A stretch of 64,000 nt of DNA from Anaerolineae bacterium (GTDB lineage Bacteria; Chloroflexota; Anaerolineae; DRVO01). This document shows positions 1-64,000 of this stretch, piece after piece. Both the position numbers and the translations under genes were made by a program. The DNA is taken from NCBI GenBank assembly GCA_013178015.1, contig JABLXR010000005.1, positions 38,532 through 102,531 on the forward strand, in the 5' to 3' direction. The notes beneath the pieces are model-generated. The model made no database searches, was not told the origin of the DNA, and was given only the letters and a program-made list of their open reading frames with translations. How positions within the stretch are numbered: the stretch's first letter is position 1; the number at the start of each line of letters is the position of its first letter.

Positions 1-544
1 CACCCACGGAAGGCGCTACACCGAAGAGGAGCTATGGGATAACTACACCTACTTCATCCGCAGGGTGGTGCCCGTGGCCGAGGAGGCCGGCGTCTACATC
101 GGCATTCACCCCGACGACCCGCCCGTCTACGACCTGGGAGGGGTGCCCCGGTGCATCTTCGGCACCTTCGAGGGCTACCGTCGCGCCTTGGAGATCGCCG
201 ACAGCCCCAATGTGGGGGTGTGTCTGTGCGTGGGCTGCTGGCTGGAAGGCGGGGAGGCCATGGGCGCCAGCGTGATCGAGGCCATCCACTACTTCGGCTC
301 CCTCAGGAAGCTGTTCAAAGTGCACTTCCGCAACGTCACCGCCTCCATGCCCGAAGGCTTCACCGAGACCTTCCTCGACGAGGGCTACGGCGATATGGCC
401 GCCATCATGCGGGCCTTGCACGAGGTCGGCTTCGACGGGGCCGTCATCTCCGATCACCTGCAGGAGATGGTGGGCGGCCGGCGCGCGGCCGAGGCCTACG
501 CTATCGGCTACATGCGCGGCCTGGTCCAGGCAGTAGAGAGTTAG
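1..544 (+). CDS. uxuA: Mannonate dehydratase, C-terminal part; the 5' end lies upstream of the window
   Basis: The reading frame is open from nt 2. It carries the xylose-isomerase-like TIM-barrel motifs of UxuA (IHPDDPP, C-terminal SDHLQEM and AIGYMRGL, cf. E. coli DHGHQM and AIGRLKGL). Confidence 0.75.
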   Translation, partial: THGRRYTEEELWDNYTYFIRRVVPVAEEAGVYIGIHPDDPPVYDLGGVPRCIFGTFEGYRRALEIADSPNVGVCLCVGCWLEGGEAMGASVIEAIHYFGSLRKLFKVHFRNVTASMPEGFTETFLDEGYGDMAAIMRALHEVGFDGAVISDHLQEMVGGRRAAEAYAIGYMRGLVQAVES

Positions 545-555
545 GGGGAAGGGGG

Positions 556-619
556 CTCACGCCAAGACGCAAAGGGAAACCGCTATGTGGGCTCCGCGCT
601 TTGCCGTCTTTGCGTGAGG
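556..619. repeat. Imperfect hairpin element of CGCAAAG-word type, 7 nt after the uxuA stop
   Basis: Left arm CTCACGCCAAGACGCAAAGGG and right arm CGCTTTGCCGTCTTTGCGTGAGG are near reverse complements around a 20-nt loop. Its arm words match the element at 51725-51795. Confidence 0.6.
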
Positions 620-759
620 CGGGTACCTCCAGCGGATGGGGCTGAGGCGCTACCAGGGCGCGGGCGGCTAACACGGCCGGCGGTCCGCTCGCGCTAGCGA
701 CGGGCGTCACGAGAAGCGACGCCCGTCGCTGGCTGTTTTGCCGCGACGCAGTGCCGTCT

Positions 760-1545
760 CTATGGCGCTGGAACCTGCCAAGGCGTGTAGCTGTCCGTGG
801 CCGGGTACACCCGGAACTCCGGCTCTCCCCGAGCGGTGTCGCCCACGGAGGCGACCAGGCTTCCCTCGGCCCAGAGTTCCACCTTATACGGGTGGCCGTT
901 GCCTCCGTAGCGCCACATGTCGACGGGGAAGCCATCCAGCTTGAGGAAGCCGTTGGCATCTATGCGGCCATACCCCCTCGGGTTGACGTCCAGCCACTTG
1001 CCGTCTTCCCAACGGTACACCTTGATCCAGGAACTGCCATAGGGCCGCACGGCGGTGATGATGTTGCCCCCGTGGGCCGGCACTCCTAGCCACTCCCAGG
1101 TGAGCCTGGCAAAGGCCGCCCCCATATGCTCGTAGTACTCCATGCGGACGTGGTGCGGCCCTTCGCTCAACTCCACTTCCGCCGAGTGCGCCGTCCGCGA
1201 CATGTCGTGCCAGCGGTCTATGACCAGCCGGCCGTCGACGTACAGCCGGACGCCGTCGTCGGTCTCGGTGGTGAACCGCCACAGGCCCGCTTGCAGGTGA
1301 AGCGTCCCCGTCCAGCGAGCGGACCAGTTGTCGGAGGGGATGCGCCCGTCGGGGGAGCCGTAGCCCCAGTCGAAGCTGAGGGCGCTCTCATTGCGGGTGA
1401 CGGAGGGCGGTCCAGTTAGCCAAGGGTTGCTGTAGTACTCGGCGTACCACTGTCCTTCCTGAGCCGACGCCAGGGTGGGGGATGCCAGCACGGCCAGGCC
1501 CAACACTACCGCTACCAAGACCTTCAGTCGCAGTCCTCTGAGCAT
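760..1545 (-). CDS. Secreted PA14-domain protein
   Basis: N-terminal signal peptide (LKVLVAVVLGLAVLASPTLASAQ). PA14 core motif WRFTTETDDGVRLYVDGRLVIDRWH. Confidence 0.75.
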   Translation of the reverse strand: MLRGLRLKVLVAVVLGLAVLASPTLASAQEGQWYAEYYSNPWLTGPPSVTRNESALSFDWGYGSPDGRIPSDNWSARWTGTLHLQAGLWRFTTETDDGVRLYVDGRLVIDRWHDMSRTAHSAEVELSEGPHHVRMEYYEHMGAAFARLTWEWLGVPAHGGNIITAVRPYGSSWIKVYRWEDGKWLDVNPRGYGRIDANGFLKLDGFPVDMWRYGGNGHPYKVELWAEGSLVASVGDTARGEPEFRVYPATDSYTPWQVPAP

Positions 1546-2383
1546 CTTGTCCTACCTCCTTCTCCTCTCAGCACTTCGCAGCCCGACGGCTGAATCATAG
1601 CCTGACGCACCCGCCGAGACGCCGGGCAACAGGCGAGTCCGCTCACCGGCCTGCCGGCGAGTCTTTCGCCCGCCCGATCGGGCAGGGAGCTCACGTCCGA
1701 GCCGGAACCGAACTCGGCCCGACCGCCTGCGACCGGGTGCACAGTCCTGTACCGCGCAGCTATACCATCACCTCTACTATCTACCTTATAGACGTCAGCA
1801 CATGGTCCCTGGTTCCGGGAGGAAGACACGTTAGCGGGGCCGAACTCGCTCAGCTTTCGGGATACTGATGCCGCGCCGGGAACGCCCAGGAGCTGCTTTC
1901 CGGTGCACTTCTTACAGCGCCGGGCTACCATGCTGCGGCGACTGGCTACTCTGATCTGAGCTGCTGACTTCCAGCCTCGCCGAGGCCGGTGAGGGATCAG
2001 TTCGGCAGGGGGCAGGCCGACCCGACCGATGGCGCCGGCTACCCACTGGCAACACCCTGGGGGACAGCGGTGTCTACCCGGTGCAGCATCCGCCCGACCT
2101 CGACTGATCGCTGCCCTACGTCGCAGTAGTGCTGTTCTCTGAGCGCTGGTTGGTGCTGATCATGGAGGTCCCAAGTATGGCGACTGTGCACCTCGCCTCC
2201 CAGGGGGAGGACGGGTAGCTAATGGGGCGAATCGGGGAGGCCAAGGCGGATTACGGGAGGGCCGTACCGGCGATGAGTCTCGTGGCCGGCCTGTCGCGAT
2301 CGGTGCGGCGCGGCAAGCCGATCGAGAAGCTGAGGTAGCCACCTCCGCGGCCAGACGGGGCCGAACGGCTGTGCCCGGCTCGG

Positions 2384-2716
2384 GTGTCGCGGTCTGAGAG
2401 CATGACGATGACGCTGCCGGACATAAGGCTTACGTCGGAGATGCTTTGGTGGAGCGCGCTCGTCACCGCTCTGATTGACGTCGGGCTGATCCTCCTCCTG
2501 GTCCGTCGCATTCCGCGCGCCCGGTTCAACCAACTGCACTGGCCGGTGGCGCTGGCCGCGGGCATCTTCTGGGTGAGCTACGGGCTGCTTCTCTTCGCCC
2601 TGCCGGAGTACGTCCTCTACTGGGCCAGCGTCTTGAGCCTCGCTGTTCTGCTGCAACGCGGCCAGCGCTGGTGGGGAGCACGGCGAGGCCTGCGAACTAC
2701 TGGGTCTCGTTGGTAG
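2384..2716 (+). CDS. Hypothetical small membrane protein
   Basis: 110-aa ORF with two or three hydrophobic helices. No recognisable motif. It overlaps other ORF calls, so the coding status is uncertain. Confidence 0.2.
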   Translation: MSRSESMTMTLPDIRLTSEMLWWSALVTALIDVGLILLLVRRIPRARFNQLHWPVALAAGIFWVSYGLLLFALPEYVLYWASVLSLAVLLQRGQRWWGARRGLRTTGSRW

Positions 2717-2719
2717 AGA

Positions 2720-3199
2720 TCAGGACGCCGGCCGCACGCTGCGCGATCCAAGCGGTGTTGGCCTGGAGTGCGCCGGGAGCCTTCGCATGCTCGACCGATG
2801 CAGCATCCGCGACTGGCGCCCGCTCCAGTCGGGTCCGCCATCGGCGGGGGCCATGGCTCCACCCGGCGCCGATAGGAGGACTAGGCCCGCGCTGCTGAGG
2901 CCCACCAGCACCAGACCCACGTCCTCCACGATACCCAGGGAGACGGGGATGACCCCACTCAGCGAGTAGAGCACCGGCATCACCAGGATGTACCGCGGCA
3001 GTCCTTTCTCGCTCCACAGGAGCAAGCCCTGAGTGAAGGCGGTCAGCGGGCAGGGCACCAGGCCGAACGGCAGCGGCCGGAGGTACCCTCGCCAGAAGCA
3101 GGATGCCCTGGCGCGCGTGGCCCAGATCGTGGCCGAAGCCATCCAGCAGGACCGATCGGGCACGGCGCCGGTGCCCAACCTAACCGACGCGAGCTGCAT
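2720..3199 (-). CDS. Hypothetical membrane protein; start trimmed to an internal Met
   Basis: The long minus-strand ORF ends in hydrophobic segments (PLPFGLVPCPLTAFTQGLLLW, VIPVSLGIVEDVGLVLVGL). The N-terminal part of the listed ORF overlaps the ECF gene, so I trimmed it. Weak call. Confidence 0.3.
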   Translation of the reverse strand: MQLASVRLGTGAVPDRSCWMASATIWATRARASCFWRGYLRPLPFGLVPCPLTAFTQGLLLWSEKGLPRYILVMPVLYSLSGVIPVSLGIVEDVGLVLVGLSSAGLVLLSAPGGAMAPADGGPDWSGRQSRMLHRSSMRRLPAHSRPTPLGSRSVRPAS

Positions 3200-3309
3200 G
3201 CATCCGCCCCGATAGAGCGGGGCCGGGCTCCGGCCTCGCCCTACCTTGGTCCCTTCGGACGTCGCCGCTGCGCCCCCCGGACCGGGCCCTGGCAGGCGTG
3301 TGGGGCCGC

Positions 3310-3840
3310 TCAGCGCTCCCGCCAGGTGGTGGGGGTGGCCAACCGCTGCACCGGAGGCCACGCCCTCCGGATGGCGGCTGCCAGAGGTAGCCCGATCAGC
3401 CCGCCGGCGATAGCCTGGCTCAGGTTGCCGGGCACCTCGGTCGCGGCGGGGCCCAGCCCGTATAGGATGACCTCGGCCAGGAAGTACCCGCCGATCATGA
3501 TGATCGAGCCCACCAGCCAGCCCAGGAGATGGCCGCCTCGGCCGCCCCGCAGGGCCAGGTAGCCCGCCACCAGCCCCTGGAAGCCGTGGAACAGGAAGGA
3601 CAACGGCGCCCAGTGGGCGTAACCTCCCAGGACGTCGGCCAGCCCCGTGCCCAACCCTCCGGCGACGAAGCCAATGGCCGGCCCGAAGGCGAAGGCGGCG
3701 AAGTACACCCCGGCGTCACCGAGGTGAATGTAGCCTCGCGTGGGGGCGATGGGCACTCTGACCATGAGCGTCAGCACGGCCACCACGGCGGTCAGAACGC
3801 CGGCGACCACCAATCGGGAAGCGCTCCAGTTGCGAAACAT
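3310..3840 (-). CDS. ECF transporter S component (vitamin or precursor uptake, substrate unknown)
   Basis: Start at MFRNWSAS, with a GGAGG 7 nt upstream. It has multiple TM helices and ECF-S-like motifs (PTRGYIHLGDAGVYFAAFAFGP). Confidence 0.65.
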   Translation of the reverse strand: MFRNWSASRLVVAGVLTAVVAVLTLMVRVPIAPTRGYIHLGDAGVYFAAFAFGPAIGFVAGGLGTGLADVLGGYAHWAPLSFLFHGFQGLVAGYLALRGGRGGHLLGWLVGSIIMIGGYFLAEVILYGLGPAATEVPGNLSQAIAGGLIGLPLAAAIRRAWPPVQRLATPTTWRER

Positions 3841-3867
3841 CCGGTAACCTCCTTGCCTCTGCAGAAT

Positions 3868-3958
3868 GATGCGTGATACGTGATGTGTGATGCGTGACAC
3901 GTGGGCTGTATCGGCGAGAGTGGATGTCACGTATCACGTATCACGCATCACGCATCAC
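3868..3958. repeat. Imperfect palindrome built from GTGATAC/GTGATGC direct word repeats
   Basis: Arms GATGCGTGATACGTGATGTGTGATGCGTGACACGTG and GATGTCACGTATCACGTATCACGCATCACGCATCAC lie between the MocR stop and the ECF-S start. It contains the TCACGC core shared with other elements. Confidence 0.6.
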
Positions 3959-5463
3959 ACGAACGGGCGCTCTTGGCTGGGATCGGCGCGGCGGACGCCT
4001 GGCCTCCGGGCCAGGTCTTCGATCGCCCGGGCTAGCCGGCGCACTCCCTCGGCGATCTCGCCCTCGCTCCGGAAGGCGAACCCCAGGCGCATGAAGCCCT
4101 CACCGCCCGCGTGGGTGAAGAACATGGGCCCAGGGGCGAACGAGACTCCCAGTTCCCCAGCTCGCTCCAGCAGGTCGCTCGAGGCCACCCCATCCGGCAG
4201 CGCGCACCACACGTACAGCCCGCCCGCCGGCTGGCTCCAGCCGACGCCAGCCGGCATATGTCGCTCCAGCGCCTGCAGCATGGCGTCCCGGCGGCGGCGG
4301 AACGTCTGCCTCAGCCAGTGGAGATGGGCCGGAAAGGATTCACCTCGCAGCAGATCGTGGACCACCAGTTGCACCAGGTTGTTGGGGTGGAGGTCCATAT
4401 CCTGGCGCAGCCGCAGGAGGGGTTCCACGATGGGAGGCGGCGCCAGCACCCATCCCAACCTCAACCCGGAGCCTAGCAGGGAGGAGAGACCACCCAGATA
4501 CACCACGTAGCCCCCGTCGTCCAGCGAGCGAATGGGCGGCGGCAGGGGGTCCTCGAAGTGAAGCTCCCCATGGAGGTCATCCTCCAGGATGGGGATCTGG
4601 TGGCGCCGGGCCAGGGCCAGCAGCGCCGCCCGGCGGTCGAGGCTCATCAAGCTGCCGGTAGGGTTCTGGAAGTTGGGGTTGGTGTAGATCAGGCGGACGT
4701 CGGCGTGAGCGAGGTAGTGTCCTGCCGCTTCCACCTGCATGCCCTCGTCGTCCACGGGCACGCCCACCGGCCGGGCTCCAATGGAGCGGAACACGGAAAG
4801 GGCTCCCAGGTAGGTGGGAGACTCGACCAGGACCACGTCACCCGGGTCCAGCAGCAAGCGCGCTACCAGGTAGAGCCCCTGCTGGGTGCCAGAGGTGACG
4901 ATCACCTGGCCGGCGGAAGCGTCCCGGCATCCCTTGAACCTGAGCTCCCGTGCCAGTTCCTCCCGCAGCGGAGTGAGACCGGCGATGGGCGAATCCTCCA
5001 GGAGGGCGGCCATGCGGCTATTGACCACTCTCTGGACCACCTGGGCCAGGGCCAGGTGCGGAGAGCCGGTGATGTCTGCCACCCCAGTGGCGAAGGAGAT
5101 CACGCCCGGCCGGGAGCTCAGTTGGGCCACCCTCTCGCCGATGCCCGTCTCCGGCCACCGAGGACGGGACCGCATCAGGCCAGACCAGGCCAGAGGAAGC
5201 GCGGGCGGCTCGGCGAGCTCCTCCGTCGCGCCCAGCACCACGGTACCCACGCCGACGCGCCCTTCCACCAGGCCATCGGCGGCCAGGCTGCCGTAGGCGT
5301 TGACCACAGTGGTGCGGTTGACGCCCAGGCGCTCGGCCAGCTCCCGCTCCGAGGGCAGCCTGTGACCGGCGGGTAGGATCCCCTCCAATATGAGCGCGCG
5401 TATCTGCTGCTCAATCTGGCGGTAGAGAGGGACCTTGCCCTCTCTATCAACGGTCACCTGCAC
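3955..5463 (-). CDS. MocR-family regulator: GntR winged helix-turn-helix fused to a PLP aminotransferase-like domain
   Basis: N-terminal wHTH (PLYRQIEQQIRALILEGILPAGHRLPSERELAERLGVNRTTV) plus a fold-I aminotransferase domain. GTG start at 5463 preceded by AGGAG; the ATG at 5529 is an alternative. Confidence 0.85.
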   Translation of the reverse strand: MQVTVDREGKVPLYRQIEQQIRALILEGILPAGHRLPSERELAERLGVNRTTVVNAYGSLAADGLVEGRVGVGTVVLGATEELAEPPALPLAWSGLMRSRPRWPETGIGERVAQLSSRPGVISFATGVADITGSPHLALAQVVQRVVNSRMAALLEDSPIAGLTPLREELARELRFKGCRDASAGQVIVTSGTQQGLYLVARLLLDPGDVVLVESPTYLGALSVFRSIGARPVGVPVDDEGMQVEAAGHYLAHADVRLIYTNPNFQNPTGSLMSLDRRAALLALARRHQIPILEDDLHGELHFEDPLPPPIRSLDDGGYVVYLGGLSSLLGSGLRLGWVLAPPPIVEPLLRLRQDMDLHPNNLVQLVVHDLLRGESFPAHLHWLRQTFRRRRDAMLQALERHMPAGVGWSQPAGGLYVWCALPDGVASSDLLERAGELGVSFAPGPMFFTHAGGEGFMRLGFAFRSEGEIAEGVRRLARAIEDLARRPGVRRADPSQERPFV

Positions 5464-5727
5464 GGCCGCTCTCCTAATGGATGCATCCACTATAGGGTAG
5501 CTGCGGGCATGGCGCCTGTAAACAGCCAATGCTGCCCCTGTGGGCGCAGTCCATTGAGGAAGTGGATTGGTCCGGCCGGGTCCCCCCGGCCGGGGCGCAG
5601 TACGCCCCAGAGCCCGGTCTGACGCACCTCCCGGCGGGCAGGCAACTGCCGCCTTCGCGGGGGAGGGCAGGAGGCCCCAGGGCGGGCGCCGGGCCGAGGG
5701 GCCTGATGGCCCAGGGTGAAGGTCGGT

Positions 5728-6453
5728 CTAGGTGCCTCGCCCCGCCCTTGGGAGAGGGCGCTCCTCCAGAGCGACGGCCAGCGCTGCCTCCGCGTGGAGG
5801 CGGGTAGTGTCGAATACTGGCAGAGCCAGGTCGTCCTGCCCGATGAGAAGGGGGATCTCGGTGCACCCGAGGATGACACCTTGAGCCCCCTGCGCCTCCA
5901 GTTCGGCGATGGCTTGCAGGTAGGTGGCTTTGGACTGGGGCCGGACCTCCCCGTTGGTCAGCTCCTCGTAGATGATGCGGCTCACCTGCTCTTGCTGGTC
6001 GGCAGAGGGCACCACCGCCGTCAGACCGTAGGCCGATAGCCGGTCACGGTAGAAGGGATGCTGCATGGTGGTGGTAGTCCCCAGTAGCCCCACCCGCGTG
6101 AGCCCTCTGGCCAGGATCGCCTCCGCGGTCACGTCAATGATGTGGAGCAGCGGTATGGGGGAGCGGCGCTGGGCCGACTCGAAGGCGATGTGCATGGTGT
6201 TGGTGGCGATGAGGGCGAAGTCGGCTCCGGCAGCGTGGAGCCGGCGAGCGGCGTCGCCCAGGGCGGCCGCGGCCTCCTCCCAGGCCTGATCGGCGGTCCA
6301 GCGGCGGCAGTCGGCGAAGGGCACGCTGTAGATGACGACGGGCGGGTAGTTCACATCGCCGTGATGAGCGCGGTACGTCCAGTGGATGTGCTCGTAGTAG
6401 ACCAGAGTGCTCTCGGGGCTCATGCCCCCTATGATGCCGATGGTCTTGCGCAT
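5728..6453 (-). CDS. Asp/Glu/hydantoin racemase-family protein (aspartate racemase-like)
   Basis: Motifs IGIIGGMSPESTL and VILGCTEIPLL are typical of the Asp/Glu racemase family. Confidence 0.8.
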   Translation of the reverse strand: MRKTIGIIGGMSPESTLVYYEHIHWTYRAHHGDVNYPPVVIYSVPFADCRRWTADQAWEEAAAALGDAARRLHAAGADFALIATNTMHIAFESAQRRSPIPLLHIIDVTAEAILARGLTRVGLLGTTTTMQHPFYRDRLSAYGLTAVVPSADQQEQVSRIIYEELTNGEVRPQSKATYLQAIAELEAQGAQGVILGCTEIPLLIGQDDLALPVFDTTRLHAEAALAVALEERPLPRAGRGT

Positions 6454-6461
6454 GGCTCCCC

Positions 6462-7091
6462 CTATCGCTTCAGCCGGCTGTAGTAGGAGTGGCTGGTGTA
6501 GAGCACCGCCGCCGGGTTGTGCCCCGTGACCCGATCTTTGGCCACCAGGACGGTGACGGGCGCCTCCGAGTGGCGGAAGAAGAGGCTATCGTGTCCCACG
6601 CACAATCCCACCGCCACGTTCAGGTGCGTCCCTGCCCGGTTCAGCAGCGTCGCCTGGCTGATGGGGTTGCAGAGCGCCTCAAACTGGCCCGGGCGTATCT
6701 TCTCCTCGTCCGTCAGGCCAATCTCCTCTTTGGGAATGGAGCCTACCTTGCAGCACACGGAGGCGACCTCGAAGCCGTTAGCTTCGAGGATCTCCTGCAG
6801 CATCGAGGCCTCCCGTATCAACCCCACGCAGGAGGCAATGCCCAGGCGCGTGGCCCCGATGCGGCGGGCGAAGCTCATCACCTCCTCCACCCGGGGCTCC
6901 AGAGGGTATCGGTCGGCTTCGGTGCGGGCGGCGGCCAGAGCGAACTCCTGCGTCGCCCGGTCGTCGTAGGCTCGCCTGGCGTCGGCCAAGATATCGGCAC
7001 TGTGGCTCATGGGGCAGAAGGCTGGGTATGGCTTGGTTCCCGGTGCAGCCCTGCAGGCCTGTACCCGGCAGGTGGCGCATCTAAGCTCCAT
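6462..7091 (-). CDS. DUF1847-like Cys-rich metal-binding protein
   Basis: N-terminal Cys cluster (CATCRVQACR...FCPMS) and C-terminal CCKVG/CVGHD motifs. The family assignment is from recollection. Confidence 0.5.
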   Translation of the reverse strand: MELRCATCRVQACRAAPGTKPYPAFCPMSHSADILADARRAYDDRATQEFALAAARTEADRYPLEPRVEEVMSFARRIGATRLGIASCVGLIREASMLQEILEANGFEVASVCCKVGSIPKEEIGLTDEEKIRPGQFEALCNPISQATLLNRAGTHLNVAVGLCVGHDSLFFRHSEAPVTVLVAKDRVTGHNPAAVLYTSHSYYSRLKR

Positions 7092-7166
7092 GATGACACA
7101 CTCCTCATGTGACGGTACGGTGACGGGCGGGCTCCGGGCGCCGCTCCTGTGGCCCAGTCGCTCGTT

Positions 7167-8438
7167 CTAGCGGCCGGCGCCATCATGTCGTAGGTCGCGG
7201 TGCAGGGTCTCAGGCACGGTCGCCAGAAGGGGCAGACGCACCGTCAGGTCAATGACGATGGGCAACAGGAATACCCACGCGGGATTCCAGTGCCGGTAGA
7301 TCAGGCCGCCGATGACGGGCGCCGGAATGGTAACCACGCCGCCCAGTACCCCCAGCACCCCGTGCCATCGGCCGGCCATCTCAGCCGGTACCAACTCCAG
7401 ACCCATGGCACCTGCGGCCCCCGACGAGATGCTGTAGAAGGTGTACAGCGCGGCTGCGCCTATGAGCATGTAGGCATCGTGCGCCAGGACCAGCAAGATG
7501 AAGGCGCCGTACCATAGCGGCGTGAGGGCATAGATAAGGCGCTTCCGGCCCAACCTATCGGCCAACCGTCCCAGGGGAATGCCGAAGGCCAGCCGGGTCA
7601 GGATCATGGCAGTCGTCATGGCCGCCAGGATCACGGCATTGGCCCCCTTGAACTCGTAGGCGTAGAGCTGCATGAAGGGAGTGGTGATCGCCAGCGGGAT
7701 GGACGTCAGCATGGCCACAGCGGTCCATCTCTTGAGCGGGCTACCGGTATCGAGGAGTTGCCGGAAGTCCGCCGCCACGTCCCTCAGCTTGATGCCGTGC
7801 AGCCCTCGGATGTGAGACGGCTCCTGCAGCCAGCGGAAGACCAGGTGGAAGACCATGAGGTAGCCTATCACCCGGATCCAGTACAGGGGCCGGATGCCCT
7901 CTGTCGTCAGCCCCCCGGAGTGGGCGACCAGGGCCGCCGCGATCATGGGCGCCACCAGGCTACTCAGACTGGCCAGGGTCACACAGGTGTTCTGGGCCGT
8001 GACCCTATCCCTGTTGGCGACAGAATCTCGGCAGATGACGCTGCATCCTGCGCTCAGGAATTGGGAGGCGGGGACCATGGCGATGCTTGCCAGGACGATC
8101 AGGTGCCAGGTGGGAGCCAACCCGTATAGGAGGGTGCCCACGGCCGTCAGCAGGACGCCCGACGCGTACAGCTTCCTGAGGCTGTACCGGTCCACCAACC
8201 AGCCGACAGGTAGCGAGAGCATCGCCCCGAAGGCAGAGGCTATGCTGCTGATGCTGCCAAGTTGCACCGGATTAGCCCCCAGCCCGGTGACGTAGATCGA
8301 GTCGTACTGGGCCGTCAGGTTCATGAGGAAGCTGCTCATGGCCTGACGACCCACCGCCACCCGGTAGTTGAGCTTCTGTCGGGCCATGAATCCCTTGGCG
8401 TTGGTCACCGCATCAGCTAGCGCCTTCATCTCTCCCAC
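7167..8438 (-). CDS. MFS transporter
   Basis: About 12 predicted TM helices and an MFS-like loop motif (GRLADRLGRKR). Confidence 0.85.
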   Translation of the reverse strand: MGEMKALADAVTNAKGFMARQKLNYRVAVGRQAMSSFLMNLTAQYDSIYVTGLGANPVQLGSISSIASAFGAMLSLPVGWLVDRYSLRKLYASGVLLTAVGTLLYGLAPTWHLIVLASIAMVPASQFLSAGCSVICRDSVANRDRVTAQNTCVTLASLSSLVAPMIAAALVAHSGGLTTEGIRPLYWIRVIGYLMVFHLVFRWLQEPSHIRGLHGIKLRDVAADFRQLLDTGSPLKRWTAVAMLTSIPLAITTPFMQLYAYEFKGANAVILAAMTTAMILTRLAFGIPLGRLADRLGRKRLIYALTPLWYGAFILLVLAHDAYMLIGAAALYTFYSISSGAAGAMGLELVPAEMAGRWHGVLGVLGGVVTIPAPVIGGLIYRHWNPAWVFLLPIVIDLTVRLPLLATVPETLHRDLRHDGAGR

Positions 8439-8522
8439 TCACAGCCGGATAGGCCGGCTACTGAACCCATCAGGCCAAAGGCTGCCTGAACGGCTACACT
8501 CCCTGAGCGGCGGAGTGTAGGC

Positions 8523-10166
8523 CTATGGCCAGGGCCTGAGGTAGAGCTCACGCACGTAGCGGTCCAGGAAATCAGCCTCCTCCGAGAGCTTGACATGGCC
8601 GATGCGGGGGGCGATCCGCTCAGCATCGGCTCTCCTCTCCCGAGAAAGCAGCATCTGTCTGGCCCCGGTCAGAGCGCCGTTGCCGATCTTGACCAGTTTC
8701 TCCTTCCTGGCCGGAAGAACGCCGATGGCCATGGCACTATCCAGGCTCACGTAGTTGCCGAACCCCCCCGCCAGATAGATCCTGTCAACCCCTTCCAGGT
8801 CGACCCCGTACTTGCGCATCAGGGTCTGCTGGTTGAGGGCGGAGCCCGCCTTGGCCAGCCTCAGCTCGTTTATGTCCTTCTGAGTGATGCCGATCCTGCG
8901 GCCGTTCTGGGAGATGACAAACTCATTAGCTGCCCTGTAGGCCTGGGCCAGCCTGCCGCTCCGATCGATAATTCCGTTCTTCAGCATCTCGGCCAGCAGG
9001 TCTATGAGACCTGACCCGCAGATGCCCACTGCGGGCTTGTCCCCAATGGTCTCATACCGGACCGCCCCATTCAGGATGCTGACGTTCTTGATGGCTCCTT
9101 CTATCGCGCCCGTGCCGCAGCTCACGGTAGCGCCCTCAAACGCGCCCCCGGCAGCGTTTGAGGCGGCCAGGATGCGCTCCCGGCTCCCAATGGCCACTTC
9201 GCCGTTGGTGCCGATATCTACCACCATGACGGGACGCTCCACTCGGTGTAGGCCGCTCGCCAGAATGACGGCTAGGCAGTCGGCCCCCACCTGGCCGGCC
9301 ACGAGAGGAGCGCCGTAGACGTTGGCTCTGGGGTTGATCTCCAAGCCGACTGCATCGGCATCCAGGTTGATGGGCGAAATGTCTTGAGGCTCATACGGGC
9401 TGGTACCCAGTGAGTGGACGCTCAGGCCGAAAAAGAGATTGCGCATGGTGGGGTTGCCCACTACCACGGCCTCGTAGATGTGATCCACTGTGCTCCGGCC
9501 CTCTCTTCCCTCGAAGGTGCGCAGAGCCGAGTTGACCGCCTCCACTACCACGCGCTGGAGCCGTCGGAGGCCATCCTCGTGAGTGTCGGCATAGCCGATC
9601 CGTGAGATGACATCGTCTCCGTAAGCCGCCTGGGGGTTCCTGCAGGCCAGGGTTGCCACTACCTCGCCGCTCTCCAAGTCCACGATCTGGGCTACCAGGG
9701 TAGTGGTCCCCACATCCACAGCTAGGCCGAGAAGCTCGCCTTCGTATGCTCCCAGGGAATGGATCCGCTCCTCGCGCAAGACGACCCGGTCCCCCTCCCT
9801 CGACACGTGGGGATCCAGGCGGATCATCCCCTGGTCCGTGCTCTCCGTGAGGATGGTGTACTCACCGGCCGCCCAGATGTAGACGACGACATCCCTAGCG
9901 CTTGATATGATCCTCGCCTGGCAGGCCAGCCGCTCGTCTCGCGCCAGGGGGAATCTGCGCTCGGCCTCTGTCCTCTCTGCCAGACTCTCGCCTCCGCTCT
10001 CCACCCTGACCACACACTTGCCGCACTGCCCTCGGCCGCCACAAGCGCTGGCTACCTGAATCCCCAGCCGCCAGGCGTGATCCCATAACGTCGCCCCTTC
10101 CTCAATCGAGACGCCGTTCCTGCCCCGGGCGTACTGGGGGAATATCACTCTGTGCTCGTGTGCCAT
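8523..10166 (-). CDS. 2Fe-2S ferredoxin / ASKHA (DUF4445) protein, RACo-like corrinoid reductive activase
   Basis: Plant-type ferredoxin Cys motif (CGGRGQCGKCVV...C) followed by a DUF4445 ATPase-like domain. Start at MAHEH, with GAGGAG 6 nt upstream. Confidence 0.75.
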   Translation of the reverse strand: MAHEHRVIFPQYARGRNGVSIEEGATLWDHAWRLGIQVASACGGRGQCGKCVVRVESGGESLAERTEAERRFPLARDERLACQARIISSARDVVVYIWAAGEYTILTESTDQGMIRLDPHVSREGDRVVLREERIHSLGAYEGELLGLAVDVGTTTLVAQIVDLESGEVVATLACRNPQAAYGDDVISRIGYADTHEDGLRRLQRVVVEAVNSALRTFEGREGRSTVDHIYEAVVVGNPTMRNLFFGLSVHSLGTSPYEPQDISPINLDADAVGLEINPRANVYGAPLVAGQVGADCLAVILASGLHRVERPVMVVDIGTNGEVAIGSRERILAASNAAGGAFEGATVSCGTGAIEGAIKNVSILNGAVRYETIGDKPAVGICGSGLIDLLAEMLKNGIIDRSGRLAQAYRAANEFVISQNGRRIGITQKDINELRLAKAGSALNQQTLMRKYGVDLEGVDRIYLAGGFGNYVSLDSAMAIGVLPARKEKLVKIGNGALTGARQMLLSRERRADAERIAPRIGHVKLSEEADFLDRYVRELYLRPWP

Positions 10167-10458
10167 GCGTGCTCCTCTTCTGTATGCGGTTCTGATCATG
10201 GCAGCCGCCGGTGATCCGCACGGATATCACCATGGGCCATCGGTGTGGCCTCAGTCTCCCCCGCGACTCCCGGCGACCGGCCCGACCGGGCGCCAGCCTG
10301 GCCGTTCCGACCGGAGTCCACGTGGCCGGCCCAATGCTGCCGGGAGGCTGTGAGATGCTGTCGCCGAGGCTTGCAGCCCTTCACGAGGGGCGTTCCGTCG
10401 CACCCACCCCGCACGTGCCCTCACGGGAGGTGCCCTCGTGCCGGGGGGACCACGGGCA

Positions 10459-11133
10459 TCATGGTGCACTCTCCTTGACCAGAGCCATGCCAATGAATCC
10501 TCCCCAAGGTATGCGAGCATGCTCGCATGGCGGCCACCGGGGGAAGAGCGTGGTGTACCACACGATGCTGACCTGCGCGCCGGAGGCTGACCGCAGGAGT
10601 CGCTCCAACTCGGCAACGCTGTAGAAGTGGGCCTGGTTGTAGACGGTGGGGCGGAGTAACCCCTCCAGCCGCCTCCGCAAGCCGAGCCAGCTCCAGCGGT
10701 TGAGCACCCCCAGCAGCAAGCCACGCCCCGCCACGCGCAGGGCCTCCCCGAGCGCCTCTTGGGGGTATTGCAGAAACTCGAGCGTGGTAATGAGCGCCAC
10801 TAGATCGAAGGCGTCAGTGGGAAAGGGAAGCTGGACAGCGCTGCCCTGCACCAGTGGAACACCATCGAGCAGTCGAGCTTGAGCCAGCATGGCCTCCGAC
10901 AGGTCGAGCCCCACGACCGCCAGCCCCCGCTCGCTCAACCAGCGAGTGAAGTGGCCCGTGCCACAGCCCACCTCGAGCACACTGCGTGCGTCGGGGAACG
11001 CCCTCAACAGCCGCACCAGGACGGCCTTCTCCAGGGCATCCACCCTCTGCCCCTCCGGGGTCTCGTACCAGGCCTCGTAGTGAGCTGCAGTCCACCTGTC
11101 GAAGGGATTCTCGTCGACCGCCATCCCAGTCAT
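10459..11133 (-). CDS. Class I SAM-dependent methyltransferase
   Basis: Motif I VLEVGCGTGHFTRWL and post-I VVGLDLSEAM. It overlaps the upstream gene stop by 4 nt. Confidence 0.8.
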   Translation of the reverse strand: MTGMAVDENPFDRWTAAHYEAWYETPEGQRVDALEKAVLVRLLRAFPDARSVLEVGCGTGHFTRWLSERGLAVVGLDLSEAMLAQARLLDGVPLVQGSAVQLPFPTDAFDLVALITTLEFLQYPQEALGEALRVAGRGLLLGVLNRWSWLGLRRRLEGLLRPTVYNQAHFYSVAELERLLRSASGAQVSIVWYTTLFPRWPPCEHARIPWGGFIGMALVKESAP

Positions 11134-11387
11134 GGCTCCTCGGGCACCTCACAGGCGTTGGACAAAGTCACCGTCATCACGGTGTCTCCGTGCTGCATAG
11201 CCTTGACGAAGGCGCCTTCGAGGCCACGAAAGACAAGGTGTCCTTCTCCCCACACCAAGGTGCTCATCTGGCCGACGCGCACGTTCAAACCCTGCTGACG
11301 CAAGACGTTCACCGCCTCCCGAATGGCAGGCGCGATAGTATCCTGACGCAAGGGATAGATGCTCAGCTGCGCTGTCACGATCGCCAT
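11130..11387 (-). CDS. MTH1187/YkoF-family (DUF77) small ligand-binding protein
   Basis: 85 aa. The pattern matches the MTH1187 family (SIYPLRQDT...VRVGQMSTLVWGEGHLVF). Confidence 0.65.
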   Translation of the reverse strand: MAIVTAQLSIYPLRQDTIAPAIREAVNVLRQQGLNVRVGQMSTLVWGEGHLVFRGLEGAFVKAMQHGDTVMTVTLSNACEVPEEP

Positions 11388-11414
11388 CTCGCTGCATCCT
11401 CTGCGCTCATCGCT

Positions 11415-12092
11415 TCACCGATGGCGGGGGGAATGCACGGAGACGGCATCCGCCATCAAGCCTTCCAGACGGTCGAGCGTGATGGGGTGGAACTCAACCT
11501 CCAGGCCGGTCCAGTCGAAGAGCTCTAGGACCTCCTCGGCGTGCTCGGCAATGTACTGCTTGGAGAAGCCCAGTCCGTCCAGGACCACTATCTTGTCGTA
11601 GAACCCGGGGAAGTTGGCGTTGGCATCGGCACGATCCCAGCCGAAGTACCCCTGGTAGACCTTCTTCCAGTTCCTGAGCCAGCCGGGCGTGAACCACAAG
11701 ATCTTGTCTTGCCTGCCCCCGCTGATCTGCTGCCGATCTTCGAAGCCAGCCAGTATGTCGTAACCATAGTCCCCTTGTACCCTCACCAGCTCTGGCCCGG
11801 CCGCCTGCAGAATCGTATCCACCCGCTTGAGCGGATCATCGGCGTCAACGTAGCACTTCTTGCCGTAGACGACGATGATGTCACGGTCGCGACATGACTC
11901 TCGCGCTTGCGCCAGCCTCTGGAGCAGATGCTCCTCGAGCCTGTGCGGGAGGGCGTGCAGGCCGGGTGGCGTGAAGAGGACTCGTCGGGCATTGAGGAAG
12001 CCCGTCTGCCTCAGGTAGCGGATCTCCGGATATAGCATCCCACACGATATGAGACAACGACCTTCGAATATCGGCTTGGCTGTATCAGTCAT
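11415..12092 (-). CDS. DUF1638-like protein
   Basis: 225-aa cytosolic protein. I assign it to DUF1638 from recollection only; that family is seen next to corrinoid methyltransferase genes. Confidence 0.4.
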   Translation of the reverse strand: MTDTAKPIFEGRCLISCGMLYPEIRYLRQTGFLNARRVLFTPPGLHALPHRLEEHLLQRLAQARESCRDRDIIVVYGKKCYVDADDPLKRVDTILQAAGPELVRVQGDYGYDILAGFEDRQQISGGRQDKILWFTPGWLRNWKKVYQGYFGWDRADANANFPGFYDKIVVLDGLGFSKQYIAEHAEEVLELFDWTGLEVEFHPITLDRLEGLMADAVSVHSPRHR

Positions 12093-12354
12093 GAGCCTCT
12101 CCTTGGCAGTCGGTCCGCCTCACGGGCAAGCCCTCGGCAGCCCATTTCGGCAGCAGCCAGTCCACCCTCGGCTCTCACGCTCCCGATCGCGGACTCAGCG
12201 GCAGGCTTACCTCGATGGCCTGATCTGTCGCAGGCCTCCGTCCGCGCCCCGCGTCTCAGGCTGCCCCCGTCGGTCACCCCTTGCTCTGGAGCTGCACACC
12301 GTGTCGCCGTCATCTGGGCTAACCTCACTTGCGCTGCTGGCTATGCGTCCTCTA

Positions 12355-13207
12355 TCACTGCAGCGCGATGCTCCAGCCCACGCCGGATAGAATACAGTCC
12401 TCCCCGTACTCGGCAGCGAAGAGCGCCCGCGCCGTGTCGCCCGAGCAGTGGCTGGGCGCCACCTTCTCCACTCCCAGACGGCGAAAAGCCGAGACAATGC
12501 CCTCGATCTGGCCGGCGCTCTGGCTCCCCAGGTGGAACCCCCCCAGCACCAGATGCACGGCCACGTCTTCGCCGATTCGCTTGGCCTGCTCCACCATTCT
12601 GACGATGCCCGGGTGGGCGCAGCCGGTGATAACCACCAGCCCCTCTGCAGACTCCAGGACCAGCGCCTGTTCGCGGATGTCCTCTCCCACCTCGCCCGTG
12701 CTCCAGACACCAGGGATTATCGCCCTCGGCCCGTCCACCTCCACCAGTTGGGCGTCGGCATCCCGCACCTGCTCTTTGAAGCCGACGGGGAACGAGCGAG
12801 GGACGTACACGGTCACACCCCGCGCCCGATTGAGCAGGCCGGCCAGCCCGCCGGTGTGATCGCTGTGAATGTGGGAGAGAACGACGGCCTCGATCCGCTC
12901 GGGATCGAGGCCGAGCAGAGCCATGTTGCTCAGCAGCGCGTCGGAGTCTCCGCCAGTGTCGAAGAGGAGGAGATGGCCACCGTAGTCAATCAGGCAGGAG
13001 AAGCCCCAGGCCGCCTTCAGGCTGGGGTCGTCAACATAGTTGTCGTACACGATGGTGATGGTCACCGCAGCCGGTTCCACTTGCGTGGGCTGCGGAGAAG
13101 GTGCGGGAGCGACGGCCAGCGCACCTCCATGAGCGGTTGCGGTGGCGAGCCGGCATCCGGTCAGCGCCAGGGCAGCCAGAGGCAGGAGAATCAGGAACGC
13201 TTTCACC
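12355..13207 (-). CDS. MBL-fold metallo-hydrolase lipoprotein
   Basis: HxHxDH motif (LSHIHSDHTGG). GTG start followed by a lipobox (LAALALTGC). The N-terminal 68 codons of the listed ORF are probably not translated. Confidence 0.7.
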
Positions 13208-13632
13208 CCATCCCTCCAGGACACGCCTGCGCATGTACTTGGCTCCGCACCCTGTCGCGCGGCGCTCTGGCCGGCGCACTCCTCTACCACCACCAGCCTG
13301 AGGACGGCCGGGCGGAGCCGCTGTTGCGGCATGCCTGGTGCAATCCTACCATAGTACTGGGCAGTCGTACAGTCTTTTGGTACTAGTGCGCTTACGTTTC
13401 CTGGTCCCATCTCCCGACCGGGCAGCGGCGGCCGAGGTCAGGACGGAAGGCGGCACCATCGCGAATGTGCCCAGGCTGAGGCGGGCTCTCTTGGGGAGGC
13501 TCTCTCAGTGTGGCAGGCGGCGCAACGCCGAGCCCCTGGGCGGGCCTTCCTCGCGATGGACTCAGAGCATCTCTCTCAGCCACTGGTCTGGAGCACTTGC
13601 CGCCCTCAGGGGCTGGCGCTGGCCACCGACAT

Positions 13633-13643
13633 GTGGTATAAGG
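13633..13643 (+). promoter_or_regulatory. Extended -10 promoter element TGTGGTATAAG for cspA
   Basis: TGn + TATAAG lies about 130 nt upstream of the csp ATG, matching the long 5' UTR typical of cspA. The same 11-mer recurs at 38034. Confidence 0.4.
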
Positions 13644-13770
13644 GGTCCACTACCCGGAAGATCGGACGCGGGTGGTATGCCACTGCACGATTGCGACGCC
13701 TGAGGACTGACATCCCAAGGTCGGAAAGTGTAGCACGGCAGTTGATTACCCAACAGGGGGTGCCAGTAAG

Positions 13771-14022
13771 ATGGCAGAGCGAATCGAGGGAACAGTCAAG
13801 TGGTTCAGCCGGGATAAGGGCTACGGCTTCATCATCCCGGACAGCGGTGGCAAGGATGTCTTCGTGCACTACTCCGCGATCGAGGGCTCCGGCTTCCGCA
13901 ATCTGGAGGAGAACGATCGAGTGGAGTTCGAGATCGAGGACTCCCCGAAGGGCCCGCAGGCAGCTCACGTCACCCGACTCTCCGGGGGACAGGCTTCGAC
14001 CCAGACCTGGTCGTACAGCTAG
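13771..14022 (+). CDS. cspA: Cold-shock protein (CspA family)
   Basis: Motifs [15 protein letters not shown] and VFVHYSAI (RNP1/RNP2). Confidence 0.9.
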
Positions 14023-14042
14023 ACTGATCGAGCACGAAAGGC

Positions 14043-14069
14043 AAGCCCCGACCCCACCGGTCGGGGCTT
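14043..14069 (+). terminator. Stem-loop after cspA (AAGCCCCGACC-ccacc-GGTCGGGGCTT)
   Basis: Perfect 11-bp stem about 20 nt after the csp stop. It has no strong U-tract and abuts the GTG start of the next gene. Confidence 0.45.
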
Positions 14070-14071
14070 CT

Positions 14072-15892
14072 GTGCGCCCGGCCCCAGCCCGGCAGCCAAG
14101 GCGGCGCCCACGGCGGGCCGCGGGCGTCTTCGCAGCTCTGCTAATCCTGTTGCTGGTGCTGGGAGGGTGCGCCTCCGCCCCTCGACGGTGGTCCCGGGTG
14201 GAGTTCCCCTCGCCCGCCGCCTCCACCGTCACCGACGTGACCTTCTCCGCCTCCGGGCAGGCGCTGGCCGCCCTGTACGAGCCCGGCGGGGTCTACCGTG
14301 CCTCTTCTGACCCCTCGTCTTGGGAATGGCTGGGAGAGGACCTGGCTGGCCTGACGCCGCTGTCGCTGCTGGCGGATGGCCCCGGCGGCTGTCTGTGGGT
14401 GGGCACTGTGGACGGTGTGTGGGCGGCGTGTGAGGAGGGTACCTCGCGGATCCCAGGGCTGCTCGGACCGGTCTACTCCCTGGCGAGAGCGCCCCGGGGC
14501 GTGTGGGCCGCCGCGGAGGCGGGGCTGTTCTCCTGCTCCGCCGGAGGCTGCGAGCGGGCGACGCTGCCCACCTCTTCCGTGCTGGCTGTGGCCTCGATCC
14601 CCGGGCTCGTCTGCGCCGGGACGGCCGACGAGGGGCTGTGGTGCGCTAGCCAATCCCACCGGGAGTGGTCCAGGCTGGAGGCCCCGGTGGGCATCGTCAA
14701 CGACGTAGTCCTGGGAGAGGATGGCTGGGTCCACCTGATCTCCGTCGGTCACCTCTTTGCCTGCGAGGCCGATGGCGGCGCTTGCCGCGAGGTGTCCCTG
14801 CCAGGGGAGACCGCGGCCAAGGTGGTGGCTCGCGCCGGCGGCACCCTGCTGGTAGGCACCGCCGATGGGGGCGTACACCGCTCTACGGACGGAGGGGAGA
14901 CCTGGTCGGCGGCCCACGGCCCGCCAACGTGGCCCGAGATATCGGCCCTGGCAGTTGGCCCCGAGGGGACGGCTCTGGCCGGCACAGTGGGTTCCGGGTT
15001 GCTGCGCTCGCTCGATGGCGGCGCCACGTGGGAGACCGTAATCGAGGCTCCGGGCCGGCGCCCGGTTCTCGCCCTGATCGGGGCCGAAGACGGCTTCATC
15101 TATGCCGGTACCACCACCGGGGTATACCGGGCGCCAGCGCCGGAGGGCCCGTGGCGCCGGCTCGAGGCCGGGAACGGCCCTCCTGCTACATTCGCCTTGA
15201 TTTGGACCGGCGGTTGCCTCTACGCCGGCTCCGCCTGGGGCGTGCATCGGCTGGAGGAGGCGGATGGTTCCTGGACCCTGGTGACCGAGGAGTTGGGCCG
15301 CCAGACCGTCTTCGCCCTGGCAGCCGACCCCCACCATCCCTCGCACCTCTACGCCGGATGCTGGGGTAACAACGTGCTGGCGTCGGAGGACGGCGGCTCA
15401 ACCTGGGCCCCGGTGCACCGAGGGTTGGAGACGCTGTCCGTGCACAGCCTGGCGGTCTCGCCCTTCGAGCCGGGACGGCTCTACGCCGGCACGGTAGAGG
15501 ACCTCTTCCGCACTCGGGACCGAGGTGAGACGTGGCAGAGCTGCGGCCCCGCCCCCGAGACGGTGTTCGCCTTGGCCCACTCGCCCCGGGACGTCTGCAC
15601 CCTCTACGCCGGGACCACCACCGGAGCCTGGCGGACGGAGGACTGCGGCGATAGTTGGGAGCGCTTGCAACTCCCGGGCCCGGTCACCGTCTACAGCCTG
15701 GCTATTCCTTCAGGCCAGCCGGACGCCCTACTGGCGGGCACCGAGGAGAGTGGCGTCTGGTTCAGCGGCGATGAAGGGAGGAGATGGCAGACGTGGGGGC
15801 TAGAAGGGCGGGATGTGTATTCCCTCTACGTCGGCGATGATGGCAGCGTCCTCGCAGGCACCGACGACGGGCTGTACGTGACTTCCTTCTGA
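14072..15892 (+). CDS. BNR/Asp-box repeat lipoprotein (Ycf48 or sortilin-like beta-propeller)
   Basis: GTG start, Arg-rich n-region, lipobox LVLGGC. At least six Asp-box motifs (STDGGETW, SLDGGATW, SEDGGSTW, TRDRGETW, TEDCGDSW, SGDEGRRW). Confidence 0.7.
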   Translation: MRPAPARQPRRRPRRAAGVFAALLILLLVLGGCASAPRRWSRVEFPSPAASTVTDVTFSASGQALAALYEPGGVYRASSDPSSWEWLGEDLAGLTPLSLLADGPGGCLWVGTVDGVWAACEEGTSRIPGLLGPVYSLARAPRGVWAAAEAGLFSCSAGGCERATLPTSSVLAVASIPGLVCAGTADEGLWCASQSHREWSRLEAPVGIVNDVVLGEDGWVHLISVGHLFACEADGGACREVSLPGETAAKVVARAGGTLLVGTADGGVHRSTDGGETWSAAHGPPTWPEISALAVGPEGTALAGTVGSGLLRSLDGGATWETVIEAPGRRPVLALIGAEDGFIYAGTTTGVYRAPAPEGPWRRLEAGNGPPATFALIWTGGCLYAGSAWGVHRLEEADGSWTLVTEELGRQTVFALAADPHHPSHLYAGCWGNNVLASEDGGSTWAPVHRGLETLSVHSLAVSPFEPGRLYAGTVEDLFRTRDRGETWQSCGPAPETVFALAHSPRDVCTLYAGTTTGAWRTEDCGDSWERLQLPGPVTVYSLAIPSGQPDALLAGTEESGVWFSGDEGRRWQTWGLEGRDVYSLYVGDDGSVLAGTDDGLYVTSF

Positions 15893-16081
15893 GCATCACG
15901 GGGGTCCCTCCGCGGGCTGGCGCGGTAGGGTGGACCACCGCGTCCGCCCTGGGCAGGCACGGTGGCCTGCCCCTACCGGGTCACGGGTACCGCGCCTACG
16001 CCCGGGTCTCAGCTGCGATCGGTGGGTGCGATGCGGGTGCCGTTCTCTCCGTTCGCCCCAATGGCCGGCGCGCTCGGCGCC

Positions 16082-17572
16082 CTACCGCCTGATCAACCGC
16101 ACGTTGCGGAGCTGCACACTCTCGTAGCGCACGTCCTGCTGGGTGCGCAGCCGGGGGCTCAACTCCACCCGGAGCCGGTTGGCTCCCGAGCGCAGCATTC
16201 CCGGCGGTACCTCGAGATGCACCGTCGTCCACACGGAGGCGAAAGGTGTCTTGCCTGTCACCGGGATGGCGGCCAGCCGTTCTCCGTTGAGGTAGACGAA
16301 GTTGGCTCGCTCCTCCAATTGCATGGTCTCCATGACCAGATCCCACCGGTTCGAGCCAGGAGCGTCTAGGTAGAAGGTGGCCTCCCAGCTGCGGGCGGGG
16401 GCGGTGCCCCCGTAGGGCTTGGCCCAATGGACGTAGGCGGTGGCGGTGTCGCTCAGTCGCACCGGAGCGTCCAGTGCCAGCACCTGTACCTCGTCCGAGT
16501 TGGCGAAGAGCTGCTTCGCCAGCCCGGACAGGGCGCGGGTGAGGCGCGACCACCGCAGGGGCATCTGCTGGTTCAGGGCGACCAGCGCTGGGCGGGCCTG
16601 GCCATCGGGAGCCACCAGTCCGTACCCGGACATGGGGTCATCGGCGGCCAACGCGGGGGCCAGGTTCCACACGGCCAGGAACTCCACGGAAGGTAAGGCC
16701 CGACGAACCATCGCCACTGCGCTCGCCAGGTAGCGGGCCTGTAGCTCCGGGCTCACCAGTTGCCAGGCGTCCTGAGGCGAAGCCGGGCCGACCGTCCAGC
16801 CAAACTCGGTGACCCACAGGGGCAGGTGGGGAGAGCCCTGCTCCGCCAGGATTCTCCGCCATACTGCCAGCCGGGCGAAGACGAGGCCGTCGTGGTCGGC
16901 CGCGGCGTCAGGGGGGTGGGCGAAGCCATAGGGGTGGACCGCCTGCGCATCCCAGATAGGGCGCTCCCCGAGCGGGTACAGCGCCCGGAGGAAGCTCAGG
17001 TCGGACACGGCCTCCCGATCGTTCTGGTTGGTGGGGGCCAGTCCGGCGGCCACCACCAAGGCCGCCGGATCGCCTATGCGGACAGCTTGGGTGCCGACCT
17101 GGAGGAGTTCGGCGTATCCCTGGGGGTCGGGGGTTTGGCCGTTCCATTCCAGGGCCAGGTTGGGCTCATTCCAGATGATGTAGGCCCGGACTCGGCCCCG
17201 GTACCGACGAGCCACTCGCTCTACGAAGGCGCCGTAGGCCGCCACATCGAGGGGAGGGGACTCACCGGGCCGCAGAGCCCAGTCGGGCGGGTGATCCAGG
17301 CGCAGCACTAGGCTCAGGCCGTAGTGCTCGCAGGCCTGCACCAGGAAATCGGGGTACTCCCAGTAGTGCTCTCCGGGCGCTGGCTCCACCTGGCGCCACT
17401 CCAGCAGCTGCACTACGGCTCGGAACCCGGTGCGCGCCGCCAGATGCAGCACGGCGTCATCGGCTCCGATGGTGTGAACGGCCAGCACGGGCCCTCCGGT
17501 CGCGCCCCAGAGGGCGGCGGCCAAGAGGGCGGTCGCTAGGGGCAGGCCGAGCCTCCGACCGAGAGTATGCAC
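16082..17572 (-). CDS. Secreted glycoside hydrolase, clan GH-A (GH5-like)
   Basis: Signal peptide. Catalytic motifs WNEPN (acid/base) and WVTEFG (nucleophile). Confidence 0.6.
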   Translation of the reverse strand: MHTLGRRLGLPLATALLAAALWGATGGPVLAVHTIGADDAVLHLAARTGFRAVVQLLEWRQVEPAPGEHYWEYPDFLVQACEHYGLSLVLRLDHPPDWALRPGESPPLDVAAYGAFVERVARRYRGRVRAYIIWNEPNLALEWNGQTPDPQGYAELLQVGTQAVRIGDPAALVVAAGLAPTNQNDREAVSDLSFLRALYPLGERPIWDAQAVHPYGFAHPPDAAADHDGLVFARLAVWRRILAEQGSPHLPLWVTEFGWTVGPASPQDAWQLVSPELQARYLASAVAMVRRALPSVEFLAVWNLAPALAADDPMSGYGLVAPDGQARPALVALNQQMPLRWSRLTRALSGLAKQLFANSDEVQVLALDAPVRLSDTATAYVHWAKPYGGTAPARSWEATFYLDAPGSNRWDLVMETMQLEERANFVYLNGERLAAIPVTGKTPFASVWTTVHLEVPPGMLRSGANRLRVELSPRLRTQQDVRYESVQLRNVRLIRR

Positions 17573-17645
17573 AGGGGTACACCTCCCCGGCGCATATTGG
17601 CGGCATACCGGCTCGCCCGCAAGTGCCCTGGCCCCAGAGGCGTAG

Positions 17646-17749
17646 GGCCACAGAGAAGCGGGTGACGTTCCTGAGTACGGGCATGACTCAATCCACTCAA
17701 AGGGGAGTTCCCTTGTTCCATCCTCTGTGTCTCGGTGTCTCTGTGGGCC
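17646..17749. repeat. Imperfect hairpin element of CACAGAGA-word type
   Basis: Arms GGGCCACAGAGAAG and CCTCTGTGTCTCGGTGTCTCTGTGGGCC sit in the divergent region between the GH5-like gene and the purH-like gene. The words match the arms flanking the GxxExxY gene. Confidence 0.55.
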
Positions 17750-17816
17750 TCCCTATCTTGGCGGTGCGGCGTGGTTGCGCTAGAGTTGCGTCCAGCTCAA
17801 TCACGGAGGGTCGCGA

Positions 17817-18992
17817 GTGGCGGAAAGAGAAATGAGCCTGCGTTATGGGATGAACCCCCACCAGACGCCGGCGAGGGTCTTTGTGGACGAGGGTACGCTG
17901 CCCATAGAGGTGCTGAACGGGCGCCCGGGGTACATCAATCTGCTGGATGCGCTCAATTCGTGGCAACTGGTGCGGGAGCTGCGACAGGTGCTGGACCTGC
18001 CTGCGGCCGCGTCGTTCAAGCACGTCAGCCCGGCGGGGGCAGCGGTGGGAGTGCCACTGAGCGATGATCTGCGGCGGGCGTACTTCATCGAGGAGGAGGA
18101 CCTCTCTCCCCTGGCGGCAGCATACGCCCGGGCTCGTGGGGCCGACCGGATGTCTTCCTTCGGGGATTGGGCGGCTCTGAGTGACCCGTGCGACGTGGAC
18201 ACAGCTCGTCTCCTGCGCCGCGAAGTCTCCGACGGTGTCATCGCGCCGGGGTACGAACCTGAGGCGCTGGAGATCCTCAAGGCCAAGAAAGGCGGTGCCT
18301 ACCCGGTGATTCTCGTGGACCCCGCTTACGCGCCACCGGAGATGGAGACCCGTCAGGTATTCGGGATCCGGTTCGAGCAAAGGCGGAACGAGGCCCTGCC
18401 CACGCCCGAGTCGTTCCGGGAGATCGTCACTCGCCGCAAGGATCTCTCCCAGGAAGCGCTGCGGGACATGATGGTCTCGTTCGTCACTCTGAAATACACC
18501 CAGTCCAACTCGGTGTGCCTGGCTAAGGACGGCCAGATCATCGGCAACGGGGCGGGGCAGCAGTCGCGGGTGCACTGCACCCGGCTGGCGGCGCAGAAGG
18601 CCGACCTGTGGTGGCTGCGCCAGCATCCGGCGGTCCTGGGACTCCGGTTCAGGAAGGGGTTGGGCCGGCCCGAGCGGGACAACGCCATTGACCAGTTCCT
18701 GCGGGACGACGTGATCCCGGCCGAGGAGCGGGTGTGGCGACAATCCTTCGTCGAGGTGCCGAAGCGGCTGACGGCAGAGGAGAAGCGCCGGTGGATCGCC
18801 GGCCTGAAAGGGGTGACGCTAGGCTCGGACGCTTTCATACCCTTTGCCGACACCATCAACCGGGCGGCGCAGAGCGGGGTGGAGTACATCATGCAGCCGG
18901 GCGGATCGGTGCGGGATGAGGATGTCATCGCGGCCTGCGATGAGTACGGGATGGTGATGGTCTATACGGGGGTGAGGCTGTTCCACCACTAG
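17817..18992 (+). CDS. purH: AICAR transformylase domain protein (PurH-like, formyltransferase domain only)
   Basis: Motifs YGMNPHQ and KHVSPAG. The 391 aa cover the AICARFT domain only, with no MGS-like IMP cyclohydrolase domain. Confidence 0.75.
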   Translation: MAEREMSLRYGMNPHQTPARVFVDEGTLPIEVLNGRPGYINLLDALNSWQLVRELRQVLDLPAAASFKHVSPAGAAVGVPLSDDLRRAYFIEEEDLSPLAAAYARARGADRMSSFGDWAALSDPCDVDTARLLRREVSDGVIAPGYEPEALEILKAKKGGAYPVILVDPAYAPPEMETRQVFGIRFEQRRNEALPTPESFREIVTRRKDLSQEALRDMMVSFVTLKYTQSNSVCLAKDGQIIGNGAGQQSRVHCTRLAAQKADLWWLRQHPAVLGLRFRKGLGRPERDNAIDQFLRDDVIPAEERVWRQSFVEVPKRLTAEEKRRWIAGLKGVTLGSDAFIPFADTINRAAQSGVEYIMQPGGSVRDEDVIAACDEYGMVMVYTGVRLFHH

Positions 18993-19227
18993 GGGGTGCC
19001 GCGCCCTCTGAGTCACCTGACTTCGGGCCAGTACCCTTTGTGCGCTTCAGCCAACAGGGAAGCACTCCGCTGTTTCCTGCCGCGGAGTGCGTGGGCCGCC
19101 GACCGGCCAGCCGCAACTGCCTTCCCGCTCATTCCCGCGCCCGGAGCGCTGGGGGCCAAGCCTGCCCGTGTTCGGGTCAGCGGTGCGCCGATCGGCACAG
19201 GGTGAGTAGTCTGAGGGGGAGGGGCAG

Positions 19228-21399
19228 GTGCTGAAGACTCCTTCGGGCGCCATCGAGCTCAGTTGGCGGGCGCTGCAGCGTGAGGTCGGCCTCAGGGCGG
19301 GTATCGTCCTAGCGGCGGTCGGATACCTGGTGTGGTTCCAGCAGCTCAGCAGCGGCTCGGAGGACCCGAGCCTCTTGATCCTGGTCTTCGTCGTCACCTC
19401 GGTGTGTTTGTGGCTGGGCACGAGCAGTCCCACGGCGGTCCGCCGCTACGTGGTCGGGCTTCAGGTAGTGCTTCTGTGGGCGGCGCTGGTGCTTGCCTAT
19501 CTAGCTCTCGGCTGTGCCGATGCCCTGCTGTTCCTCTCCGCGCCAGCCTTGCTGGCAGCCCTGGGGGTGAACCCGGCGGCGGGAGTCGGCGTCGCTGCCT
19601 CTGGTGCGGCCGTGATCGCTCTACGTTGGCCGGAGGTGGATCGGGTCGCAGTCCAGGCGCTGTTCCTGCTCATGATGGTGGCCGGGCTGGGTGCGCCCAT
19701 GGCGGGACGCCTGCGGGCTCATCTCCAGGAGGCCTGGGCGTTCACCCAGCATGCAGCGGACCTGTCTCGAGAGCTGCGGATGCGGCAGGAGGAGGTGAAC
19801 AAGCTAAACAAAGCACTCACCACCGCAAACGGCCTGCTGAAGCGAAGCCTGCGCGAGTTGACCCTTGCCCAGCAGGAGGCACTGGAGGCCCGAAGGCTGA
19901 AGGAGCAGTTCGCCACCACCGTGAGCCACGAGTTGCGTACACCGCTGAACACGATCCTGGGGTTTCTGGAGGTAATGCAGCGCTATCCGGAAGTGTACGG
20001 CGACGTGACCTGGACGACGGAGTTGCGCCGGGACATCAGCGAGATCCAGGTAAGCGCCCGCTACCTCTCGGGGCTGGTGGACGACATCCTGGACCTCGCC
20101 CGCGTTCAGGCTCTGCACATCCCCGTGAGGCGCGAGGATGTGGACATCGCTCAGGTGATAGCCGAGGCGGCAGACCTGGCGAGGAGGCTGCTCGCCGGCA
20201 ACAAGGACGTTGAGTTGAGGTTGGAGCTGCCACAGGGCCTGCCCCAACTCAACGTGGACCGGATGAGGATCCAGCAGGTCATTCTGAACTTGCTAGCCAA
20301 CGCCTGCCGTTTCACCGAGAGGGGTCACATTCAAGTTGAGGCTGAGTTCACCGGCGAGGAGGTAGTGGTCTCCGTGTCCGACACCGGGGCGGGCATCCCG
20401 GCTCACGAGATCCCCCGCATCTTCGAGGAGTTCCACCGCGCCAGCGCTGCATCGGCAAGTGGGCTGGGCAGCGCGGGCAGTGGCCTGGGGCTGGCCATCG
20501 CCAAGAGATTCGTCCAGATGCACGGGGGGCGGATCTGGGTCGAGAGCCAGCCCGGGGAGGGCAGCACCTTTAGCTTCAGCCTGCCGTTGACGGCCAAGCA
20601 GGTGTCACCCTTGAGCCTGCCGCGTCCTCAGGGCACTTCACGGCCCGCTGGAAGGCCCTCGCTCGTCCTAGTGGGTGACGAGCACGGGGCGTCCTTCCTC
20701 TCTCGCCGGCTGGAGGGGTACGAACTCCTGGTGGCGGCCGATGTGCGGGAGGCCCGAAGCCTGGTCTATGACCGTCACCCCGATGCCGTCTTGCTCGATA
20801 TCCCGCTGGAGAGCGGGGAGAAGGGCTTCGGCCTGGCGCCGCGCATACTGCCTGAGCCGGTGCCGGTGATTAGCTGCTCCCTGCCCGGGAGCCGCAGGCA
20901 CGTCGGCAGTGACCTCTTCGCCGAGTGGCTGATGAAGCCGATTAATAGCGACCGACTGGCCGAGGCTCTCAGGAACGGCCCGAGGGCCAGTCGGGTCATG
21001 GTTGTGGACGACGACGCGTCCTTCGTCCGTCTCATCGAGAGGTACCTGGAGGTGGGGTCCATTGGGGCTCCGGAGATCGCCTGTGCCCGGAGCGGGGAGG
21101 AGGCGCTGGCTCTGGCGCGGAAGTTCAAGCCGGACGTGGTGCTTCTCGACATGGCCCTGCCCGGGATAGACGGCTGGGAGGTGGCTCGGTCACTGCGGGA
21201 AGAGGAGCTGGACCCTCAGCCTAGATTGGTGGCGGTCACGGCTCTGGACCCCACCCAAGGGCTGGCCGGGAGCGCGCGCACCTTCTCGGTGACCAAGTCC
21301 GTGGGGCTGTCGGAGGGAGAGACGGTTGGGCTCATCCAGGCATGCCTGGCTCAGCTCAGGCCAGCCTACTCCTGCGACTCACCTGTCTCAGAGCCTTGA
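19228..21399 (+). CDS. Hybrid sensor histidine kinase (membrane sensor, HisKA, HATPase_c, two receiver-like domains)
   Basis: H-box HELRTPLNTILGF, G-boxes (GTGAGIP, GLGLAI), and a C-terminal receiver with DMALPGIDG. Confidence 0.85.
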   Translation: MLKTPSGAIELSWRALQREVGLRAGIVLAAVGYLVWFQQLSSGSEDPSLLILVFVVTSVCLWLGTSSPTAVRRYVVGLQVVLLWAALVLAYLALGCADALLFLSAPALLAALGVNPAAGVGVAASGAAVIALRWPEVDRVAVQALFLLMMVAGLGAPMAGRLRAHLQEAWAFTQHAADLSRELRMRQEEVNKLNKALTTANGLLKRSLRELTLAQQEALEARRLKEQFATTVSHELRTPLNTILGFLEVMQRYPEVYGDVTWTTELRRDISEIQVSARYLSGLVDDILDLARVQALHIPVRREDVDIAQVIAEAADLARRLLAGNKDVELRLELPQGLPQLNVDRMRIQQVILNLLANACRFTERGHIQVEAEFTGEEVVVSVSDTGAGIPAHEIPRIFEEFHRASAASASGLGSAGSGLGLAIAKRFVQMHGGRIWVESQPGEGSTFSFSLPLTAKQVSPLSLPRPQGTSRPAGRPSLVLVGDEHGASFLSRRLEGYELLVAADVREARSLVYDRHPDAVLLDIPLESGEKGFGLAPRILPEPVPVISCSLPGSRRHVGSDLFAEWLMKPINSDRLAEALRNGPRASRVMVVDDDASFVRLIERYLEVGSIGAPEIACARSGEEALALARKFKPDVVLLDMALPGIDGWEVARSLREEELDPQPRLVAVTALDPTQGLAGSARTFSVTKSVGLSEGETVGLIQACLAQLRPAYSCDSPVSEP

Positions 21400-22549
21400 G
21401 TAGGTCCAGGCGGGAGACAGGCTTGGTAAGGTAGGCGGCAGCTCCCAGCAAGCGGCCCAGTTCCGTGTCCTTGAGGACGGAGCAGATCACTACGGGCACC
21501 TCCCGCGTCCGTGGGTCTGCCTGCAGGGCTCTGAGGACAGTCCAGCCGTCGGCATCGGACATCATGATGTCGAGCACCACAGCGTCAATGTCACGGGTGG
21601 CTACCCATTCGCACGCCAGGCGCGGGTGTGGTACCCGGACCGGGTCCCACTCGCTGGTAGCGAGGTAACGCTCGTAGAGAGCCGCCGCGCCGGGGTTGTC
21701 CTCCACGATCAGGGCCCGCCGCCGCTTGTCCAGGGGCAGCTCGAGAGAGAGGTTCTGCCTGCCGGTCTCGTCGGTCCAGAGGCGATAGTCCAGCTTCTGC
21801 TGCTGCGCGATCAGCAGAGCCGCCTGGACCAGGTCGTGTCGGGCAAGGCGTCGCGAGCCCTCGAGGGGCATCGTAATCGTCACCAGACGAGGCGTTCGCG
21901 CCACCGTGATCGTCAACTCGCGTTCGGCTGTCCCCTGAACGACGGCGCTCAGGATCAAGGTGAGTACCTCGCGCAGGACCGCGGGGGTGACGGCCACCGC
22001 CAGTTCCGTCTCGGGCTTACAGACCCGTAGGTGCACCCCTTGCTTTTGGGCCAGGGGGGCGACGGTGGCCAGTGCGGCCTCGATCAGGCCCGCCACCTGG
22101 ACAGTTTCGGGCTTGTGGGCCAGGTGCCGGAGCTCCTCCTCGAAGGCCCCGGCGCGATTCTCGTCAGGTTCCGGGGCCTGGGCTTCCGAACAGTCTGACT
22201 CAATCAGCCGGGCCAGCTGTTCCTCGGCCCATCCCAGGTCGCGATAGACCTGTCGCGGGCTGACCGCCAGTTGCCGGGCGACTTCGTCCACTCGAAGGCC
22301 GGAGACGTAGCGGAGCCTCAGGCAGTCATAGGCGCGGGAGGCGGTGGCGGAGGGAGCGGAGCGGGAGGCGGGTCGCAGCATCTCGATGGCATCCAACAGC
22401 TTGCCGCGGAGCAGCTGGGCTCTTTCCACCATGTCTTCGGTCGACTGGGCCACGGGCAACAGGCTGGCCAGCCGGCAGTTGGCGAGTTCTGCTGGAACGT
22501 AGAGGGAAAGCAGGGCCTGATGCACGTCCTCGGCAGTCACTTGTGCCAT
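21356..22549 (-). CDS. Response regulator with N-terminal sigma-70 region-4-like HTH and C-terminal receiver
   Basis: HTH (VDEVARQLAVSPRQVYRDL) and a receiver domain (ALIVEDNP...VVLDIMMSDADGW...KP). It is convergent with the kinase and overlaps it by 44 nt. Confidence 0.7.
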   Translation of the reverse strand: MAQVTAEDVHQALLSLYVPAELANCRLASLLPVAQSTEDMVERAQLLRGKLLDAIEMLRPASRSAPSATASRAYDCLRLRYVSGLRVDEVARQLAVSPRQVYRDLGWAEEQLARLIESDCSEAQAPEPDENRAGAFEEELRHLAHKPETVQVAGLIEAALATVAPLAQKQGVHLRVCKPETELAVAVTPAVLREVLTLILSAVVQGTAERELTITVARTPRLVTITMPLEGSRRLARHDLVQAALLIAQQQKLDYRLWTDETGRQNLSLELPLDKRRRALIVEDNPGAAALYERYLATSEWDPVRVPHPRLACEWVATRDIDAVVLDIMMSDADGWTVLRALQADPRTREVPVVICSVLKDTELGRLLGAAAYLTKPVSRLDLLKALRQVSRRSRLA

Positions 22550-23016
22550 CGTCTGGTACCAGTGGGGAAGAAGTCGCAGGTCACAACAGGAATTGTCGCA
22601 GTTCTGTCAGTGTTGTGTCAACGGCTATGGGCACTCGGGCGCGCGTTGGCCGGGTATAATCGGCAGTAGCGCTTCGTGCGAGGCTGCCGGCACCAGCATC
22701 CTCACAGACTCTGCGGAGGCTCAGCAGTGGAGGGTGGCAAGGACAGCTGAGCCGTCGGGTGAGGCCCGATGTCCCCGCTGCGATGGACAAGGCGGCTGGC
22801 TCGCCGATGCAGTCAGCGAGACGCCTGGGAGGAGCCGGTTGGGGGTCAGGAAGTGCAGGGAGCCAGGGGAATCCTCCCCATAGCGTGGCTACGTGAAAGG
22901 AGGTGTCACGACAAGTTCGCGAGTATGCCAATAGGCAGGGACGAGAGCGTGCTGGTGACCGTATAGTCACGGCGTTTCGTCAGGTGCTGCGTGTTCATGG
23001 GAGGGAGAGGAAGCAG

Positions 23017-24348
23017 ATGAACGGCGACAAGCGATACACACGGCGCGGTTTGCTCCAGGCGGGCACGTTCGCGGCTGCAGGGGCCATCCTGGCCTCCTGT
23101 GCCCCGGCAACGCTGGCGCCCGTCGCTGAGCAAGAGGAGGCTGGTGCTACCACTGCTGCGCCAGTCGCATCTGGTGCACTCGACATCTGGACGTTCCCGA
23201 TGACGGAGGACGATCAGGGTATCATCTGGGATCCGCTGATGGAGAGATTCCATGAGGAGTACCCCGATATCAAGACCACCATCGAGATCCTGCCGTGGGG
23301 CGGCCGTCGCGAGAAGATGCTGGCGGCCTACGCTGCTGGCCAGGCACCTGACATAGCCGCCACCGACATTGACACGATCCAGCAGTTCGGGCGGAGCGAC
23401 TGCATGGAGCCGCTGGATGACATCCTGGGCCCGGAGGTATGGTCCGACATCCCGGAGACGCTGTACGCGGGGCTATCCTGGCAGGGCAAGCGGATCATGT
23501 ACCCGAAAACGTTCTACTGCGATGGCTATGTGGCGAACAAGGCTTTGGTTGCCGAGGTAGGATGGGATCCGGAGACGCCTCCTGCCACGTGGGACGACTT
23601 CCGGGAGCTAGGTGCGCTGGCGGCGGAGAAGGGCTACTTCCTCACGGCCGGGACTACGGTCTCCATCTGCTATACCTTCACTGGCTGGGTGTGGCAGGCA
23701 GGGGGACGGGAGCTGACCGACGATGGCAACACCAGCCTCATTGACGGCGAAGCGGGCGTGGCTGCCTGTGCCTTCGAGGCCGAGATGTTCGTCAATGGGT
23801 GGGTGCCCATTGAGGGAGCAGTGGGCTCGGAGGAGGAGGTGACCAGCACCAGCGACTACTTCCTGCAGGGGCGGCAGGTGCTGAGCTCGGCCATGACCGC
23901 GGGGAGCTACGTCATGGCCATGCGCCAGGCACCCGAGATCGAGATGATACTGTGCCCAGCCCTGAAGAATGTGCGACAGGTGAAACCTGGCTGGGCCGAC
24001 TGCTGGTCCATCTTCAGGAACAGCGACAAGTCCGCGGCGGTGTGGCTATCCTGGATGGCCAGGCCGGAGAATGCCGGCTTCTACTGCTCCGCCACTGGCT
24101 ACACCCCGCCGGGAGAGAAGGCAAAGGAGTATTGGCAGACAGAGCCAGAACAGATAGCGTTCATGGAGGCGAACTCACCATACACGGAGATGAACCAGGA
24201 CAACTTCGCCTGGTACCAACTACGAAAGCTGACGTATGCTCCTTACCGACAGGCGGCTGCGCTGGGCAAGATGACCCCGCAGGAAGCAATGACGGCGGCG
24301 GCCGCAGAGCTCAACGCCAAGATCCAAGAGGAACTGGCCGCGGTGTAG
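23017..24348 (+). CDS. ABC transporter substrate-binding protein (carbohydrate family 1), Tat-lipoprotein type
   Basis: Start MNGDKRYTRRGLLQAG...LASC (twin-Arg plus lipobox). SBP_bac_1-like. Confidence 0.85.
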   Translation: MNGDKRYTRRGLLQAGTFAAAGAILASCAPATLAPVAEQEEAGATTAAPVASGALDIWTFPMTEDDQGIIWDPLMERFHEEYPDIKTTIEILPWGGRREKMLAAYAAGQAPDIAATDIDTIQQFGRSDCMEPLDDILGPEVWSDIPETLYAGLSWQGKRIMYPKTFYCDGYVANKALVAEVGWDPETPPATWDDFRELGALAAEKGYFLTAGTTVSICYTFTGWVWQAGGRELTDDGNTSLIDGEAGVAACAFEAEMFVNGWVPIEGAVGSEEEVTSTSDYFLQGRQVLSSAMTAGSYVMAMRQAPEIEMILCPALKNVRQVKPGWADCWSIFRNSDKSAAVWLSWMARPENAGFYCSATGYTPPGEKAKEYWQTEPEQIAFMEANSPYTEMNQDNFAWYQLRKLTYAPYRQAAALGKMTPQEAMTAAAAELNAKIQEELAAV

Positions 24349-24370
24349 CCAGACGCGGGCGATGAGGCAC

Positions 24371-24413
24371 GGCACTCCCGAGCTGCTGCCGATGTGGCGG
24401 TGCCGGGAGTGCC
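24371..24413 (+). terminator. Hairpin after the SBP gene (GGCACTCCCG...CGGGAGTGCC)
   Basis: 10-bp stem and 23-nt loop, 22 nt after the stop, with no U-tract. It may act as an attenuator or stabiliser. Confidence 0.3.
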
Positions 24414-24501
24414 TGGTCACCTCCCAAACGCGGTACACTGCGCAGCTGGGGCGCATTGTGCACAGAGCGAACTGCGCTGACGTCCGGAGGCGTGGCTCTC
24501 C

Positions 24502-25638
24502 ATGACCAGCAAGGAGAGAGTGCTGGCGGCGCTGAGCTTCCAGAAGACAGATCGGGTTCCCATCTTCGATGAGTTCTCTCCGGAGTGGACCAGACGCTGG
24601 CGCCGCCAGAAGAATCTGGGTCCTGATTCCGATCCGCGGGAGTACTACGAGATCGACATGGAGGTCTTGACTCCCGACGAGACCCCGTTCCCATCGGCAA
24701 AGGGGGTGGTGGGCCAGGCTGGTGAAGCTTTGCTGGAGAGGACTGGGTGGGGGGATGTCCGGCGACGCCGTGGGACGGCCCAGTTCGAGGACAAGTGGAC
24801 GTACCCGACCCAGGCCCTCGAGGTCATCGAGGTGGCCATTCCGAGGAAGAGGGATCTGGACCGACTTGAGTTCGAGAGCGCGTCACTAGATTCGCGGTTT
24901 CCGCCTCGGGATGAGGTGGCAAGGAGGAAGGCCAGGCGGTGCGTGTTCGGCAAGACTGGCGGTCCCTACCTTCGTAGCTCGTACCTGCGGGGCGCAGTGC
25001 AGTGGTTGATGGACTTGGCAGAAGATCCAGTGTTCGCCTGCCAGCTCGCCATGAGAGTCGCGGACCACCTGATCGCCATAGGGCTGGAGACGATGCGCCG
25101 GTACGATCTCTATGACACTGGCATGTGGTTGGATGATGACATCGGCAGCAACCATGGTCCGGTGTTCTCGCCAGCGACCTTCGAGCAGGTGTTCCTGCCC
25201 TGTTACCGAAAGATGATAGGCGCCTACCGCCAAGCCGGGGCCCGCATCGTGATCTTCCACTCCGATGGGAACATCGAGAGCGTGCTCGATATGCTGGTGG
25301 ATGCCGGCGTGGATGCCATCAACCCTCTGGAGTACAAGGCGGGTATGGACGCGGTACGGTTGCGGGAGAAGTACGGGCGAAGGCTCGCTTTCATCGGTGG
25401 CCTAGACAACGCTCATACCTTACCGGCCGGCTCACGGTCGGAGATCGAAGCCCACGTTCTGCGGCTGTTGAGCATAGCGGAGGATGGGGGACTGGTGGCA
25501 GGGTCTCACTCGATTGGAGCCGATGTCCCGGTGGAGAACTACGAGCTGGTCTGGCAGCTAATCAGAGCCACCCAAGACAGCCGAACCAGCAGACCCGGAT
25601 CCTCGCAGCTGCTGGGCTGGCCCCCTGGGAGGCAGTGA
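24502..25638 (+). CDS. URO-D family protein (uroporphyrinogen decarboxylase / MtaA-like methyltransferase fold)
   Basis: URO-D family N-terminal motif (ERVLAALSFQKTDRVPIF) and C-terminal GGLDNAHTLPAG...GSHSIGADVPVENY. It is embedded in the sugar ABC operon. Confidence 0.75.
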   Translation: MTSKERVLAALSFQKTDRVPIFDEFSPEWTRRWRRQKNLGPDSDPREYYEIDMEVLTPDETPFPSAKGVVGQAGEALLERTGWGDVRRRRGTAQFEDKWTYPTQALEVIEVAIPRKRDLDRLEFESASLDSRFPPRDEVARRKARRCVFGKTGGPYLRSSYLRGAVQWLMDLAEDPVFACQLAMRVADHLIAIGLETMRRYDLYDTGMWLDDDIGSNHGPVFSPATFEQVFLPCYRKMIGAYRQAGARIVIFHSDGNIESVLDMLVDAGVDAINPLEYKAGMDAVRLREKYGRRLAFIGGLDNAHTLPAGSRSEIEAHVLRLLSIAEDGGLVAGSHSIGADVPVENYELVWQLIRATQDSRTSRPGSSQLLGWPPGRQ

Positions 25639-26573
25639 CAGTGATGCGACAAGTACAGCTGATGGATCAAGCACCAGGGGCAACGCGGACGAGATTCTGG
25701 CGCAAGGCGAAGGATCAAGCAGGCTGGTTCCTGTTCATCGCGCCTAACGTTCTGGCCTTCCTCCTCTTCAGTCTCTCCTGCTACGTGTTCGTCGTCTACT
25801 TGAGCTTCCAGCGTTGGGACCTGATTGGCGTAAGGAAGTTCATTGGACTGGACAACTTTGCCCGGCTGGCCACCGACCCAATCCTCGCCAAGTCCTTCGC
25901 TAACATCGCTAAGTACGTGTTGATGTTCGTGCTGCCGGTGTCTGCTGTTTCGCTGGGGCTCGCCTTGCTGGCAAACCGGCGAATCCGGGGCATGTACTTC
26001 TTCAGGAGCGCCTACTTTCTGCCCTGGGTCACCTCCACCGCCGTGATCGCCGTGATCTGGAACTTCGCTCTTATCCCGAGGGGGGAAGGGCCTCTGAACT
26101 ACCTCTTGGGACTGATAGGGATCCCGCCGCAGCTCTGGCTGGTGGACACCAACTTGGCCCTACCGTCGCTGGCAGGGATCAACATATGGACGAGCGCCGG
26201 ATACTACATGGTTCTGTGGTTGGCCGGCCTCCAGAGCATTCCCGAGACTCTGTACGACGCGGCGAAGATGGACGGGGCCGATAGCTGGGCGCTGTTCCGC
26301 CACGTGACGCTCCCGATGCTGAGCACCACCACCGTGTTCATCTTGACCATCACCATCATCGGTGCCTTCCAGATGTTCGGCCTGGTCTACACGATGACGG
26401 GCGGCGGCCCTATGTATGCCACCATCAGCCCCGTGTACTACATATGGCAGACAGCGTTCGTCCGCTACCACATGGGCTATGCTTCAGCCGTCTCTCTGGC
26501 GCTGTTCGCGGTCATCATGGTTGCCACTGTGTTGCAGCGCAAGATCACCGGTTGGGGCGAGGAGATGTACTGA
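25635..26573 (+). CDS. ABC transporter permease (MalF/UgpA-like)
   Basis: 6 TM helices and an EAA-like loop (DAAKMDGADSWALFRHVTLPML). Confidence 0.85.
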   Translation: MTVMRQVQLMDQAPGATRTRFWRKAKDQAGWFLFIAPNVLAFLLFSLSCYVFVVYLSFQRWDLIGVRKFIGLDNFARLATDPILAKSFANIAKYVLMFVLPVSAVSLGLALLANRRIRGMYFFRSAYFLPWVTSTAVIAVIWNFALIPRGEGPLNYLLGLIGIPPQLWLVDTNLALPSLAGINIWTSAGYYMVLWLAGLQSIPETLYDAAKMDGADSWALFRHVTLPMLSTTTVFILTITIIGAFQMFGLVYTMTGGGPMYATISPVYYIWQTAFVRYHMGYASAVSLALFAVIMVATVLQRKITGWGEEMY

Positions 26574-26584
26574 GGAGGCAAGCG

Positions 26585-27484
26585 GTGGTCGAGTGGGCTG
26601 AGCGCGTCTCGGGGCCAGAGGTTTCCCGCGTCGGGTCGTCGCCAGCAGCTGCAGCGAGATGGATAAGGCCGCTTCTGAGCAACTTGCTGACCTACCTGGT
26701 GCTCCTAAGCCTTGCCGCGATCACGGCTGGGCCGTTCGCGTACATGGTTTCGATGTCACTCCGGCCTGACTTCAGCTTCATGTACTTCCCCATCGGGCTC
26801 ATTCCGGAGAGGATCAGCCTGGAGAACTACGCTGTGCTGTTCCAGCGCAGCGGTATTCTCCGCTGGCTGCTGAATAGCTTCTTCGTTTCGACGAGCGTAG
26901 TGCTGACGAACCTGGCAACTTCCTCTCTGGGTGGTTACGCGTTCGCTCGAGGGCGCTTCTGGCGCCGCGACGCCATCTTCCTCATGCTAGTCGCGAGCCT
27001 CATGGTCCCATCCACTGTCACTACAGTTCCACTGTTCATCATCGTGTCCAGGCTCGGCTGGGCGAACACGTACATGGCTCTGATCCTGCCGTCGTCCGCG
27101 AACGTATTCGGCACCTTCCTCATCCGCCAGCAGATGATGACCATCCCCAGGGACTATGACGACGCCGCACACATAGACGGTGCCGGCCGTTTCGACATCT
27201 ATCTGCAGGTCCTCCTGCCACTAACCAAGCCGGCGCTGGCGACGATCGCCACGCTCAGCTTCCTGGGCGCTTGGAACGATTTCCTCTGGCCCCTCGTTGC
27301 CACCAGTTCCGGCAGCATGCGGACTCTGACGGTGGGGTTGGCCACCATGGTCATGCGGATCGGTGGCGCCGGTTTCCAGCTTGCCGGAGCTACAGTGGCT
27401 TTCTTGCCAACGTTCATCTTCTTTCTGTTAATGCAGCGCTACGTGGTGCAGGGCATCGCCATCTCCGGCGTAACAGGGACGTGA
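26585..27484 (+). CDS. ABC transporter permease (MalG/UgpE-like)
   Basis: GTG start with GGAGG 8 nt upstream. EAA-like loop DDAAHIDGAGRFDIYLQVLLPL. Confidence 0.85.
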   Translation: MVEWAERVSGPEVSRVGSSPAAAARWIRPLLSNLLTYLVLLSLAAITAGPFAYMVSMSLRPDFSFMYFPIGLIPERISLENYAVLFQRSGILRWLLNSFFVSTSVVLTNLATSSLGGYAFARGRFWRRDAIFLMLVASLMVPSTVTTVPLFIIVSRLGWANTYMALILPSSANVFGTFLIRQQMMTIPRDYDDAAHIDGAGRFDIYLQVLLPLTKPALATIATLSFLGAWNDFLWPLVATSSGSMRTLTVGLATMVMRIGGAGFQLAGATVAFLPTFIFFLLMQRYVVQGIAISGVTGT

Positions 27485-27681
27485 GCAGCGGTGCCAGGTT
27501 CCACTTCCGGGATCGCAGCGCCTCCGGCAGGGCTGACCGAGCTGCTTTCTGTCCACCCTCACAGTAGCCGTGGTGGGGGAACGCAAGGCGGGATACTGTG
27601 GCAGATGCGTCGCAACTGATCGAGCGCCTTCAGCAACCGGAATCGGTACGTCAGCAGGCCCGGTGTCGAGGTACCGGTGGC

Positions 27682-29118
27682 ATGAGCGAGCTCTGGGCCG
27701 GGGCGGCGAAGGTGGATGTGACCGGCACCGCCAGCGGAGCGGCCAACGATCGCCTGTATGTCAGGGCGTTGGCGCTGAAGAACAGCGCCACTGCCGTGGT
27801 CATTGTCTCGCTCGATGCGGTCGCGATAGGAGAGATCGGACCGGTAGCCGACCACTACTTACCCGGGGTGCGTTCGCGTCTTCAGAAAGAACTGGGTATT
27901 GCCCCGACTCACGTGCTGGTCAGCGCCAGCCACTGCCATGGGATCGTGTGCGATGATGTTGAGGAGCGGACCATTCAGGCGATCAGGGAAGCGTGGCGGA
28001 ACCTGGAGCCCGTGCATGTTGGAGTTGGCGCTGGCCACGAGGACCGCATCCAGGAGAACCGGCGCTTTCGGTTGAGGAACGGCCGGGAAGCCGATGCCCG
28101 CCGAGCCTATGCCCTCCCTCCAGACGATGAAGTGATCGGCGTCGGCCCAATTGACCCCCAGATTGGCATTTTGCGGCTGGACCGAGCCACTGGACAGACA
28201 CTGGCGGTGGTCTACAACTTCGCCTGCCATCCGATACAGGGCGTCCCCAGCGAGGGTAACACCGCGGACCTGACGGGCTTCGCCTCTGCAGCAATCGAAA
28301 GGAGCCTAGGCGAGGGCGCCATTGCGCTCTTTCTGCAGGGCTGCGCTGGGGACGTGAACCCGGCTCTGTACAAGGGGGTGGACGCTCCTAAGAACGCCGA
28401 GGTGCTTGGCAGCCTGCTCGGGTTGAGTACACTGGCGGCCATCAGGCAGATACGGACCAGGCCCGGTGGCAGCATCGAGCTCATTAGCGAGATGGTCGAG
28501 CTTCCTACGGCCGACCTATCACCGCACATCGAGGCGCTTCGGGCGGAGCAGCTGCGGCTCCTGGGCTCCCTCGAAGGCACCAACCTCAACTTGAGAACGT
28601 TCGTCTATCTAATGACCAAGCATCGGCTGTTTCCTGATTTCCCCTCCTACTACTCGTATGGTTACCTTCATGAGGAGCAGATAGGGAGAGAGCACCTCAG
28701 GAGCCTTGATGCTGAGAACAGACGAGAAATGGAGAAGTACCTCCGCAACGTGCACGTCATGGAACAGCTGACCAGAGTGCAGACCAATCTGGCCCTGCTA
28801 GAGAAGCACCGGGGCCGGATTGCCGCGCTGAAGAAGGGCAGCATATCGGTGGAAGTGGCTGGCCTAAGGGTGGGGGAGTGGGTCCTGATTACCTTCCCGG
28901 GGGAGCTGTCGGTGCAGATTGGCCTCAATATCAAACGAGCGTCGCCTCATCGGTACACCTTCGTATCCGGTTGCACCAATGGCTACATCTACTATGCCCC
29001 AACCGCTGACCAACTCGCCAACAGGGGCGGCGCCCAGGAGGACAGCGACTGCGTGCTGGCGCCGGAGTGGCAGTCCCTCTTCGAGGGCAAGGCAGCGGAG
29101 ATTCTGAGCCGTCTCTAG
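27682..29118 (+). CDS. Neutral/alkaline ceramidase-like hydrolase
   Basis: Ceramidase_alk N-terminal pattern (GAAKVDVTG...VVIVSLDAVAIG...SASHCHG). Start at MSELW preferred; the ATG at 27598 is an alternative. Confidence 0.6.
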   Translation: MSELWAGAAKVDVTGTASGAANDRLYVRALALKNSATAVVIVSLDAVAIGEIGPVADHYLPGVRSRLQKELGIAPTHVLVSASHCHGIVCDDVEERTIQAIREAWRNLEPVHVGVGAGHEDRIQENRRFRLRNGREADARRAYALPPDDEVIGVGPIDPQIGILRLDRATGQTLAVVYNFACHPIQGVPSEGNTADLTGFASAAIERSLGEGAIALFLQGCAGDVNPALYKGVDAPKNAEVLGSLLGLSTLAAIRQIRTRPGGSIELISEMVELPTADLSPHIEALRAEQLRLLGSLEGTNLNLRTFVYLMTKHRLFPDFPSYYSYGYLHEEQIGREHLRSLDAENRREMEKYLRNVHVMEQLTRVQTNLALLEKHRGRIAALKKGSISVEVAGLRVGEWVLITFPGELSVQIGLNIKRASPHRYTFVSGCTNGYIYYAPTADQLANRGGAQEDSDCVLAPEWQSLFEGKAAEILSRL

Positions 29119-29182
29119 TGGCGGGCGGCGCAATGCCGCAATCGGCCAATCCTCATCGGCCCAAGCCGCCTGAGCCAACCCC

Positions 29183-30643
29183 CTACCTCCTGACAAAGAA
29201 CCGCCCGAAGTTCGACACGTACGTGGGCAGGCGGCGCCAGGTGTCGGGGGAGGTGGCGCGCTGCCAGATCCGGCGGGGACGAAAGTAGAAGCGCCGGTAG
29301 GCCTCGTGGAACTTGCGCTCCACCAACCCCGCCGTCATGTCGCCCATCTCGAAGCGGGCGCGCTCACCGTGAATGGCCAGGTCGTGGTATCCGCTCGCCA
29401 GCAGCCGACCCTCCCGCTGCACCATCTCGTACAGCTCCGTCCCGGGCAACGGGTCGGCCATCATGAAGTTGGCCAGGTCCGGGTCCAGCTCTAGCGCCAG
29501 CCGAATGGTGTCCTCCATGGTCTCTTCGGTCTCTCCCGGTAGGCCGAAGATGAAGAAGCCCATGGTCTGAAGTCCGGCAGCCTTGGCGTTGGCGAAGGCA
29601 GCGCGCACGTCCTCGATCTTCTGTCGCTTCTTGATGGAGTCCAGGATGGCCTGGTTGCCGCTCTCCACCCCGAAGCCCACACGCTTGCAGCCAGCCCGCT
29701 TCATGAGGCGAAAGAGCTCGGCGTCAGTGTGGTCCGCTCGCATACCGTGGATGGTCACCCAGGGGACCGACGCCAGGCCCTCGTCAATGAGCAGATGGCA
29801 AATGCGCTTGGCCCGATCCAGGTCCAGATTCCAGACGTCGTCGGTGACCCCGATCTCGGTGGCCCGCATCTCCCGCACCAGATAGGCCCACTCTTCTACC
29901 ACCCTCTCCGGGGACCGAGCGCGCCAGGTGTTGCCGGTGATGGGCTTGGAGCAGTAGATGCACTGGTAGGGGCAGCCGCGCGAGGTGAGCAGGGTGTAGG
30001 CGCGGGCGTGCTTCTGCAGGCCGTCGGTGAGGGGCTGCAGGTTGGTGTAGCGTTCGATGGGGAAGAGGTGATAGGCGGGCCAGGGCAGGGCATCCACGTC
30101 CTGGCGCAGGGACCGTCCGGGGTTGTGCACCACCTTGCCCTGCTCGTCGCGGAACGAGACTCCGGCGATGCCACCCCAGACCTCCGCCCGAAAACGGCGT
30201 CCGCCCTCTCCCTCCAGGCCGCGGTCGCGTTGCAGGGCACGCATCACCTCGATGATGGTATCCTCGGCCTCGCCGCGCACCACCAGGTCCACCTGGGGCT
30301 TCTCCAGGGACTCGCCGGGATGCAGGGTGAGGTGTGGTCCGCCGAGTATGGTGATGGCGCCGGCGCGGTGGGCCACCTCGGCCGACTGCCAGGCTTCCTC
30401 GATCAGGGGGGTGGGGCTCGAGATGCCTACGACGTCGTAGGAGGCAGATGCCAGCCGGTCCGAGAGGGACCGGTCCTCCACCGACTCCTCGAAGATGTCC
30501 ACCCGGTAGCCGTGCTCAAGGAGGGACCCGGCCAGGTACCCCAGGCCCATGTGTATGTGCGCCCGCGAGTCCCACACGCGGGAGGTGGGGCTGACGAGGA
30601 GGATGTCACTGCCACAGAGGCACGGAGACACAGAGGAGCTCAT
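29183..30643 (-). CDS. B12-binding radical SAM protein (class B radical SAM)
   Basis: N-terminal cobalamin-binding domain and a CPYQCIYC radical SAM cluster motif. The first 11 codons are encoded by a repeat arm. The ATG overlaps the GxxExxY stop (ATGA). Confidence 0.85.
   Translation of the reverse strand: MSSSVSPCLCGSDILLVSPTSRVWDSRAHIHMGLGYLAGSLLEHGYRVDIFEESVEDRSLSDRLASASYDVVGISSPTPLIEEAWQSAEVAHRAGAITILGGPHLTLHPGESLEKPQVDLVVRGEAEDTIIEVMRALQRDRGLEGEGGRRFRAEVWGGIAGVSFRDEQGKVVHNPGRSLRQDVDALPWPAYHLFPIERYTNLQPLTDGLQKHARAYTLLTSRGCPYQCIYCSKPITGNTWRARSPERVVEEWAYLVREMRATEIGVTDDVWNLDLDRAKRICHLLIDEGLASVPWVTIHGMRADHTDAELFRLMKRAGCKRVGFGVESGNQAILDSIKKRQKIEDVRAAFANAKAAGLQTMGFFIFGLPGETEETMEDTIRLALELDPDLANFMMADPLPGTELYEMVQREGRLLASGYHDLAIHGERARFEMGDMTAGLVERKFHEAYRRFYFRPRRIWQRATSPDTWRRLPTYVSNFGRFFVRR
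30612..30638. repeat. Inverted-repeat arm CCACAGAGGCACGGAGACACAGAGGAG (left arm flanking the GxxExxY gene)
   Basis: Near-perfect reverse complement of 31016-31046. It lies inside the 5' coding end of the radical SAM gene. Confidence 0.7.
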
Positions 30644-31011
30644 AGGATGAGACGTTTCACTCCTTGCCTGAGGAGGCGGGTGTTGAGGTTGATGGGCAGG
30701 CCGGCTCTCTTGCCGGTCAGGCGCAGGTAGGTTAGCAGTTGCGCCTCGAAGACCGGATCGTGTCTCTCCACGCTCTCGATCTCCACGATCACGCTGTCGC
30801 CAACCAGCAGGTCGAGGCGGTAGTCACCGATGGGGTGACCATTGTAGACGAAGGGTACGGCCACCTGACGAGCGAACGGGACACGTCGCAGCTGCAGCTC
30901 CGGCGCCAAAGCCTCTTCGTGGGCCACTGCCAGAAGCCCCGGCCCCAAGTGGCGGTGGACCTCGATGGCTGCCTCTATGATCTGTTCGGTCAGCCCGTTG
31001 ATCTCGTCCAA
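30640..31011 (-). CDS. GxxExxY-family protein (PD-(D/E)XK-like), signature residues substituted
   Basis: Family pattern EQIIEAAIEVHRHLGPGLLAVAHEEAL...DYRLDLLVGDSVIVEIESV...AQLLTYLRLTGKRAGLPINLN. The GxxExxY positions read GLLAVAH. TTG start directly after the upstream stop. Confidence 0.7.
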   Translation of the reverse strand: MDEINGLTEQIIEAAIEVHRHLGPGLLAVAHEEALAPELQLRRVPFARQVAVPFVYNGHPIGDYRLDLLVGDSVIVEIESVERHDPVFEAQLLTYLRLTGKRAGLPINLNTRLLRQGVKRLIL

Positions 31012-32013
31012 TCAGCCTCTCTGTGCCTCTGTGCCTCTGTGGCTGGTCTCGACGGCCAGCGTTCGGCGTCGCTTGCGCAGCCACAGGAGCCCGCCGGGGA
31101 GGCTGCTGGTGTAGATGATGAGTTGCATGAGCAGCGAGACGGCGAGCGCTCCCGCGGGCGAGACTACCCCGCCCAGGCTGGAGTAGAGCAGATCGTAGGC
31201 CCCCTGATTGACCCCCAGCCCCCCCAGAGAGGGCACGATCAGAGGAGCGAAGGCGAGCATGGGGTTGAAGAGAAAGACGTATCGCAACGGTATCCCAGCC
31301 CCCACCGCCGTGGCCACCACCCAGTTGACCAGGTTGGAGGTGACGATGACCGCCAGGCCGATGCCGTAGGCCCGGGCCAGGGCGCCGGGATGATCGCGAT
31401 AGGTCTGCAGCGCCTCGGACAGGCGACCGTAGACCGGCTCCAGCCGGGATAGCAGAGGAAGCCGAAAGAGCTGCCCGATGAGCAGCCTGAGCCGGCGGCT
31501 GAAGAGCATCGCCAGGAAGCCGAGCGCTCCAGCGCAGGCAAGCCAGACCACTCCGGCCAGGGGCATCAGGTCGCTGCGACCCCAGCCAAACACGGCCACC
31601 GCCGACATGGCGGCGGCGCTGGTGATGAAGGCGGTGAGGCCCACCAGCCGGTCCACCAGGACGGATATGGCAGCGTCCTCGACGCGACTCAGGTGTCGGG
31701 CCAGGTCATACCCTCGCACCAGGTCGCCCCCTACGTTGGTGGGGAGGAAGTTGCCGAAGAAGAGCCCGGTGAAGGTGAAGGCCAGCAGGTCCGGGTAGGG
31801 CAAGGTCGCGCCCTGGGCCCGCAGGAGCAGGCTCCACTTGGCGGTGTTGAGGGCGATGGCGCCAAAGTACACCGCCAGGGCGGCGACCAGCAGAGGCACC
31901 GAGGCCCCGCCGAGGGTCGCGGCGACGGCATCCAGGTCCACCCGCCAGAGCAAGTAGGCGATCAGCGCCAGGCTAACCGCGATCTTCACCAGGTCTACGG
32001 CCCTCAGCCGCAT
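31012..32013 (-). CDS. Lysylphosphatidylglycerol-synthase-TM-region / flippase-like membrane protein (UPF0104)
   Basis: Start MRLRAVDLVKIAVSLALIAYLLWRVD, then about 8 TM helices. LPG_synthase_TM-like motif GNFLPTNVGGDLVRG. Confidence 0.7.
   Translation of the reverse strand: MRLRAVDLVKIAVSLALIAYLLWRVDLDAVAATLGGASVPLLVAALAVYFGAIALNTAKWSLLLRAQGATLPYPDLLAFTFTGLFFGNFLPTNVGGDLVRGYDLARHLSRVEDAAISVLVDRLVGLTAFITSAAAMSAVAVFGWGRSDLMPLAGVVWLACAGALGFLAMLFSRRLRLLIGQLFRLPLLSRLEPVYGRLSEALQTYRDHPGALARAYGIGLAVIVTSNLVNWVVATAVGAGIPLRYVFLFNPMLAFAPLIVPSLGGLGVNQGAYDLLYSSLGGVVSPAGALAVSLLMQLIIYTSSLPGGLLWLRKRRRTLAVETSHRGTEAQRG
31016..31046. repeat. Inverted-repeat arm CCTCTCTGTGCCTCTGTGCCTCTGTGGCTGG (right arm)
   Basis: Reverse complement of 30612-30638. 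It encodes the last codons (SHRGTEAQRG) of the flippase-like gene. Confidence 0.7.
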
Positions 32014-32065
32014 CGGCGCTCCCTGGAGACTATCCGGCAGGCGGTCGGGCAGCGAAGATTGAGGT

Positions 32066-33043
32066 TCATCGCCGGCTCTGAGGCGCCGCCTGCCCCTCCG
32101 GCGACGGTTCGGGTAGGGCGGCTCTCCGCTTGGAAGGCACCGACCGGGCCCCCACGTCCCCCTTCTGGCTCCAGGCCATGTCCCAGACGACATGGGTGCG
32201 CCGGCGCACGTAGTAGTCGTAGCCGCCTAACACGCGCGACAGCGCCTCCACCATGGCGAGGACCGCCAGGGCATATAGCAGCCACAACGCCGACTTGACC
32301 TCGCGCCAGGCCACCTTCAGCACCAACCGATTGTCCAGGCTGGCCACCTTGTGGCCGTACTTGTCCCTGAGGTAAAGGTGGCCAGCGTAGTTGCGCCGCC
32401 TCTGGCGCACAAAGTCGGTGAACGATTCTGGCCCCAGGTTGTACACCACCGCATCGGGGGCGTAGACCACCTTCAGTCCGCGCTTGATGACCAGGCTCTC
32501 CACAAAGGCCTCGTCCATGGCCACGTCGGGCGGTATGGCGTCGAAGACCTTGCGGAAGGCGATGAGCTCACCCAACCGGGGGATCTCCAGGCACAGGTTG
32601 TGCTCCATGGCCAGGCGCAGGTGGGTGAGGAAGCCCACGATGTGCTCCGGGGTGTTGACGGGCACCTTGTGCGCCCCGGTCATGCCTACCGTGGGGTCTC
32701 GAAACATTCCGATCAGGCTCTCGAAGGTGTCGGGGCCGGGCAGGGTATCCCCGCTCTCCACCGCGCAGATGTCCTCGGTGGCATGCTTGAGGAACACGTT
32801 GACGGCCGAGGTCTTGCCCTCGCGCCTTTCTTGGGTGTAGAGCTCTATGCGAGGGTCCCGGGCCATGAACTCCCGCACGATCTCCTCGGTGCGGTCGGTG
32901 CAGGCACTGGCGACCACTACGATCTGGCTAATCGCGACGGTGCTGAGCTGCTGATCCAACAGGGCCTGGAGGAGCCGGCCGATGTTGGCTTCTTCGTTGT
33001 AGGCGGTGATGCCGACGCTGCAACGGATGATCTGGTCAGTCAT
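32066..33043 (-). CDS. Glycosyltransferase family 2
   Basis: GT-A motifs (SVGITAYNEE; DxD-like ESGDT), with a TM region near the C-terminus. Confidence 0.8.
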   Translation of the reverse strand: MTDQIIRCSVGITAYNEEANIGRLLQALLDQQLSTVAISQIVVVASACTDRTEEIVREFMARDPRIELYTQERREGKTSAVNVFLKHATEDICAVESGDTLPGPDTFESLIGMFRDPTVGMTGAHKVPVNTPEHIVGFLTHLRLAMEHNLCLEIPRLGELIAFRKVFDAIPPDVAMDEAFVESLVIKRGLKVVYAPDAVVYNLGPESFTDFVRQRRRNYAGHLYLRDKYGHKVASLDNRLVLKVAWREVKSALWLLYALAVLAMVEALSRVLGGYDYYVRRRTHVVWDMAWSQKGDVGARSVPSKRRAALPEPSPEGQAAPQSRR

Positions 33044-33057
33044 GCCCCTCACCCAGA

Positions 33058-33082
33058 GCCACAGAGACACGAAGACACGGAG
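33058..33082. repeat. Solo arm-like copy CCACAGAGACACGAAGACACGGAGG
   Basis: Same word family as 30612-30638. It sits just upstream of the GT2 start. I found no partner arm. Confidence 0.35.
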
Positions 33083-33086
33083 GTAC

Positions 33087-33322
33087 TCACCGGCGTTCCC
33101 TCTGGCTGGCGTTCAGCACGGTCACGCCCACCACTTCCCCTTCCTGGTAGCGTATGATGATTCATCATCGGTGAGCTCGGAATCGTCGGCGTGGCTCGGC
33201 TTGCGGAAGTTGATGTAGAGAACGTCTGCCTCCTCATCGTACGTCACCCAGATTCGCTTGTGCGAAACCCCAAGCAGTCCAGGAACGAGAGCCAACACCC
33301 TATCCAACTCTACTGTGGCCAC
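33087..33322 (-). pseudogene. DUF2283-family (antitoxin-like) gene with an apparent 1-nt deletion frameshift
   Basis: Frame 0 gives ...IWVTYDEEADVLYINF...SELTDDE, then stops early. The -1 frame continues IIIRYQEGEVVGVTVLNASQRERR, matching the DUF2283 C-terminal consensus (IILDYDKEG.IIGIEILDAS). The shift lies in an AA run inside the palindrome GATGATGAATCATCATC. Confidence 0.5.
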
Positions 33323-33618
33323 AGCTTCACCCTCCTCTCCAACCGTGCTCTTCGTCGGGTAAGGAAGGCAGTGATGACGAAGCCGTCACTGGCACTCAGC
33401 TCTCGATACACCACCAGATACTTGCCCGGGTCTACTTCTCTTACCGCCAGGCACTCACCTGCGCTACCCTGATAGACCGCCTCGGCTCCTACCACCGCCT
33501 CCAGGACCTCGAAGTAGTAGCCGGCCAATTCGGAGTGTTGCTCAGTGATATGAAACCACCTGTCCTGAGAGAGCCGAATGGGTACACCCTTTCTGGAACT
33601 GACCGTTTCCGAGCTCAT
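33310..33618 (-). CDS. DUF4258-like (toxin-like) small protein
   Basis: 103 aa (IRLSQDRWFHITEQHSE...YLVVYRELSASDGFVITAFLTRR). It overlaps the DUF2283 start and abuts the stop of the second radical SAM gene. Confidence 0.5.
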   Translation of the reverse strand: MSSETVSSRKGVPIRLSQDRWFHITEQHSELAGYYFEVLEAVVGAEAVYQGSAGECLAVREVDPGKYLVVYRELSASDGFVITAFLTRRRARLERRVKLWPQ

Positions 33619-35018
33619 CACCCGAACGCCGTCCGCCAGGCCACCCGCACGGTGCGGGGCAGGTCGCGGTAGGTGCTCCAGCGGGTGAGCTGCCGGAGGA
33701 TGCGGGCGGGGCGCCAGTAGAAGCGGCGATAGGCTTCCTTCCACTTGCGCTCCACCAACTCCGCCGGCAGCCCCGGCATCTCGAAGGCCGCCTTGCCCTC
33801 GAAGAAGGCGTAGTCGTCATAGTCCTTCACCAGGATGCGGCCACCTTGCCTCACCTGCTGGTACATTCGGGTGCCCGGGAAGGGGGTGGCCATGGAGAAG
33901 TTGGCCACTAACGGATCCAGCTCGCAGGCGAAGCGTATGGTGTCGTCTATGGTCTCTTCCGTCTCACCCGGGAGCCCCACTATGAAGAAGCCGATGGTCT
34001 CCATCTTGGCCGCCCGAGCAGCGGCGAAGGCGTGACGGACCTGCTCCAGGGTGAGCTTCTTGCCGATGACATCATCGAGGATGCGCTGATTGCCGCTCTC
34101 CACCCCGAAGGCGGTGCGAACGCAGCCGGCCTGGCGCATCCGCGTCAGCAACTCTTCGTCCACCAGATTGGCCCGGATGCCGTTGATCATGATCCAGGGC
34201 ACGTGGTTGAGCCCCTCCTGGATCAGCCGGTCGCATATGGCCAGCACACGCCTGCGGTCTATGTTGAAGGAATCGTCCAGGACGCCGATCTCCTTCGCCC
34301 CCAGGTCCCGCACCAGCCAGCGCCACTCGGCCACCACGCTTTCGGGGGAGCGAGCCCGCCACAAGCGAGGCCCCGTCTGGCAGCAATAAGAGCAGCTGTA
34401 AGGGCAGCCACGAGAGGTGAGGATAGGGTAGCTGGGGACCCGAGGCGCGTCTATGGTGGGTTGCAGGTTGGTGTAGCGGTCCATCCGGAAATGGTGGTAG
34501 GCCGGGAAGGGCAACCCATCCAGGTCCTTGATGGGCGGGCGCTCACGGTGGTGCCGGACTTGCCCTTCGAGGCGGTGGCTTATCCCGGCTATGCCCTCGA
34601 CGGCAGCCGGCCATTCCTCTCGAACGCGCCCCTCGAGCGCGGCGCACAGCTCCGTCCAGGTGTCCTCACCCTCGCCGCGCACCACGAAGTCCACTCCCGG
34701 TTGGGCCAGGCTCTCCTCCGGAAGCACGCTCGGATGCGGCCCTCCCAGGACGACAGGAGCAGAGGTCAACTCCCGCACCAGAGCTGCGTCCCGCCAGGCC
34801 GACTTGACCTGGATGCTGTTGGCGCTGATGCCTACGATGTCCGGGCCAAACTGGCGCAGGATCTCGGCCAGGCTCTGCCGCTCCACGTTCCCATCGTACA
34901 CGCGCACCTGGTCACCTCGCCTCTCGGACACCGCGGCCAGGTAGGCCAGGCCCAACGGGGGCGAGGTGCGAGTCTCTATGGGCAGATGGACGCGAGGGGC
35001 AACGAGAAGGACTCTCAC
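33618..35018 (-). CDS. B12-binding radical SAM protein, paralog of 29183-30643
   Basis: Cluster motif CPYSCSYC. Same domain order as the first copy, with about 50 % identity by eye. GTG start (VRVLLVAPRV). Confidence 0.85.
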   Translation of the reverse strand: MRVLLVAPRVHLPIETRTSPPLGLAYLAAVSERRGDQVRVYDGNVERQSLAEILRQFGPDIVGISANSIQVKSAWRDAALVRELTSAPVVLGGPHPSVLPEESLAQPGVDFVVRGEGEDTWTELCAALEGRVREEWPAAVEGIAGISHRLEGQVRHHRERPPIKDLDGLPFPAYHHFRMDRYTNLQPTIDAPRVPSYPILTSRGCPYSCSYCCQTGPRLWRARSPESVVAEWRWLVRDLGAKEIGVLDDSFNIDRRRVLAICDRLIQEGLNHVPWIMINGIRANLVDEELLTRMRQAGCVRTAFGVESGNQRILDDVIGKKLTLEQVRHAFAAARAAKMETIGFFIVGLPGETEETIDDTIRFACELDPLVANFSMATPFPGTRMYQQVRQGGRILVKDYDDYAFFEGKAAFEMPGLPAELVERKWKEAYRRFYWRPARILRQLTRWSTYRDLPRTVRVAWRTAFG

Positions 35019-35548
35019 CAGAGACACTCCGGCAGGGCCGCACACGGCCCCGTTCCACGTGTGGAATCGGCGCCAGTATAGCACAGGCCACCGGCGGCCA
35101 AAACCCACGTACACATAACTGAGCCACCAGCGCGCCTGGTCAAGGCACTCTACTGCAGAAGCCGTGCCCGGGCGGCGCCCCTAGCACCGACTGCCGGCAT
35201 CTCGGGATCACCGGTGGCTATGATGTGCCCCTAGGGAGGGCATTGGCGAGCCCCTCATCCAGTGGGGACGGCATGCCGAGCGCCGCCATCCCGCCAAGCC
35301 ACCACCTGGCCGGCATCTCTTCGCCCCTCGGCCGGACAGGCGGTATGATGACTCTGTGGCCCTTGATCGGTATCCGGCACCGATGGGCAGAGGCGGTCCC
35401 GGCCGTGCACGATGTCGGCGTGGCCGAACCCATACGCAACTGGGGCTACCGTGCCGGAGCGCCGGGTGCCATGCTCTCTTGGGACAGGCAGTAGTGGGGA
35501 GGCTAACCTGAGCCTGCTTCCTGCCTTGCGCTGCGACGGAGTGGCTCG

Positions 35549-35974
35549 ATGCTGCAGGTAACACCGGACATAACCATAGATGAGAGCGAGCTAGAGGAGG
35601 AGTTCGTCCGTTCGTCGGGGCCAGGTGGCCAGAAGGTGAACAAGGTGGCCACAGCGGTGCAACTGCGCTTCAACGTTTTCCAGTCTTCCTCGTTGCCCGA
35701 GCCGGTGCGGGAGCGGCTATTGCGGCTGGCGGCCGGGCACATCTCCGACCAGGGTGTGCTCACCATCAACGCCCGCCGCTTTCGCTCCCAGCAGCGCAAT
35801 CGCCAGGACGCGCGCGAGAGGCTGGCGGAACTGGTACGTCAGGCGGCCCGACCGCCACGGCGCCGTCGCCCCACCCGGCCCTCCGCTGCCTCCCGCTCCC
35901 GGCGCCTGGAGAGCAAGCGGCGGCGGGGCGAACTCAAGCGGTTGCGGCGTCCTCCGGCGTCCGATTCCTCGTAG
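35549..35974 (+). CDS. arfB: Alternative ribosome-rescue factor ArfB (peptidyl-tRNA hydrolase, GGQ family)
   Basis: GGQ motif in SGPGGQKVNKVATAV plus a basic C-terminal tail. Confidence 0.8.
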   Translation: MLQVTPDITIDESELEEEFVRSSGPGGQKVNKVATAVQLRFNVFQSSSLPEPVRERLLRLAAGHISDQGVLTINARRFRSQQRNRQDARERLAELVRQAARPPRRRRPTRPSAASRSRRLESKRRRGELKRLRRPPASDSS

Positions 35975-35986
35975 AGGCAGCAGTTC

Positions 35987-36009
35987 GCCCTGTCCCCCGG
36001 ATCAGGGCT
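35987..36009 (+). terminator. Short hairpin after arfB (GCCCTG...CAGGGC)
   Basis: 6-bp stem 13 nt after the stop. Weak. Confidence 0.25.
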
Positions 36010-36119
36010 CGATCTCGTGCTGGTGGCGGCCCTTGACAGGCCACTCGCACCACTATTACACTCGCCCCCAGGGGCAGGTGAAGTGGAAGTACCCCCAATC
36101 AAGTTAGCGCCTGCCCAGG

Positions 36120-36308
36120 ATGGAGGTTAGTATGGCCATGACCATTACCTGTCCGTTCTGTGACCATCGCATCACCGCCGACTCTGAGGACCAAGTCATG
36201 CGAGAGGCAGCCGAGCACATGAGGTCCGTGCACAACCGCGAGCCGACCGAGTCCGAGAAGCGCATGATCCGGGAGCAGTTGAGCACTTCCGCCGGGTCGC
36301 CTCGCTAG
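36120..36308 (+). CDS. DUF1059-like small metal-binding protein
   Basis: 62 aa (ITCPFCDHRITADSEDQVMREAAEHMRSVH). The family call is from recollection. Confidence 0.45.
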   Translation: MEVSMAMTITCPFCDHRITADSEDQVMREAAEHMRSVHNREPTESEKRMIREQLSTSAGSPR

Positions 36309-36393
36309 AGCGCGCACGCCCGGCCAAAGAACGACAGAGAGCCGGCGGCTTTGGCGGTCGCCGGCTCTCCTGCTACCTCCTGACTCCTCTTCC

Positions 36394-37446
36394 CTACAGC
36401 GGCAGACTGACCGGTCGGCCCTCGCGAGCGGACCTGTAGATGGCTAGGTTGACCTCCACGGCCTTACGGGCTTCCCGTCCGTCTATCATGGGGGTGCCGC
36501 CCTCCTCGATAGCTCGGATGAAGGCGGCGATCTGATCCACGTGGGCGTCCACCGCCGGACGGCGCAGCGCCGCCCTGGGATCGGCAGCCCCGGTGACGCT
36601 GGCGCCTTTCCCCGTGTCCTCGGGCTTGGGCATGCCCTCTACGTCCCAGTAGGTGACCTCATCGGAGACGAGGAAGATGTTGCCCTTCTCCCCATGCAGG
36701 TCCATGCGGGCCGGTAGCCCCTTGTAGATCGAAGTGCTGGCCTGGATGGTGCCGATGGAACCATCCAGAAAGCGGACAGCCGCCACGGCCACGTCCTCCA
36801 CTTCAATCCGCTCGTGGTGGGCGGCGATGTCGGCGTAGGCGAAGACCTCCTTCACCCCGCCCATGATCCACTGGATCAGGTCCACATAGTGCACCCCCTG
36901 ATTCATGAGGGCGCCGCCGCCGTCCCACCGCCAGGTGCCGCGCCATTCGTCGCCATCGTAGTAGGACTGGGCCCGATACCAGGGGACGAAGGTGTTGCCG
37001 ATCACCATCTTCCCCATAGCCCCACTGGATACCGCCTGCTTGGCGGCACGGTACGATGGGTAGCTGCGGAACTGATGCACCGCTCCTAGCTTGACCTGGT
37101 TGTCCTCGCAGGCCTCGATAAGCCGATCTATGGCCTCCAGAGTCACGTCTATCGGCTTGGTGACGAATACGTGCTTGCCCGCCCGGGCCGCTTCCACCCC
37201 CACCTGAGCGTGCCGGCCGCTCCACACCACCACATCCACGATGTCTACGTCGCCGCGGGCAAGCACGTCCTTGAGGTCATAGCAGGGCTGGGCGCCGTAC
37301 TTGGCGGCCAGCTCATCCGCCTTCTCCTTGACCACGTCACACACGGCCACCAAGCGCGCGTTCGGCAGGGCGCTGATAGCTTCGGTGTGCACCGGCGCGA
37401 TGACGCCCGCGCCCACTAGGGCTATGCCATACTGCTTCCCTGACAT
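36394..37446 (-). CDS. Gfo/Idh/MocA-family NAD(P)-dependent oxidoreductase
   Basis: Rossmann motif IALVGAGVIAPVH and a GFO_IDH_MocA C-terminal domain. Start MSGKQYG, with GGAGGTG upstream. Confidence 0.85.
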   Translation of the reverse strand: MSGKQYGIALVGAGVIAPVHTEAISALPNARLVAVCDVVKEKADELAAKYGAQPCYDLKDVLARGDVDIVDVVVWSGRHAQVGVEAARAGKHVFVTKPIDVTLEAIDRLIEACEDNQVKLGAVHQFRSYPSYRAAKQAVSSGAMGKMVIGNTFVPWYRAQSYYDGDEWRGTWRWDGGGALMNQGVHYVDLIQWIMGGVKEVFAYADIAAHHERIEVEDVAVAAVRFLDGSIGTIQASTSIYKGLPARMDLHGEKGNIFLVSDEVTYWDVEGMPKPEDTGKGASVTGAADPRAALRRPAVDAHVDQIAAFIRAIEEGGTPMIDGREARKAVEVNLAIYRSAREGRPVSLPL

Positions 37447-37566
37447 CGCTGCACCTCCACTGATCTTGAGGAGGTGGAACAAGCAGCGGGCGGCACGCGT
37501 CCGCGCTCGTGGCACCCCGGAGGACGAGGCTAGCTCAGCCGCTGAGCTGTGTCAACGCGCTGGATA

Positions 37567-37659
37567 GAACGCTGATGCCGCTGATATCACGCTGATCTAC
37601 GCTTATCGGAAAGAAGACCAAGGGAAGGGATAGTGTGCCATCAGCCGAATCAGTGTTCT
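37567..37659. repeat. Imperfect hairpin element of CGCTGAT-word type
   Basis: GAACGCTGATGCCGCTGATATCACGCTGATC...CCATCAGCCGAATCAGTGTTC with a GA-rich centre. It is related to the element at 54835-54956 (shared ...ATCAGYGTTCTGTCG end). Confidence 0.6.
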
Positions 37660-38033
37660 GTCGGCACCGGCGCGGCCCGCCGGTTGGTAAGAGCTCAGGA
37701 TCGGGGGGACGAGTGTGTTCAGCCGGCAGTCGCGCGCAGGTGGTTTCCCCACCGGCTTTCGCGGCAGGCTCTTCGGCCGGCTAGGAGGGCAAGGCGCCCG
37801 CATCCCGGCAGGTCCCAGCCTGTTTCTGAGGAGTGCGCGCCCCAGGCGCGGTAACCACCTGGGGGGACGGCGCGCATGGGGGCGGGCAGTCCTCGAAGCA
37901 AGGTGTTCCTGCGGTGCAGTCGGGGCTGGCTCGCCTAGCCCGAGCGCAGCGCAGGCCCTGAGCGACGGCGGTGGGCGGCATGTGTCTCCCCGATCCTGAG
38001 CTGCAACCGCCGGTTCGGGCGCGTAGCGTACAA

Positions 38034-38044
38034 TTGTGGTATAA
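38034..38044 (+). promoter_or_regulatory. Extended -10 promoter element TGTGGTATAAG upstream of the GT4 gene
   Basis: Identical 11-mer to the csp promoter. It lies about 175 nt upstream of the GT4 ATG, in a 770-nt non-coding stretch. Confidence 0.4.
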
Positions 38045-38217
38045 GATACATGAAAGGTACTCTAACCCTACTGCGGGACCGGAGGGCCTCGGCGGTGATC
38101 CTGCCGGACCCTAGGCCCTGAACTTGCAGACAGACCTTCGCCCATCTCCTCCACGGGCGGGGAAGGCCCACCGGTCTGGCGGCGCACCGGGAGTCTACCA
38201 GGGAGTATCTGACAGAG

Positions 38218-39447
38218 ATGGCGGAACTGAGGGTCTGTCTCGCGACTGACTGCTATCAGCCCGGAATTGGAGGGATCGAGAACCACGTCCGCAGCCTGGC
38301 CCAGGGTCTGGCCGAAGCTGGGCACCAGGTGGACGTGGTCACTCACCGGGCGCCCTCGGTCGGACACACGGCCTGCGTCGCTCCAGCAGACGGTGGCGAT
38401 GGCTTCCGGGTTCTGCGCCTGGAAGGGGCAGTCGTGTCGTATGGGGGCGCCGACCCCATGGTGGACCCCCGGGTGTTCGGGCGCGTTTACCGCCTTCTGC
38501 AGGGCAGCGGTTACGACATTGTCCACGGCCACTCCTTCGAATCGCTACTGGTGCTGGGGGCCCTGCGGGCGGCCACCCGGCTGGGCATTCCCACGCTGCT
38601 CACTAAGCACTCTATGACCGCGCGGGCTAACCGCCCCGCCCTCTTCAACCGGCTGGCGGTAGCGGCCGAGAAACGGGTGGCGGCACGATGGACGCTGGGG
38701 CTCATCGTGCTCAGCGCTGCTGGTGTCAGAGAGATGGCCGGAGCGGGAGTCCCCATTCACCTGGTTCACGGAGGGGTGGACGCCCAGCGCTGGCGGCCCA
38801 ACCGCGAACTTCGGGTCCGGACCCGGGAGCGGCTGGGATACCGGCCGGAGGAACTGGTGATCGGCTACCTAGGTCGCCTGGTCTCTTCTAAAGGCGTGCT
38901 CAGCCTGATAGAGGCGGTCGCCCCGCTGATGCAGACGGCGAATCACCTGCGGCTTCTCTTGGCAGGAGACGGCCCCCTTCTTCCTGAGCTCAGGCGGCGG
39001 TTGCGCAGCCTGGGTCTGGAGGGGAGGACACTGATGATCGGCGCCGTGCCCTGGGCCGAGACGCCCGCCTACTTGAATGCCATGGACGTGTTTGCCTTCC
39101 CCAGCTACACTGAGGCGTTCGGACTGGCACTGCTCGAGGCTATGGCCTGCGGCCTCCCGACAGTGGCCCGAGAAAGCGCCGGCACCGAGGAGCTCGTGCA
39201 AGACGAGCGCACCGGATTCCTAGTGCGGACGGATCTGGAGCTACGCCAACGGCTAGAGAGACTGATCCAGGACGCAGAGCTGCGTCGCCGAATAGGGCGA
39301 GAGGGGCGTGCCCTGGCCGAGTCCCGGTTCAGCTGGGCGGGCATGGCCTCGACGACGGCCGCCATCTACCAGGAGACCATGCAGCAGGCTCTAGCCCGGC
39401 GGTCCCCTTCCGCTATGGGAAGCGAGCGGGTGAGCCTGCCCAAGTGA
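38218..39447 (+). CDS. Glycosyltransferase family 4 (PIG-A/MshA/BshA-like retaining GT-B)
   Basis: N-terminal GT4 motif (CLATDCYQPGIGGIENHV) and a C-terminal EAFGLALLEAMACGLP EX7E motif. Confidence 0.85.
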   Translation: MAELRVCLATDCYQPGIGGIENHVRSLAQGLAEAGHQVDVVTHRAPSVGHTACVAPADGGDGFRVLRLEGAVVSYGGADPMVDPRVFGRVYRLLQGSGYDIVHGHSFESLLVLGALRAATRLGIPTLLTKHSMTARANRPALFNRLAVAAEKRVAARWTLGLIVLSAAGVREMAGAGVPIHLVHGGVDAQRWRPNRELRVRTRERLGYRPEELVIGYLGRLVSSKGVLSLIEAVAPLMQTANHLRLLLAGDGPLLPELRRRLRSLGLEGRTLMIGAVPWAETPAYLNAMDVFAFPSYTEAFGLALLEAMACGLPTVARESAGTEELVQDERTGFLVRTDLELRQRLERLIQDAELRRRIGREGRALAESRFSWAGMASTTAAIYQETMQQALARRSPSAMGSERVSLPK

Positions 39448-39457
39448 AGGACCCCCT

Positions 39458-40987
39458 GTGTTCCGGCGACATTCAGGAGCAAGCCTATCGGTGAGCCTAC
39501 GGCGGCTGCGCGCCCTTGATTCGGGAGCCGGCAACTCCATCGGCAGCGAGAGGGAGAGCGGCCGGCGACGATGGGGGACCATTGGGCGCGTCCTGCTCCT
39601 TCTGGCCATCCTTTCAATCGTCCTGGTCAGCGCCAACCTGTACGTGGGACGCCTCGCGGCCCTGCCCGCTCCCTTCATTGACGACCTGGCGAACGCCGAG
39701 AACATCATGAGGTTGCTGGTGATCTCGCCTCACCCGGACGACGAGGTGATCGCGGCCGGCGGGCTGATGCAGCAGGTACTCCAGCGAGGGGGCGAGGTGC
39801 GCGTGGTCATCGTCACCAGCGGCGATGGCTCCCTGACCGGAACCATGGTCGAGTTCCGCCGCCCTCCCCGGTCAACCGACTACATTCAGTCCGGGCTCAA
39901 CCGGCAGCAGGAATCGCTCCGCGCCTTGGCTACCCTGGGTGTGGCGCCCGGTATGGTGGAGTTCCTCGGCTACCCGGACCGGGGCATTCAGGCTCTCTGG
40001 TGGAACTACTGGGAGGACACTGACCCTTACCGCTCGCCCTTCACCCGACTGGCTCACAGCCCCTATCCCCTCACCTACAATCCGTCCTCGGTCTACTCGG
40101 GGCAGTCTCTGCTGGCCGACCTGCGGACCATCCTGAGTCAGTTCCAACCGGACACGGTTGTAGCGCCCCATTTTGAGGATAGCCACCCGGACCATTGGGC
40201 TACGGGCGCGTTTGCCGCCCTCGCCCTGGCCATGGAGCGCCCGGATCCGATGCCCCGGCTGCTTCTGTACCTGGTTCATCGGGGAGACTTCCCCACGCCC
40301 AGGGGCTACCTCCCCTTCGCTCCGCTCTTGCCTCCCCTCAGGCTGGTTAACGACGGAGTCTACTGGCAGAAGCTGACCTTGACCGACGAGCTGGTCAGGG
40401 TCAAGGGCGAGGCCATGGAACAGCACCGCAGCCAGCTGCCCCTGCTGGGCGCGTTCCTTCGCTCCTTCGTGCGCCAGAACGAGCTATTCTGCGAACTGAA
40501 CTACGCCGGCGCTCTGATGCTGGTGGAAGACCAGCCGGTGACACCAGTGGTCACCGACTGGGTCTTGGCGGACGAGGCCGAACTGCGGCCGGTTCTGTGG
40601 GACTCGGTGGGGGACACTCTCACCCAGGAGTTAGGCCCGGGCACCGATTTCGTCGCCCTCTACGTGGCCACCACGGCCGAGGAGGTATGGATAGCAGCCG
40701 AGCTCAGAGGGGGCTCCAGCCCCCTGGTCGAGTACCGGGCTTTCGTGCGCGCTGCCGATGGCGAGAACGCGTCCCGCGCTCGCGTGCTCTACCCCGTCCG
40801 GCTCATGCCTCGGCCCCGAGATCAGGCCCGCGGTCGTTTCCTGCTGGCCCGGTTCCGGCTGGACGAGCTGAGTAACCCGCACACGGTAGTGGTCAGCTTC
40901 GAGGCTGCCTATCCGCGCGGGCGCGTCGTTGACCGCATCGGCTGGATAGCGGTGAGCCTGGAGGACCAGGCTGTCCCTGCCTTCTGA
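39458..40987 (+). CDS. PIG-L/LmbE-family N-acetylglucosaminyl deacetylase, membrane-anchored, with an extended C-terminal region
   Basis: N-terminal TM (VLLLLAILSIVLVSANL) and a PIG-L motif (LLVISPHPDDEVIAAGG). A second His motif (HFEDSHPDHWA). About 250 extra C-terminal residues of unknown function. Confidence 0.75.
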   Translation: MFRRHSGASLSVSLRRLRALDSGAGNSIGSERESGRRRWGTIGRVLLLLAILSIVLVSANLYVGRLAALPAPFIDDLANAENIMRLLVISPHPDDEVIAAGGLMQQVLQRGGEVRVVIVTSGDGSLTGTMVEFRRPPRSTDYIQSGLNRQQESLRALATLGVAPGMVEFLGYPDRGIQALWWNYWEDTDPYRSPFTRLAHSPYPLTYNPSSVYSGQSLLADLRTILSQFQPDTVVAPHFEDSHPDHWATGAFAALALAMERPDPMPRLLLYLVHRGDFPTPRGYLPFAPLLPPLRLVNDGVYWQKLTLTDELVRVKGEAMEQHRSQLPLLGAFLRSFVRQNELFCELNYAGALMLVEDQPVTPVVTDWVLADEAELRPVLWDSVGDTLTQELGPGTDFVALYVATTAEEVWIAAELRGGSSPLVEYRAFVRAADGENASRARVLYPVRLMPRPRDQARGRFLLARFRLDELSNPHTVVVSFEAAYPRGRVVDRIGWIAVSLEDQAVPAF

Positions 40988-41018
40988 TCCGGCTCGGAGA
41001 CGGGCCGCCGTCGTCCGC

Positions 41019-41804
41019 GTGCGTCCCTATCGCCCCAGCGACCGGGAGGCTGTGCGCTGCCTTTACGCCGACACCGCTTTCTTCGGGGAACCGGTAGAGG
41101 CTTACTTCGACGACCGCAAGCTCTTCGCCGACCTGGGTGTGAGCCTCTACCTGGATCACTACCCCGACTACGCCTTCGTGGCCAGGCAGGTTACAGGGGA
41201 TAGGTTACAGGTGACAGGGGACAGGTTACAGGGAGTGGCCCACGGGACCGAGAGAGGCCCGTCCTCACCCTGTCCCCTATCCCCTGTCCCCTGTAACCTA
41301 TCCCCTGTCACCTGTAACCTATCCGGGTACATTGTGGGGAGCCCGCACGGGGATGCCGACGTGCATCGGCACCTGATGGCGCACCTTCCTGCTATCGTGG
41401 GAAGGCTGGTGCGGGGACGCTACCGCCTGGGCCGCAAGACCATGCTCTACTACCTGGACAACGCCCTGGCCTGGCTGCGAGGGCAGCTGCTGGAGATCCG
41501 CGACCCCGCCTATCCCGCCAACCTGCACATCAACGTCGCCTCGTCTCACCGAGGGCAGGGCCTGGGATGGGAACTGTTGTCCGCTTACCTGGAGCACCTG
41601 CAACGCTGCGGGGTGCCGGGGGTGCACGCGGTCACCACGGATCACAGTCGAGGTGCCGTCAGGCTCTTCCAGAAGGCTGGCTTTCGGCTCTTGGAAGAGA
41701 AGAGCACCTCGGTGTGGCGCCGGCACCTGGGCCGGCAGGTGAGGCTGCTTGGGTTCGGCCTGCGGCTGGATCAGGACGGGCCACCGCCGAGGCGGCCATC
41801 CTAG
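41019..41804 (+). CDS. GNAT-family N-acetyltransferase carrying an in-frame 45-codon repeat insertion
   Basis: GNAT motifs (HINVASSHRGQGLGWELL; FQKAGF). The insertion QVTGDRLQVTGDRLQ...PVTCNLSG sits between beta strands. Confidence 0.7.
   Translation: MRPYRPSDREAVRCLYADTAFFGEPVEAYFDDRKLFADLGVSLYLDHYPDYAFVARQVTGDRLQVTGDRLQGVAHGTERGPSSPCPLSPVPCNLSPVTCNLSGYIVGSPHGDADVHRHLMAHLPAIVGRLVRGRYRLGRKTMLYYLDNALAWLRGQLLEIRDPAYPANLHINVASSHRGQGLGWELLSAYLEHLQRCGVPGVHAVTTDHSRGAVRLFQKAGFRLLEEKSTSVWRRHLGRQVRLLGFGLRLDQDGPPPRRPS
41189..41325. repeat. Intragenic imperfect palindromic element of GTTACAGG/GACAGGG-word type
   Basis: Left arm GGTTACAGGGGATAGGTTACAGGTGACAGGGGACAGGTTACAGGGAG. Right arm CCCTGTCCCCTATCCCCTGTCCCCTGTAACCTATCCCCTGTCACCTGTAACC. 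The GNAT reading frame is preserved through it. Confidence 0.6.
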
Positions 41805-42044
41805 GGTTCGACGGCCACCGATGACAGTTGCCGTCTGCGTCAGGGCCACCGTCAGCTCCAGACCCGAGCTCTGATCGGCACCCTCACTGGGCATCGAGTT
41901 TACGTAATCTTTACGAGAGATTTACGGTAGAGGGACTACCCATCTCCCCCACGGTTGCTCCACACTTATGTCGAGGCGCCCCAGGGTCCGGTCAGCCCAC
42001 CAACTTCAGTGACCGGATCCGACCCCAGGGGCGCGGGGGGAACA

Positions 42045-44417
42045 GTGTTCGCCAACCGAAGACCGTGCCGGGGTATTGTCCCGACGGCATTGGCTGTCGT
42101 TCTGCTGCTAAGCCTGGTGCTGCAGAGCATGGCATCGGCCCAGTCTCCGTCCGGGCCCATGGCCTTTGGGTCTCGTCTCGACGCCGACGTCGTCGCCATG
42201 TTGCCTTACCAGATCGAGGGCGACATGTGGGGGGTCATGTACCACGGGGACCTAAGTAAGGTGGAGAGGCCACTCTCGATCGTGCCCGCCTACACTCGCA
42301 TGTTCATGACTCCCACCCTGGATGGGGTAGAGGAGGCCCTGTCCCGGCTCAGCATCGAGGTGGCCTACCTGGGGTACGACCTGGAGCGCTGGGATCAGAC
42401 TCCCATCTGGGAGCAGGAGAACCCGGTGGAAGCGGTGAGGCGTATGCGGGACATCGCTCGCGCTCACGGGCTGCAGTTCGTGCTGGGGCCGTCGCGCTAC
42501 TTCAACGTGAACTTCGCCGCGGAAATGGCGCCCTACGTGGACATCTACATCCCCCAGGCCAAGGCCTACCAGGCCAACCTGAGCCTGGACGAGTATCGCG
42601 ACACCCTACGCAGCCTATTCACCACCATCAAGCAGGCCAATCCCAACGTGAGCATCTGGCTGGACGTGGCCCCCAACCCCAAGGGCGTGCCCAAGACGGC
42701 GCAGGAGATGATGGACTGCGTCAATGCCGTGCGCGACCTCATTGATGGCGTCTGGGTCACCCCCACGCAGGACGATGGTACCGTCATGCGGGAGTTTCTG
42801 AGGCTGCTGGGGCGCACCGATGCCCCAGAGTCCACGCCTACGAACACGCCCACGCGTCAGCTCACGGCGACCTCGACTCCGACGCACCAACCAACAGCTA
42901 CTCCCACCAGTACTCCTACGCGTCAGCCCACGGCCACTCCCACCGCCACCACGCGGCCCGCCTACACTCCTACCGCCACCTATGCGCCCACATCCATGCC
43001 CACTGCGACGCCGTACGTCCCCCCGACCAGCGCGGTGACTCCTATCCCGACGTCCACGCCCACCGCCTCCGCGACGCCGGCCACTCCTGAACCCACCTCC
43101 ACGGCTACTGCCACCCCGCTGCCCCCGCCGGCCTCGGCGCCGGAGGTCCTGCCCGACCTCAGAGGGGGGAGAGTTAGGGTCAAGCCCCTATCGCTGGAGC
43201 CGGAGGGCTGGAACTGCGACGTGAGCGTATCCATCAGGAACCAGATCCCGGCCGCGGCTCAGGACTTCGTGGCCGCCGCGAGCATAGCGGCCGAGGACCG
43301 GCCGGACACCGTCCTGTTCCAAGCCCTCTGGAGCGTGGACTACCTCGGGTCTCGAGAGACGATCGTCCTCTCCCAGTCGGTGGTGATCCCGGCGGGCCAG
43401 TACGTCATCTGGCTGGACCCCAACATCGGCGGCCCCAACGGTGAACCCATCGCCGAGGCCGACACGAGCAACAACCGGAGCGGCCCCTACTCTTTCACTC
43501 TGACAGGGACCTATCGCGGCAATGGGAACGGTTCCTCGGCTCAGCAGAAGGCCGAGTCCGGCGCTACCGAACCCGCTGGCCCGCCACCGCTCAGCCCCAG
43601 TCCGGCGCCGTCCACACCTCTTCCCGCGGCCGGGACAGAGGCGGCGCCTTCTGCTCCATCGTCGGAGGCGGGAGCGGCACCTGACGCCACCCCGACCACG
43701 CCACCGGCTACCGTGGCGCCCGAGGTGCCGGTGGAGGCCACGGCCACCGCGCCGACGCCGCCCCCAGCAGTGCCGACCCCAACCCTGGAGGCTACCAAGC
43801 CGGTGGCTCCCCCTGCCGAGCCGACGAGACCCCCGGCCACGAAGGAAAGACCCACCGCTCCGGCCACGGTCGCGCCCATTGTGGCCCCCACGGCCACACC
43901 CGTCCCCACTGCTACCGCGGTGCCCCTGCCCGAGCCGACTGACACACCCATACCTGAGCCCACCGCCGAGCCGACGGCCACGCCGGTGCCGGAGGCCACC
44001 ACAGCCTCATACTACGTGGACGCCAGAAGCGGGAACGACGGGAATTCGGGCGCCAGCCCCGACCAGCCGTGGCGTAGTTTGGCCCGGTTGGCAGCTGTCC
44101 AGTTGCAGCCGGGCGACGTGGTCCACTTCGCTCGCGGCTCGCGCTGGGACGAGGGGCTGGTGATAGACGAGGCTGGCTCGCCCGAGCGGCCCATCGTCTT
44201 CAGGGCCTACGGCGAGGGCAGGCCACCGGTGTTCCGCAGCCCGGGCCCACCCTCGTTCGCCCCCTCTATCGAGGTCCGTGCTCCCTGGGTTACTTTAGAG
44301 GGCCTCCTGGCCCGGGAAGGTCCCCACAACGCGGGCATCAGCATCGCCAGTGGGTTGGAGGGCGTCTCGCTGGTGGACTGCCAGGTGGTAGGAGGGCCAG
44401 AGGACGGAGCCGACTGA
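42045..44417 (+). CDS. Large secreted protein with Pro/Thr-rich linkers, a CARDB-like domain and a C-terminal right-handed beta-helix-like domain
   Basis: GTG start and signal peptide ([30 protein letters not shown]). Two long PT/PTAT linker tracts. C-terminal [16 protein letters not shown]...GISIAS. Confidence 0.65.
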
Positions 44418-44486
44418 CACCCGCCAGGCACAACTCGGGGGGCACGCCAACGCGTGCCCCCGCCGTCTGCAGTGGGTGCTCCGGCC

Positions 44487-45920
44487 CTATCTGCTACCAG
44501 CCTCGGTCAGCATCTGCTGTAGAGCCGTCCGGAAGTCATCGAGGGGCAGGGATCCGCGTAGGATCCGTCCCTGCCCGCCGTAGAGGACGATGAAAGCGGG
44601 AGTGCTGCTCACCACGCCCTGGCCGTCCTGCATGTCGCTGAGGACGGGCTCGAGAGATCCGCGGCTGTCCAGACACTCGCGGAATTGGTCCTGGCTCAGG
44701 CCTAACTCTTGGGCCAGGGCCACCAGTGTCGCGTCGGGGCTTTGCTGTGTCCAGCGGTCTACGGTGCGGAAGAGGAGTTCGTACATCTCCCAGAACCGTC
44801 CCTGAGCGGCGGCGCACTCGGCAGCGGCGGCCGCCACCGGAGCCTGGGGATTCGTCTGCGCCGGCATGTGCTTGAACACCCACATCACTCGACCTGTGTC
44901 CACGAACTCCTCATCCAGGGCCGGCTGTACCTCCAGGGAGTGTTGGCGGCAGGGCAGGCACTGGAAGTCGGTGAACTCCACCACCACCAAGGCCGCCTCA
45001 GGGTCACCCTTGTACTGGTCTCCTGCCAGGGTATAGCCGGGGCGCTCCGGGTCAGGAGCCAGGCCTTCGCTGCTGGCCCAGTAGGGCAACTGGGGCGCCT
45101 CTGCCTCCTCCGCCTCTGGCTGAGGTGGGGCCTCTCCCGCCAACAGGGCCTCTATCCAGGCAGTGAAGGTATCCAGGGACTCGGCGCCCACCAGGATGTA
45201 GTCCTCGCCGGTCTCGTTCTGGACGAACTGGAAGCTGGGCGTGCTCCCGATCCCCAGGGCCTGACCGGCGGCCAGGCTGGCCTGGATGGAGGCATTGCTG
45301 CGGCCCGAGGTTATGCATCGGGTGTAGACCTCGCCGTCGGCGCCTACCTCCGTGGCTAGGTCCGCGAAGTAGCCGGTGGGGTCGGGCAGGGAAGCCCACT
45401 GGTTCTGGCGGAGGAAGAGCTCCTCGTGCATCTGCCAGAACAAGGCCGGGCCCTGCTCCGCCACGCAGAGGGCCGCCGAGGAGGCGTTGGTGGCGTTCGG
45501 GTGCAGGGAGGGCAGGGGGAAGTCGCGGAAGATGAAGTTCACCTGCCCGCCGGGGCCGTACGTCTCCACCAGGGCGGGGAAGGTCTGGACGGAGTGGCGG
45601 GCGCAGAAGGGGCACTGATAGTCGCTGAACTCGATCAGGGTGACGGGTGCGTCGGGGTCCCCCAGGAGGGGGAAGCCTTCCTGGGTGAGGCTAGTCTCGA
45701 CTCCGTGGAACAGGCCCGACTGGGCCGAGATGGGCGAAGCCTGGGTGGAAGTCGAAAGAGCGGTCGGGCTCGCCAGGGCGGCGGTGGGGCTGGCGGCTGG
45801 CTCCTGGGTGGGCGGGGTTGCTTCCTCACCGGAGCAGCCCGACGCCAGGACGGCGATGGTCAGCAACACCGCGACGGCAATCCGGCTCCCGATTGAGACA
45901 CGCAATGACTGCACGGACAT
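44487..45920 (-). CDS. Lipoprotein with two DsbA/thioredoxin-like domains
   Basis: Lipobox LASGC and two CxxC motifs (CPFC, CLPC), each in a DsbA-like context. Confidence 0.75.
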   Translation of the reverse strand: MSVQSLRVSIGSRIAVAVLLTIAVLASGCSGEEATPPTQEPAASPTAALASPTALSTSTQASPISAQSGLFHGVETSLTQEGFPLLGDPDAPVTLIEFSDYQCPFCARHSVQTFPALVETYGPGGQVNFIFRDFPLPSLHPNATNASSAALCVAEQGPALFWQMHEELFLRQNQWASLPDPTGYFADLATEVGADGEVYTRCITSGRSNASIQASLAAGQALGIGSTPSFQFVQNETGEDYILVGAESLDTFTAWIEALLAGEAPPQPEAEEAEAPQLPYWASSEGLAPDPERPGYTLAGDQYKGDPEAALVVVEFTDFQCLPCRQHSLEVQPALDEEFVDTGRVMWVFKHMPAQTNPQAPVAAAAAECAAAQGRFWEMYELLFRTVDRWTQQSPDATLVALAQELGLSQDQFRECLDSRGSLEPVLSDMQDGQGVVSSTPAFIVLYGGQGRILRGSLPLDDFRTALQQMLTEAGSR

Positions 45921-46038
45921 TCTCCTTACAACTCACTCTCAGTTGACTGCACGGTCGGCGCACAGGCCCAGGGACTGGGAGTCCCGCGTGCGCCGAGGCG
46001 AACGCGGCTGGCCTGAAGGCGGCATCTCGCTCTGGCAC

Positions 46039-47163
46039 CTAGTCCCTACCCACGGTGGCGTACACGTGGTAAGCGCGGCTGTAGCTCACGATGGCGTCCA
46101 GGCAGGAGGCGGCCGTGATGAAGGCCGCTGCCACCTGGGCCATGTAGCCGATGATCTTGGCGAAGTCCCCCGGGGTCATGCCCAGGCGCTGCCGCATGGC
46201 CAGGGCCAGGAACACCACCAGGAACTGGCTGCCCACCAGGATCGCCTCGCGAGCGTACAGATAGAACTGGCTCTTGGTGATTAGGCTGACGTAGATGCCC
46301 CGGCGGGTGCTCATGGCCTCCTGGAACTTGTCCCGAGCGGTGAGGTTGTCCTTGTCGCTGATGGTCTTGATGCCCGCGCCCGAGACTCGGCTGATGACGG
46401 AGTATTGCGAATCCAGGAGCACCCGCAGTCTGCGGTTGAAGAGCACCGTCATGACCGTAGGGATGGTCAAGCTGATCATGTAGACCAGCCCCAACAGCCG
46501 ATTGTACGCTAGCAAGCTGCCAGAGACGATCACGATCTTTATGATAACCGGTGTGAAGCTCCCCAGCACGTGGTAGGTGGCGTTGGTGATGCCGCTGACG
46601 GCGTTGGCCGCCCGGGTGTAGGCCGCCGCGGCCGACTCGGTGTCCCCGTATTCGCCCCGGTCTGACACTTTGAGCACCAGCTCGACCATCTTGCGGAAAT
46701 CGGTCTCGTAGAACAGCTTGTGCCGCAGCACCACGTTGGCCCGCGCCAGGGCGGGGTAGAAGAGGCTGGAGCCCAGCAGCAGCCAGATGACGTCTCCCGG
46801 GTCGCCCTCGGTGAGTCGGTCAATGAACTGGCCCAGCAAGCTGACGGGCCACAGGGCGGCGAACTCCTGGAACACCGTCACTACGAGGATGGCGAGGCTG
46901 AAGTAGCGGTACTCCCAGATCAGGCGGGCCACGTCGGCGACGAACTGCCAGCCGGGGTTGACGGCCAGTTCGTCCTCCAGGAGCCGTCTGAGCCGAGCCG
47001 GCTGCAGGTTCAGGCGGGCATAGCCTCGGGCCAAAGCGCCTCCCCCACCGCCAGGAGATAGGGCCGCGTCGCCGGGCCCGGCGACGGCAGGGCGTGCCAG
47101 GATGCTAGCTTGCGGCGCCGGCGTGTCAAGTCTCTCGCCGGCCCTGTCTGGGTCGCCTGGCAA
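46039..47163 (-). CDS. ABC exporter-type transmembrane domain protein with no ATPase domain (stand-alone or truncated)
   Basis: Six TM helices with an ABC_membrane-like pattern. The ORF ends after TM6, and no NBD follows on either strand. Confidence 0.55.
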   Translation of the reverse strand: MPGDPDRAGERLDTPAPQASILARPAVAGPGDAALSPGGGGGALARGYARLNLQPARLRRLLEDELAVNPGWQFVADVARLIWEYRYFSLAILVVTVFQEFAALWPVSLLGQFIDRLTEGDPGDVIWLLLGSSLFYPALARANVVLRHKLFYETDFRKMVELVLKVSDRGEYGDTESAAAAYTRAANAVSGITNATYHVLGSFTPVIIKIVIVSGSLLAYNRLLGLVYMISLTIPTVMTVLFNRRLRVLLDSQYSVISRVSGAGIKTISDKDNLTARDKFQEAMSTRRGIYVSLITKSQFYLYAREAILVGSQFLVVFLALAMRQRLGMTPGDFAKIIGYMAQVAAAFITAASCLDAIVSYSRAYHVYATVGRD

Positions 47164-47430
47164 GGGCTATACTATCCTAGTAGGCATAGGCGTCCGCGGG
47201 GAGCTGGAGTGGGCCGGGAGCGGAGCCGGACGCGGGGAGAGGGATAGCGATCGGGCGGCACATACGCCGTCTGCTCACCGATGGGCTGGTGGCGCCCGCA
47301 GGCCAGATGGTGGCCGAGTTGTGGCCCGAGGGCGGGGACACCGGCTGCCTTACCATCTCCCCCCTGGGATAAGGGGGAGCTCTGGCGGCGGTGCTGCACC
47401 TGGCGTTCGAGATACGAGCGTAACCGCAGC

Positions 47431-47635
47431 GGGGATTCACCGCCGAGATCGCCGAGACCGCAGAGAGAAGCGGAGGAAATGAGATCCGATGTCGTCGCCG
47501 CGGTCGCAATGAGCTACGGGGAAGAGGTGGGTCGGACGGCTGCTCCCGGCCCTGACGCGCCTCAGCAGTGCTTCAGTCGCCTGCCATGTCGTTCTTAGCT
47601 CTCTGACTTCTCGACGACCTCTGCGGTCAACCCCC
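47431..47635. repeat. MITE-like element with terminal inverted repeats GGGGATTCACCGCCGAGA...CCTCTGCGGTCAACCCC
   Basis: The left end GGGATTCACYGC-GAGA-CGC-GAGACCGCAGAGAGAAG is shared with 48439-48629 and 60082-60244. Purine-rich left half, pyrimidine-rich right half. Confidence 0.65.
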
Positions 47636-47662
47636 TCTTCTCGCGTCTATACGGAGGCAGCT

Positions 47663-48433
47663 ATGACTCAGTTTGGCTTTCGCACTGCCGGTTTCCGCCG
47701 GCCTACCCTGGAGGAGGCGCTGGACGCCATCGCCGGCGCCGGCTACGACGCCGTGGAGCTCTGCCTGGAGTACCACGGGCTGGTGGAGCTGGCCCCTGGG
47801 GAGTTGCGGGGCGTTCTGGACGACGTGGCGGGGCGCGGACTGGCGCTCTCTTCGCTCAGCTATCATGGGGACGGCGAGCCGCCGAACGAGCGCTGGGCTA
47901 ACATGGCACACAGCCTGGAATTGGCGGCCGCGTGCGAGGTGCCCATACTGGTGATCAACGGCGACCGCCCCGGTGACGAGGCCACCGCGAACCGGAGTGA
48001 GGACTTCATCCGGCGGGCAGGCCCTCTCGCGTCTCGGGCGCAGGAAGCGGGTGTCCTGCTGGCTGTGGAGCCTGAGCCGCTCCTGTCGGTGGCCAACACG
48101 GTAGACATGGAACTGGTGCTGTCCGAGTTGCCGTCGCCGCCCATGGCGGTCAACCTTGACGTGGGCCACGCCTTCCTCACCGACGATCTGACGGACACCT
48201 TCGAACGGCTCGGCCCGCACATTGCTCACCTGCACGTGGAGGACATGCGCGCCGGCGTCCACCGTCACCTGCTGCCGGGGGACGGCGACATAGACTTCGG
48301 GCTGGTGCGGTCGCTCGTGGAGAGAGTGGGATTCGCCGGTCCTTGGGTGGTGGACTTGTTCAGCTCCGACGCCGACCCCATCCACTACTGCCGCGAAGCC
48401 CTGCGGCGAGTGCGGCAGGTAGTAGGAGACTAG
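47663..48433 (+). CDS. Sugar phosphate isomerase/epimerase (xylose-isomerase-like TIM barrel)
   Basis: AP_endonuc_2-like pattern (GYDAVEL...HLHVEDMRAGVHRHLLPGDGDIDF). Confidence 0.8.
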   Translation: MTQFGFRTAGFRRPTLEEALDAIAGAGYDAVELCLEYHGLVELAPGELRGVLDDVAGRGLALSSLSYHGDGEPPNERWANMAHSLELAAACEVPILVINGDRPGDEATANRSEDFIRRAGPLASRAQEAGVLLAVEPEPLLSVANTVDMELVLSELPSPPMAVNLDVGHAFLTDDLTDTFERLGPHIAHLHVEDMRAGVHRHLLPGDGDIDFGLVRSLVERVGFAGPWVVDLFSSDADPIHYCREALRRVRQVVGD

Positions 48434-48438
48434 TGGCA

Positions 48439-48629
48439 GGGACTCACCGCAAAGATCGCAGAGACCGCAGAGGATTGGCAAAGGCGAAGGGAAGAGGGAT
48501 GCAAGTCGCCGGGGGGATGGGAGGGCAGTGGCTCAGGTGCCCTTGCGCTGGCGGGCTGCGCTCTCTGATGCTCCCTGTACTCTCTCTGCGTCTTCTCTGC
48601 GTTCTCGGCCATCTCTGCGGTGATATCCC
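48439..48629. repeat. MITE-like element, same family (GGGACTCACCGCAAAGATCGCAGAGACCGCAGAGG...CTCTGCGGTGATATCCC)
   Basis: It exactly fills the spacer between the isomerase stop (48433) and the hemW ATG (48636). Confidence 0.65.
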
Positions 48630-48635
48630 TCCAGG

Positions 48636-49961
48636 GTGATGCTGATGGACTGCTGTGTCGGCCTGTACGTCCATATCCCCTTCTGCCGGCGGAAGTGCTC
48701 CTACTGCGACTTCGTCTCCGTGCCCGGGCACGAGGAGCTCTGGCGACCATACCTCGAGGTCCTGCTGGAAGAGATCGCCGCCCTGCCTCCCCGATGGCCG
48801 CGCACCCTCTACCTGGGCGGGGGCACCCCCACCCTCTGGCCCGCCGCACACCTGGCCTCTCTGATCGCCGCTGCCCACGCCGTCGGGTTGCCGGGGGACG
48901 CCGAGGTCACGGTGGAGGCCAACCCGGGGACGGTAGACGCGGCCAAGCTGGCCGCCCTCCGCGCCGCCGGCTGCAACCGGCTCAGCCTGGGGGTGCAGAG
49001 CACGTTCGAGGAGGAGCTACGGCTCTTGGGCCGGGTGCACACCTTCGCCCAGGCGCAGGAGGCGGTGCGACTGGCTCGGGCTGCCGGATTCGACAACCTC
49101 AGCCTGGACCTGATCTACGGGCTGCCGGGCCAGCGGCTGGCCCGGTGGGAAGCCGACCTGGACCGAGCTCTGGAGCTGGGAAGCGAGCACCTCTCCCTCT
49201 ACTGCCTGTCCCTGGAGCCCGGCACTCTCCTGGAGGCAGCGGTTCGCTGCGGAGACCTGCCCTGCCCCGATGCCGACTTGGCGGCGGACATGTACCTGGC
49301 CTCGGAGGATCGCCTAGCGCGGGCCGGCTACGGACACTACGAGATCTCCAATTGGGCCCGGCCGGCGAGAGAACCTAACCCCCCGGCCTCCTTCGCTGGA
49401 GGGGAAGGGAGAGCCAGACCGCCTCTTGCTTCCCACAATGGGGGCCAGGGAAGAGATCGCCTCAGAGGAGACCAGACCACCCTTCGGCTGAGCGGAAAGG
49501 AGCCGGTCCCCTCGTCTTCCGAGTGTGGAGGGGAGGCCGGGGAGGAGGGTTCTCCACTTCTCTTGACCTGCAAGCACAACTTGATATACTGGCGGAACGA
49601 GCCCTATGTGGGTCTGGGCGCGGGCGCTCATTCCTTCCTCGATGGTCGCCGCTTCGCGCGTGTGGATAGCCCCGAGGCCTACGTGGCTGCTACTCCTGAG
49701 GGCCGTGTGGTCTTTTCCGAAGGCGTGGATCGGTCGCTGGAGATGGCTGAGACGGCCATTCTCGGGCTCAGGTTGGTGGCCGGGCTGGAGAGAGCGCGGT
49801 TCCGGTCTCGCTTCGGTGAGGATCCGGTGGAGAGCTACCGGGAGCCCATCCGTTGGGCGACGGACCGGGGCCTGCTGGTGTACGATCAGTGCAGCGTCCG
49901 CCTGACCAGGCGTGGACGTCTCTTGAGCAACGAGGTCTTCGAGCGCTTTCTACCCGACTGA
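48636..49961 (+). CDS. hemW: Radical SAM heme chaperone HemW (HemN-like) with an in-frame insertion of about 65 aa
   Basis: Cluster motif CRRKCSYCDF and HemW C-terminal motifs (CKHNLIYWRNEPYVGLGAGAHSF). A low-complexity insertion at 49368-49565 is absent from canonical HemW. Confidence 0.8.
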   Translation: MMLMDCCVGLYVHIPFCRRKCSYCDFVSVPGHEELWRPYLEVLLEEIAALPPRWPRTLYLGGGTPTLWPAAHLASLIAAAHAVGLPGDAEVTVEANPGTVDAAKLAALRAAGCNRLSLGVQSTFEEELRLLGRVHTFAQAQEAVRLARAAGFDNLSLDLIYGLPGQRLARWEADLDRALELGSEHLSLYCLSLEPGTLLEAAVRCGDLPCPDADLAADMYLASEDRLARAGYGHYEISNWARPAREPNPPASFAGGEGRARPPLASHNGGQGRDRLRGDQTTLRLSGKEPVPSSSECGGEAGEEGSPLLLTCKHNLIYWRNEPYVGLGAGAHSFLDGRRFARVDSPEAYVAATPEGRVVFSEGVDRSLEMAETAILGLRLVAGLERARFRSRFGEDPVESYREPIRWATDRGLLVYDQCSVRLTRRGRLLSNEVFERFLPD

Positions 49962-50237
49962 TCGCCCTGTGGCTCCGCTTCTAGGCGGGCAGGAGCCGCA
50001 GCAAGGCGGGTGATGGGTTTGCCTCAGCTGCATCTTCGCCACGCCCTCCGCTCTTACGGGGCTGAGGCATATCGGCGTCCGTGTCTGTCGTGCCCTGGCG
50101 CCCGGCCGATATCGGTGGCGTCCGGAGCTCAAACGGTGCCGTCTTCGTGGCTTCAGTGCGGACATGCTCTTGATCTGGGCAGATGTTAGTTGTAGGGCCT
50201 GGGCTTCGCAGCCGGCCCCTCTACCGGGGGAACCACA

Positions 50238-51596
50238 ATGGACGCTGAGCGACTCTGGCAGACGGCTCAAGGTGAACTGCAGGTGCAGATGACCCGGGCC
50301 ATGTACGACACCTGGCTGCGGAACACCGAGGCGGTCTCGATGGAGGAGGGCGTCCTCACGGTGGCCGTGCGCAACTCCTTCGTCAAGGACTGGCTGGAGA
50401 ACCGCCTCATAGGCACAGTGCAGCGAACGGTGAGCAGCATCGCCGGCGAGCCCATAGACCTGCACTTCGTAGTGGCGGCGGCCGCTTCCTCCAGCGACGA
50501 ACCCGAGCCGGCCGTCCTCAATTCCTCCAGCGAGGAACTACGGGCCAATGGGGGCAGAGAGCGTCCGGTGCGGACGTCAAACATGCTCAATCCCCGCTAT
50601 CGGTTCGAGACCTTCATCGTGGGACCCGGCAATCGTATGGCCCACGCTGCCACCCAGGCGGTGGCCGACAACCCTGCCACCGCCTACAACCCTCTATTCA
50701 TCTACGGGGGGGTGGGGCTGGGCAAGACCCACCTCCTGCACGCGGCCGGGCACGTGCCTCTGGAGAAGGGGTACAACGTCCTCTACGTCTCCTCCGAGGA
50801 GTTCACCAACGATCTCATCAACTCCATCCGCAGCCACACCACGGAACAGTTCCGGGGCAAGTACCGCAACATAGACGTGCTGCTGATTGACGACATCCAG
50901 TTCATAGCCGGCAAGGAGCAGACGCAGGAGGAGTTCTTCCACACCTTCAACACCCTCCATGCTGCCAACAAGCAGATCATCATCTCCAGCGACCGACCCT
51001 CGAAAGCCATTCCCACGCTGGAGGAGCGGCTGCGCTCCCGGTTCGAGTGGGGCCTAACGGTGGACATCCAGCCGCCCGACCTGGAGACGCGCACGGCCAT
51101 TCTCCGGTCCAAGGCCGAGTATCAGCCCATCGCCGTCCCCGACGAGGTGCTGGACCTGATCGCCAACAAGGTGCAGAGCAACATCCGCGAGCTGGAGGGG
51201 GCGCTGAACAAGGTGGTGGCCCACGCCACCCTCACCCGCACCGCGCTCACCCTGGCTATGGCGGAGCAGGTGCTGGCGGAGATGTTCGGCCAGCCGGTGG
51301 CGGTGGACATCCCCGAGATCGTGGAGGCAGTGTGCCGGCACTTCCGGGTGACCAGCCAGGCCATCTACGGTCGCAGCCGGCGGGCGGACATCGCCCTGCC
51401 CCGCCAGATCGTCATGTACCTGGCCCGTACGGAGACTAACGCGTCTCTACCCCAGATCGGGGAGGCCCTGGGGGGGCGGGACCACACCACGGTGCTTTAC
51501 GCCTGCGACAAGATCTCCGACTTGGCGGAGCGGGACCCGGACTTGCGGCGGGACCTGATGGCGATTCGGGAGTTTCTATATCGGAAGGGAGGGTAG
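50238..51596 (+). CDS. dnaA: Chromosomal replication initiator DnaA
   Basis: N-terminal domain, AAA+ Walker A (GGVGLGKTHLL), Walker B (LLIDDIQF) and a C-terminal DNA-binding domain (TNASLPQIGEALGGRDHTTVLYA). Confidence 0.95.
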   Translation: MDAERLWQTAQGELQVQMTRAMYDTWLRNTEAVSMEEGVLTVAVRNSFVKDWLENRLIGTVQRTVSSIAGEPIDLHFVVAAAASSSDEPEPAVLNSSSEELRANGGRERPVRTSNMLNPRYRFETFIVGPGNRMAHAATQAVADNPATAYNPLFIYGGVGLGKTHLLHAAGHVPLEKGYNVLYVSSEEFTNDLINSIRSHTTEQFRGKYRNIDVLLIDDIQFIAGKEQTQEEFFHTFNTLHAANKQIIISSDRPSKAIPTLEERLRSRFEWGLTVDIQPPDLETRTAILRSKAEYQPIAVPDEVLDLIANKVQSNIRELEGALNKVVAHATLTRTALTLAMAEQVLAEMFGQPVAVDIPEIVEAVCRHFRVTSQAIYGRSRRADIALPRQIVMYLARTETNASLPQIGEALGGRDHTTVLYACDKISDLAERDPDLRRDLMAIREFLYRKGG

Positions 51597-51724
51597 GGCT
51601 CTCCACCGAAGCGGGAGGGCGGGGCGCCTCCAGCCGCCCAACGCCCTGTCAGTCCGGCCGAAGTGCCGGAGAGGCGAATCCGGCACCCAGTCTCGCCCAG
51701 GCGGCCCCCACCATCTCGCCCAGA

Positions 51725-51795
51725 CCTCACGCAAAGACGCCAAGGCGCAAAGGAGTACGGCAAGGGATCTTGGCCTCCTTGCGCCTTTGCGTGAG
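51725..51795. repeat. Imperfect hairpin element of CGCAAAG-word type
   Basis: CCTCACGCAAAGACGCCAAGGCGCAAAGGAG...CTCCTTGCGCCTTTGCGTGAG sits between the dnaA stop and the stop of the convergent ATC-hydrolase-like gene. Its words match 556-619. Confidence 0.6.
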
Positions 51796-51809
51796 TATCC
51801 CTGCTCCAG

Positions 51810-52481
51810 TCACCCGGAGTCTCTCAGGAACGGCGGAGGCCACCCACACGCAGTGCCCTCTCCCCGGCGGTAGCGGAAGTCGCAGCGGTCGTGGCCCTGG
51901 GCCAGAGTCTTCGTCCGGGAGAAGCCCCAGCCCTCGGCCCGGTGGGTGACGAAGTCCAGGTAGCAGTAGAAGGGCAGGAACTCCTCCGCCCCGTGGGCGC
52001 GATACAGCTTCTGGGTGCCGCACTGGAGGAAGTCGTAACCGTACTCGGTGCGCCCGCCGTCCCCCTCGACGAACTCCCACACCCAGTCCCCCGGATACCG
52101 GCGCTGACGCGAGCGCGCTGCCTCCTCCCGCTTGGCCGCCACTTGTTCCTGCGTCAGGCCATCGAACGCCTGCCGAGGTAGGGTGGCGACGCGGGCGGCG
52201 ACGGCGTGGTAGATCACCCAGCCGGCTTCCTCGGCTGAGTGCCCGGACCGGCGCATGGCCAGGTACAGGGCCAGGCTGGTGACGGAGCGCCGGAGGTGAC
52301 GGGTCATGGGGTTGGCGTCGCCTCCGATGTCGGGGATGGTGGGAATGATGCGCTCCAACTCCTTCCGAGCCTCCCTCGCGATGCAGTCGGCGGCAGCCTG
52401 GCCGTGCCTCTGGACCAGGAGCGGTCGCCAGGCCTGGGCGTGGTCGTGGAACAGGGCCAGGACCTGGTCCCGGTCCGACAA
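51810..52481 (-). CDS. L-2-amino-thiazoline-4-carboxylic acid hydrolase-like protein
   Basis: C-terminal Cys/aromatic pattern (FLPFYCYLDF...CDFRY). The assignment is from recollection. Confidence 0.45.
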   Translation of the reverse strand: MSDRDQVLALFHDHAQAWRPLLVQRHGQAAADCIAREARKELERIIPTIPDIGGDANPMTRHLRRSVTSLALYLAMRRSGHSAEEAGWVIYHAVAARVATLPRQAFDGLTQEQVAAKREEAARSRQRRYPGDWVWEFVEGDGGRTEYGYDFLQCGTQKLYRAHGAEEFLPFYCYLDFVTHRAEGWGFSRTKTLAQGHDRCDFRYRRGEGTACGWPPPFLRDSG

Positions 52482-52525
52482 GGTCCCCGGGGAAGCCGAG
52501 ATCTCTTCGATGCGGTCCCTCCTCC

Positions 52526-53131
52526 CTAGTCCTCCCGACGCGCTGCCAGCAGCTCTCGTAGGCTCTCGGCGGTGAGGCTGGCGCCGGTCAGGTCCAGCCC
52601 ACTGAGGTCGAGCCCCTGCAGGTCTGCTCCCTCTTCGAGTACGGCCCCGGTGAGGTCGGCGTTCTCCAGGTTGCTCCCTTGCAGGTTGACTCTGGGCAAC
52701 ACCGCTCCCGTCAGGTCGGCCTGGCGCAGGGTGGCTCCCTGCAGGTTGGCCTCCCGCAGGACGGCCCCGGTGAGGTCGGCCCGGCGGAGGTCGGCGTTCT
52801 GCAGGTTGGCCCGTCGCAGGACGGCTCCGGTGAGGTCGCTGCCGCGCAGGTCGGCACCCTGCAGGTTGGCGTCCTGCAGGTCGGCTCCCGTGAGGTCGGC
52901 GGCCTCCAGCCTGGCGCCCCGGAGTCGGGTGCCCCTCAGGTTGGCTCCGGCAGCGTTGTCCAGGACAGGCCGGGCGCGGGGCGGCCTGGGCGGGGGCTCC
53001 AGCCTACCCCGTCGCGAAGAGGGAGCAGCCGGTTGCCGGTGGGCGAGGGCCGCGAGGAGGCCGTCGGCCTCCTCGGCAGTGATGCGGCCTTCCTGCACCA
53101 TTCTCAGTATCCGCATTCGCTCTTCGCTCAT
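52526..53131 (-). CDS. SHOCT-like N-terminal domain + pentapeptide-repeat protein
   Basis: N-terminal MSEERMRILRMVQEGRITAEEADGLLAAL, then about 20 A(D/N)LxG pentapeptide repeats. Confidence 0.75.
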   Translation of the reverse strand: MSEERMRILRMVQEGRITAEEADGLLAALAHRQPAAPSSRRGRLEPPPRPPRARPVLDNAAGANLRGTRLRGARLEAADLTGADLQDANLQGADLRGSDLTGAVLRRANLQNADLRRADLTGAVLREANLQGATLRQADLTGAVLPRVNLQGSNLENADLTGAVLEEGADLQGLDLSGLDLTGASLTAESLRELLAARRED

Positions 53132-53140
53132 GCCTGCCTC

Positions 53141-54196
53141 TCAGTTAGCTTCGCGCCGCTGGCGCAGCGCGCGCACCTCCGCGGCGCTCAGGCGGGCGCC
53201 GGTCAGGTCGAGGTCCCGGAGATCCAGGCCGCTCAGATCGGCACCTTCTTCGAACACCGTGCCCATCAGAGACGAGTCCCTCAGGTCTGTCCCCTGGAGG
53301 TTGGCCTTGGGCAATACCGCCCCCATCAGGTCGGCATCGCGGAGGACCGCGCCCTGCAGATTGGCGCCGTCTAGGACTGCGCCCATCAGGTTGGCGTCCC
53401 GTAGGTCGGCGCCCTCCAGGTTGGCGTCCCGCAGAATGGCTCCCTTGAGATCGGCATCGCGCAGATCGGCGTCGTGCAGGTTGGCGCCGGTGAGGTTGGC
53501 TCCCTTGAGGTCGGCACCCTCGAGCCTCGCCCCCTCTAGGTTGGTGCCCTCCAACACTGCCCCGGCGAGGTTGCCGAATGAGGCCCCGTGCCTGTCCGCC
53601 CTCTCTGCCCTGGCGGCGTCCCTCTCCAGGCGCGCGGTCATCCGCTGCAGCTCGGCGTTCAGCCGGCGCACGGCCGCCTCGATCTGGGGCTGCACCTCTT
53701 TCATCGTCTGCTCGGTGGCGGCCCGCACCGAATCCACCAGCCGCTCCGCCTGAGCCGCTATCTGCTGCCTCTGGGTGGAGTCAACCATCTCATTGATCAT
53801 CCGGCTCACTTCCTGGGCCAGCCTGTTCGCGTGCCCCTCGAACTCCTTCCAGTACTCGGAGTGGAAGCCGGCTCGCACAGCCTCGCCTACGCTCTCGCCC
53901 AGGTCCGCCAACTGCTCCTCCACCTCGCGCCAGGCCTCCTGGGTGCGCTTCCAGTCCTGACGCTGGCGCTCGGGCTCGGGCGCGCCGGGCATCTTCTCGG
54001 CGACGGGCTTTCCCTCGGCGGTCGGCGGCTCCGACGTCTCAGCTACTGGTTCCGGCGAAGGCTCGGGCGGCCGGGGCGGTTCCTCTACCACCGGCGGCTC
54101 GCCCAGGGCCTCCAGGAGGTCGTTGGCCTCCTCGGGGGTAAGCCTACCCTCCTGGAGCATTCTCAGTATCCGCAGCCGTTCCTCGCTCATGGCCAT
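53141..54196 (-). CDS. SHOCT-like N-terminal domain + coiled-coil + pentapeptide-repeat protein, paralog of 52526-53131
   Basis: Start MAMSEERLRILRMLQEGRLTPEEANDLLEAL, with GGGAGGG upstream. A Pro/Glu linker, a charged helical middle, then pentapeptide repeats. Confidence 0.75.
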   Translation of the reverse strand: MAMSEERLRILRMLQEGRLTPEEANDLLEALGEPPVVEEPPRPPEPSPEPVAETSEPPTAEGKPVAEKMPGAPEPERQRQDWKRTQEAWREVEEQLADLGESVGEAVRAGFHSEYWKEFEGHANRLAQEVSRMINEMVDSTQRQQIAAQAERLVDSVRAATEQTMKEVQPQIEAAVRRLNAELQRMTARLERDAARAERADRHGASFGNLAGAVLEGTNLEGARLEGADLKGANLTGANLHDADLRDADLKGAILRDANLEGADLRDANLMGAVLDGANLQGAVLRDADLMGAVLPKANLQGTDLRDSSLMGTVFEEGADLSGLDLRDLDLTGARLSAAEVRALRQRREAN

Positions 54197-54353
54197 CCCT
54201 CCCGGATTGGCTACCTCTGACTCGGCCACCAATCTTGTCTCTTTCCTCCCCGGGCTCGACGCTCTCCGGTCTCCCACAAGGCGGTGCCACACTCCTCTTA
54301 GGGTCGAACTCCGCGCTCCGGGCATGCCACTGTTCATGATCGTGCCTCCTTGC

Positions 54354-54767
54354 TCAGCTGCGGTCGCGCTCTGAGGCCAGGGACGAGAGCAGGGTGGCCG
54401 CCTCCTTGGCCCCTATCTCCCCGGCCTCCAATTGGTCCAGCACTTCCCTTCGCCGAGCTGCCACTTCCTCGGGAGTGGGTGCTCCCTCCGCCTCGTCGAA
54501 CCCCATCTCCTGGATTACCTCGCTGAGACGGGTACGCAGAGTCCAGTAGGACTCTCCCAGCTCCCGCTCCATCTCCTTGAGGTTGCCCCGGCGCCGGACG
54601 AAAAGCTCCACGAACCGGAGGCTCTCAGGCGAGAGGTTGCCCAGGGCGCAGGGCTCGTAGCGGGCCAGAATGACGGTCTCGCAGTCTCGACACTCCAACC
54701 TGGTCGCTTCCAGCCTGCCGCCACAATTGGGGCATCTGGTCAACATCGTGCGTGCCATCCCCTTCAC
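54354..54767 (-). CDS. DUF2089-like zinc-ribbon protein with a SHOCT-like C-terminus
   Basis: Zinc ribbon CPNCGG...CRDC. C-terminal PEEVAARRREVLDQLEAGEIGAKEAATLLSSL resembles the N-termini of the two downstream genes. Confidence 0.5.
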   Translation of the reverse strand: MKGMARTMLTRCPNCGGRLEATRLECRDCETVILARYEPCALGNLSPESLRFVELFVRRRGNLKEMERELGESYWTLRTRLSEVIQEMGFDEAEGAPTPEEVAARRREVLDQLEAGEIGAKEAATLLSSLASERDRS

Positions 54768-54834
54768 CTCCGCACGTTTTGCGGCAGTCTACAACAGCTT
54801 TGGCAGGCTGTCAAGAGGGGGTGACGCAGGAACG

Positions 54835-54956
54835 GCTAGAACGAGGATCGAACGCAGATCGCGCGGATGCTACGCAGATCAACGCTGATCGGGAAAGGCG
54901 AATGTCCAACCCTCAGCGGAGGTTAGCGTAGTATCAGCAGCATCAGCGTTCTGTCG
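54835..54956. repeat. Imperfect hairpin element of CGCAGATC/CGCTGATC-word type
   Basis: It is related to 37567-37659 (shared TGTCAA...GGATAGAACG...ATCAGCGTTCTGTCG). It sits between the DUF2089 start and the esterase stop. Confidence 0.6.
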
Positions 54957-54976
54957 CTCTACGGCTCCGCCGCAGG

Positions 54977-57082
54977 TTAAGAGGGTAGGACCGGCTGGCC
55001 TGCCAGGGCTGGAGACTTCTGCCAGAGCTCGTGGGAGACCGTCTTGAGAGCGTCGGCCGCCCTTGCCTCGGCGTAGGCGCGGCGGGCTGCCTGCAGCTCC
55101 TCGGCGAGAGCCTCCCGGCTCAGACGGACGCCGTTTTGGTCCATCGCGTTCACCAGCGTCAGCGGGCGGGGTGCCAGGGAAGCCATCAGATCGGGCAGAT
55201 CGTAGGCAGTCAGGGCACCGGGCACGAAGGTGGATGGGTCGGCGGCGTAGAAGCGGCTGGCTACCACCGAGCAGTAGGAGGCCAACGGCTCCACCAGGGT
55301 GACTGCAGCTATGCCGTCGTCAAAGGCGGCGGCATGCAGCAGGGCCGGGCAGAGGGTGCCCCGGGCCAGGCCGCTCACCCCTGGGCCGCTGACCTGGGGT
55401 TTGGCGGACAAGAATCGGCAGCAGCGGACGAGGTCGCCCGCCTGGATGCCCACCACGCTCCGGCCTATGAGTGCGGCGGCGAAGGCCTCCTGGTAGGTGA
55501 GGCGCCCCTCGGGGCCGGCCAGCTCGCCGTAGCCGAGGAGATCTGGCGCCAGGACCGCGTAGCCCTCGGCCACCAGCCGCTCCATCTCCTCTCCCGGGGC
55601 GGCATCAGCCTCCTTGCCCGCCGGGTTGAGGTACAACAGGCCGGGGAAGGGACCATCCCCATCGGGCACGAGCAGCAGCACCGGTAGGCGGTAGTCGCCT
55701 TCGCCCCGGATCAGGTAGCGCTCGATGCTGTACCCCTGGCGCCGGTAGCGCCCAGTGAAGACGGCGTCGGGCTGAGGTTCCGGCTCGACGTAGCCGGACA
55801 GCCGCCGGGCGGCCGTCACCGCGTCTCCCGTCCGAACGGCCGCCGCTGTCTCGGCTTCCTTGGCGTTCAGGCTGCAGACCGTCTCTCCGCCCAGGGAGGT
55901 GAGTGCCTGACCCGTGGCGGTGATCTGCAGCTCCTCGGCGGTAAGGTACTCCACCTCCTCCTCCGCTGGGTCGCCGGGCAGGTCTAGGTAGCGCTGGAAG
56001 AAGTCGTAGGTGGCCTCGCGGATGGTGGGAGTGTAGCCGTGGATGTCGTCGTCCTCGGCCAGCAGGAGATCGTCCTCGCGGCCCAGGGCGGCGAAGGCGC
56101 GGCGCACCTCGGCCACCGTCTCCCGCACCCCCTGGATGCTGAAGAAGTCGCGGGTGGTGGCCACGACCAGGGTGGGCTTGGGAGCGCGCGCGATGAGCAG
56201 GTCGGCGTGGTCCAGGCCCTGGGCGATGCCGCGGGGGAAGTTCTGCTCCGCGTCCTGGGGACCGATGGACTCCAGCAGGCGGCGGAAGCCGGTGATGTAG
56301 CAGGCGGGGGACGACGCCGCCACCCGGTCGTCGAAGGCACTCAGGTACGCCGTGGCCGTGCCCCCACCGGACAGGCCGGTGACGCCGAGGCGCTGCGGGT
56401 CCACCTCGTCGCGAGAGGCGAGGTAGTCGAGGGCCCGCATGCCGTCCCAGATCCAGTAGCGGGCCAGGCAGGAACCGGCCAGGAAGCACTGGTGGCCGAC
56501 GTAGGAGTGCTCGGTGGTGGAGCCACCTATGCGCGAACGGCCGATGGCGGGATCGTAGTACTGCAGGCGCTCGCCCTGCCCGGGCGGGTCGAAGGTGAAG
56601 ACGACGAAGCCCTTCTGCACCAGGTTGAGGATGAGCTGCTGGTAGTACCAGGCGCGGAAGGCGATGTCGGTGTGGCCGATAGGGTTGAGGATGGCCGGTG
56701 CCCGCCCCTTCAGGCTTTCGGGGACAAACAGGCAGCCGGTGAGGTAGAACTCCGGCCGCACTTCCAGGACCACCTTCTCCATGCGGTACCCTAGCTTGAC
56801 CAGGGTGCCCACCGTGCGGGCGTTGAGGGGCGTTCGCTCGGGGAAGGGGCCGACCACTTCCTGCAGCCGGTCCCTCACGCTCTGTCGGTACTTGGCCCAC
56901 TTCTCCGCCGTGTCCAGACAGGCGACTGTCTCCTTGCGCCGGCGGAGAAAGTCGAACGCCTGGCCGGCCAGGTGCCGATAGAGAGGGCTGGCCTGGCCCG
57001 AGTACATGAGCCATGAGGACAGCACCGACAGGTCTTCCGCGGGGGCGGGGTTGACGCTACGAGGGGATCTCACTGACGGCAT
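54977..57082 (-). CDS. Tandem alpha/beta-hydrolase protein (acetyl-xylan-esterase or dienelactone-hydrolase-like, two domains)
   Basis: Two GxSxG nucleophile elbows (GLSGGG; GHQCFLAGS/GHTDIAF context). GGAGGG 8 nt upstream of the ATG. Confidence 0.7.
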   Translation of the reverse strand: MPSVRSPRSVNPAPAEDLSVLSSWLMYSGQASPLYRHLAGQAFDFLRRRKETVACLDTAEKWAKYRQSVRDRLQEVVGPFPERTPLNARTVGTLVKLGYRMEKVVLEVRPEFYLTGCLFVPESLKGRAPAILNPIGHTDIAFRAWYYQQLILNLVQKGFVVFTFDPPGQGERLQYYDPAIGRSRIGGSTTEHSYVGHQCFLAGSCLARYWIWDGMRALDYLASRDEVDPQRLGVTGLSGGGTATAYLSAFDDRVAASSPACYITGFRRLLESIGPQDAEQNFPRGIAQGLDHADLLIARAPKPTLVVATTRDFFSIQGVRETVAEVRRAFAALGREDDLLLAEDDDIHGYTPTIREATYDFFQRYLDLPGDPAEEEVEYLTAEELQITATGQALTSLGGETVCSLNAKEAETAAAVRTGDAVTAARRLSGYVEPEPQPDAVFTGRYRRQGYSIERYLIRGEGDYRLPVLLLVPDGDGPFPGLLYLNPAGKEADAAPGEEMERLVAEGYAVLAPDLLGYGELAGPEGRLTYQEAFAAALIGRSVVGIQAGDLVRCCRFLSAKPQVSGPGVSGLARGTLCPALLHAAAFDDGIAAVTLVEPLASYCSVVASRFYAADPSTFVPGALTAYDLPDLMASLAPRPLTLVNAMDQNGVRLSREALAEELQAARRAYAEARAADALKTVSHELWQKSPALAGQPVLPS

Positions 57083-57294
57083 CGTTTGGTCCCTCCGGCC
57101 TGTGCGGCTGTGTCTGCATCATACCACCGGCGCCGCTCGTATGGGAGAGGACATGGCCGGGAGCGCTCGTCAGCCCTTGTGGGCCTGCCGAGCCAGATCC
57201 GAGATGCGAATGGCGCGCTTCGCCAAGGGACTCAAGTAGGTCCCACCTTGAACTTGGTCTAGAATGGGGCCAATCGGGACCAGGGAGCGCAGGC

Positions 57295-57966
57295 GTGGAC
57301 GTACGAACCATCACCGTTTCATTCATCCTCAACTTCTCGGTGAACTGCTACCTCGTCAGCGCTGGCGAGGGCTTCGTCCTGGTAGACACAGGGGTCTCCA
57401 ACCGGCGCGCCTTTCTGGAGAGGGAGTTGGAGCGAGCCGGCTGCCATCCGAGGGACCTCAACCTCATCATCCTCACCCACGGCGACTTCGACCACTCGGG
57501 CAACGCCGCCTACCTCCGGGACCGGTTCCAGACGAAGGTGGCCATGCACCAGGGCGACCTCGGCTTCGTCGAACGCGGGGATATGTTCCACAACCGCAAG
57601 CAGCCCAACGCCATGGTAAAGGCCTTGATGGGCCTCTTCTCCCGCCTTGCGCCGGAGGACCGGTTCACCCCGGACGTCTACCTAGAAGACGGGGCAGACC
57701 TGTCCGAGTACGGACTGGACGCCCGCGTTATCAACGTCACCGGTCACTCGCGGGGCTCGCTGGTGATCCTGACGGGAGAGGGCGACCTGTTCTGCGGGGA
57801 CCTGATCGGCAACACGCGCAGGCCGGAGCTCTGGAGCATCATGGACGATCGGGAGGCCGCTCGAGCCAGCGTGGAAAGGCTCAAGAGGCTGCCGGTGCGG
57901 GTCGTCTATCCAGGGCACGGGAAGCCGTTCTCGGGGGAGGAGTTGCGCCAGATCGGCGTGAGGTAG
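57295..57966 (+). CDS. MBL-fold metallo-hydrolase
   Basis: Motif ILTHGDFDHSGN (HxHxDH variant) and a later GHSRG. Confidence 0.8.
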   Translation: MDVRTITVSFILNFSVNCYLVSAGEGFVLVDTGVSNRRAFLERELERAGCHPRDLNLIILTHGDFDHSGNAAYLRDRFQTKVAMHQGDLGFVERGDMFHNRKQPNAMVKALMGLFSRLAPEDRFTPDVYLEDGADLSEYGLDARVINVTGHSRGSLVILTGEGDLFCGDLIGNTRRPELWSIMDDREAARASVERLKRLPVRVVYPGHGKPFSGEELRQIGVR

Positions 57967-58096
57967 GCAGACGGACTGGTGCCGTAGGAGCTACGCAAGA
58001 ACCACTGGCAGATCAGTGTCGGGCTTGCCTCGGCCCCTCGCGAGAACGGCTGAGGTCGCCTGCTCCTCTGTGAGGGTGTGCCGGGGCAAGCAGCCC

Positions 58097-60019
58097 TCAT
58101 TCCCGCATCCACACCAGCATGTCCCCCGGCTCGCGGTTGGCCCAGGCGTAGTAGGGCACAGCCACCACCTCCACCGGCACCTCGGCCGGTGGCGCCGACC
58201 GGTACAGCCGGCCGTCCCATCCGGAACGGCCCCGGCGCGTGCCCTCGCCCCGGACGATCATGACCCCGCCCAGGAGGTCTGGCTCCCAATGCGCGCGGAG
58301 CTCCGAACTCCGCGGCAGGCGGATGTCCTCCAGGTTGGGGCCGTTGTCGACCTGCTCCAGGCAGTAGACCAGGGGGCCCCGCTGCAGGGCTACCCGTCCG
58401 GCATCGTCCCGCACCTCGGGATGGGCGTACACCCGCTCCACCGGCATGGGCAGCATCAACTCGACTACGTCGCCGGCCTTCCACTTCCGGCGCAGGTAGG
58501 CGTAGCCGTCTTGCGTCACCTCGTGCACCGGGATGGCCTCGCCGTTCACCGTCAGTTCGGGCTCCCGGCACCAGCCGGGCAGGCGCAGGGCCAGGGTGAA
58601 TTCGGTCTCGCGTTCAGGCTCCACCGTCAGGCGGACTTGCTCCCGCCAGGGATAGCCCGTCTCCTGAGTGAGCGCCACCTGGTTCCCGGCCAGACTGACC
58701 GCGGCCCGGCCCCCGACGTAGAGGTGGACGTAGAGAGCGTCCTCGCCCAGGGAGTAGAGGTACTGGCCCAGGGAGGTGAGCATCCGGGCGATGTTGGGCG
58801 GACAACAGGCACAGGGGAACCACTCCTGTCGCTCCGGCGCTACGACCGACCGCCCGAACAGTTCTACCTCGTGCCGGTAGGCCTGGTAGTCCAGCGCCAG
58901 GGGGTTCACGTAGAAGAAACGATCCCCGGACAGGGAGATGCCGCTGAGGACGCCGTTGTACAGGGCCCGCTCCATGGCGTCGGCATACTCGCCCTTGGGC
59001 TCCACCTGCAGCAGGCGGTGGGCCCAGAACACCAGGCCGATGGCGGCGCAGGTCTCGGTGTAGGCGGAGTAGTTGGGCAGATGATAGTCCCAAGTGAAGC
59101 GCTCGCCTTCGCGGGCCGACCCGACGCCGCCGGTGAGGTACATGCGTCGCTGGGTGACATTGGCCCACAGCCGCTGCACCGCCTCCAGCAGGGACCGGTC
59201 GCCCGTCTCGGCGGCTACGTCGGTCATGCCGCTGTAGAGGTACATGGCCCGCACGGCATGGCCCTCGGCCGTCTCCTGTTCCCGCACCGGCAGGTGGGCC
59301 TGATTGTAGCGGTAGTCGCGCCCCTGCCAGGTGGCGGGGTCATCGCCGCGGGCCTGGGCCTCCAGCTCGTAATAGTGGGGCTGACGCCCGCGCTCGTCCA
59401 CGAAGAAACGGGCCAGGTTCAGGTAGCGAAGCTCGCCTGTTTGCCGGTAGAGCTTCACCAGGGCCAGCTCGATCTCCTCGTGGCCCGGGTACCCTCGGCG
59501 CTGCCCCTCCTCGGGGCCGAACCGGGAGGCGATGTGGTCGGCATAGCGACAGAGGGCCTCGAGGAGGGTGTCCTTGCCGGTGGCCTGCTTGTGGGCCACG
59601 GCCGCTTCCATGAGGTGGCCAGCGCAGTAGAGCTCGTGCCAGTCGCGCAGGTTGGTCCAGCGCTTGTCCGGCTCCACGACGGTGAAGTGGACGTTAAGGT
59701 AGCCGTCGGGCTGCTGGGCGGAGACGATGAGCTCCACCACCTCATCCAGGGCCCGCTCCAGCTCCGGGTCGGGGTGGGTGGCCAGGCTGTAGGCGGCGGC
59801 TTCCACCCACTTGGCCACATCCGAGTCCCAGAACATGTGGGGCGGATTGGGCTGGCCGGGGCGCCACTCCAGGCGGAAGGCATCTATGCGGCCGGTAGCG
59901 CGGCAGTGCCGCAGTTCTACGGGCAGGGTGACGCGGCGGGTGATCTCCTGCCGCGGGGCCCAGAAGGTATCGGACAGGGCGACGCTGTGAAGGGGTACCG
60001 GTCGAAGGGGCGCGTTCAT
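58097..60019 (-). CDS. Glycoside hydrolase family 127 (DUF1680, beta-L-arabinofuranosidase-like)
   Basis: GH127 features: a YCAGH-like motif, Cys-rich zinc site (EWFPCACCPPN) and a length of about 640 aa. AGGAGG upstream of the ATG. Confidence 0.85.
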   Translation of the reverse strand: MNAPLRPVPLHSVALSDTFWAPRQEITRRVTLPVELRHCRATGRIDAFRLEWRPGQPNPPHMFWDSDVAKWVEAAAYSLATHPDPELERALDEVVELIVSAQQPDGYLNVHFTVVEPDKRWTNLRDWHELYCAGHLMEAAVAHKQATGKDTLLEALCRYADHIASRFGPEEGQRRGYPGHEEIELALVKLYRQTGELRYLNLARFFVDERGRQPHYYELEAQARGDDPATWQGRDYRYNQAHLPVREQETAEGHAVRAMYLYSGMTDVAAETGDRSLLEAVQRLWANVTQRRMYLTGGVGSAREGERFTWDYHLPNYSAYTETCAAIGLVFWAHRLLQVEPKGEYADAMERALYNGVLSGISLSGDRFFYVNPLALDYQAYRHEVELFGRSVVAPERQEWFPCACCPPNIARMLTSLGQYLYSLGEDALYVHLYVGGRAAVSLAGNQVALTQETGYPWREQVRLTVEPERETEFTLALRLPGWCREPELTVNGEAIPVHEVTQDGYAYLRRKWKAGDVVELMLPMPVERVYAHPEVRDDAGRVALQRGPLVYCLEQVDNGPNLEDIRLPRSSELRAHWEPDLLGGVMIVRGEGTRRGRSGWDGRLYRSAPPAEVPVEVVAVPYYAWANREPGDMLVWMRE

Positions 60020-60081
60020 ATGGCCTCCTGAGCGGTAGTGACCCCCATTGTGGCGGTTGGCGGCGGGGAGTCAACCGGAGA

Positions 60082-60244
60082 GGGATTCACTGCAGAGACC
60101 GCTGAGACCGCAGAGAGAAGATGAAGAGGCTGGGCGAAGGCCATCAGGTTCTCAGGCTAGCCACATTCCCGCCGACCGTCTTTCCCTGTCCCCTCCCTTC
60201 TGAGCGCTTTCTCCGCGGTCTCTGCGTTCTTTGCGGTGAGACCC
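60082..60244. repeat. MITE-like element, same family (GGGATTCACTGCAGAGACCGCTGAGACCGCAGAGAGAAG...CTTTGCGGTGAGACCC)
   Basis: It exactly fills the spacer between the GH127 start (60019) and the stop of the second URO-D-like gene (60246). Confidence 0.65.
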
Positions 60245-60245
60245 T

Positions 60246-61277
60246 TCACGCCCGAATCGGATACCCGCCGTACTTCTCCACCGCCTCGGTGAATGCCACC
60301 ACGTTCGTCGGGTCGAGATACCCTGCCAGGCTGTTGCCGCTGGTGATGATGTAGCCGCCTCCCGGGCCGACGTTGCGCATCAGCCAGCGGACCTCGTCCT
60401 CCACCTCCTGAGGAGTGCCCAGGCCGAGGATGTTCAGGTCCAGGTTGCCCAGCACGCAGATGCGATCCCCGTACCGCCGCTTCCCCTCCACGATGTCCAT
60501 GGCTCCCTTCTCGTTGGGGTGCAGCCCGGCGATGCCCAGGCTGAGTAGGCCCTCCATGAAAGGCATCAGGTTCCCGTCGCTATGGATCACCCAGGGCAGA
60601 CTGACCCTTCGTCCTACACGGCGAAACCGGGGCAGGACTAGGTCGTGGAACACCTGAGGGGAGAAGAAGGGGCCGCTCTTGAAGGCCATGTCATCCGTGG
60701 ACACGAAGACGTCGAACCCCAGGCTGCACACTCTCTCGGCTACGGCTTCGGCCCAGTCCACGTACCGATCCAGCACCGCCTCCACGAACCCCAGGTCCTC
60801 GTAAAGGGAGACGCTGAAGGTCTCGGTGCCCATACCCAGCATGGTAGGGAAGATGCCCACTCGGGTGACGAACCAGCAGGAGTAGTCCTCCTTGCCGTCC
60901 ACGAACCGCTTGGCTCCCTCGTAGAGCCGCTCGTCGGTGGGGTCGGGCAGTTGGATCATGTCCATGTCGGCCCGAGCGCGGATCATGCCCTCCCCATAGA
61001 ACAGGCGCCCGTCCTGTCCGGGAAGCTTGCGGGCGTACACCGGAGCCCGGAGCACATAGTGGATGTTATCCAGCTTGAGGAAGGAGGCGATGGCCTTCTC
61101 CTCCTCCAGCGTGTAGGGGTTCTGCTCCAGGTCATCGCGCTGGCTGAGGGGTCCACCCCACTGCAGGAGTTGCTGCGCTAGGGCGCGGTCCACACCCAAC
61201 TCACAATGCGGCACTCTGTCGGGCTGTTCCCGCCGCAGCGCGGCCGCCACTCTCTCTCGAGACGTCATGTCCGCCAT
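60246..61277 (-). CDS. URO-D family protein (MtaA/uroporphyrinogen-decarboxylase-like), second copy
   Basis: N-terminal SRERVAAALRREQPDRVP and C-terminal motifs. About 30 % similar by eye to 24502-25638. Confidence 0.75.
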   Translation of the reverse strand: MADMTSRERVAAALRREQPDRVPHCELGVDRALAQQLLQWGGPLSQRDDLEQNPYTLEEEKAIASFLKLDNIHYVLRAPVYARKLPGQDGRLFYGEGMIRARADMDMIQLPDPTDERLYEGAKRFVDGKEDYSCWFVTRVGIFPTMLGMGTETFSVSLYEDLGFVEAVLDRYVDWAEAVAERVCSLGFDVFVSTDDMAFKSGPFFSPQVFHDLVLPRFRRVGRRVSLPWVIHSDGNLMPFMEGLLSLGIAGLHPNEKGAMDIVEGKRRYGDRICVLGNLDLNILGLGTPQEVEDEVRWLMRNVGPGGGYIITSGNSLAGYLDPTNVVAFTEAVEKYGGYPIRA

Positions 61278-61310
61278 GTGCTTCTCCTATCTTCAGGGAG
61301 TCCGACCGCT

Positions 61311-61456
61311 GGGACGCAGACGCGGAGAGGGGGAGACACGGAGACACGGAGAGGGGGAGAGGGGGAGATGGTGAGACGCGGAGAGAGGGAGACTGCCCCC
61401 TGGTCGTAGCGTCTCGGTATCTCCCCCTCTCCGCGTCTCCCCCTCTCCCCCTCCCC
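61311..61456. repeat. Imperfect hairpin element of GGAGA-word type
   Basis: Left arm GACGCGGAGAGGGGGAGACACGGAGACACGGAGAGGGGGAGAGGG..., right arm its pyrimidine-rich complement. It shares the word CACGGAGACAC with the arms flanking the GxxExxY gene. Confidence 0.65.
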
Positions 61457-61478
61457 AATGGCCACGGGTGCCGCCCCG

Positions 61479-62129
61479 CTAAGTCTGGCCCAGGCCCGTC
61501 AGGTACTCTAGCATGTAGCGGAGAATCAGGCACAGCGACAGCGCCCCCGGATCGGGGTGGCCGAGGGAGCGCTCGCCCAACGTCTTGGCCTTGCCGATTC
61601 TAGCCACCATGCTCTTGGTCGCCTCCACCCCCGACCAGGCGGCTTCGCCAGCCGCGCGCAAAGCCTCCGGCAGGGGCGCCTCCCGGTTCGACCGGGCCGC
61701 TTCGGCCGCGGGTGCCAGGGCGTCCACGACCGTCTTGTCGCCCGGCGCCGCCTTCCCCCGCCTCTGTACCGCCGTCAAGGCCTCTTCCAGGAAGTCGGCC
61801 AGCCCGGCAGCGTCCAGTGTCTCTCTCCCCCTCAGGGCCGCCGCTCCTGCGCGGAATAGAGTGCCGAAGATGGCCCCGGCGGCCCCGCCCACCGAGGTGA
61901 GCAGGGCCGTTCCCGCGGCCTGAAGGGCATCGCCGGGGAGGTCGATCTCGGCACTCCGCAGTCTGGCCGCCACCGCAGCGAAGCCCCGGGCCATGCCCAC
62001 GCCGTGATCGCCGTCGCCCACGGCCCGGTCCGCCTGGGTGAGAAGGTCGGCGGTCTCCTGCATCCGGGCGGCTACGTGCAGGAGCATGTCTCTTGTCTGG
62101 GCTGCGGTCAGCCCTGTCACCGGGCTCAT
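61479..62129 (-). CDS. dhaL: Dihydroxyacetone kinase subunit DhaL
   Basis: DhaL pattern (DAVGDGDHGVGMARGF). Confidence 0.85.
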   Translation of the reverse strand: MSPVTGLTAAQTRDMLLHVAARMQETADLLTQADRAVGDGDHGVGMARGFAAVAARLRSAEIDLPGDALQAAGTALLTSVGGAAGAIFGTLFRAGAAALRGRETLDAAGLADFLEEALTAVQRRGKAAPGDKTVVDALAPAAEAARSNREAPLPEALRAAGEAAWSGVEATKSMVARIGKAKTLGERSLGHPDPGALSLCLILRYMLEYLTGLGQT

Positions 62130-63154
62130 CTCCTGCTAAGGCCCAACGAAGAGCAAGGCGCATCGTAGTAGGCTTTGAGTTCCTCATCCAGCCGCAGCAG
62201 GGTGAGGGAGAACCCGGCCATTTCCTGGCAGGTGCAGAAGCTGCCCACCACGGTGTCGTGCGCCTGCAGGCCCTCGCGCGCCAGGACCTGGTGGGCCCTC
62301 CTGCAGGCCACCAGGAGCTCCATCCAGGTAGTGGAGCCCAGGTCGTTCACCAACAGGCACACTTCGTCGCCGGGGCGAAACAGCCGGCTCTCGAGCCGCC
62401 CGGCGGGCGGGTCCGCCAGGATCCTCTCCAGCATCTGGTCCACCAGCGCATCGGCGAGCATCATCGGGCCGCGGGCCACCCCGGGCTCGCCGTGGAGGCC
62501 CATGCCGATCTCGATCTCGTCCTCGCCCAGCTCGAAAGTGGGCTCGCCGGTCTCGGGGATGGACCCGGCGGCCACGGCCACCCCCATGGAGCGAGTGTGG
62601 TCGCGGGCCTTGGCCGTCACCCGTGCTACCTCGCCCAGCTCGCCGAGGGCGGCAGCGGCGGCTCCGGCCACCTTGATGACGAACAGATCGCCCGCGATCC
62701 CGCGGCGATCCTCCAGGCGTTCCGGTGGAGCGGCGGCGACGTCGTCCCATACGCGCACCGTCTCCACCCGGATGCCCTCCTCCATCGCCAGCTCGGCGGC
62801 GATGTCGAAGTTCATGTTGTCGCCAGCGTAGTTGCCGTAGAGGTAGAGGACGCCGGCGCCCCGGTGGACGGCGCGGGTGGCGGCCAGGATGACGTCCGGG
62901 GTGGGAGCGGCGAAGACGTGCCCGCAGGCGGCTCCGTCGGCCAGGTTGTCGCCGATGAAGGCGGGGAAGAGGGGCTCATGGCCGCTGCCGCCGCCGATGA
63001 GGAGGGCCACCTTGCCCTCGGGAATGTGGGCTTTGGCCAGGGCGCCGGTGGGCTCGAGCAGGCGCATTGAGCCGCCATAGGCGGCGACCAGCCCCTCCAG
63101 AAGCTCCGGCACCGCGCGGGAGGGATCGTTGAGGATCTTCTTGGCTCTAGGCAT
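62126..63154 (-). CDS. dhaK: Dihydroxyacetone kinase subunit DhaK
   Basis: Dak1 motifs (LLIGGGSGHEP; GMGLHGEPG). It overlaps dhaL by 4 nt. Confidence 0.9.
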   Translation of the reverse strand: MPRAKKILNDPSRAVPELLEGLVAAYGGSMRLLEPTGALAKAHIPEGKVALLIGGGSGHEPLFPAFIGDNLADGAACGHVFAAPTPDVILAATRAVHRGAGVLYLYGNYAGDNMNFDIAAELAMEEGIRVETVRVWDDVAAAPPERLEDRRGIAGDLFVIKVAGAAAAALGELGEVARVTAKARDHTRSMGVAVAAGSIPETGEPTFELGEDEIEIGMGLHGEPGVARGPMMLADALVDQMLERILADPPAGRLESRLFRPGDEVCLLVNDLGSTTWMELLVACRRAHQVLAREGLQAHDTVVGSFCTCQEMAGFSLTLLRLDEELKAYYDAPCSSLGLSRR

Positions 63155-63167
63155 ATGGGGCCTCCTG

Positions 63168-63241
63168 AAACGTGAGACGTGAGGAGTGACAGGCGCCCAG
63201 CGGCGCCTGGAGGTTCACGGGTCACTTGTCACGCGTCACGC
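63168..63241. repeat. Imperfect hairpin element of ACGTGAG/GTCACGC-word type
   Basis: ACGTGAGACGTGAGGAGTGACAGGCGCC...GGCGCCTGGAGGTTCACGGGTCACTTGTCACGCGTCACGC sits between the dhaK start and the aldolase stop. Confidence 0.55.
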
Positions 63242-64000
63242 ATCATCCTCTCCGCCTGCTCCGGCGTCGCTCCCCGATGCACCACCTCTGCCAGCGCCTG
63301 CACCATCCGCCGTGGGTTCTGGGACTGCCACACGTTGCGGCCGAAGGTCACGCCGGCCCCGCCGGCCGCGACCACGTTGTAGGCCATGGTGAGGGCCTCC
63401 AGAGGAGTGTCGCACCGGGCGCCGCCGGCGGCCACCACCAGCGCCGGGGCGGCTGCCTCTACCACCTGGGCGAAGCTCTCCGCCGACCCGGTGTAGAAAG
63501 TCTTGATCACGTCCACTCCCAGCTCCATGGCCAGCCGAGAGGCGTACGCCACCCGGGCGGCGGTGTAGCGCTCCTCGGGCGGGACCAGGCTGCCGTTGGG
63601 GTAGGCGTGCACTACCACCGGCATCCCCACCGCCTCGGCCTCGCGCACCAGCGCCGCCAGGCCTTCCAGCAGCTGGGGCTGCTCCGGGCTGCCCACCGTC
63701 AGGGCCATGGCGATGGCGTCGGCTCCCAGCCGGAGGGCGTCCTCCATGTGGCTCACCCACACGTCCCGTTCGGGATGGTAGGGGGACAGGGTGGAGGACT
63801 TAAGGATGAGAGCGATGCGCCCGGCATAGGGCTCGAAGCAGCGCTCGGCCGTGCCCTTCATCAGCAGTAGAGCGTCCGGCCCTCCCCCCGCCACCTGCGC
63901 TATGGCCGCCCGGATGTCCTCCAGCCCGGGCAGGACCCCATAGCTAGGCGCGTGGTCCAGCGCTACGGTGAACACGCGCCCGGAGTCTTGGTTGAGCAGC
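63229..64000 (-). CDS. Class I (DhnA/LacD-type) aldolase; the N-terminus lies beyond the window end
   Basis: DhnA-family pattern (VALDHAP...LLLMKG...IKTFYTGS...GVTFGRNVWQ). The ORF stays open to nt 64000. Confidence 0.7.
   Translation of the reverse strand, partial: LLNQDSGRVFTVALDHAPSYGVLPGLEDIRAAIAQVAGGGPDALLLMKGTAERCFEPYAGRIALILKSSTLSPYHPERDVWVSHMEDALRLGADAIAMALTVGSPEQPQLLEGLAALVREAEAVGMPVVVHAYPNGSLVPPEERYTAARVAYASRLAMELGVDVIKTFYTGSAESFAQVVEAAAPALVVAAGGARCDTPLEALTMAYNVVAAGGAGVTFGRNVWQSQNPRRMVQALAEVVHRGATPEQAERMMRDA

Follow-up and report, generated by a model that had tools for sequence, protein, structure and literature searches.

The 64,000 nucleotides of DNA analysed here (the window, one contig of 66% GC from an Anaerolineae MAG, Chloroflexota) carry a dense set of palindromic elements, which we name tandem-word hairpins, and we hold with moderate confidence that they form a superfamily of selfish elements related to cassettes bearing a GxxExxY gene.

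Architecture of the hairpins in the window

The inventory of the window comprises twelve imperfect hairpins, together with a single copy that bears a gene and a single solo arm (Table 1). Each arm strings together two to nine degenerate words of 7-9 nt, and the arms enclose loops of about 16-120 nt whose sequence differs between copies. Arrays of period 7, 8 or 9 were detected by Tandem Repeats Finder in both arms of most copies, and the inverted arms were recovered independently by a repeat search of the window. Within the window, the word-array patterns are confined to the listed elements (chance expectation 0.00-0.15), and a conservative detector based on ungapped arms and periodicity found 6 elements, whereas ten second-order Markov shuffles gave 0.8 on average. 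The minimum-free-energy folds of 13 regions were compared with those of dinucleotide shuffles, and a single long hairpin was obtained with a z-score of about -4 to -10 in 11 of them, in agreement with the preliminary description, in which individual copies had been proposed to fold as hairpins. Copy f1 is weaker, its ends nevertheless pairing, and c1, the weakest, folds no better than shuffles. That description had counted at least 14 hairpins sharing an identical architecture. All the positions do carry the features described, but 33058 is a solo arm and 17633-17761 is degenerate, and the pair 30612/31016 consists of arms separated by 375 nt with a gene between them. The purine-rich left arm that it reported is found in 13 of 14 arms as a purine-rich 5' arm on either strand (purine fraction 0.58-0.86), a strand-symmetric property that is therefore uninformative on orientation relative to replication.

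Table 1. Elements of the window, with the z-score of the predicted fold and the region folded in brackets
Element	Position	Strand	Fold z-score	Features
a1	556-619		-5.2 (556-619)	arms CTCACGCCAAGACGCAAAGG / CTTTGCCGTCTTTGCGTGAG; spacer of convergent genes
b	3867-3958		-5.2 (3864-3961)	heptamers TGATGCG x4.4 / TCACGCA x4.6
c1	17633-17761		-0.3 (17633-17761)	degenerate; pyrimidine arm CTCTGTGTCTCGGTGTCTCTGTGGGCC complete, one purine word GGGCCACAGAGAAG; divergent spacer
gene-bearing family c copy	30612-31045	-	-4.7 (30608-31048)	arms 30612-30638 and 31015-31045, GxxExxY gene 30640-31011 between
solo family c arm	33050-33085			GCCACAGAGACACGAAGACACGGAGG on plus strand; no hairpin
d1	37567-37659		-4.7 (37560-37665)	words CGCTGATN; divergent spacer
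e	41187-41324	+	-10.1 (41185-41326)	heptamers CAGGTGA/CAGGGGA/CAGGTTA; 21-nt super-period; inside GNAT acetyltransferase gene
f1	47431-47635		-1.9 (47428-47640)	ends GGGGATTCACCGCCGAGATCGCCGAGACCGCAGAGAGAAG / reverse complement; 121-nt loop; divergent spacer
f2	48439-48629		-4.2 (48438-48632)	occupies whole spacer, stop 48433 to start 48636/48639
a2	51725-51795		-5.2 (51724-51797)	convergent spacer, downstream of dnaA
d2	54835-54956		-6.0 (54830-54960)	adjoins promoter-like TTGACA-17-TAGACT (54814-54786, minus strand)
f3	60082-60244		-4.3 (60080-60246)	URO-D-like gene stop (60246) on one side, GH127 promoter-like site on other
g	61318-61456		-6.4 (61311-61458)	octamers GGAGAGGG/GGAGACAC x8.6
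h	63168-63245		-4.5 (63165-63245)	heptamers ACGTGAG / TCACGCG; right arm runs into DeoC-like gene end

The copies cluster into families (f, c, a, d) by their conserved inverted ends and not by their loops. A 40-nt end had been reported in three copies, and all six ends of these family f copies indeed align while their loops are unrelated; d1 and d2 have in common the ends AGAACGCTGAT...CAGTGTTCTGTCG. Likeness to MITEs, suggested earlier, holds for the shared inverted ends but not for the loops, which differ between copies, unlike in a classical MITE. In f arm pairs, identity at the free positions is 0.51 versus 0.48 with shuffled partners; judged from these alignments, the two f arms agree through a common consensus, not pair by pair. 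The arms of e, b and g mirror each other word for word at the variable positions, with an arm complementarity of 88-97% and tandem arrays in both arms.

Conserved ends in unrelated hosts

Family f ends (TCACCGCAGAG...) were found by an f-end pattern search in at least 120 metagenome stretches. A partner arm accompanies 64 of 122 f arms versus 0 of 122 after shuffling, the GC content of the hosts ranges from 36 to 71%, and at an AT-rich locus (L111) the f arms remain GC-rich. Ends of family c (GCCACAGAG...) and family a were also found in IMG/VR contigs: 29 stretches contain the c ends T(T)AGCCACAGAG...CTCTGTGGCTAA, with a partner for 23 of 37 arms, and the family a pattern was met in 33 stretches versus about 3-4 by chance on a rough estimate, only 6 of 36 a arms having an ungapped partner. 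For family d, pattern matches outside the window were chance or coding only. Such elements are present in Planctomycetota, Acidobacteriota and other phyla as well. The system had been thought to be genome-specific; judged by the f, c and a ends in many unrelated contigs, it is not, and the elements seem to be selfish DNA of a widespread type not described before.

Another reading, possible although rather unlikely, is that the hairpins are independent, older structures in which small genes (GxxExxY, IVS-protein) are guests. STRR-like palindromes would grow in place by replication slippage and hairpin-templated repair, and homing-type genes would target the hairpin loops and carry the flanking arms along by co-conversion. 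The fact that many word families appear lineage-specific favors it, as does the mirroring of the e, b and g arms, which palindromic copying would give and which is as compatible with palindromes growing locally as with a recent insertion. However, in-place growth cannot give identical GC-rich f and c ends across hosts of 36-71% GC, and it leaves the missing pairwise covariation of the f arms unexplained.

The preliminary description had looked toward a RAYT or IS200/IS605 partner. That the hairpins form a classical REP/REPIN system, mobilized by a RAYT (Y1 transposase) or IS200/IS605 gene elsewhere, we consider very improbable. The dense inverted doublets forming spacer hairpins are REPIN-like (PMC3116915), and the genome was inspected over 64 kb only, but no Y1 or other transposase and no RAYT was found among the about 50 genes of the window, and the gene between the arms encodes a PD-(D/E)XK protein in 12 of 12 loci. 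Moreover, the ends start with TCACCGC, GCCACAGAG or CTCACGC and lack the GTAG or CGTC tags by which REP super-families are defined (PMC3733652).

A GxxExxY gene between two arms

The minus-strand gene between the arms at 30612/31016, which the preliminary description had missed, encodes a 123-aa PD-(D/E)XK "GxxExxY" protein (Pfam PF13366, E 4e-32; TIGR04256, E 1e-33). Its predicted structure (pLDDT 93.7) has lambda exonuclease, Cas4 and RecE as best PDB folds, and the function of PDDEXK_3 is listed as unknown (PMC3424549). Twelve GxxExxY loci, corresponding to about 7 independent insertion sites, were examined (window, L088, L111, L084, L202, L212, L222, L236, L230, L233, L326 and L328), and word arms flank the gene on both sides in 11 of them, the twelfth (L084) being cut by a contig end. 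The orthologous loci L222 and L236 show the same arm-gene-arm layout as the window. In three species whose proteins are 72-80% identical, the cassette occupies one and the same place in the operon; there it is therefore inherited stably and not recently mobile. Furthermore, the window copy is degenerate, with a TTG start, E28A, Y31H, K79E and other changes. D67, E77 and K79 are 99-100% conserved among 120 homologues, K79E occurring only in the window copy, which thus has neither the catalytic lysine nor the motif that names the family; judged by this decay, it is probably no longer active. We know of no 123-aa PD-(D/E)XK protein acting as a transposase.

The gene content of the arms is not restricted to GxxExxY, as a PF05635 (23S-rRNA-IVS-protein) gene lies between arms of heptamer words at locus L086. 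Conversely, no copy of families b, d, e, g or h was found with a cargo gene, and a search for GxxExxY remnants in the loops of the gene-less copies found none. These two results, the stable inheritance of the cassette and the decay of the window copy all count against the selfish reading, and homing of the gene into pre-existing hairpins would explain the GxxExxY association equally well. The remnant-free loops are expected if the genes are guests. The association of c-type arms with one GxxExxY clade (60-80% identity) also fits guest genes, as for a site-specific homing enzyme, and so do the hairpins found nested in the loops of other hairpins, which suggest that loops are preferred targets.

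Insertion, presence and absence of the elements

Element e, whose position at 41189-41325 had not been recognized as lying inside a coding gene, is an in-frame insert in the GNAT gene. Between the FVA and GY motifs of the protein it accounts for about 41 additional residues. The insert is absent from 13 of 13 GNAT homologues and has arms that are 97% complementary over 36 nt; the 250-aa product is annotated by NCBI. Such an in-frame hairpin of 138 nt is an insertion and not local stem growth, which argues against hairpins grown in place. At the spacer carrying f3, the element is present in a relative (L002) and absent from another (L003), so that the presence/absence variation at orthologous spacers proposed as a check was found. 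Assemblies break within arms, a Logan contig (L001) stopping inside g at 61359. Insertion and variability are also indicated by the hairpins nested within loops of others and by the small genes that vary beside the conserved solo arm. No target-site duplication and no mobility event at nucleotide resolution were seen, and both of these negative results weigh against the selfish reading. Altogether, that the copies behave as small non-autonomous selfish elements is supported.

Element b is bounded by the stop of a GntR-aminotransferase gene (3955) and by the ribosome-binding site and start of an ECF-S gene (about 3843). As proposed, f2 fits exactly from a stop codon to the next start codon; e does not, being located inside a gene, and the reported overlap with flanking coding ends stands for the gene-bearing copy, whose arms encode the C-terminal tail of an LPG-synthase-like gene and the N-terminus of a radical-SAM gene. 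The solo arm adjoins small variable genes, at 33122-33322 (DUF2283) and about 33310-33600; it is kept at the orthologous spacer in L222, where this spacer is 96 nt long and gene-free, while one DUF2283 gene is found there in L236. A separate T-run terminator is located near a1 (696-745).

Spacer context and RNA signatures

An element is present in 2 of the 7 convergent spacers, in 3 of the 8 divergent ones and in 7 of the 18 co-directional ones, with no preference among spacer types. No T-run terminator was found at the elements of the window. A terminator role, one of those put forward earlier, is therefore unlikely, since T-runs are missing and all spacer classes are used. Promoter-like -35/-10 sites lie directly downstream of f3 and d2, the one beside f3 (60074-60047, GH127 gene) being conserved.

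The hairpins could instead be host-beneficial RNA elements, long mRNA stems kept by selection as RNase III processing sites, as 3' stabilizers, as insulators against read-through from one gene to the next or as small RNAs, which we judge improbable. Ribosomal RNA intervening sequences offer a precedent for RNA-processed stems. Most copies lie between co-directional genes, some fitting exactly from stop to start, f3 and d2 are directly upstream of promoter-like sites, and f3 is retained in L002; in cyanobacteria, STRR hairpins have been proposed as transcript stabilizers or translation couplers (PMC2670836). However, G-U pairs show no bias toward the transcribed strand, the three spacer classes are used alike, and neither T-runs nor an Rfam match were found for the elements. 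In addition, e lies within a coding sequence, the f arms show no compensatory pairing, and f3 is missing from L003 despite the conserved promoter. Some RNA effect of the hairpins may nevertheless arise as a by-product.

A model for the tandem-word hairpins

In the selfish reading that we prefer, the full form would consist of arms bracketing a small gene, mostly the 123-aa GxxExxY gene, or an IVS-protein gene in a hairpin with other words, and the gene-less hairpins would most likely be the non-autonomous or empty form of these cassettes. The two forms would be related as REPINs are to RAYT genes, or MITEs to insertion sequences. The word arrays may be recognition sites for a protein, because their fixed positions are conserved across very different host GC contents and their free positions show no covariation between arms. 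We infer a mobilizing role for the GxxExxY nuclease: an intact one encoded elsewhere in the genome would nick or cut the arms, leading to copying, through a homing-type or transposase-like activity. The long stem formed in transcripts could make the insert tolerated within operons, probably through RNase III processing as in rRNA intervening sequences.

Comparison with known systems

Several known systems share features with these elements. Rickettsia palindromic elements (RPEs) are reportedly palindromic repeats inserted in frame in protein-coding genes and translated, as is e with its extra residues in the GNAT protein, but they have no tandem words and no associated nuclease gene; to our knowledge, no sequence relation links them to the elements described here. 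In the ORF-containing intervening sequences of 23S rRNA (PF05635), a long inverted-end stem surrounds a small ORF, as at L086, and RNase III excises the stem from the rRNA; in contrast, our elements lie in mRNA spacers and one coding gene and are mostly ORF-less. MITEs are also short, non-coding and of high copy number, with terminal inverted repeats and a longer gene-bearing form with the same ends, whereas here the interior differs from copy to copy, target-site duplications were not observed and the candidate partner protein is not one of the known transposases. Cyanobacterial STRRs are tandem heptamers in inverted arrays, possibly forming spacer hairpins (e.g., hupS-hupL), of unknown function (PMC2670836). 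Families b, e and h likewise have period 7, but periods 8 and 9 are common here, the hosts are Chloroflexota, Planctomycetota, Acidobacteriota and others, and, within the literature searched, STRRs are described neither with conserved motifs at their ends nor with a link to GxxExxY or IVS-protein genes. Finally, REPIN-RAYT systems (PMC3116915) differ by their Y1 tyrosine transposase in place of the 123-aa PD-(D/E)XK GxxExxY protein and by their palindromic unit of 20-40 nt with a GTAG/CGTC tag in place of arms of 25-75 nt made of tandem 7-9 nt words, our arm families moreover occurring across phyla. Like our elements, they comprise dense extragenic inverted doublets folding into hairpins, families with common ends and a protein gene flanked by the same repeats, the gene-less copies far exceeding the gene-bearing ones.

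Tandem-word hairpins of the window

The preliminary description had claimed hairpins made of a purine-rich left arm of degenerate words, a loop and a pyrimidine-rich reverse-complementary right arm, and this architecture was present at every position that it listed. The arms are word arrays of 25-75 nt. In most copies, Tandem Repeats Finder detected arrays with a period of 7, 8 or 9 on each side of the loop, and the arm pairs were also recovered by an inverted-repeat search. Folded individually, 11 of 13 regions form one long hairpin that scores z -4.2 to -10.1 relative to dinucleotide shuffles. The fold of 47428-47640 is weaker (z -1.9), and 17633-17761, in which a full pyrimidine arm stands opposite one purine word only, folds no better than the shuffles. 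The copy listed at 33058 is a solo arm without a hairpin, and the one listed at 30612 and 31016 does have two arms, which lie 375 nt apart. A deliberately conservative detector found 6 elements in the window versus 0.8 in Markov shuffles, and two- or three-word patterns matched only inside the listed elements (expectation 0.00-0.15). Raw sliding-window MFE was uninformative at 66% GC, coding regions folding as well as the elements. The purine richness of the left (5') arm held for 13 of 14 arms. Reverse-complementing such a hairpin leaves this polarity unchanged, so that it is intrinsic to the element and does not represent an orientation with respect to replication or transcription.

Grouping by words and ends gave families a to h, of which b, e and h have period 7 and the other five periods 8-9. 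The end described as common to three copies is shared by all six f ends, which can be aligned across ~45 nt; the three f copies have unrelated loops.

Word families and coordinates of other features (window positions unless a locus is named)
Feature	Words or content	Position
Family a	CTCACGC-NAAG	556 (a1), 51725 (a2)
Family b	GTGATGC	3867
Family c	GCCACAGAG-NCACNGAG	17633, 30612/31045, 33050
Family d	AGAACGCTGAT	37567 (d1), 54835 (d2)
Family e	CAGGTKA	41187
Family f	GGGATTCACCGC-NGAGANCGC	47431, 48439, 60082 (f3)
Family g	GGAGAGGG/GGAGACAC	61318
Family h	ACGTGAG	63168
GxxExxY gene	123-aa ORF	30640-31011 (-)
Arms enclosing the GxxExxY gene	family c	30612-30638, 31015-31045
Substitutions in the GxxExxY protein	G13E, E28A, Y31H, K57N, K79E, L106P, F109L	
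Variable small-gene slot		33122-33600 (-); L222:3859-3954; L236:569-952
dnaA		50238-51596 (+)
dnaA-flanking spacers		49962-50237, 51597-51809
Rod-like fold	366 nt	37665-38030
Arms closing the rod-like fold	19 nt	37692-37710, 37984-38002
Pentapeptide-repeat genes	two paralogues	52526-54767 (-)
Tandem repeats	periods 15, 30, 60	52704-53524
Canonical terminator		696-745
Promoter-like pair beside f3	-35/-10	60074-60047 (-)
Promoter-like pair beside d2	-35/-10	54814-54786 (-)
Loci with direct-series or nested arms		L133:681-1572, L137:1467-1880, L135:1184-1496, L243:1570-1844, L280:3178-3525

The GC content of the window ranges from 61 to 71%. A Logan metagenome contig is 100% identical to it over 10.4 kb, and the closest genomes, identified via the GH127 gene, are the Anaerolineae MAGs carrying loci L002 and L003 (83% and 77% amino-acid identity, respectively). 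About 50 genes were assigned by Pfam, comprising corrinoid and radical-SAM metabolism, sugar enzymes, transporters and dnaA, with no transposase, integrase or RAYT among them. Rfam gave no match for the whole window at gathering thresholds or for 37500-38230 at E<=1, and no tRNA, tmRNA or rRNA was detected in the window. The dnaA product matches Bac_DnaA (E 2e-69) and has DnaA_N and DnaA_C domains, and therefore the window may lie at or close to the replication origin; element a2 is located in the spacer downstream of this gene. Two other features of the window were recorded. A 702-nt divergent spacer contains both d1 and a single long rod-like fold closed by inverted arms (MFE -219 kcal/mol, z -4.4), which has neither tandem words nor an Rfam match. 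A DUF2089 zinc-ribbon/HTH gene is followed by two paralogous genes of pentapeptide-repeat type, both beginning with a SHOCT-like/DUF2089-C segment; these two genes account for the tandem repeats of longer period.

A GxxExxY gene in the loop of a family c element

The widely spaced family c arms enclose an ORF that matches Pfam PF13366 (PDDEXK_3; E 4e-32, 111.4 bits, cut-off 22) and TIGR04256 'GxxExxY protein' (E 1e-33, 115.7 bits, cut-off 35). Scoring above both curated cut-offs, the predicted product is a member of the GxxExxY/PDDEXK_3 family, for which we obtained more than 7,900 homologues at E<=1e-10. The association between gene and arms was found in both directions. Among metagenome loci retrieved with f arms, a GxxExxY gene lies exactly between the arms in L088 and L111, and in L084 it directly follows a c-like arm, the single left arm there being due to the contig ending inside the gene. 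Conversely, every GxxExxY locus fetched was bracketed by c-type arms (L212, L202, L222, L236, L230, L233, L326 and L328), including that of an Acidobacteriota MAG (L230). Altogether, GxxExxY genes were accompanied by word arms in 12 of 12 loci, representing about seven independent insertion sites, with both arms in 11 and the left one only in L084. A Shine-Dalgarno-like GGAGG or AGAGG, contributed by the last purine word, stands a few bases ahead of the cargo start. A second type of cargo was observed in L086, where heptamer-word arms flank a PF05635 '23S rRNA-intervening sequence protein' gene (E 5e-36) on both sides; in L034, a PF05635 homologue is followed by a heptamer-word hairpin.

The overlap of copies with the first or last codons of neighbouring genes, as first described, is borne out at this cassette. 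In both the window and L222, the upstream LPG-synthase-like gene takes its final codons from the left arm and stops at a TGA abutting the GxxExxY start, and the downstream radical-SAM gene takes the codons of its N-terminus (MSSSVSPCL...) from the right arm, its ATG overlapping with the stop codon of GxxExxY. Three species share this operon position of the cassette, indicating that it was inherited at this site and not recently inserted. Cassettes from different lineages also share junctions elsewhere, namely cbiG - GxxExxY - precorrin methylase in L202 and L233 and PP-binding - GxxExxY - AMP-binding in L230 and L328, with protein identities of 59-72% between same-junction cassettes; these are either old insertions inherited vertically or preferred targets.

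In a comparison with 120 homologues, seven positions that are each at least 95% conserved are substituted in the window protein alone. E28A and Y31H affect the motif that gives the family its name and K79E affects the D...ExK catalytic triad, so that neither the GxxExxY motif nor the D...ExK residues are intact, and the gene starts with TTG. From its sequence, the gene looks like a decaying copy, the product of which is probably inactive. The AlphaFold model of an intact relative (P0004, pLDDT 93.7) has as best PDB matches lambda exonuclease, Cas4 SSO0001, RecE and MGME1 (probability 0.99, E ~2e-3), and the family is therefore predicted from this model to be a minimal RecB/Cas4-like nuclease core. 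No PDB match by sequence and no PADLOC or PHROGs match were obtained for GxxExxY. PDDEXK_3 has been listed as a family of unknown function with multiple horizontal transfers (PMC3424549). We found no paper linking GxxExxY genes to flanking word-repeat arms, which, given incomplete literature coverage, is absence of evidence only.

Occurrence in other genomes and metagenomes

The hairpins had been proposed to be genome-specific, which does not hold: f and c ends occur in many other loci, in hosts of differing GC. An IUPAC pattern search for the f end returned at least 120 stretches in JGI metagenomes. A partner arm, defined as at least 21 of 30 positions complementary within 500 nt, was present for 64 of 122 f arms versus none of 122 after shuffling. 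The loci hosting f arms have a GC content of 36-71%; L111 is AT-rich, yet its arms retain the GC-rich words. The c pattern, with 21 specified bases and a roughly estimated chance expectation of ~0.03 matches, was found in 29 IMG/VR stretches. Partners were detected for 23 of 37 c arms, and the ends are strikingly constant across all 37 (T(T)AGCCACAGAG...CTCTGTGGCTAA). The a pattern gave 33 stretches. The d pattern had 24 matches in viral contigs, all AT-rich, coding-like and devoid of a partner arm, and these were attributed to chance. Neither GxxExxY nor IVS-protein genes were found in 62 IMG/VR loci with c or a arms, and scanning the GxxExxY alignment against viral contigs yielded no confirmed relatives.

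The same build with other words is present in loci of other Anaerolineae, Roseiflexaceae, Planctomycetota (among them locus L075 of the isolate Fontivita pretiosa), Lentisphaerae and Verrucomicrobiota. Loci from metagenomes and IMG/VR also show arms in direct series, with three or four purine arms in a row, and hairpins whose loops contain hairpins of a different word family.

Insertion, turnover and assembly breaks

A GNAT acetyltransferase ORF contains element e, which keeps the reading frame, has no stops and adds about 41 residues between the conserved FVA and GY motifs; these residues are absent from all 13 aligned homologues (53-67% identity). Comparison of orthologous spacers, a check put forward with the preliminary description, revealed an f element upstream of GH127 in L002 and not in L003, while the promoter-like TTGACT-16-CACAAT adjoining f3 and the 5' leader are conserved in the window and both relatives. 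Such promoter-like -35/-10 pairs stand directly beside the ends of both f3 and d2. Beside a conserved solo c arm, the slot between the radical-SAM and glycosyltransferase genes contains two small ORFs (one DUF2283) in the window and a single DUF2283 gene in L236, and is without a small gene in L222. In some metagenome loci, the nested hairpins and the arms in direct series are signs of turnover. The spacer around the URO-D-like gene allowed no empty/filled comparison, its three closest homologues (80-86% identity) being in other gene contexts. No target-site duplication was evident at f, c or e ends, as judged from filled sites.

Independent assemblies stop inside arms, as seen at the end of L001, a Logan contig (window 61359), the start of L002 and the ends of L239, L329 and L330. 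Many contigs with GxxExxY and URO-D homologues are just 0.5-2.5 kb long. Gene callers read arms as protein tails, as in 'long' GxxExxY calls of 129-138 aa.

Tests of an RNA role

An element is present in 2 of 7 convergent, 3 of 8 divergent and 7 of 18 co-directional spacers. A terminator role, among those first suggested, is unlikely: intrinsic terminators combine a short GC-rich stem with a T-run, no element is followed by a T-run, and the canonical terminator stands apart. G-U pairs and MFE on both strands showed no pattern relative to the direction of transcription, and the transcribed strand was not favoured. In 59 f elements, free word positions agreed between arms at 0.51 within an element versus 0.48 after shuffling of partners. 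Since f arms agree no better within than between elements, their complementarity comes from a common word consensus and not from base-pair selection, which would fit recognition of the words by a protein. Unlike those of f, the arms of e, b and g mirror each other word for word, which could reflect a recent origin or local palindromic copying. Spacer usage and the lack of T-runs, of G-U bias and of f covariation argue against a dedicated host RNA role. Putative by-products on transcripts are plausible, such as RNase III cleavage or insulation before promoters as at f3 and d2.

Interpretation

On the present evidence, the elements are best read as a superfamily of selfish palindromic elements, whose full form would be a word-built hairpin with a small gene (GxxExxY or IVS protein) in its loop and whose common form would be the hairpin alone. 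When the loops of empty elements were compared with 120 GxxExxY proteins by blastx, nothing scored below E 0.19. We lean slightly towards a nuclease that mobilises the hairpins, in a REPIN-RAYT-like relation. The rival possibility, that the nuclease merely homes into hairpins, we consider unlikely. Mobilisation by the nuclease could be extended to a broader proposal, which we regard as tentative and, taken as a whole, somewhat unlikely: GxxExxY proteins would be the nucleases of unrecognised, phylum-spanning mobile hairpin cassettes, the word-array ends being read by the protein and the gene-less hairpins being non-autonomous progeny. These progeny would include gene-less hairpins of Chloroflexota, Acidobacteriota and Planctomycetota, and perhaps the cyanobacterial STRR repeats; the system would be a PD-(D/E)XK counterpart to the RAYT-REPIN relationship, and its elements could establish themselves within operons, at the ends of genes and in frame within genes.

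Few components of bacterial genomes are as poorly understood as small palindromic repeats, and REPIN-RAYT, whose driver is known, has been informative on the persistence of selfish DNA. Here, tandem-word inverted arrays, the nuclease-like GxxExxY (PF13366) orphan family and the family of 23S-rRNA-IVS proteins are joined by a common anatomy, in which a word-built hairpin carries a small gene in its loop. Should the nuclease prove to drive the repeats, a very large orphan family would gain a function, STRR-type repeats a possible explanation, and a compact system of sequence-word recognition would have been identified. In practical terms, the elements break metagenome assemblies, put spurious tails on gene calls and can insert peptides into real proteins.

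Comparison with known systems

CRISPR arrays were considered and rejected, as were integron attC sites, the core sites RYYYAAC/GTTRRRY being absent from the ends, the neighbours being ordinary metabolic genes and no integrase being present. The elements differ from the 23S rRNA IVS type, a stem with a PF05635 ORF in 23S rRNA, and PF05635 was found between word arms only in L086. The proposed likeness to MITEs stands for the terminal inverted repeats shared by copies (six f ends; c ends over 37 arms) and fails for a homologous interior, the loops being unrelated to each other and without similarity to GxxExxY.

STRR-type repeats were first described around 1990. In cyanobacteria, STRR heptamers form hairpins whose function is listed as unknown (PMC2670836), and intergenic heptamer direct repeats are known from Beggiatoaceae (PMC4679880). 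Families b, e and h resemble STRR in their tandem heptamers and in inverted arrays that form hairpins, whereas a, c, d, f and g have periods 8-9 and the host is not a cyanobacterium.

REPIN-RAYT systems have been described (PMC3116915), and the REP unit has been defined as a palindrome of 20-40 nt with a GTAG or CGTC end tetranucleotide (PMC3733652). Our elements have arms of 25-75 nt, with (GGGAT)TCACCGC, (TTA)GCCACAGAG or CTCACGC at their ends and without GTAG or CGTC. Among the ~50 genes of the window, no RAYT (Y1 transposase, IS200/IS605-like) flanked by the repeats was found. The elements are like REPINs in being extragenic inverted doublets that fold into hairpins and occur in many copies.

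Follow-up and report, generated by a model that had tools for sequence, protein, structure and literature searches.

Results

Gene Content and Organization of the Array

The window analyzed here (the whole stretch of DNA, 64 kb in length) contains six genes at 6462-12092, all located on the minus strand and with GC3 values of 0.74-0.85, and both their coordinates and their strand agree with a first-pass annotation of this DNA. Read from the upstream end, they encode a DUF1638 protein (11415..12092; Pfam PF07796, 67.5 bits against a gathering cut-off of 27), a small YkoF/MTH1187-like protein of 85 aa (11130..11387), a class I SAM-dependent methyltransferase (10459..11133; Methyltransf_11, 75 bits), a short RACo/RamA-type protein (8523..10199; Fer2, 35 bits), an MFS transporter (7167..8438; MFS_1, 108 bits) and a Cys-rich DUF1847 protein (6462..7091; PF08901, 207 bits, covering profile positions 1-157 of 157). 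The identities previously given to the RACo, DUF1638 and DUF1847 proteins were upheld in the Pfam check. The intergenic gaps, in order from 6462 to 12092, are 76, 85, 260, -4, and 28 nt, the negative value representing the overlap of the YkoF-like stop with the methyltransferase start.

The unit probably extends upstream to a COG1237-type metallo-beta-lactamase-fold (MBL) protein (12355..13332, minus strand; Lactamase_B, 59 bits), which is the first gene of the array, and downstream to an Asp/Glu racemase (5728..6453, minus strand; Asp_Glu_race, 164 bits; TIGR00035, 215 bits) that lies 8 nt downstream of the DUF1847 gene and is probably co-transcribed with it. The MBL reading frame is open to 13410, and the start adopted here was taken from the gene call of L026, an independent assembly with identical gene order.

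The YkoF-like protein exceeded the Pfam gathering cut-offs of both YkoF (34.4 bits, cut-off 21) and Thiamine_BP (27.0 bits, cut-off 24.9), and matched the YkoF structure 1s7h with 32 bits. The best PDB match of the methyltransferase was TT1324 (75 bits); its NCBIfam scores for DVU_1556 (61 bits, cut-off 155) and CpaM (49.5 bits, cut-off 180) were both under the curated cut-off, and these two identities were rejected. The MBL protein matched 7dck with 175 bits, in addition to TM1679.

The Short RACo Protein and Its Clade

The window RACo consists of a 2Fe-2S ferredoxin domain, a RACo middle domain (PF17651, Raco_middle, 166 bits) and a C-terminal ASKHA ATPase domain (PF14574, RACo_C_ter, 241 bits), in this order, while the linker domain is absent, with no Pfam match to RACo_linker (PF17650) at E<=0.01. 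The Cys motif of the Fer2 domain (ACGGRGQCGKC, of the C-x5-C-x2-C type) is kept across the clade, and CGGRGxCGKC is intact in the window protein, whose residues 150-552 matched the RACo structure 3zyy with 304 bits. The scores for the curated equivalogs AcsV (NF040756, 340 bits, cut-off 800) and RamA (TIGR04270, 169 bits, cut-off 500) both fell short. A start at 10166 would instead give the 547-aa product that is on record.

Homologues of this protein form more than 100 clusters at 50-76% identity, and the window RACo groups in one clade with those of L001-L004 and L083, with hosts among Chloroflexota, Armatimonadota, and others. Proteins of this clade are 527-558 aa long, compared to 615-681 aa in most corrinoid-linked RACos. 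Ser398 of Carboxydothermus hydrogenoformans RACo, a Co(II) ligand in the complex with CoFeSP (PMC4934906), aligns with an Ala in the loop SNAAGGAFEG. This difference counts against a corrinoid target, but the position is not diagnostic, since the Ser is also missing from some corrinoid-linked RACos. In locus L131, a short RACo without PF17650 lies beside a long canonical RACo with this domain and is directly followed by an MTHFR gene, and in L130 a URO-D-like gene precedes the short RACo with a 4-nt overlap. These two neighbors hint at C1 or corrinoid chemistry.

Search for a Corrinoid Client

No B12-binding_2/corrinoid protein, MttB, MtaB, or MetH-like protein was detected by Pfam among 39 other ORFs of the window, which represent most of the GC3-supported ORFs outside the cluster, and an E. 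coli MetH domain probe found no match among all six-frame ORFs. Within the 64 kb, these searches bear out the earlier claim that a corrinoid protein and an MT1 are missing from the gene set. The only B12-binding domains in the window occur in two radical SAM proteins belonging to a glycosyltransferase/LPG-synthase cluster. They had been put forward as alternative cobalamin clients; their genes are 17-25 kb away and homologues were found in 0 of ~130 related loci, which does not favor this idea. Likewise, two URO-D-like genes (24502 and 60246) previously assigned to the MtaA/URO-D family scored 42 and 59 bits, respectively, against MtaA/CmuA cut-offs of 235-400. Both are located in sugar-utilization loci, and both were rejected as MT2 enzymes of the MtaA/CmuA family, being below even the cut-off of 235.

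The comparison with related loci extended these observations. MetH-type B12, pterin, or Hcy domains were not found nearby in the window, L001-L004, L051, L083, L130, or L131, and in an unbiased RACo-anchored set proteins of the MetH-type corrinoid, pterin, or Hcy classes accompanied 0/6 clade loci vs 14/21 distant RACo loci (p=0.006), the latter serving as positive control for the domain search. No short-clade RACo locus that was sampled had a client nearby, and the absence of a client is a conserved trait of the short RACo clade rather than a local oddity. Two negative results weigh against a corrinoid function: a corrinoid-binding protein was found in 0 of ~95 loci of the array or clade, and no cobalamin riboswitch was found in the window or in eight related loci.

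These data also bear on the initial reading of the genes, namely that they are conventional corrinoid methyltransferase accessories whose client lies elsewhere in the genome or is one of the window's two B12-radical SAM enzymes. RACo and DUF1638 are indeed known accessories of a split MetH (PMC5764234). However, the split-MetH operons of related Anaerolineae (L015 and L021), arranged as Hcy-MT, RACo, and B12-protein genes, carry a different RACo paralogue, long and short forms stand side by side in L131, and L001 has another RACo copy that is divergent (40% identity) and too short for classification. Moreover, the B12-radical SAM genes do not recur along with the array and the URO-D-like genes are below the MtaA thresholds, and we consider this reading quite unlikely.

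Recurrence and Variation of the Array

Genes for DUF1638, YkoF-like, methyltransferase, COG1237 MBL, and MFS proteins form a recurrent array among 85 DUF1638-anchored loci. The YkoF-like gene is the commonest neighbor of DUF1638 (39/85 loci), MFS homologues (48-77% identity) are found with DUF1638 in 36 of the 85 loci and follow the second RACo in L001, and 10 of the 23 well-flanked loci encode an MBL homologue no more than 3 kb from DUF1638 and on its strand. MBL genes also adjoin RACo in L003 and L130. Any given component is missing from about half of the well-flanked loci, and such a mosaic could be expected if unrelated genes had been brought together by chance in a rearrangement-prone region. 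The mutually unrelated contexts of DUF1847 would fit this explanation as well, but the same-strand order DUF1638, YkoF, methyltransferase repeats in dozens of independent metagenome contigs, the combination of RACo, DUF1638, methyltransferase, and MBL recurs across phyla, as in L003 from Armatimonadota, and a DUF1638-methyltransferase fusion exists. A chance juxtaposition is therefore very improbable.

The short-clade RACo occurs within the same array in L003, L083, L051, L130, and L001, and array genes were present in 3/6 clade loci vs 0/21 distant RACo loci in the unbiased RACo-anchored set (Fisher p=0.007). In the closest relatives of the array (L123-L126), DUF1638 is absent and RACo persists as a 5' pseudogene stub with an in-frame stop, so that both appear to have been lost jointly. 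RACo adjoins DUF1638 in only about 5/85 loci, and the tightest neighbors of DUF1638 are YkoF-like and CooC-type/CooT nickel-chaperone-like genes instead of RACo; both observations weigh against a corrinoid function. Immediately upstream of DUF1638, a CooC-type ATPase was found in 12 and CooT (Pfam, 70 bits) in 11 of the 23 well-flanked loci, and L003 encodes DUF1638, methyltransferases, a MinD/CooC-type P-loop ATPase, RACo, and MBL, together with a CooT-family ORF assigned by clustering.

It is conceivable, given these neighbors, that the short RACo was re-purposed to energize electron transfer to another low-potential metal center, such as a Ni or Fe-S site, which DUF1638 would handle jointly with the CooC-type ATPase and CooT, in which case the array would serve metallocofactor assembly or repair. 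The CooC-type and CooT genes of L003 lie between DUF1638 and RACo (again by clustering), arrays of some relatives merge with MinD-Fer4, Nitro_FeMo-Co, radical SAM, or CGGC clusters, the conserved Cys/His/Cys site of DUF1638 is typical of metal binding, and the RACo clade has neither linker domain nor Ser398 ligand and is never found beside a corrinoid protein. To our knowledge, however, all RACo/RamA homologues characterized to date act on corrinoids. The MTHFR and URO-D-like neighbors in L131 and L130 also point to C1 or corrinoid chemistry, CooC-type ATPase and CooT genes are absent from the window, and the genetic phenotype of DUF1638 is linked to the B12-dependent MetH (PMC5764234), which makes a non-corrinoid target rather unlikely. 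Among the related loci whose gene annotations were examined, none listed a CODH gene.

The YkoF-like and methyltransferase genes form the tightest pair of the array, with an overlap of 4 nt in the window and of a few nt in several relatives, and they stay with MFS and MBL in L123 despite the loss of DUF1638 and RACo. An operon for small-molecule methylation and transport could explain this pattern, with the YkoF-like, methyltransferase, MBL, and MFS proteins handling a heterocycle or a metal(loid), for example a selenium compound, and with RACo, DUF1638, and DUF1847 as loose redox helpers or unrelated genes. SelD (TIGR00476, 362 bits) occurs in several arrays, and the YkoF family binds thiamine/HMP according to the PDB naming of 1s7h, yet no substrate can be named and the methyltransferase is above the cut-off for no curated family. 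In addition, most loci keep DUF1638 with the YkoF-methyltransferase pair, and one protein, P0367, combines DUF1638 and a methyltransferase in a single chain, which argues that DUF1638 is more than a mere neighbor. We regard this alternative, too, as an improbable one.

The DUF1638 and DUF1847 Proteins

The window DUF1638 belongs to a very conserved Anaerolineae subfamily, with more than 120 clusters at 70-77% identity. Residues C17, E23, G77, C80, and W138 are invariant across the family and H46 is present in at least 90%, and all six are kept in the window protein. The AF2 model (pLDDT 88.8) comprises two alpha/beta subdomains, and searches against the PDB gave no significant fold or sequence match. 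The Cys of the NCIExLL motif, found in at least 90% of 31 diverse members, is missing in the window protein and in P0361, which read G-D/E-Y-G; its absence from this subfamily weighs against the corrinoid proposal. The methyltransferase fused to DUF1638 in P0367 belongs to another subfamily than that of the window (23% identity), and this also weighs against the proposal.

DUF1847 had been regarded, like RACo and DUF1638, as a companion of corrinoid systems. This view holds for the latter two (PMC5764234) and fails for DUF1847, which was found in 0/21 distant RACo loci and 0/85 DUF1638 loci using a subfamily HMM that sampled the subfamily of the window. Elsewhere, DUF1847 occurs in an ORP-like array, with AFOR/URO-D and in a sugar ABC locus, and its pairing with the racemase is kept in L123-L126. 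The fold of its AF2 model (pLDDT 74) weakly resembles that of the Asp racemase C-domain (E=1e-3) and that of Dph2 (E=0.01), and no B12-binding domain appeared among the 50 matches listed. DUF1847 is probably an independent neighbor outside the module, and we treat the racemase, too, as a neighbor.

Discussion

Our analysis identifies the region as a variant of a mosaic array that recurs in anaerobic Chloroflexota, and is found also in Armatimonadota, and shows that the six genes are not a broken B12 methyltransferase operon. The core of this array comprises the MFS, DUF1638, YkoF-like, class I SAM methyltransferase, and COG1237 MBL genes, which are often preceded elsewhere by CooC-type, CooT, and SelD genes, while the short linker-less RACo is an occasional insert that entered the array repeatedly. 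The initial interpretation of the locus as a corrinoid accessory set is retained for the link of RACo and DUF1638 to corrinoids and for the absence of a client, and is abandoned for DUF1847, the MtaA assignments, and the B12-radical SAM clients.

[quoted passage not shown] The 2Fe-2S cluster of RACo would accept an electron, which the ASKHA domain, by binding and hydrolyzing ATP, would push onto a low-potential Co(II) corrinoid. DUF1638, with its alpha/beta fold and conserved Cys/His/Cys site, could act as the RACo partner that presents or loads the cofactor, and methyl transfer by the SAM methyltransferase may lock in the reduced state, much as MetH is reductively methylated. With the client enzyme encoded elsewhere, the module would act in trans in cofactor maintenance and would not be part of a substrate-specific methyltransferase operon. 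The domain make-up of RACo, its intact cluster motif and similarity to 3zyy, the recurrence of the array with the clade, the loss in L123-L126, the P0367 fusion, and the MTHFR and URO-D-like neighbors speak for this proposal, as do data on RamA-like and DUF1638 proteins from Phaeobacter and Ruegeria. In Phaeobacter inhibens both proteins are needed for the split MetH, and they co-occur across alpha-proteobacteria (PMC5764234), although the role of DUF1638 in B12-dependent methionine synthesis comes solely from transposon fitness data in Phaeobacter (PMC5764234). In Ruegeria, the two are induced together with the corrinoid protein MtgC (PMC12478193).

A bolder and quite unlikely variant would make DUF1638 itself a new cofactor carrier, holding a corrinoid or another redox metal at its Cys/His/Cys site and forming, with the methyltransferase and the short RACo, a SAM-fed and ATP-primed methyl-metal system whose substrate or product is handled by MFS and MBL. 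If true, such a system would need no Rossmann-type B12-binding protein.

Comparison With Known Systems

The RACo of C. hydrogenoformans (PDB 3zyy, 4c1n) and the RamA of methanogens are ATP-dependent reductive activators of corrinoid proteins. The window protein shares with them the 2Fe-2S domain, the RACo middle domain, and the ASKHA ATPase; unlike them, it is about 70-90 residues shorter and has no RACo_linker match, and its clade never adjoins CoFeSP, MtaC-like, or MetH-type B12 proteins in the loci sampled. In relatives, the DUF1638 subfamily and DUF1847 have CooC/CooT nickel-insertion and MinD-Fer4/Nitro_FeMo-Co genes as their commonest additional neighbors, whereas none is present in the window; we take these arrays to resemble the "orange protein"-type MinD-Fer4/Nitro_FeMo-Co clusters of anaerobes.

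The MetH reactivation domain with flavodoxin or MTRR offers a conceptual parallel, as an electron donor and a SAM-dependent methyltransferase would be available in both cases; unlike that system, the array has no PF02965 homology, and the energy would come from ATP through the ASKHA domain and not only from coupling to methylation. By analogy alone, DUF1638, with its invariant Cys and MetH-linked phenotype, might also be compared to the human B12 chaperone MMADHC, a non-enzymatic MetH partner with a thiolate-Co ligand, which is reported to load cobalamin onto methionine synthase via Co-S coordination (bioRxiv 10.1101/2023.07.25.550549). In the three-part MetH of Phaeobacter, the RamA-like protein is encoded at a separate locus and the DUF1638 gene shares an operon with that for the B12-binding protein (Price et al., 2018; PMC5764234). 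No relative of our array has a B12 protein near it, and the window adds YkoF-like, SAM methyltransferase, MBL, and MFS partners, while the pairing of the two Pfam families is shared with P. inhibens, where they are represented by the RamA-like PGA1_c15200 and the DUF1638 protein PGA1_c13340 (PMC5764234).

Gene cluster of the window

A run of co-oriented ORFs with a strong third-position GC bias occupies 5.7-13.4 kb of the minus strand. On this strand, Pfam recognized a full-length DUF1847 protein at 6462-7091 (207 bits), an MFS_1 transporter at 7167-8438 (108 bits), a RACo/RamA-type ATP-dependent reductive activase with Fer2, Raco_middle and RACo_C_ter domains at 8523-10199 (35, 166 and 241 bits, respectively), a Methyltransf_11 protein at 10459-11133 (75 bits), a YkoF/Thiamine_BP protein at 11130-11387 (34/27 bits) and a DUF1638 protein at 11415-12092 (67.5 bits), which upholds all the assignments of the first-pass annotation, including that of the YkoF-like gene to the MTH1187 family. 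The end of the YkoF-like gene and the start of the methyltransferase gene share 4 nt, and a COG1237-type MBL gene (PDB 7dck, 175 bits) lies upstream of the cluster. The RACo ORF encodes 558 aa, although the recorded gene probably begins at a downstream ATG, yielding 547 aa. Identification of the methyltransferase as CpaM or DVU_1556 was rejected, as its scores were under the curated cut-offs.

Pfam detected no corrinoid protein, MttB, MtaB or MetH-like gene among another 39 ORFs of the window and, together with the MetH-domain probes described below, this confirmed the initial remark that neither a corrinoid protein nor MT1 is found near the cluster. In the window, no Rfam family, whether cobalamin, TPP, NiCo or another, was detected at the gathering threshold or at E<=1, and eight related loci likewise lacked Rfam riboswitches. 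A promoter/terminator scan gave signals at the level expected by chance.

A recurrent array around DUF1638

At 70-77% identity, the highly conserved DUF1638 subfamily of the window comprises more than 120 clusters. Its surroundings were surveyed in annotated contexts and in 80 metagenome loci anchored on the subfamily by tblastn and ORF clustering, and array representatives were checked with Pfam and NCBIfam. The usual same-strand order was (PRK04286 MBL-like), MFS, (SelD), CooC-type P-loop ATPase, CooT, DUF1638, YkoF-like, SAM methyltransferase and COG1237 MBL, and MinD-Fer4, Nitro_FeMo-Co, radical SAM, PEMT-like and USP genes were often found beyond the array. Within 5 kb of DUF1638, YkoF-like genes occurred in 39 of 85 loci, MFS in 36, CooC-type ATPases in 35, methyltransferases in 32, CooT in 29 and MBL in 28, counts that represent lower bounds because many metagenome contigs are short. 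When only the 23 loci with 2 kb or more of sequence on either side of DUF1638 were considered, each array component occurred in about half of them and RACo occurred in one; RACo is an occasional insert in the array.

RACo was located inside the array in the window and in five related loci (L026, L083, L051, L130, and L003). The gene order of the window is identical on the independent assembly L026. We regard a chance juxtaposition of the cluster genes as highly improbable. Locus L083 carries MFS, CooC, CooT, DUF1638, methyltransferase, an uncharacterized gene and RACo, with YkoF and MBL farther on, while L130 carries MFS, DUF1638, YkoF, methyltransferase, an uncharacterized gene, a URO-D-like gene, RACo and MBL. 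On the Armatimonadota chromosome L003, the order is methyltransferase, OsmC, DUF1638, methyltransferase, MinD/CooC-type P-loop ATPase, RACo and MBL, and a CooT-family ORF came from ORF clustering only. In L001, YkoF and MBL lie 5-6 kb from RACo, and a second RACo is followed by MFS and SelD.

Two further features of these loci were observed. The protein encoded between the methyltransferase and RACo in L083 (5287-6591) and L130 (8063-9037) is conserved and had no Pfam match, its sole match being a weak one to a sulfoquinovose isomerase model (46 bits), and the window does not encode it. Besides, the array SelD ORFs (L070:326-1315, L001:2237-3223, and others; TIGR00476, 362 bits) start at approximately model position 16, past the Cys/Sec motif, and a TGA-encoded selenocysteine may be the cause of these shortened ORF calls.

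The loci with the closest DUF1847 relatives (L123-L126, 84% identity) carry MBL, YkoF, methyltransferase, MFS, DUF1847 and racemase, that is, the array of the window without DUF1638 and RACo. A second rival explanation takes YkoF, methyltransferase, MBL and MFS for an operon that methylates and transports a small molecule, with the redox genes only loosely attached; this reading appears unlikely to us. Just upstream of the array, L123 (3954-4091) and also L124-L126 retain an N-terminal RACo pseudogene remnant with an in-frame stop (residues 7-52, 56% identity), and since DUF1638 is missing and only this remnant of RACo is kept, the sequences suggest that both genes were lost together.

The short RACo clade and corrinoid-linked RACos

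A search of a genome collection with the RACo of the window recovered 25 loci, and the four E. coli MetH domains then served to probe the six-frame ORFs of these and of the other loci examined. B12-cap/B12-binding proteins were found within 5 kb of RACo in 14 of the 21 loci with more distant RACos (30-41% identity), which often also contained pterin-binding or homocysteine-binding methyltransferase domains. For example, in the Anaerolineae loci L015 (9045-12452) and L021 (9054-12446), an Hcy-methyltransferase domain is followed by a long RACo paralogue and a B12-cap/B12-binding protein, forming a split MetH operon that contains a RACo of its own. The same probes detected no MetH-type B12, pterin or Hcy domain in the window, in L001-L004 (whose RACos are 51-75% identical to that of the window), in L051 and L083, or in L130 and L131, two additional clade loci picked solely for their long contigs. 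CoFeSP-type corrinoid proteins would escape a MetH-type probe; gene tables and Pfam scans of the window, L001, L003, L026, L130, and L131 contained no CoFeSP-family or B12-binding match. Among RACo-anchored loci, a corrinoid-type neighbor was present in 0/6 of the clade versus 14/21 of the distant group (Fisher p=0.006), whereas array genes were present in 3/6 versus 0/21 (p=0.007); L051 and L083, which were reached through the DUF1638 anchor, were left out of both statistics.

In a neighbor-joining tree, the RACos of the window, L001, L002, L004, L083, and L003 formed one clade, which includes more than 45 clusters at 62-76% identity and more than 60 at 50-55% (more than 100 protein clusters from several phyla), the latter with MAGs named Armatimonadota, Poribacteria, Cloacimonas, and Aerophobetes. 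Its members have 527-558 aa and keep the 2Fe-2S motif, and the RACo_linker domain was not detected in them by Pfam. The clade has the loop SNAAGGAFEG, compared to C-S398-A-G-P-A-F-E-G in the RACo of C. hydrogenoformans, where Ser398 is a Co(II) ligand in the RACo-CoFeSP complex (PMC4934906). Ser398 was dropped as a marker of corrinoid specificity and its loss was not treated as diagnostic because corrinoid-linked homologues from Gaiellales also lack the serine. L131 (3225-12470) has both RACo forms on a single strand at a distance of 5 kb, a long one with linker and a short one, and MTHFR and formate/nitrite transporter genes come directly after the short RACo.

The DUF1638 protein

When 1.84 billion representatives were searched exhaustively with HMMER, only 219 relatives of DUF1638 turned up at E<=0.001. 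In an alignment of 31 full-length diverse members, C17, E23, G77, C80, and W138 were invariant across the family, and H46 and one more Cys, the latter missing in the subfamily of the window, were nearly invariant. According to the AF2 model (pLDDT 88.8), the conserved residues follow strands beta1 to beta4 of an N-terminal alpha/beta subdomain, a position that would correspond to the usual ligand edge of such folds, judging from the topology. In the subfamily of the window (residues 13, 67, and 108-111), the NC motif is replaced by GDYG and the subfamily-invariant C13 and C67 are gained. As C13 lies at the opposite end of strand beta1, it probably does not serve as a simple replacement ligand.

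Two fusion proteins were also found, namely P0367 (396 aa), which joins a class I SAM methyltransferase to DUF1638, and P0470 (302 aa), in which DUF6951 is fused to DUF1638. The methyltransferase of P0367 belongs to another subfamily than that of the window and resembles one from the DUF1847-containing array of L036 (113 bits). A disguised B12-binding domain was rejected for DUF1638, as the AF2 model had no PDB fold match at E<0.02 and a profile search of PDB sequences was empty, and so was a class II chelatase, since SirB/CbiK topped the fold search with a TM of about 0.29 and E=0.03.

DUF1847 and other genes of the window

DUF1847 is highly conserved but occurs in contexts that are unrelated to one another: L036 is an ORP-like metal-cluster array, L039 an AFOR/URO-D locus and L127 a sugar ABC locus. 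An HMM of its subfamily found no copy in the RACo or DUF1638 loci. These results do not support its proposed companionship with corrinoid systems. The DUF1847 model (pLDDT 74) weakly matched only an Asp racemase C-domain and a Dph2 Fe-S domain, and a disguised B12-binding domain was rejected here as well. An Asp/Glu racemase gene starts 8 nt past DUF1847 both in the window (5728-7091) and in L123-L126 (L123:8001-9367), and the DUF1847 model shows its highest-ranking fold similarity to an aspartate racemase C-terminal domain (1iu9, E=1e-3), although this match may be a coincidence between Rossmann-like folds. No dedicated literature on DUF1847 was found.

The two URO-D-like genes (24502 and 60246), initially listed as MtaA/URO-D-family members, are in sugar loci and scored far under the MtaA/CmuA cut-offs; they are not MtaA. 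The region 19228-29118 is syntenic with L127:1-10128, sharing a hybrid histidine kinase, a response regulator, a sugar-binding protein, two permeases and a ceramidase-like gene. In the window, the binding-protein gene is followed by a URO-D-like one, whereas L127 has a nitroreductase, an uncharacterized gene and DUF1847 ahead of the ceramidase-like gene. The B12-radical SAM genes (29183-30643 and 33618-35114), once suggested as alternative cobalamin clients, were discarded in that role because they are not co-conserved, with no homologue in any related locus. They are HpnJ/BchE-like paralogues (about 430 bits to each other, both below cut-off) separated by PD-(D/E)XK, LPG_synthase_TM and GT2 glycosyltransferase genes, and the group looks like a lipid-modification cluster.

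The window also contains a dnaA gene at 50238-51596 (Bac_DnaA, 233 bits), and the region may lie near a replication origin, although GC skew gave no clear switch. At 52526-54767, three co-oriented genes encode a DUF2089 zinc-ribbon/HTH protein and two pentapeptide-repeat proteins with SHOCT-like domains.

Proposed role of the array

It has been demonstrated that the three-part, reactivation-domain-less MetH of Phaeobacter inhibens requires two proteins, one RamA-like (Fer2+DUF4445) and one of the DUF1638 family, and that both families co-occur across alpha-proteobacteria (PMC5764234), the authors making no proposal for the function of DUF1638. In Ruegeria, RamA-like and DUF1638 proteins rise with the corrinoid protein MtgC (PMC12478193). 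Considering this link and the present analysis, we tentatively propose, with a probability of roughly 40%, that the array with the short RACo is a trans-acting cofactor-maintenance module, whose catalytic steps we infer from domain architecture, conservation and genomic associations. The short RACo would be the source of ATP-energized electrons, DUF1638 would act as its partner, presenting or loading the cofactor, and the SAM methyltransferase could trap the reduced state by methylation, while the client enzyme would be encoded at another locus. The same studies could be taken in favor of the first reading of the cluster as conventional accessories of a corrinoid system, which we consider distinctly improbable. 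It is equally questionable that DUF1638 is a new cofactor carrier, which would make the system categorically new.

The main rival explanation is that the short clade acts on a non-corrinoid metal center. Several observations point in this direction: CooC and CooT are the dominant neighbors of DUF1638, this protein has a Cys/His/Cys site, the short RACos have lost both the linker and Ser398, and corrinoid proteins are completely missing from the clade loci examined. The requirement for both protein families in P. inhibens involves a corrinoid enzyme, and we find a non-corrinoid target doubtful.

No description of the short clade or the array was found in the literature searched. The cofactor-maintenance module that we favor would mean general trans-acting B12 maintenance in anaerobes, and the alternative would extend ATP-coupled uphill electron transfer to a new class of substrates. 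For DUF1638, a family with a genetic phenotype and no proposed function, the Cys/His/Cys site, the methyltransferase fusion and the apparent loss alongside RACo offer handles for future studies. To our knowledge, RACo/RamA activases and the MetH reactivation domain are the sole rescue routes for oxidized corrinoid enzymes, and each characterized RACo/RamA member that we know of is linked to a known corrinoid client; the short clade has DUF1638, SAM methyltransferase, YkoF-like and MBL hydrolase genes as neighbors, joined in relatives by nickel-chaperone-like genes.

Follow-up and report, generated by a model that had tools for sequence, protein, structure and literature searches.

The window analysed here, a stretch of 64,000 nucleotides from an Anaerolineae bacterium (contig JABLXR010000005.1), contains a locus with all of its genes on the minus strand. 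A flippase-like gene (LPG_synthase_TM/TIGR00374; 31012–32013, its longest open reading frame reaching 32193) is followed by a 372-nt ORF of the GxxExxY family (PDDEXK_3, PF13366; 30640–31011, 123 aa, TTG start) and by a B12-binding radical SAM gene, rSAM2 (29183–30643). On either side of the ORF lies an array of three 8-nt units, the two arrays being inverted relative to each other (CACAGAGN / NCTCTGTG), the left core at 30613–30636 reading CACAGAGG CACGGAGA CACAGAGG and the right core at 31019–31042 reading CTCTGTGC CTCTGTGC CTCTGTGG. In gene sense, on the minus strand, the 5′ arm (31019–31042) comprises the units CACAGAGG CACAGAGG CACAGAGA and the 3′ arm (30613–30636) the units CTCTGTGT CTCCGTGC CTCTGTGG. 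The paired stretches, 31002–31043 and 30611–30652, measure 42 nt each, are 83% complementary and lie 349 nt apart; the element is about 435 nt long and its stem has about 29 pairs. In folding of the 457-nt whole element the arms form the closing stem (z = −4.46), and the minimum-free-energy and centroid RNA folds are both closed by them. Target-site duplications at clean boundaries were not seen by eye, and the complementarity of the arms continues into the flanks.

Both arms are translated as parts of the neighbouring genes. The flippase-like gene ends inside the 5′ arm, which supplies its stop and its last 10 codons (C-terminus SHRGTEAQRG*), and the left arm, which covers the first 9–13 codons of rSAM2, is read as SSSVSPCLCG, residues 2–11 of the radical SAM protein. 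The TTG of the GxxExxY ORF (31011–31009) directly follows the flippase-like stop (31014–31012), and its TGA (30642–30640) overlaps the radical SAM ATG (30643–30641) as ATGA. The preliminary description, which had placed the ORF between inverted repeats that supply the termini of both neighbours, with these same start and stop arrangements, is borne out in each of these points. The single in-frame alternative start of rSAM2, a GTG at 30631 (codon 5), also falls within the arm and is the start taken by the NCBI annotation (P0001, 482 aa); most rSAM2 orthologues begin with M-x-(x)-ILLVSP and are devoid of an arm-derived extension. Among the 150 most diverse representatives, motif matching recognised arm-derived peptides in 10 of 66 N-terminal extensions, a count too crude to be given weight. 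Recurrent odd tails on many predicted proteins, such as PQRHRDTE, SHRGTEAQRG and SVSPCLCG, are explained as translated arms. Splicing of the window cassette at the RNA level with rejoining of the exons was considered separately and rejected, the resulting junction being neither in-frame nor start-restoring.

The GxxExxY protein, about 123 aa long, is predicted to be a minimal Cas4-like PD-(D/E)XK nuclease. Both curated cut-offs are far exceeded by the window ORF (111.4 bits against PF13366, cut-off 22; 115.7 bits against TIGR04256, cut-off 35), yet it is without the residues from which the family takes its name and definition. Its signature reads GLLAVAH against GLLESVY in orthologues, so that the E and Y of the motif are both replaced, as had been noticed earlier, and the E-x-K lysine is lost as well (VEIESVE against VEIKSVE). 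D67, E77, Q91 and Y95 are kept; the GxxExxY motif and the catalytic D ... E-x-K set are incomplete. The dN/dS ratio between the window copy and its nearest relative (L009) is 0.75, against 0.07–0.11 among intact copies (dS > 1.2); the nuclease of the window lineage is a decaying copy that evolves almost neutrally. Searches of PHROGs, PADLOC and PDB sequences with the GxxExxY protein gave no matches, and relatives were absent from viral contigs. The family, which comprises 13,871 clusters at 50% identity (E-value up to 1e-10), is listed as being of unknown function (Steczkiewicz et al. 2012, PMC3424549).

The arm word is not confined to the cassette: allowing up to two mismatches, the window has seven occurrences where 0.35 would be expected, and none of 100 shuffles reached seven. 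Two further copies named in the preliminary description proved real. The one near 33058 is a solo 3′-type arm of four units (33052–33083, minus strand), adjoining the GT2 start codon at 33043 on its upstream side, for which no partner arm was found; the relative L002 possesses the same solo arm. The other, at 17646–17749, is a cargo-less intergenic hairpin of the CACAGAG unit type with an intact right and a degenerate left arm. A related unit type, CGCAGAG, makes up a cargo-less intergenic hairpin at 60085–60244 (TTCAC-TGCAGAGACCGCTGAGACCGCAGAG ... CTCCGCGGTCTCTGCGTTCTTTGCGGTGAGA), with similar hairpins at 556–618, 48445–48620 and 51726–51796 and a solo arm at 47436–47470. The loops of the cargo-less hairpins of the window share no similarity with the cassette interior at z > 3, so these hairpins are not obvious deletion derivatives of the cassette. 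As to other cargo between arm pairs, just ordinary host genes between neighbouring hairpins were found.

Comparison of the same junction in relatives reveals its history. In the close relatives L005/L006 and L013 the flippase stop overlaps the radical SAM start with nothing between them, which supports the insertion into an operon junction that had been proposed. The cassette with both arms occupies the junction in five further Anaerolineae lineages (L002, L003, L007, L008 and L009), among which synonymous sites are saturated (divergence > 1.2). The preliminary description had named such sharing, with conserved protein termini, as the mark of an ancient arrangement, and this is in part what the five lineages display: the arrangement is old and vertically inherited, with no recent hop. 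In the rSAM2 tree the filled loci form one clade (69% support) that contains one replaced site, and the empty sites are basal; arm positions are 90% identical, against 37% at shared four-fold sites. These comparisons indicate that the insertion at the flippase/rSAM2 junction is old and has since been inherited vertically.

The presence/absence polymorphism at one site among close relatives would also suit a free-standing homing endonuclease, which cuts the empty junction and is copied by repair, the arms being by-products or insulators against operon cost. Signs of turnover fit such a scheme: in L008 an intact cassette is followed by a remnant of an older GxxExxY C-terminus with its degenerate arm, and in L029 the remnant of a different GxxExxY subfamily directly upstream of rSAM2 points to recurrent insertion. 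PD-(D/E)XK homing endonucleases do exist, and one of them, I-Bth0305I, is a weak Foldseek match to the GxxExxY protein. However, on the host gene tree the filled loci come close to monophyly, and toxin-antitoxin-like pairs have been taken up at the junction as well, so that recurrence is accounted for by a permissive site; a different two-gene insert occupies it in L004 and L012. Neither the conservation of the arms across phyla nor the dispersed cargo-less hairpins are predicted by homing, and we regard this explanation as quite improbable.

Under vertical descent, the cassette would have entered once, in the ancestor of an Anaerolineae clade, at the junction of the flippase-like gene with the second radical SAM gene, which had been a translationally coupled ATGA overlap. 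It fits into the operon without a seam: the reading frame of the upstream gene continues into the 5′ arm and ends in a stop that immediately precedes the cassette start codon, and the cassette stop overlaps a new ATG from which translation of the downstream gene opens with the 3′ arm. In most lineages strong purifying selection acts on the nuclease; in the window lineage, with catalytic residues gone, it drifts while the open frame and the arms stay. We infer that they persist because both neighbours have come to rely on them to end and to begin translation and to pass ribosomes on. The term "domesticated", used in the preliminary description, suits the arms and the open frame with their stop, start and coupling signals and does not suit the nuclease (dN/dS 0.75).

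The association of gene and arms extends far beyond this locus. In a set of 80 GxxExxY loci selected by protein similarity alone, the density of arm arrays is 4.73 per kb in the 200 nt next to the gene against 0.21 per kb elsewhere in the same loci, a 22-fold difference; other Anaerolineae DNA (0.8 Mb) gave a background of 0.043 per kb. Among the 62 loci with full flanks, a 5′ arm is present in 51, a 3′ arm in 47 and both in 41; strong stems were detected in 44 of about 83 loci, and in the class as a whole the inverted arrays of 8–9-nt units can pair into a stem of about 25–45 bp. In isolates, the cassette separates radA from the gene of an FAD protein (Bacteroides finegoldii) and fabD from fabG (Sphingomonas), and the same package of gene and arms is found in Bernardetia and Gemmatirosa. 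Each megaplasmid of Gemmatirosa has dispersed copies of the arm/hairpin sequence at no fewer than 39 places, cargo-less hairpins being seen there directly; the arm sequences also find matches in Sphingomonas and, among Bacteroides, in 15 records, mostly in unannotated DNA, and one 25-kb Bacteroides record contains two cargo-less hairpins and one solo arm. In trpC-linked loci the arms are translated as parts of the neighbouring genes, as in the window. The package spans at least five phyla (Chloroflexota, Bacteroidota, Pseudomonadota, Gemmatimonadota and, probably, Acidobacteriota), and a literature search did not find the association of GxxExxY genes with flanking repeat arrays described. Since GxxExxY genes of unrelated bacteria have the same arrays at their sides, the arms belong with the gene and are a property of its family rather than a repeat peculiar to the source genome. 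Of the earlier picture of an inserted member of a repeat family, the insertion and the recurrence of the arm family in the window stand, but the arms are no repeat of this one genome that chanced to acquire a cargo.

These data bear on two further explanations. The richness of the window in cargo-less short-tandem-unit hairpins, some of them with unrelated 7-nt units, could mean that the gene came by chance to lie in the loop of a pre-existing REP- or terminator-type hairpin whose arms have nothing to do with it. Yet the same arm consensus and architecture surround blindly chosen GxxExxY genes from many environments and phyla, no clear hairpin is found at the junction in the empty sites L005 and L013, and the arm enrichment around the 80 protein-selected loci largely refutes this view, which we consider very unlikely. 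Least credible of all is an integron-type gene cassette between attC-like recombination sites. In four loci (L093, L147, L155 and L156) the gene is not inside a hairpin but has a complete short one on each side, and some arm ends (TTAGCC...GGCTAA) loosely resemble attC core sites; but the window arms (CCACAGAG...CTCTGTGG) are, by inspection, devoid of GTTRRRY (R′) or RYYYAAC (R″) cores, neither an integrase nor a cassette array was seen in the gene tables of the examined loci, housekeeping operons are the setting of the insertions, and tandem 8-nt units are not the build of attC sites.

The two arms of a cassette evolve in concert. Paired arm types covary (CACAGAG/CTCTGTG, CACGGAG/CTCCGTG, CGCAGAG/CTCTGCG, CACGAAG/CTTCGTG and CGCCAAG/CTTGGCG), as does the stem base outside the arrays, and 56 compensatory cells were observed against 29.3 ± 4.1 in shuffled data, where none of 500 shuffles reached 56, these counts being inflated by the many orthologous insertions in the set. 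Arm mismatches lack strand asymmetry (46 of G:T type against 44 of A:C type), which fits a constraint at the DNA level and is still compatible with a function at the RNA level.

Such a function would be that of an element akin to intervening sequences (IVSs), in which the arms pair in the polycistronic transcript and RNase III cuts the stem, releasing the GxxExxY mRNA and allowing the cassette to reside in operons as ORF-bearing IVSs reside in 23S rRNA. The anatomy is close to that of the Coxiella IVS (428–444 nt, 28-bp stem, small ORF; PMC4990558), the arms close both predicted RNA folds, and neighbours are co-oriented with the cassette in 75–79% of loci, so the arms are usually co-transcribed. 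Against this, the sense strand bears no excess of G:U-type over A:C-type mismatches, and Rfam placed none of the 80 loci, nor the window, in an rRNA context. Further searches, with gathering thresholds for the whole window and E-value thresholds for 15 loci and for the Bacteroides record, retrieved no relevant Rfam family. Moreover, cleavage would delete stop and start codons where the arms are translated, in the window and in the trpC-linked loci, ribosomes passing through the translated arms would melt the stem, and the dispersed cargo-less hairpins are left unexplained. An RNA-level element is accordingly an unlikely, though the most substantial, rival.

On balance, it seems somewhat probable that 30611–31043 is a cassette of this widespread class, which entered once and was inherited vertically, and that its arms are cis-acting sites recognised in DNA by the enclosed nuclease. 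The nuclease would then maintain or spread its own cassette and the dispersed cargo-less intergenic hairpins of the same unit type, a role comparable to that of REP-associated tyrosine transposases (RAYTs) acting on REPIN hairpins. The link between nuclease and arms is drawn from their positions and their shared evolution. To our knowledge, a PD-(D/E)XK nuclease alone cannot rejoin DNA, and the protein would therefore be no transposase in the RAYT sense; at the datable loci the cassette is stably vertical and mobility is not visible. It is tempting, but rather doubtful, to go further and hypothesize that GxxExxY nucleases and hairpins of 8–9-nt units constitute a second, RAYT-independent class of intragenomic replicators in at least five phyla, the nuclease recognising the unit arrays and maintaining or propagating both its own operon-embedded cassette and a population of cargo-less hairpins. 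If true, a family with more than 13,000 sequence clusters would thereby gain a function.

With conserved, covarying inverted unit arrays around its genes, the anonymous PF13366/TIGR04256 domain becomes a system open to testing, since these arrays are also scattered through the same genomes as cargo-less hairpins; a cis element, a candidate enzyme and cultivable hosts (Bacteroides, Sphingomonas and Gemmatirosa) are all now identified. The cassette also illustrates how a putatively selfish element can live in essential operons such as fabD–fabG without polar damage, by providing its own stop and start codons and ribosome hand-over, and how it may outlast the death of its own enzyme by having become built into the reading frames on either side.

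Among known systems the GxxExxY cassette comes closest to REPIN-RAYT systems and to the ORF-bearing intervening sequences of 23S rRNA, but it is a member of neither. REPIN-RAYT systems, composed of REP doublets and REP-associated tyrosine transposases (Bertels and Rainey, PMC3116915, PMC3337134, bioRxiv 10.1101/2021.07.10.451892), likewise comprise a small gene between inverted copies of a short repeat that is also scattered in intergenic DNA as hairpin-forming doublets with short spacers, and share long-term vertical inheritance with a protein under purifying selection. A repeat-flanked gene accompanied by dispersed arm or hairpin copies is found in the window and in Gemmatirosa, Sphingomonas and Bacteroides, in the last three of which the gene's own repeat type recurs as arm/hairpin sequences. 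The cassette differs in encoding a predicted Cas4-like PD-(D/E)XK nuclease instead of an IS200/IS605-like HUH/Y1 transposase, in arms that are tandem arrays of 8–9-nt units without the REP GTAG motif and that pair across the gene, and in its typically co-directional position in operons, where it gives its neighbours stop and start codons.

The resemblance to the 23S rRNA intervening sequences of Coxiella and Leptospira is a near-exact match in size (about 430–444 nt), stem (about 28 bp) and the single small ORF; in Coxiella the 28-bp terminal stem encloses a small S23p ORF (428–444 nt; PMC4990558). The window element, too, has terminal inverted repeats that form a stem of about 28 bp, and both kinds of element reside within an essential transcript without destroying it, are inherited vertically and have ORFs prone to decay. 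In contrast to these sequences, the cassette lies between protein-coding genes and not in a 23S rRNA helix (9, 25 or 45), carries a PF13366 ORF in place of the S23p four-helix bundle, has unit arrays as arms and lacks signs of RNA-level selection, a sense-strand wobble excess being absent. Curated family notes may connect both GxxExxY and four-helix-bundle proteins with intervening sequences.

Free-standing homing endonuclease genes, which spread by intronless homing, as between conserved genes of phage T4, resemble the cassette as small nuclease genes between conserved genes, with filled and empty sites among relatives and with signs of turnover (L008 and L029). Unlike them, the GxxExxY cassette combines arms conserved across phyla with dispersed cargo-less copies and, at the window locus, a phylogenetic pattern that is mostly vertical.

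All genes at the cassette locus of the window lie on the minus strand, where the GxxExxY open reading frame (30640-31011), a clear PF13366/TIGR04256 member, is enclosed by two 42-nt inverted-repeat arms recovered by repeat search (30611-30652 and 31002-31043; 83% complementary, 349 nt apart), with cores of three tandem 8-nt units each (30613-30636 and 31019-31042). The junctions are seamless: the frame opens with a TTG abutting the stop of the flippase-like gene, and its TGA overlaps, as ATGA, the ATG of the B12-binding radical SAM gene rSAM2. The arms encode SHRGTEAQRG, followed by the stop, in the upstream flippase-like protein and SSSVSPCLCG in the downstream radical SAM protein. The sole alternative in-frame start of rSAM2 before the conserved ILLVSP is a GTG at codon 5, within the arm, and it is there that the NCBI annotation begins. 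This anatomy of arms, reading frame, TTG, ATGA and arm-encoded termini had been put forward in the preliminary description and is borne out by repeat search, profiles and junction sequences. With at most two mismatches the arm word occurs 7 times in the window vs 0.35 expected, a count reached by 0 of 100 shuffles, and the arms form the closing stem of the 457-nt element in both minimum-energy and centroid folds (z = -4.46).

The window instance exposes an apparently undescribed, widespread class of cassettes. Protein similarity was the sole criterion for choosing 80 metagenome loci, whose GxxExxY proteins are 48-63% identical to that of the window. In these loci, arrays of C[AG]CNGAG-like units reach a density of 4.73 per kb no more than 200 nt from the gene; farther off it drops to 0.21 per kb, and other Anaerolineae DNA (0.8 Mb) has 0.043 per kb. 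A purine-rich array lies upstream in 51 of the 62 loci with full flanks, a complementary one downstream in 47, and both in 41; in a set of about 83 loci, the stem score is at least 36 (about 23-47 bp) in 44. Units vary by locus and the two arms change together (CACAGAG/CTCTGTG, CACGGAG/CTCCGTG, CGCAGAG/CTCTGCG, CACGAAG/CTTCGTG, CGCCAAG/CTTGGCG), as does the stem base beyond the arrays (TTAGCC/GGCTAA, TTCACC/GGTGAA). In 27 clean 3 x 8 stems, 87.4% of cells are paired, double changes occur in 13 of 29 pairs, and compensatory cells number 56 vs 29.3 +/- 4.1 after shuffling (0 of 500 shuffles reach 56), it being noted that the cells are not independent, as several loci are orthologous insertions (e.g., upstream of trpC). 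Position eight of the units lacks a pairing partner in roughly half of the cells. In many GxxExxY database proteins the N-terminus bears a translated arm as a tail, for example PQRHRDTE or ISHRDTE. Neighbours share the cassette orientation in 75-79% of loci, and where they do, the upstream frame enters the arm about one time in four, so the shared termini of the window are a recurrent outcome rather than a curiosity. No Rfam family was found for the element and no paper on the association, most subscription journals being outside the search, so that an earlier description is possible.

The host operon of this Anaerolineae MAG has the conserved order rSAM1 (the paralogous radical SAM gene), GT2, flippase-like gene, rSAM2. 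Orthologous loci, gathered through protein look-ups and a scan of GTDB species genomes, show three states at the flippase/rSAM2 junction. L005/L006 and L013 show an empty junction, for which a search had been proposed: there the ATG of rSAM2 overlaps the stop of the flippase gene, without an insert. The cassette with both arms occupies the junction in the window, L002, L003, L007, L008 and L009, and L004 (3921-4411) and L012 (3261-3751) carry instead a two-gene insert of 76 and 87 aa with no Pfam hit on record; small genes of selfish appearance have settled in the junctions of this operon again and again. Most rSAM2 orthologues begin M-x-(x)-ILLVSP, the SVSPCL-type extension being confined to cassette-bearing ones. 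In the rSAM2 tree empty sites are basal and the filled loci, in which the cassette persists vertically, form one clade (69% support) with L004 nested within; a single old gain and one later replacement would account for this most simply. The flippase C-terminal coding region at the "empty" L005 junction (5940-6005) holds GAAGAGAGAGC...CCTCTCCCTCCCC, and GGCAAAGGCCGAGAGAGCGCAGAC stands immediately ahead of the ATGA in L013; these could be eroded arms, making the sites losses rather than never-occupied. Separately, the rSAM1/GT2 junction of the window (33122-33618, minus strand) holds a two-gene insert resembling a toxin-antitoxin pair, an unassigned 102-aa frame overlapping the rSAM1 stop and a 66-aa DUF2283 protein. 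The DUF2283 gene is kept in L007 and L008, L005 has only fragments of both genes, and L004 has a ParE-type pair in their place.

Purifying selection acts on both the protein, in intact copies, and the arms. Among the intact copies (L002, L003, L007 and L008) the GxxExxY gene shows dS > 1.2 and dN/dS of 0.07-0.11, which marks the insertion as old and the protein as functional in these lineages. Identity over the 48 arm positions is 90%, against no more than 37% at the four-fold sites shared by the same lineages, yet the encoded peptides differ at position eight of the units; it is thus the nucleic acid of the arms that is conserved, not the protein. In the window copy, GxxExxY has lost its E and Y and E-x-K its K, and dN/dS against the nearest relative, L009, is 0.75: the copy is an ordinary, dying member of the class. 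Its frame may stay open because rSAM2 appears to lack a serviceable ribosome-binding site and would receive ribosomes that finish translation at the overlapping TGA. Thus, of the initial proposal of a domesticated insertion, the insertion and the domestication of arms and frame stand, with the nuclease decaying; the event is ancient and vertically inherited, and the arms are an inherent part of the gene family.

Signs of turnover are visible at several loci. Downstream of the intact cassette and arm of L008 (4373-4500) lie a remnant of an older GxxExxY copy, its final 18 codons (THLLGQGVKRLGL, then stop), and a degenerate arm still coding the rSAM2 N-terminus, MNDSAPQRLSGKS, equal in length to MSSSVSPCLCGSD. 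In the distant relative L029 a truncated GxxExxY gene of another subfamily abuts rSAM2 upstream, flanked by CCACAAAGGACACAAA ... CTCTTTGTGG. L170 carries two tandem cassettes (protein 93% identical), and the duplicated unit takes in about 30 nt of host flank, which suggests that it arose by unequal crossing-over and not by transposition.

Cultured hosts carry the cassette as well: Bacteroides finegoldii between radA and a FAD protein gene, Bernardetia between adenine deaminase and mannose-1-phosphate guanylyltransferase genes, and Sphingomonas parapaucimobilis (NZ_CP155749.1, 1462-1932) in the core operon for fatty-acid synthesis, between fabD and fabG. As annotated, the Sphingomonas protein (142 aa) has its C-terminus lengthened by the translated 3' arm (…ASSRLRV…). 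Dispersed matching arms and hairpins are common in the genomes tested. In Gemmatirosa kalamazoonensis, a further isolate with the package, a pseudogene adjoins cargo-less hairpins, and one cargo-less hairpin of this organism occupies at least 39 places on each of two megaplasmids. The Sphingomonas arm matches only Sphingomonas and Sphingopyxis records, and the Bacteroides arm is found in 15 Bacteroides records, mainly in unannotated DNA; in one 24.8-kb record the hairpin that encloses the cassette is accompanied by two hairpins without cargo and by a solo arm, and all share the unit CACAGAGGA. In B. finegoldii NZ_OY725952.1 a cargo-less hairpin (8749-8889) falls within the annotated 5' end of a CDS (8731-9846) labelled "zinc ribbon domain-containing protein"; the start codon has probably been placed too early, so that the frame runs through the repeat. 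The window itself has intergenic cargo-less hairpins at 556-618, 17646-17749, 48445-48620, 51726-51796, 60085-60244 and 61314-61455, and solo arms at 33052-33083 and 47436-47470. The long left arm of 61314-61455 (RNA folding energy -102 kcal/mol) mixes ACGGAGAC and GGAGAGGG units and pairs with TCTCCCCC-type units; it may be a hybrid or expanding family member. Strong intergenic hairpins at 3866-3960 and 41186-41325 (-60 and -101 kcal/mol) share the architecture of the 8-nt-unit hairpins, with unrelated tandem 7-nt units (TGATGCG/TCACGCA; CAGGTGA-type/CCCTGTC-type with a 21-nt super-period), and no GxxExxY link of these two was seen. At 52704-53524, long arrays within coding sequence repeat every 15 nt, with periods of 30 and 60 nt as well; they resemble a gene for a pentapeptide-repeat protein and are unconnected with the cassette.

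The arms may be cis sites of the enclosed nuclease, under a constraint that probably acts on DNA. In appearance the closest known element is the ORF-bearing 23S intervening sequence, that of Coxiella measuring 428-444 nt with a 28-bp stem and a small enclosed ORF (PMC4990558), but the cassette lies outside rRNA. An intervening-sequence-like model is less favoured, as the arms are translated in several loci, where ribosomes would unwind an mRNA stem, and arm mismatches are strand-symmetric (46 G:T-type vs 44 A:C-type); both points favour a REPIN-RAYT-like working. Since a PD-(D/E)XK enzyme is unable to rejoin DNA, any spread would proceed via host repair or recombination. Unlike attC sites, the arms have no attC cores; with free-standing homing endonuclease genes the cassette shares site polymorphism, but probably not the patchy phylogeny. 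Closest in its probable working is REPIN-RAYT, from which the cassette differs in having a nuclease of the PD-(D/E)XK type and no HUH/Y1 transposase.
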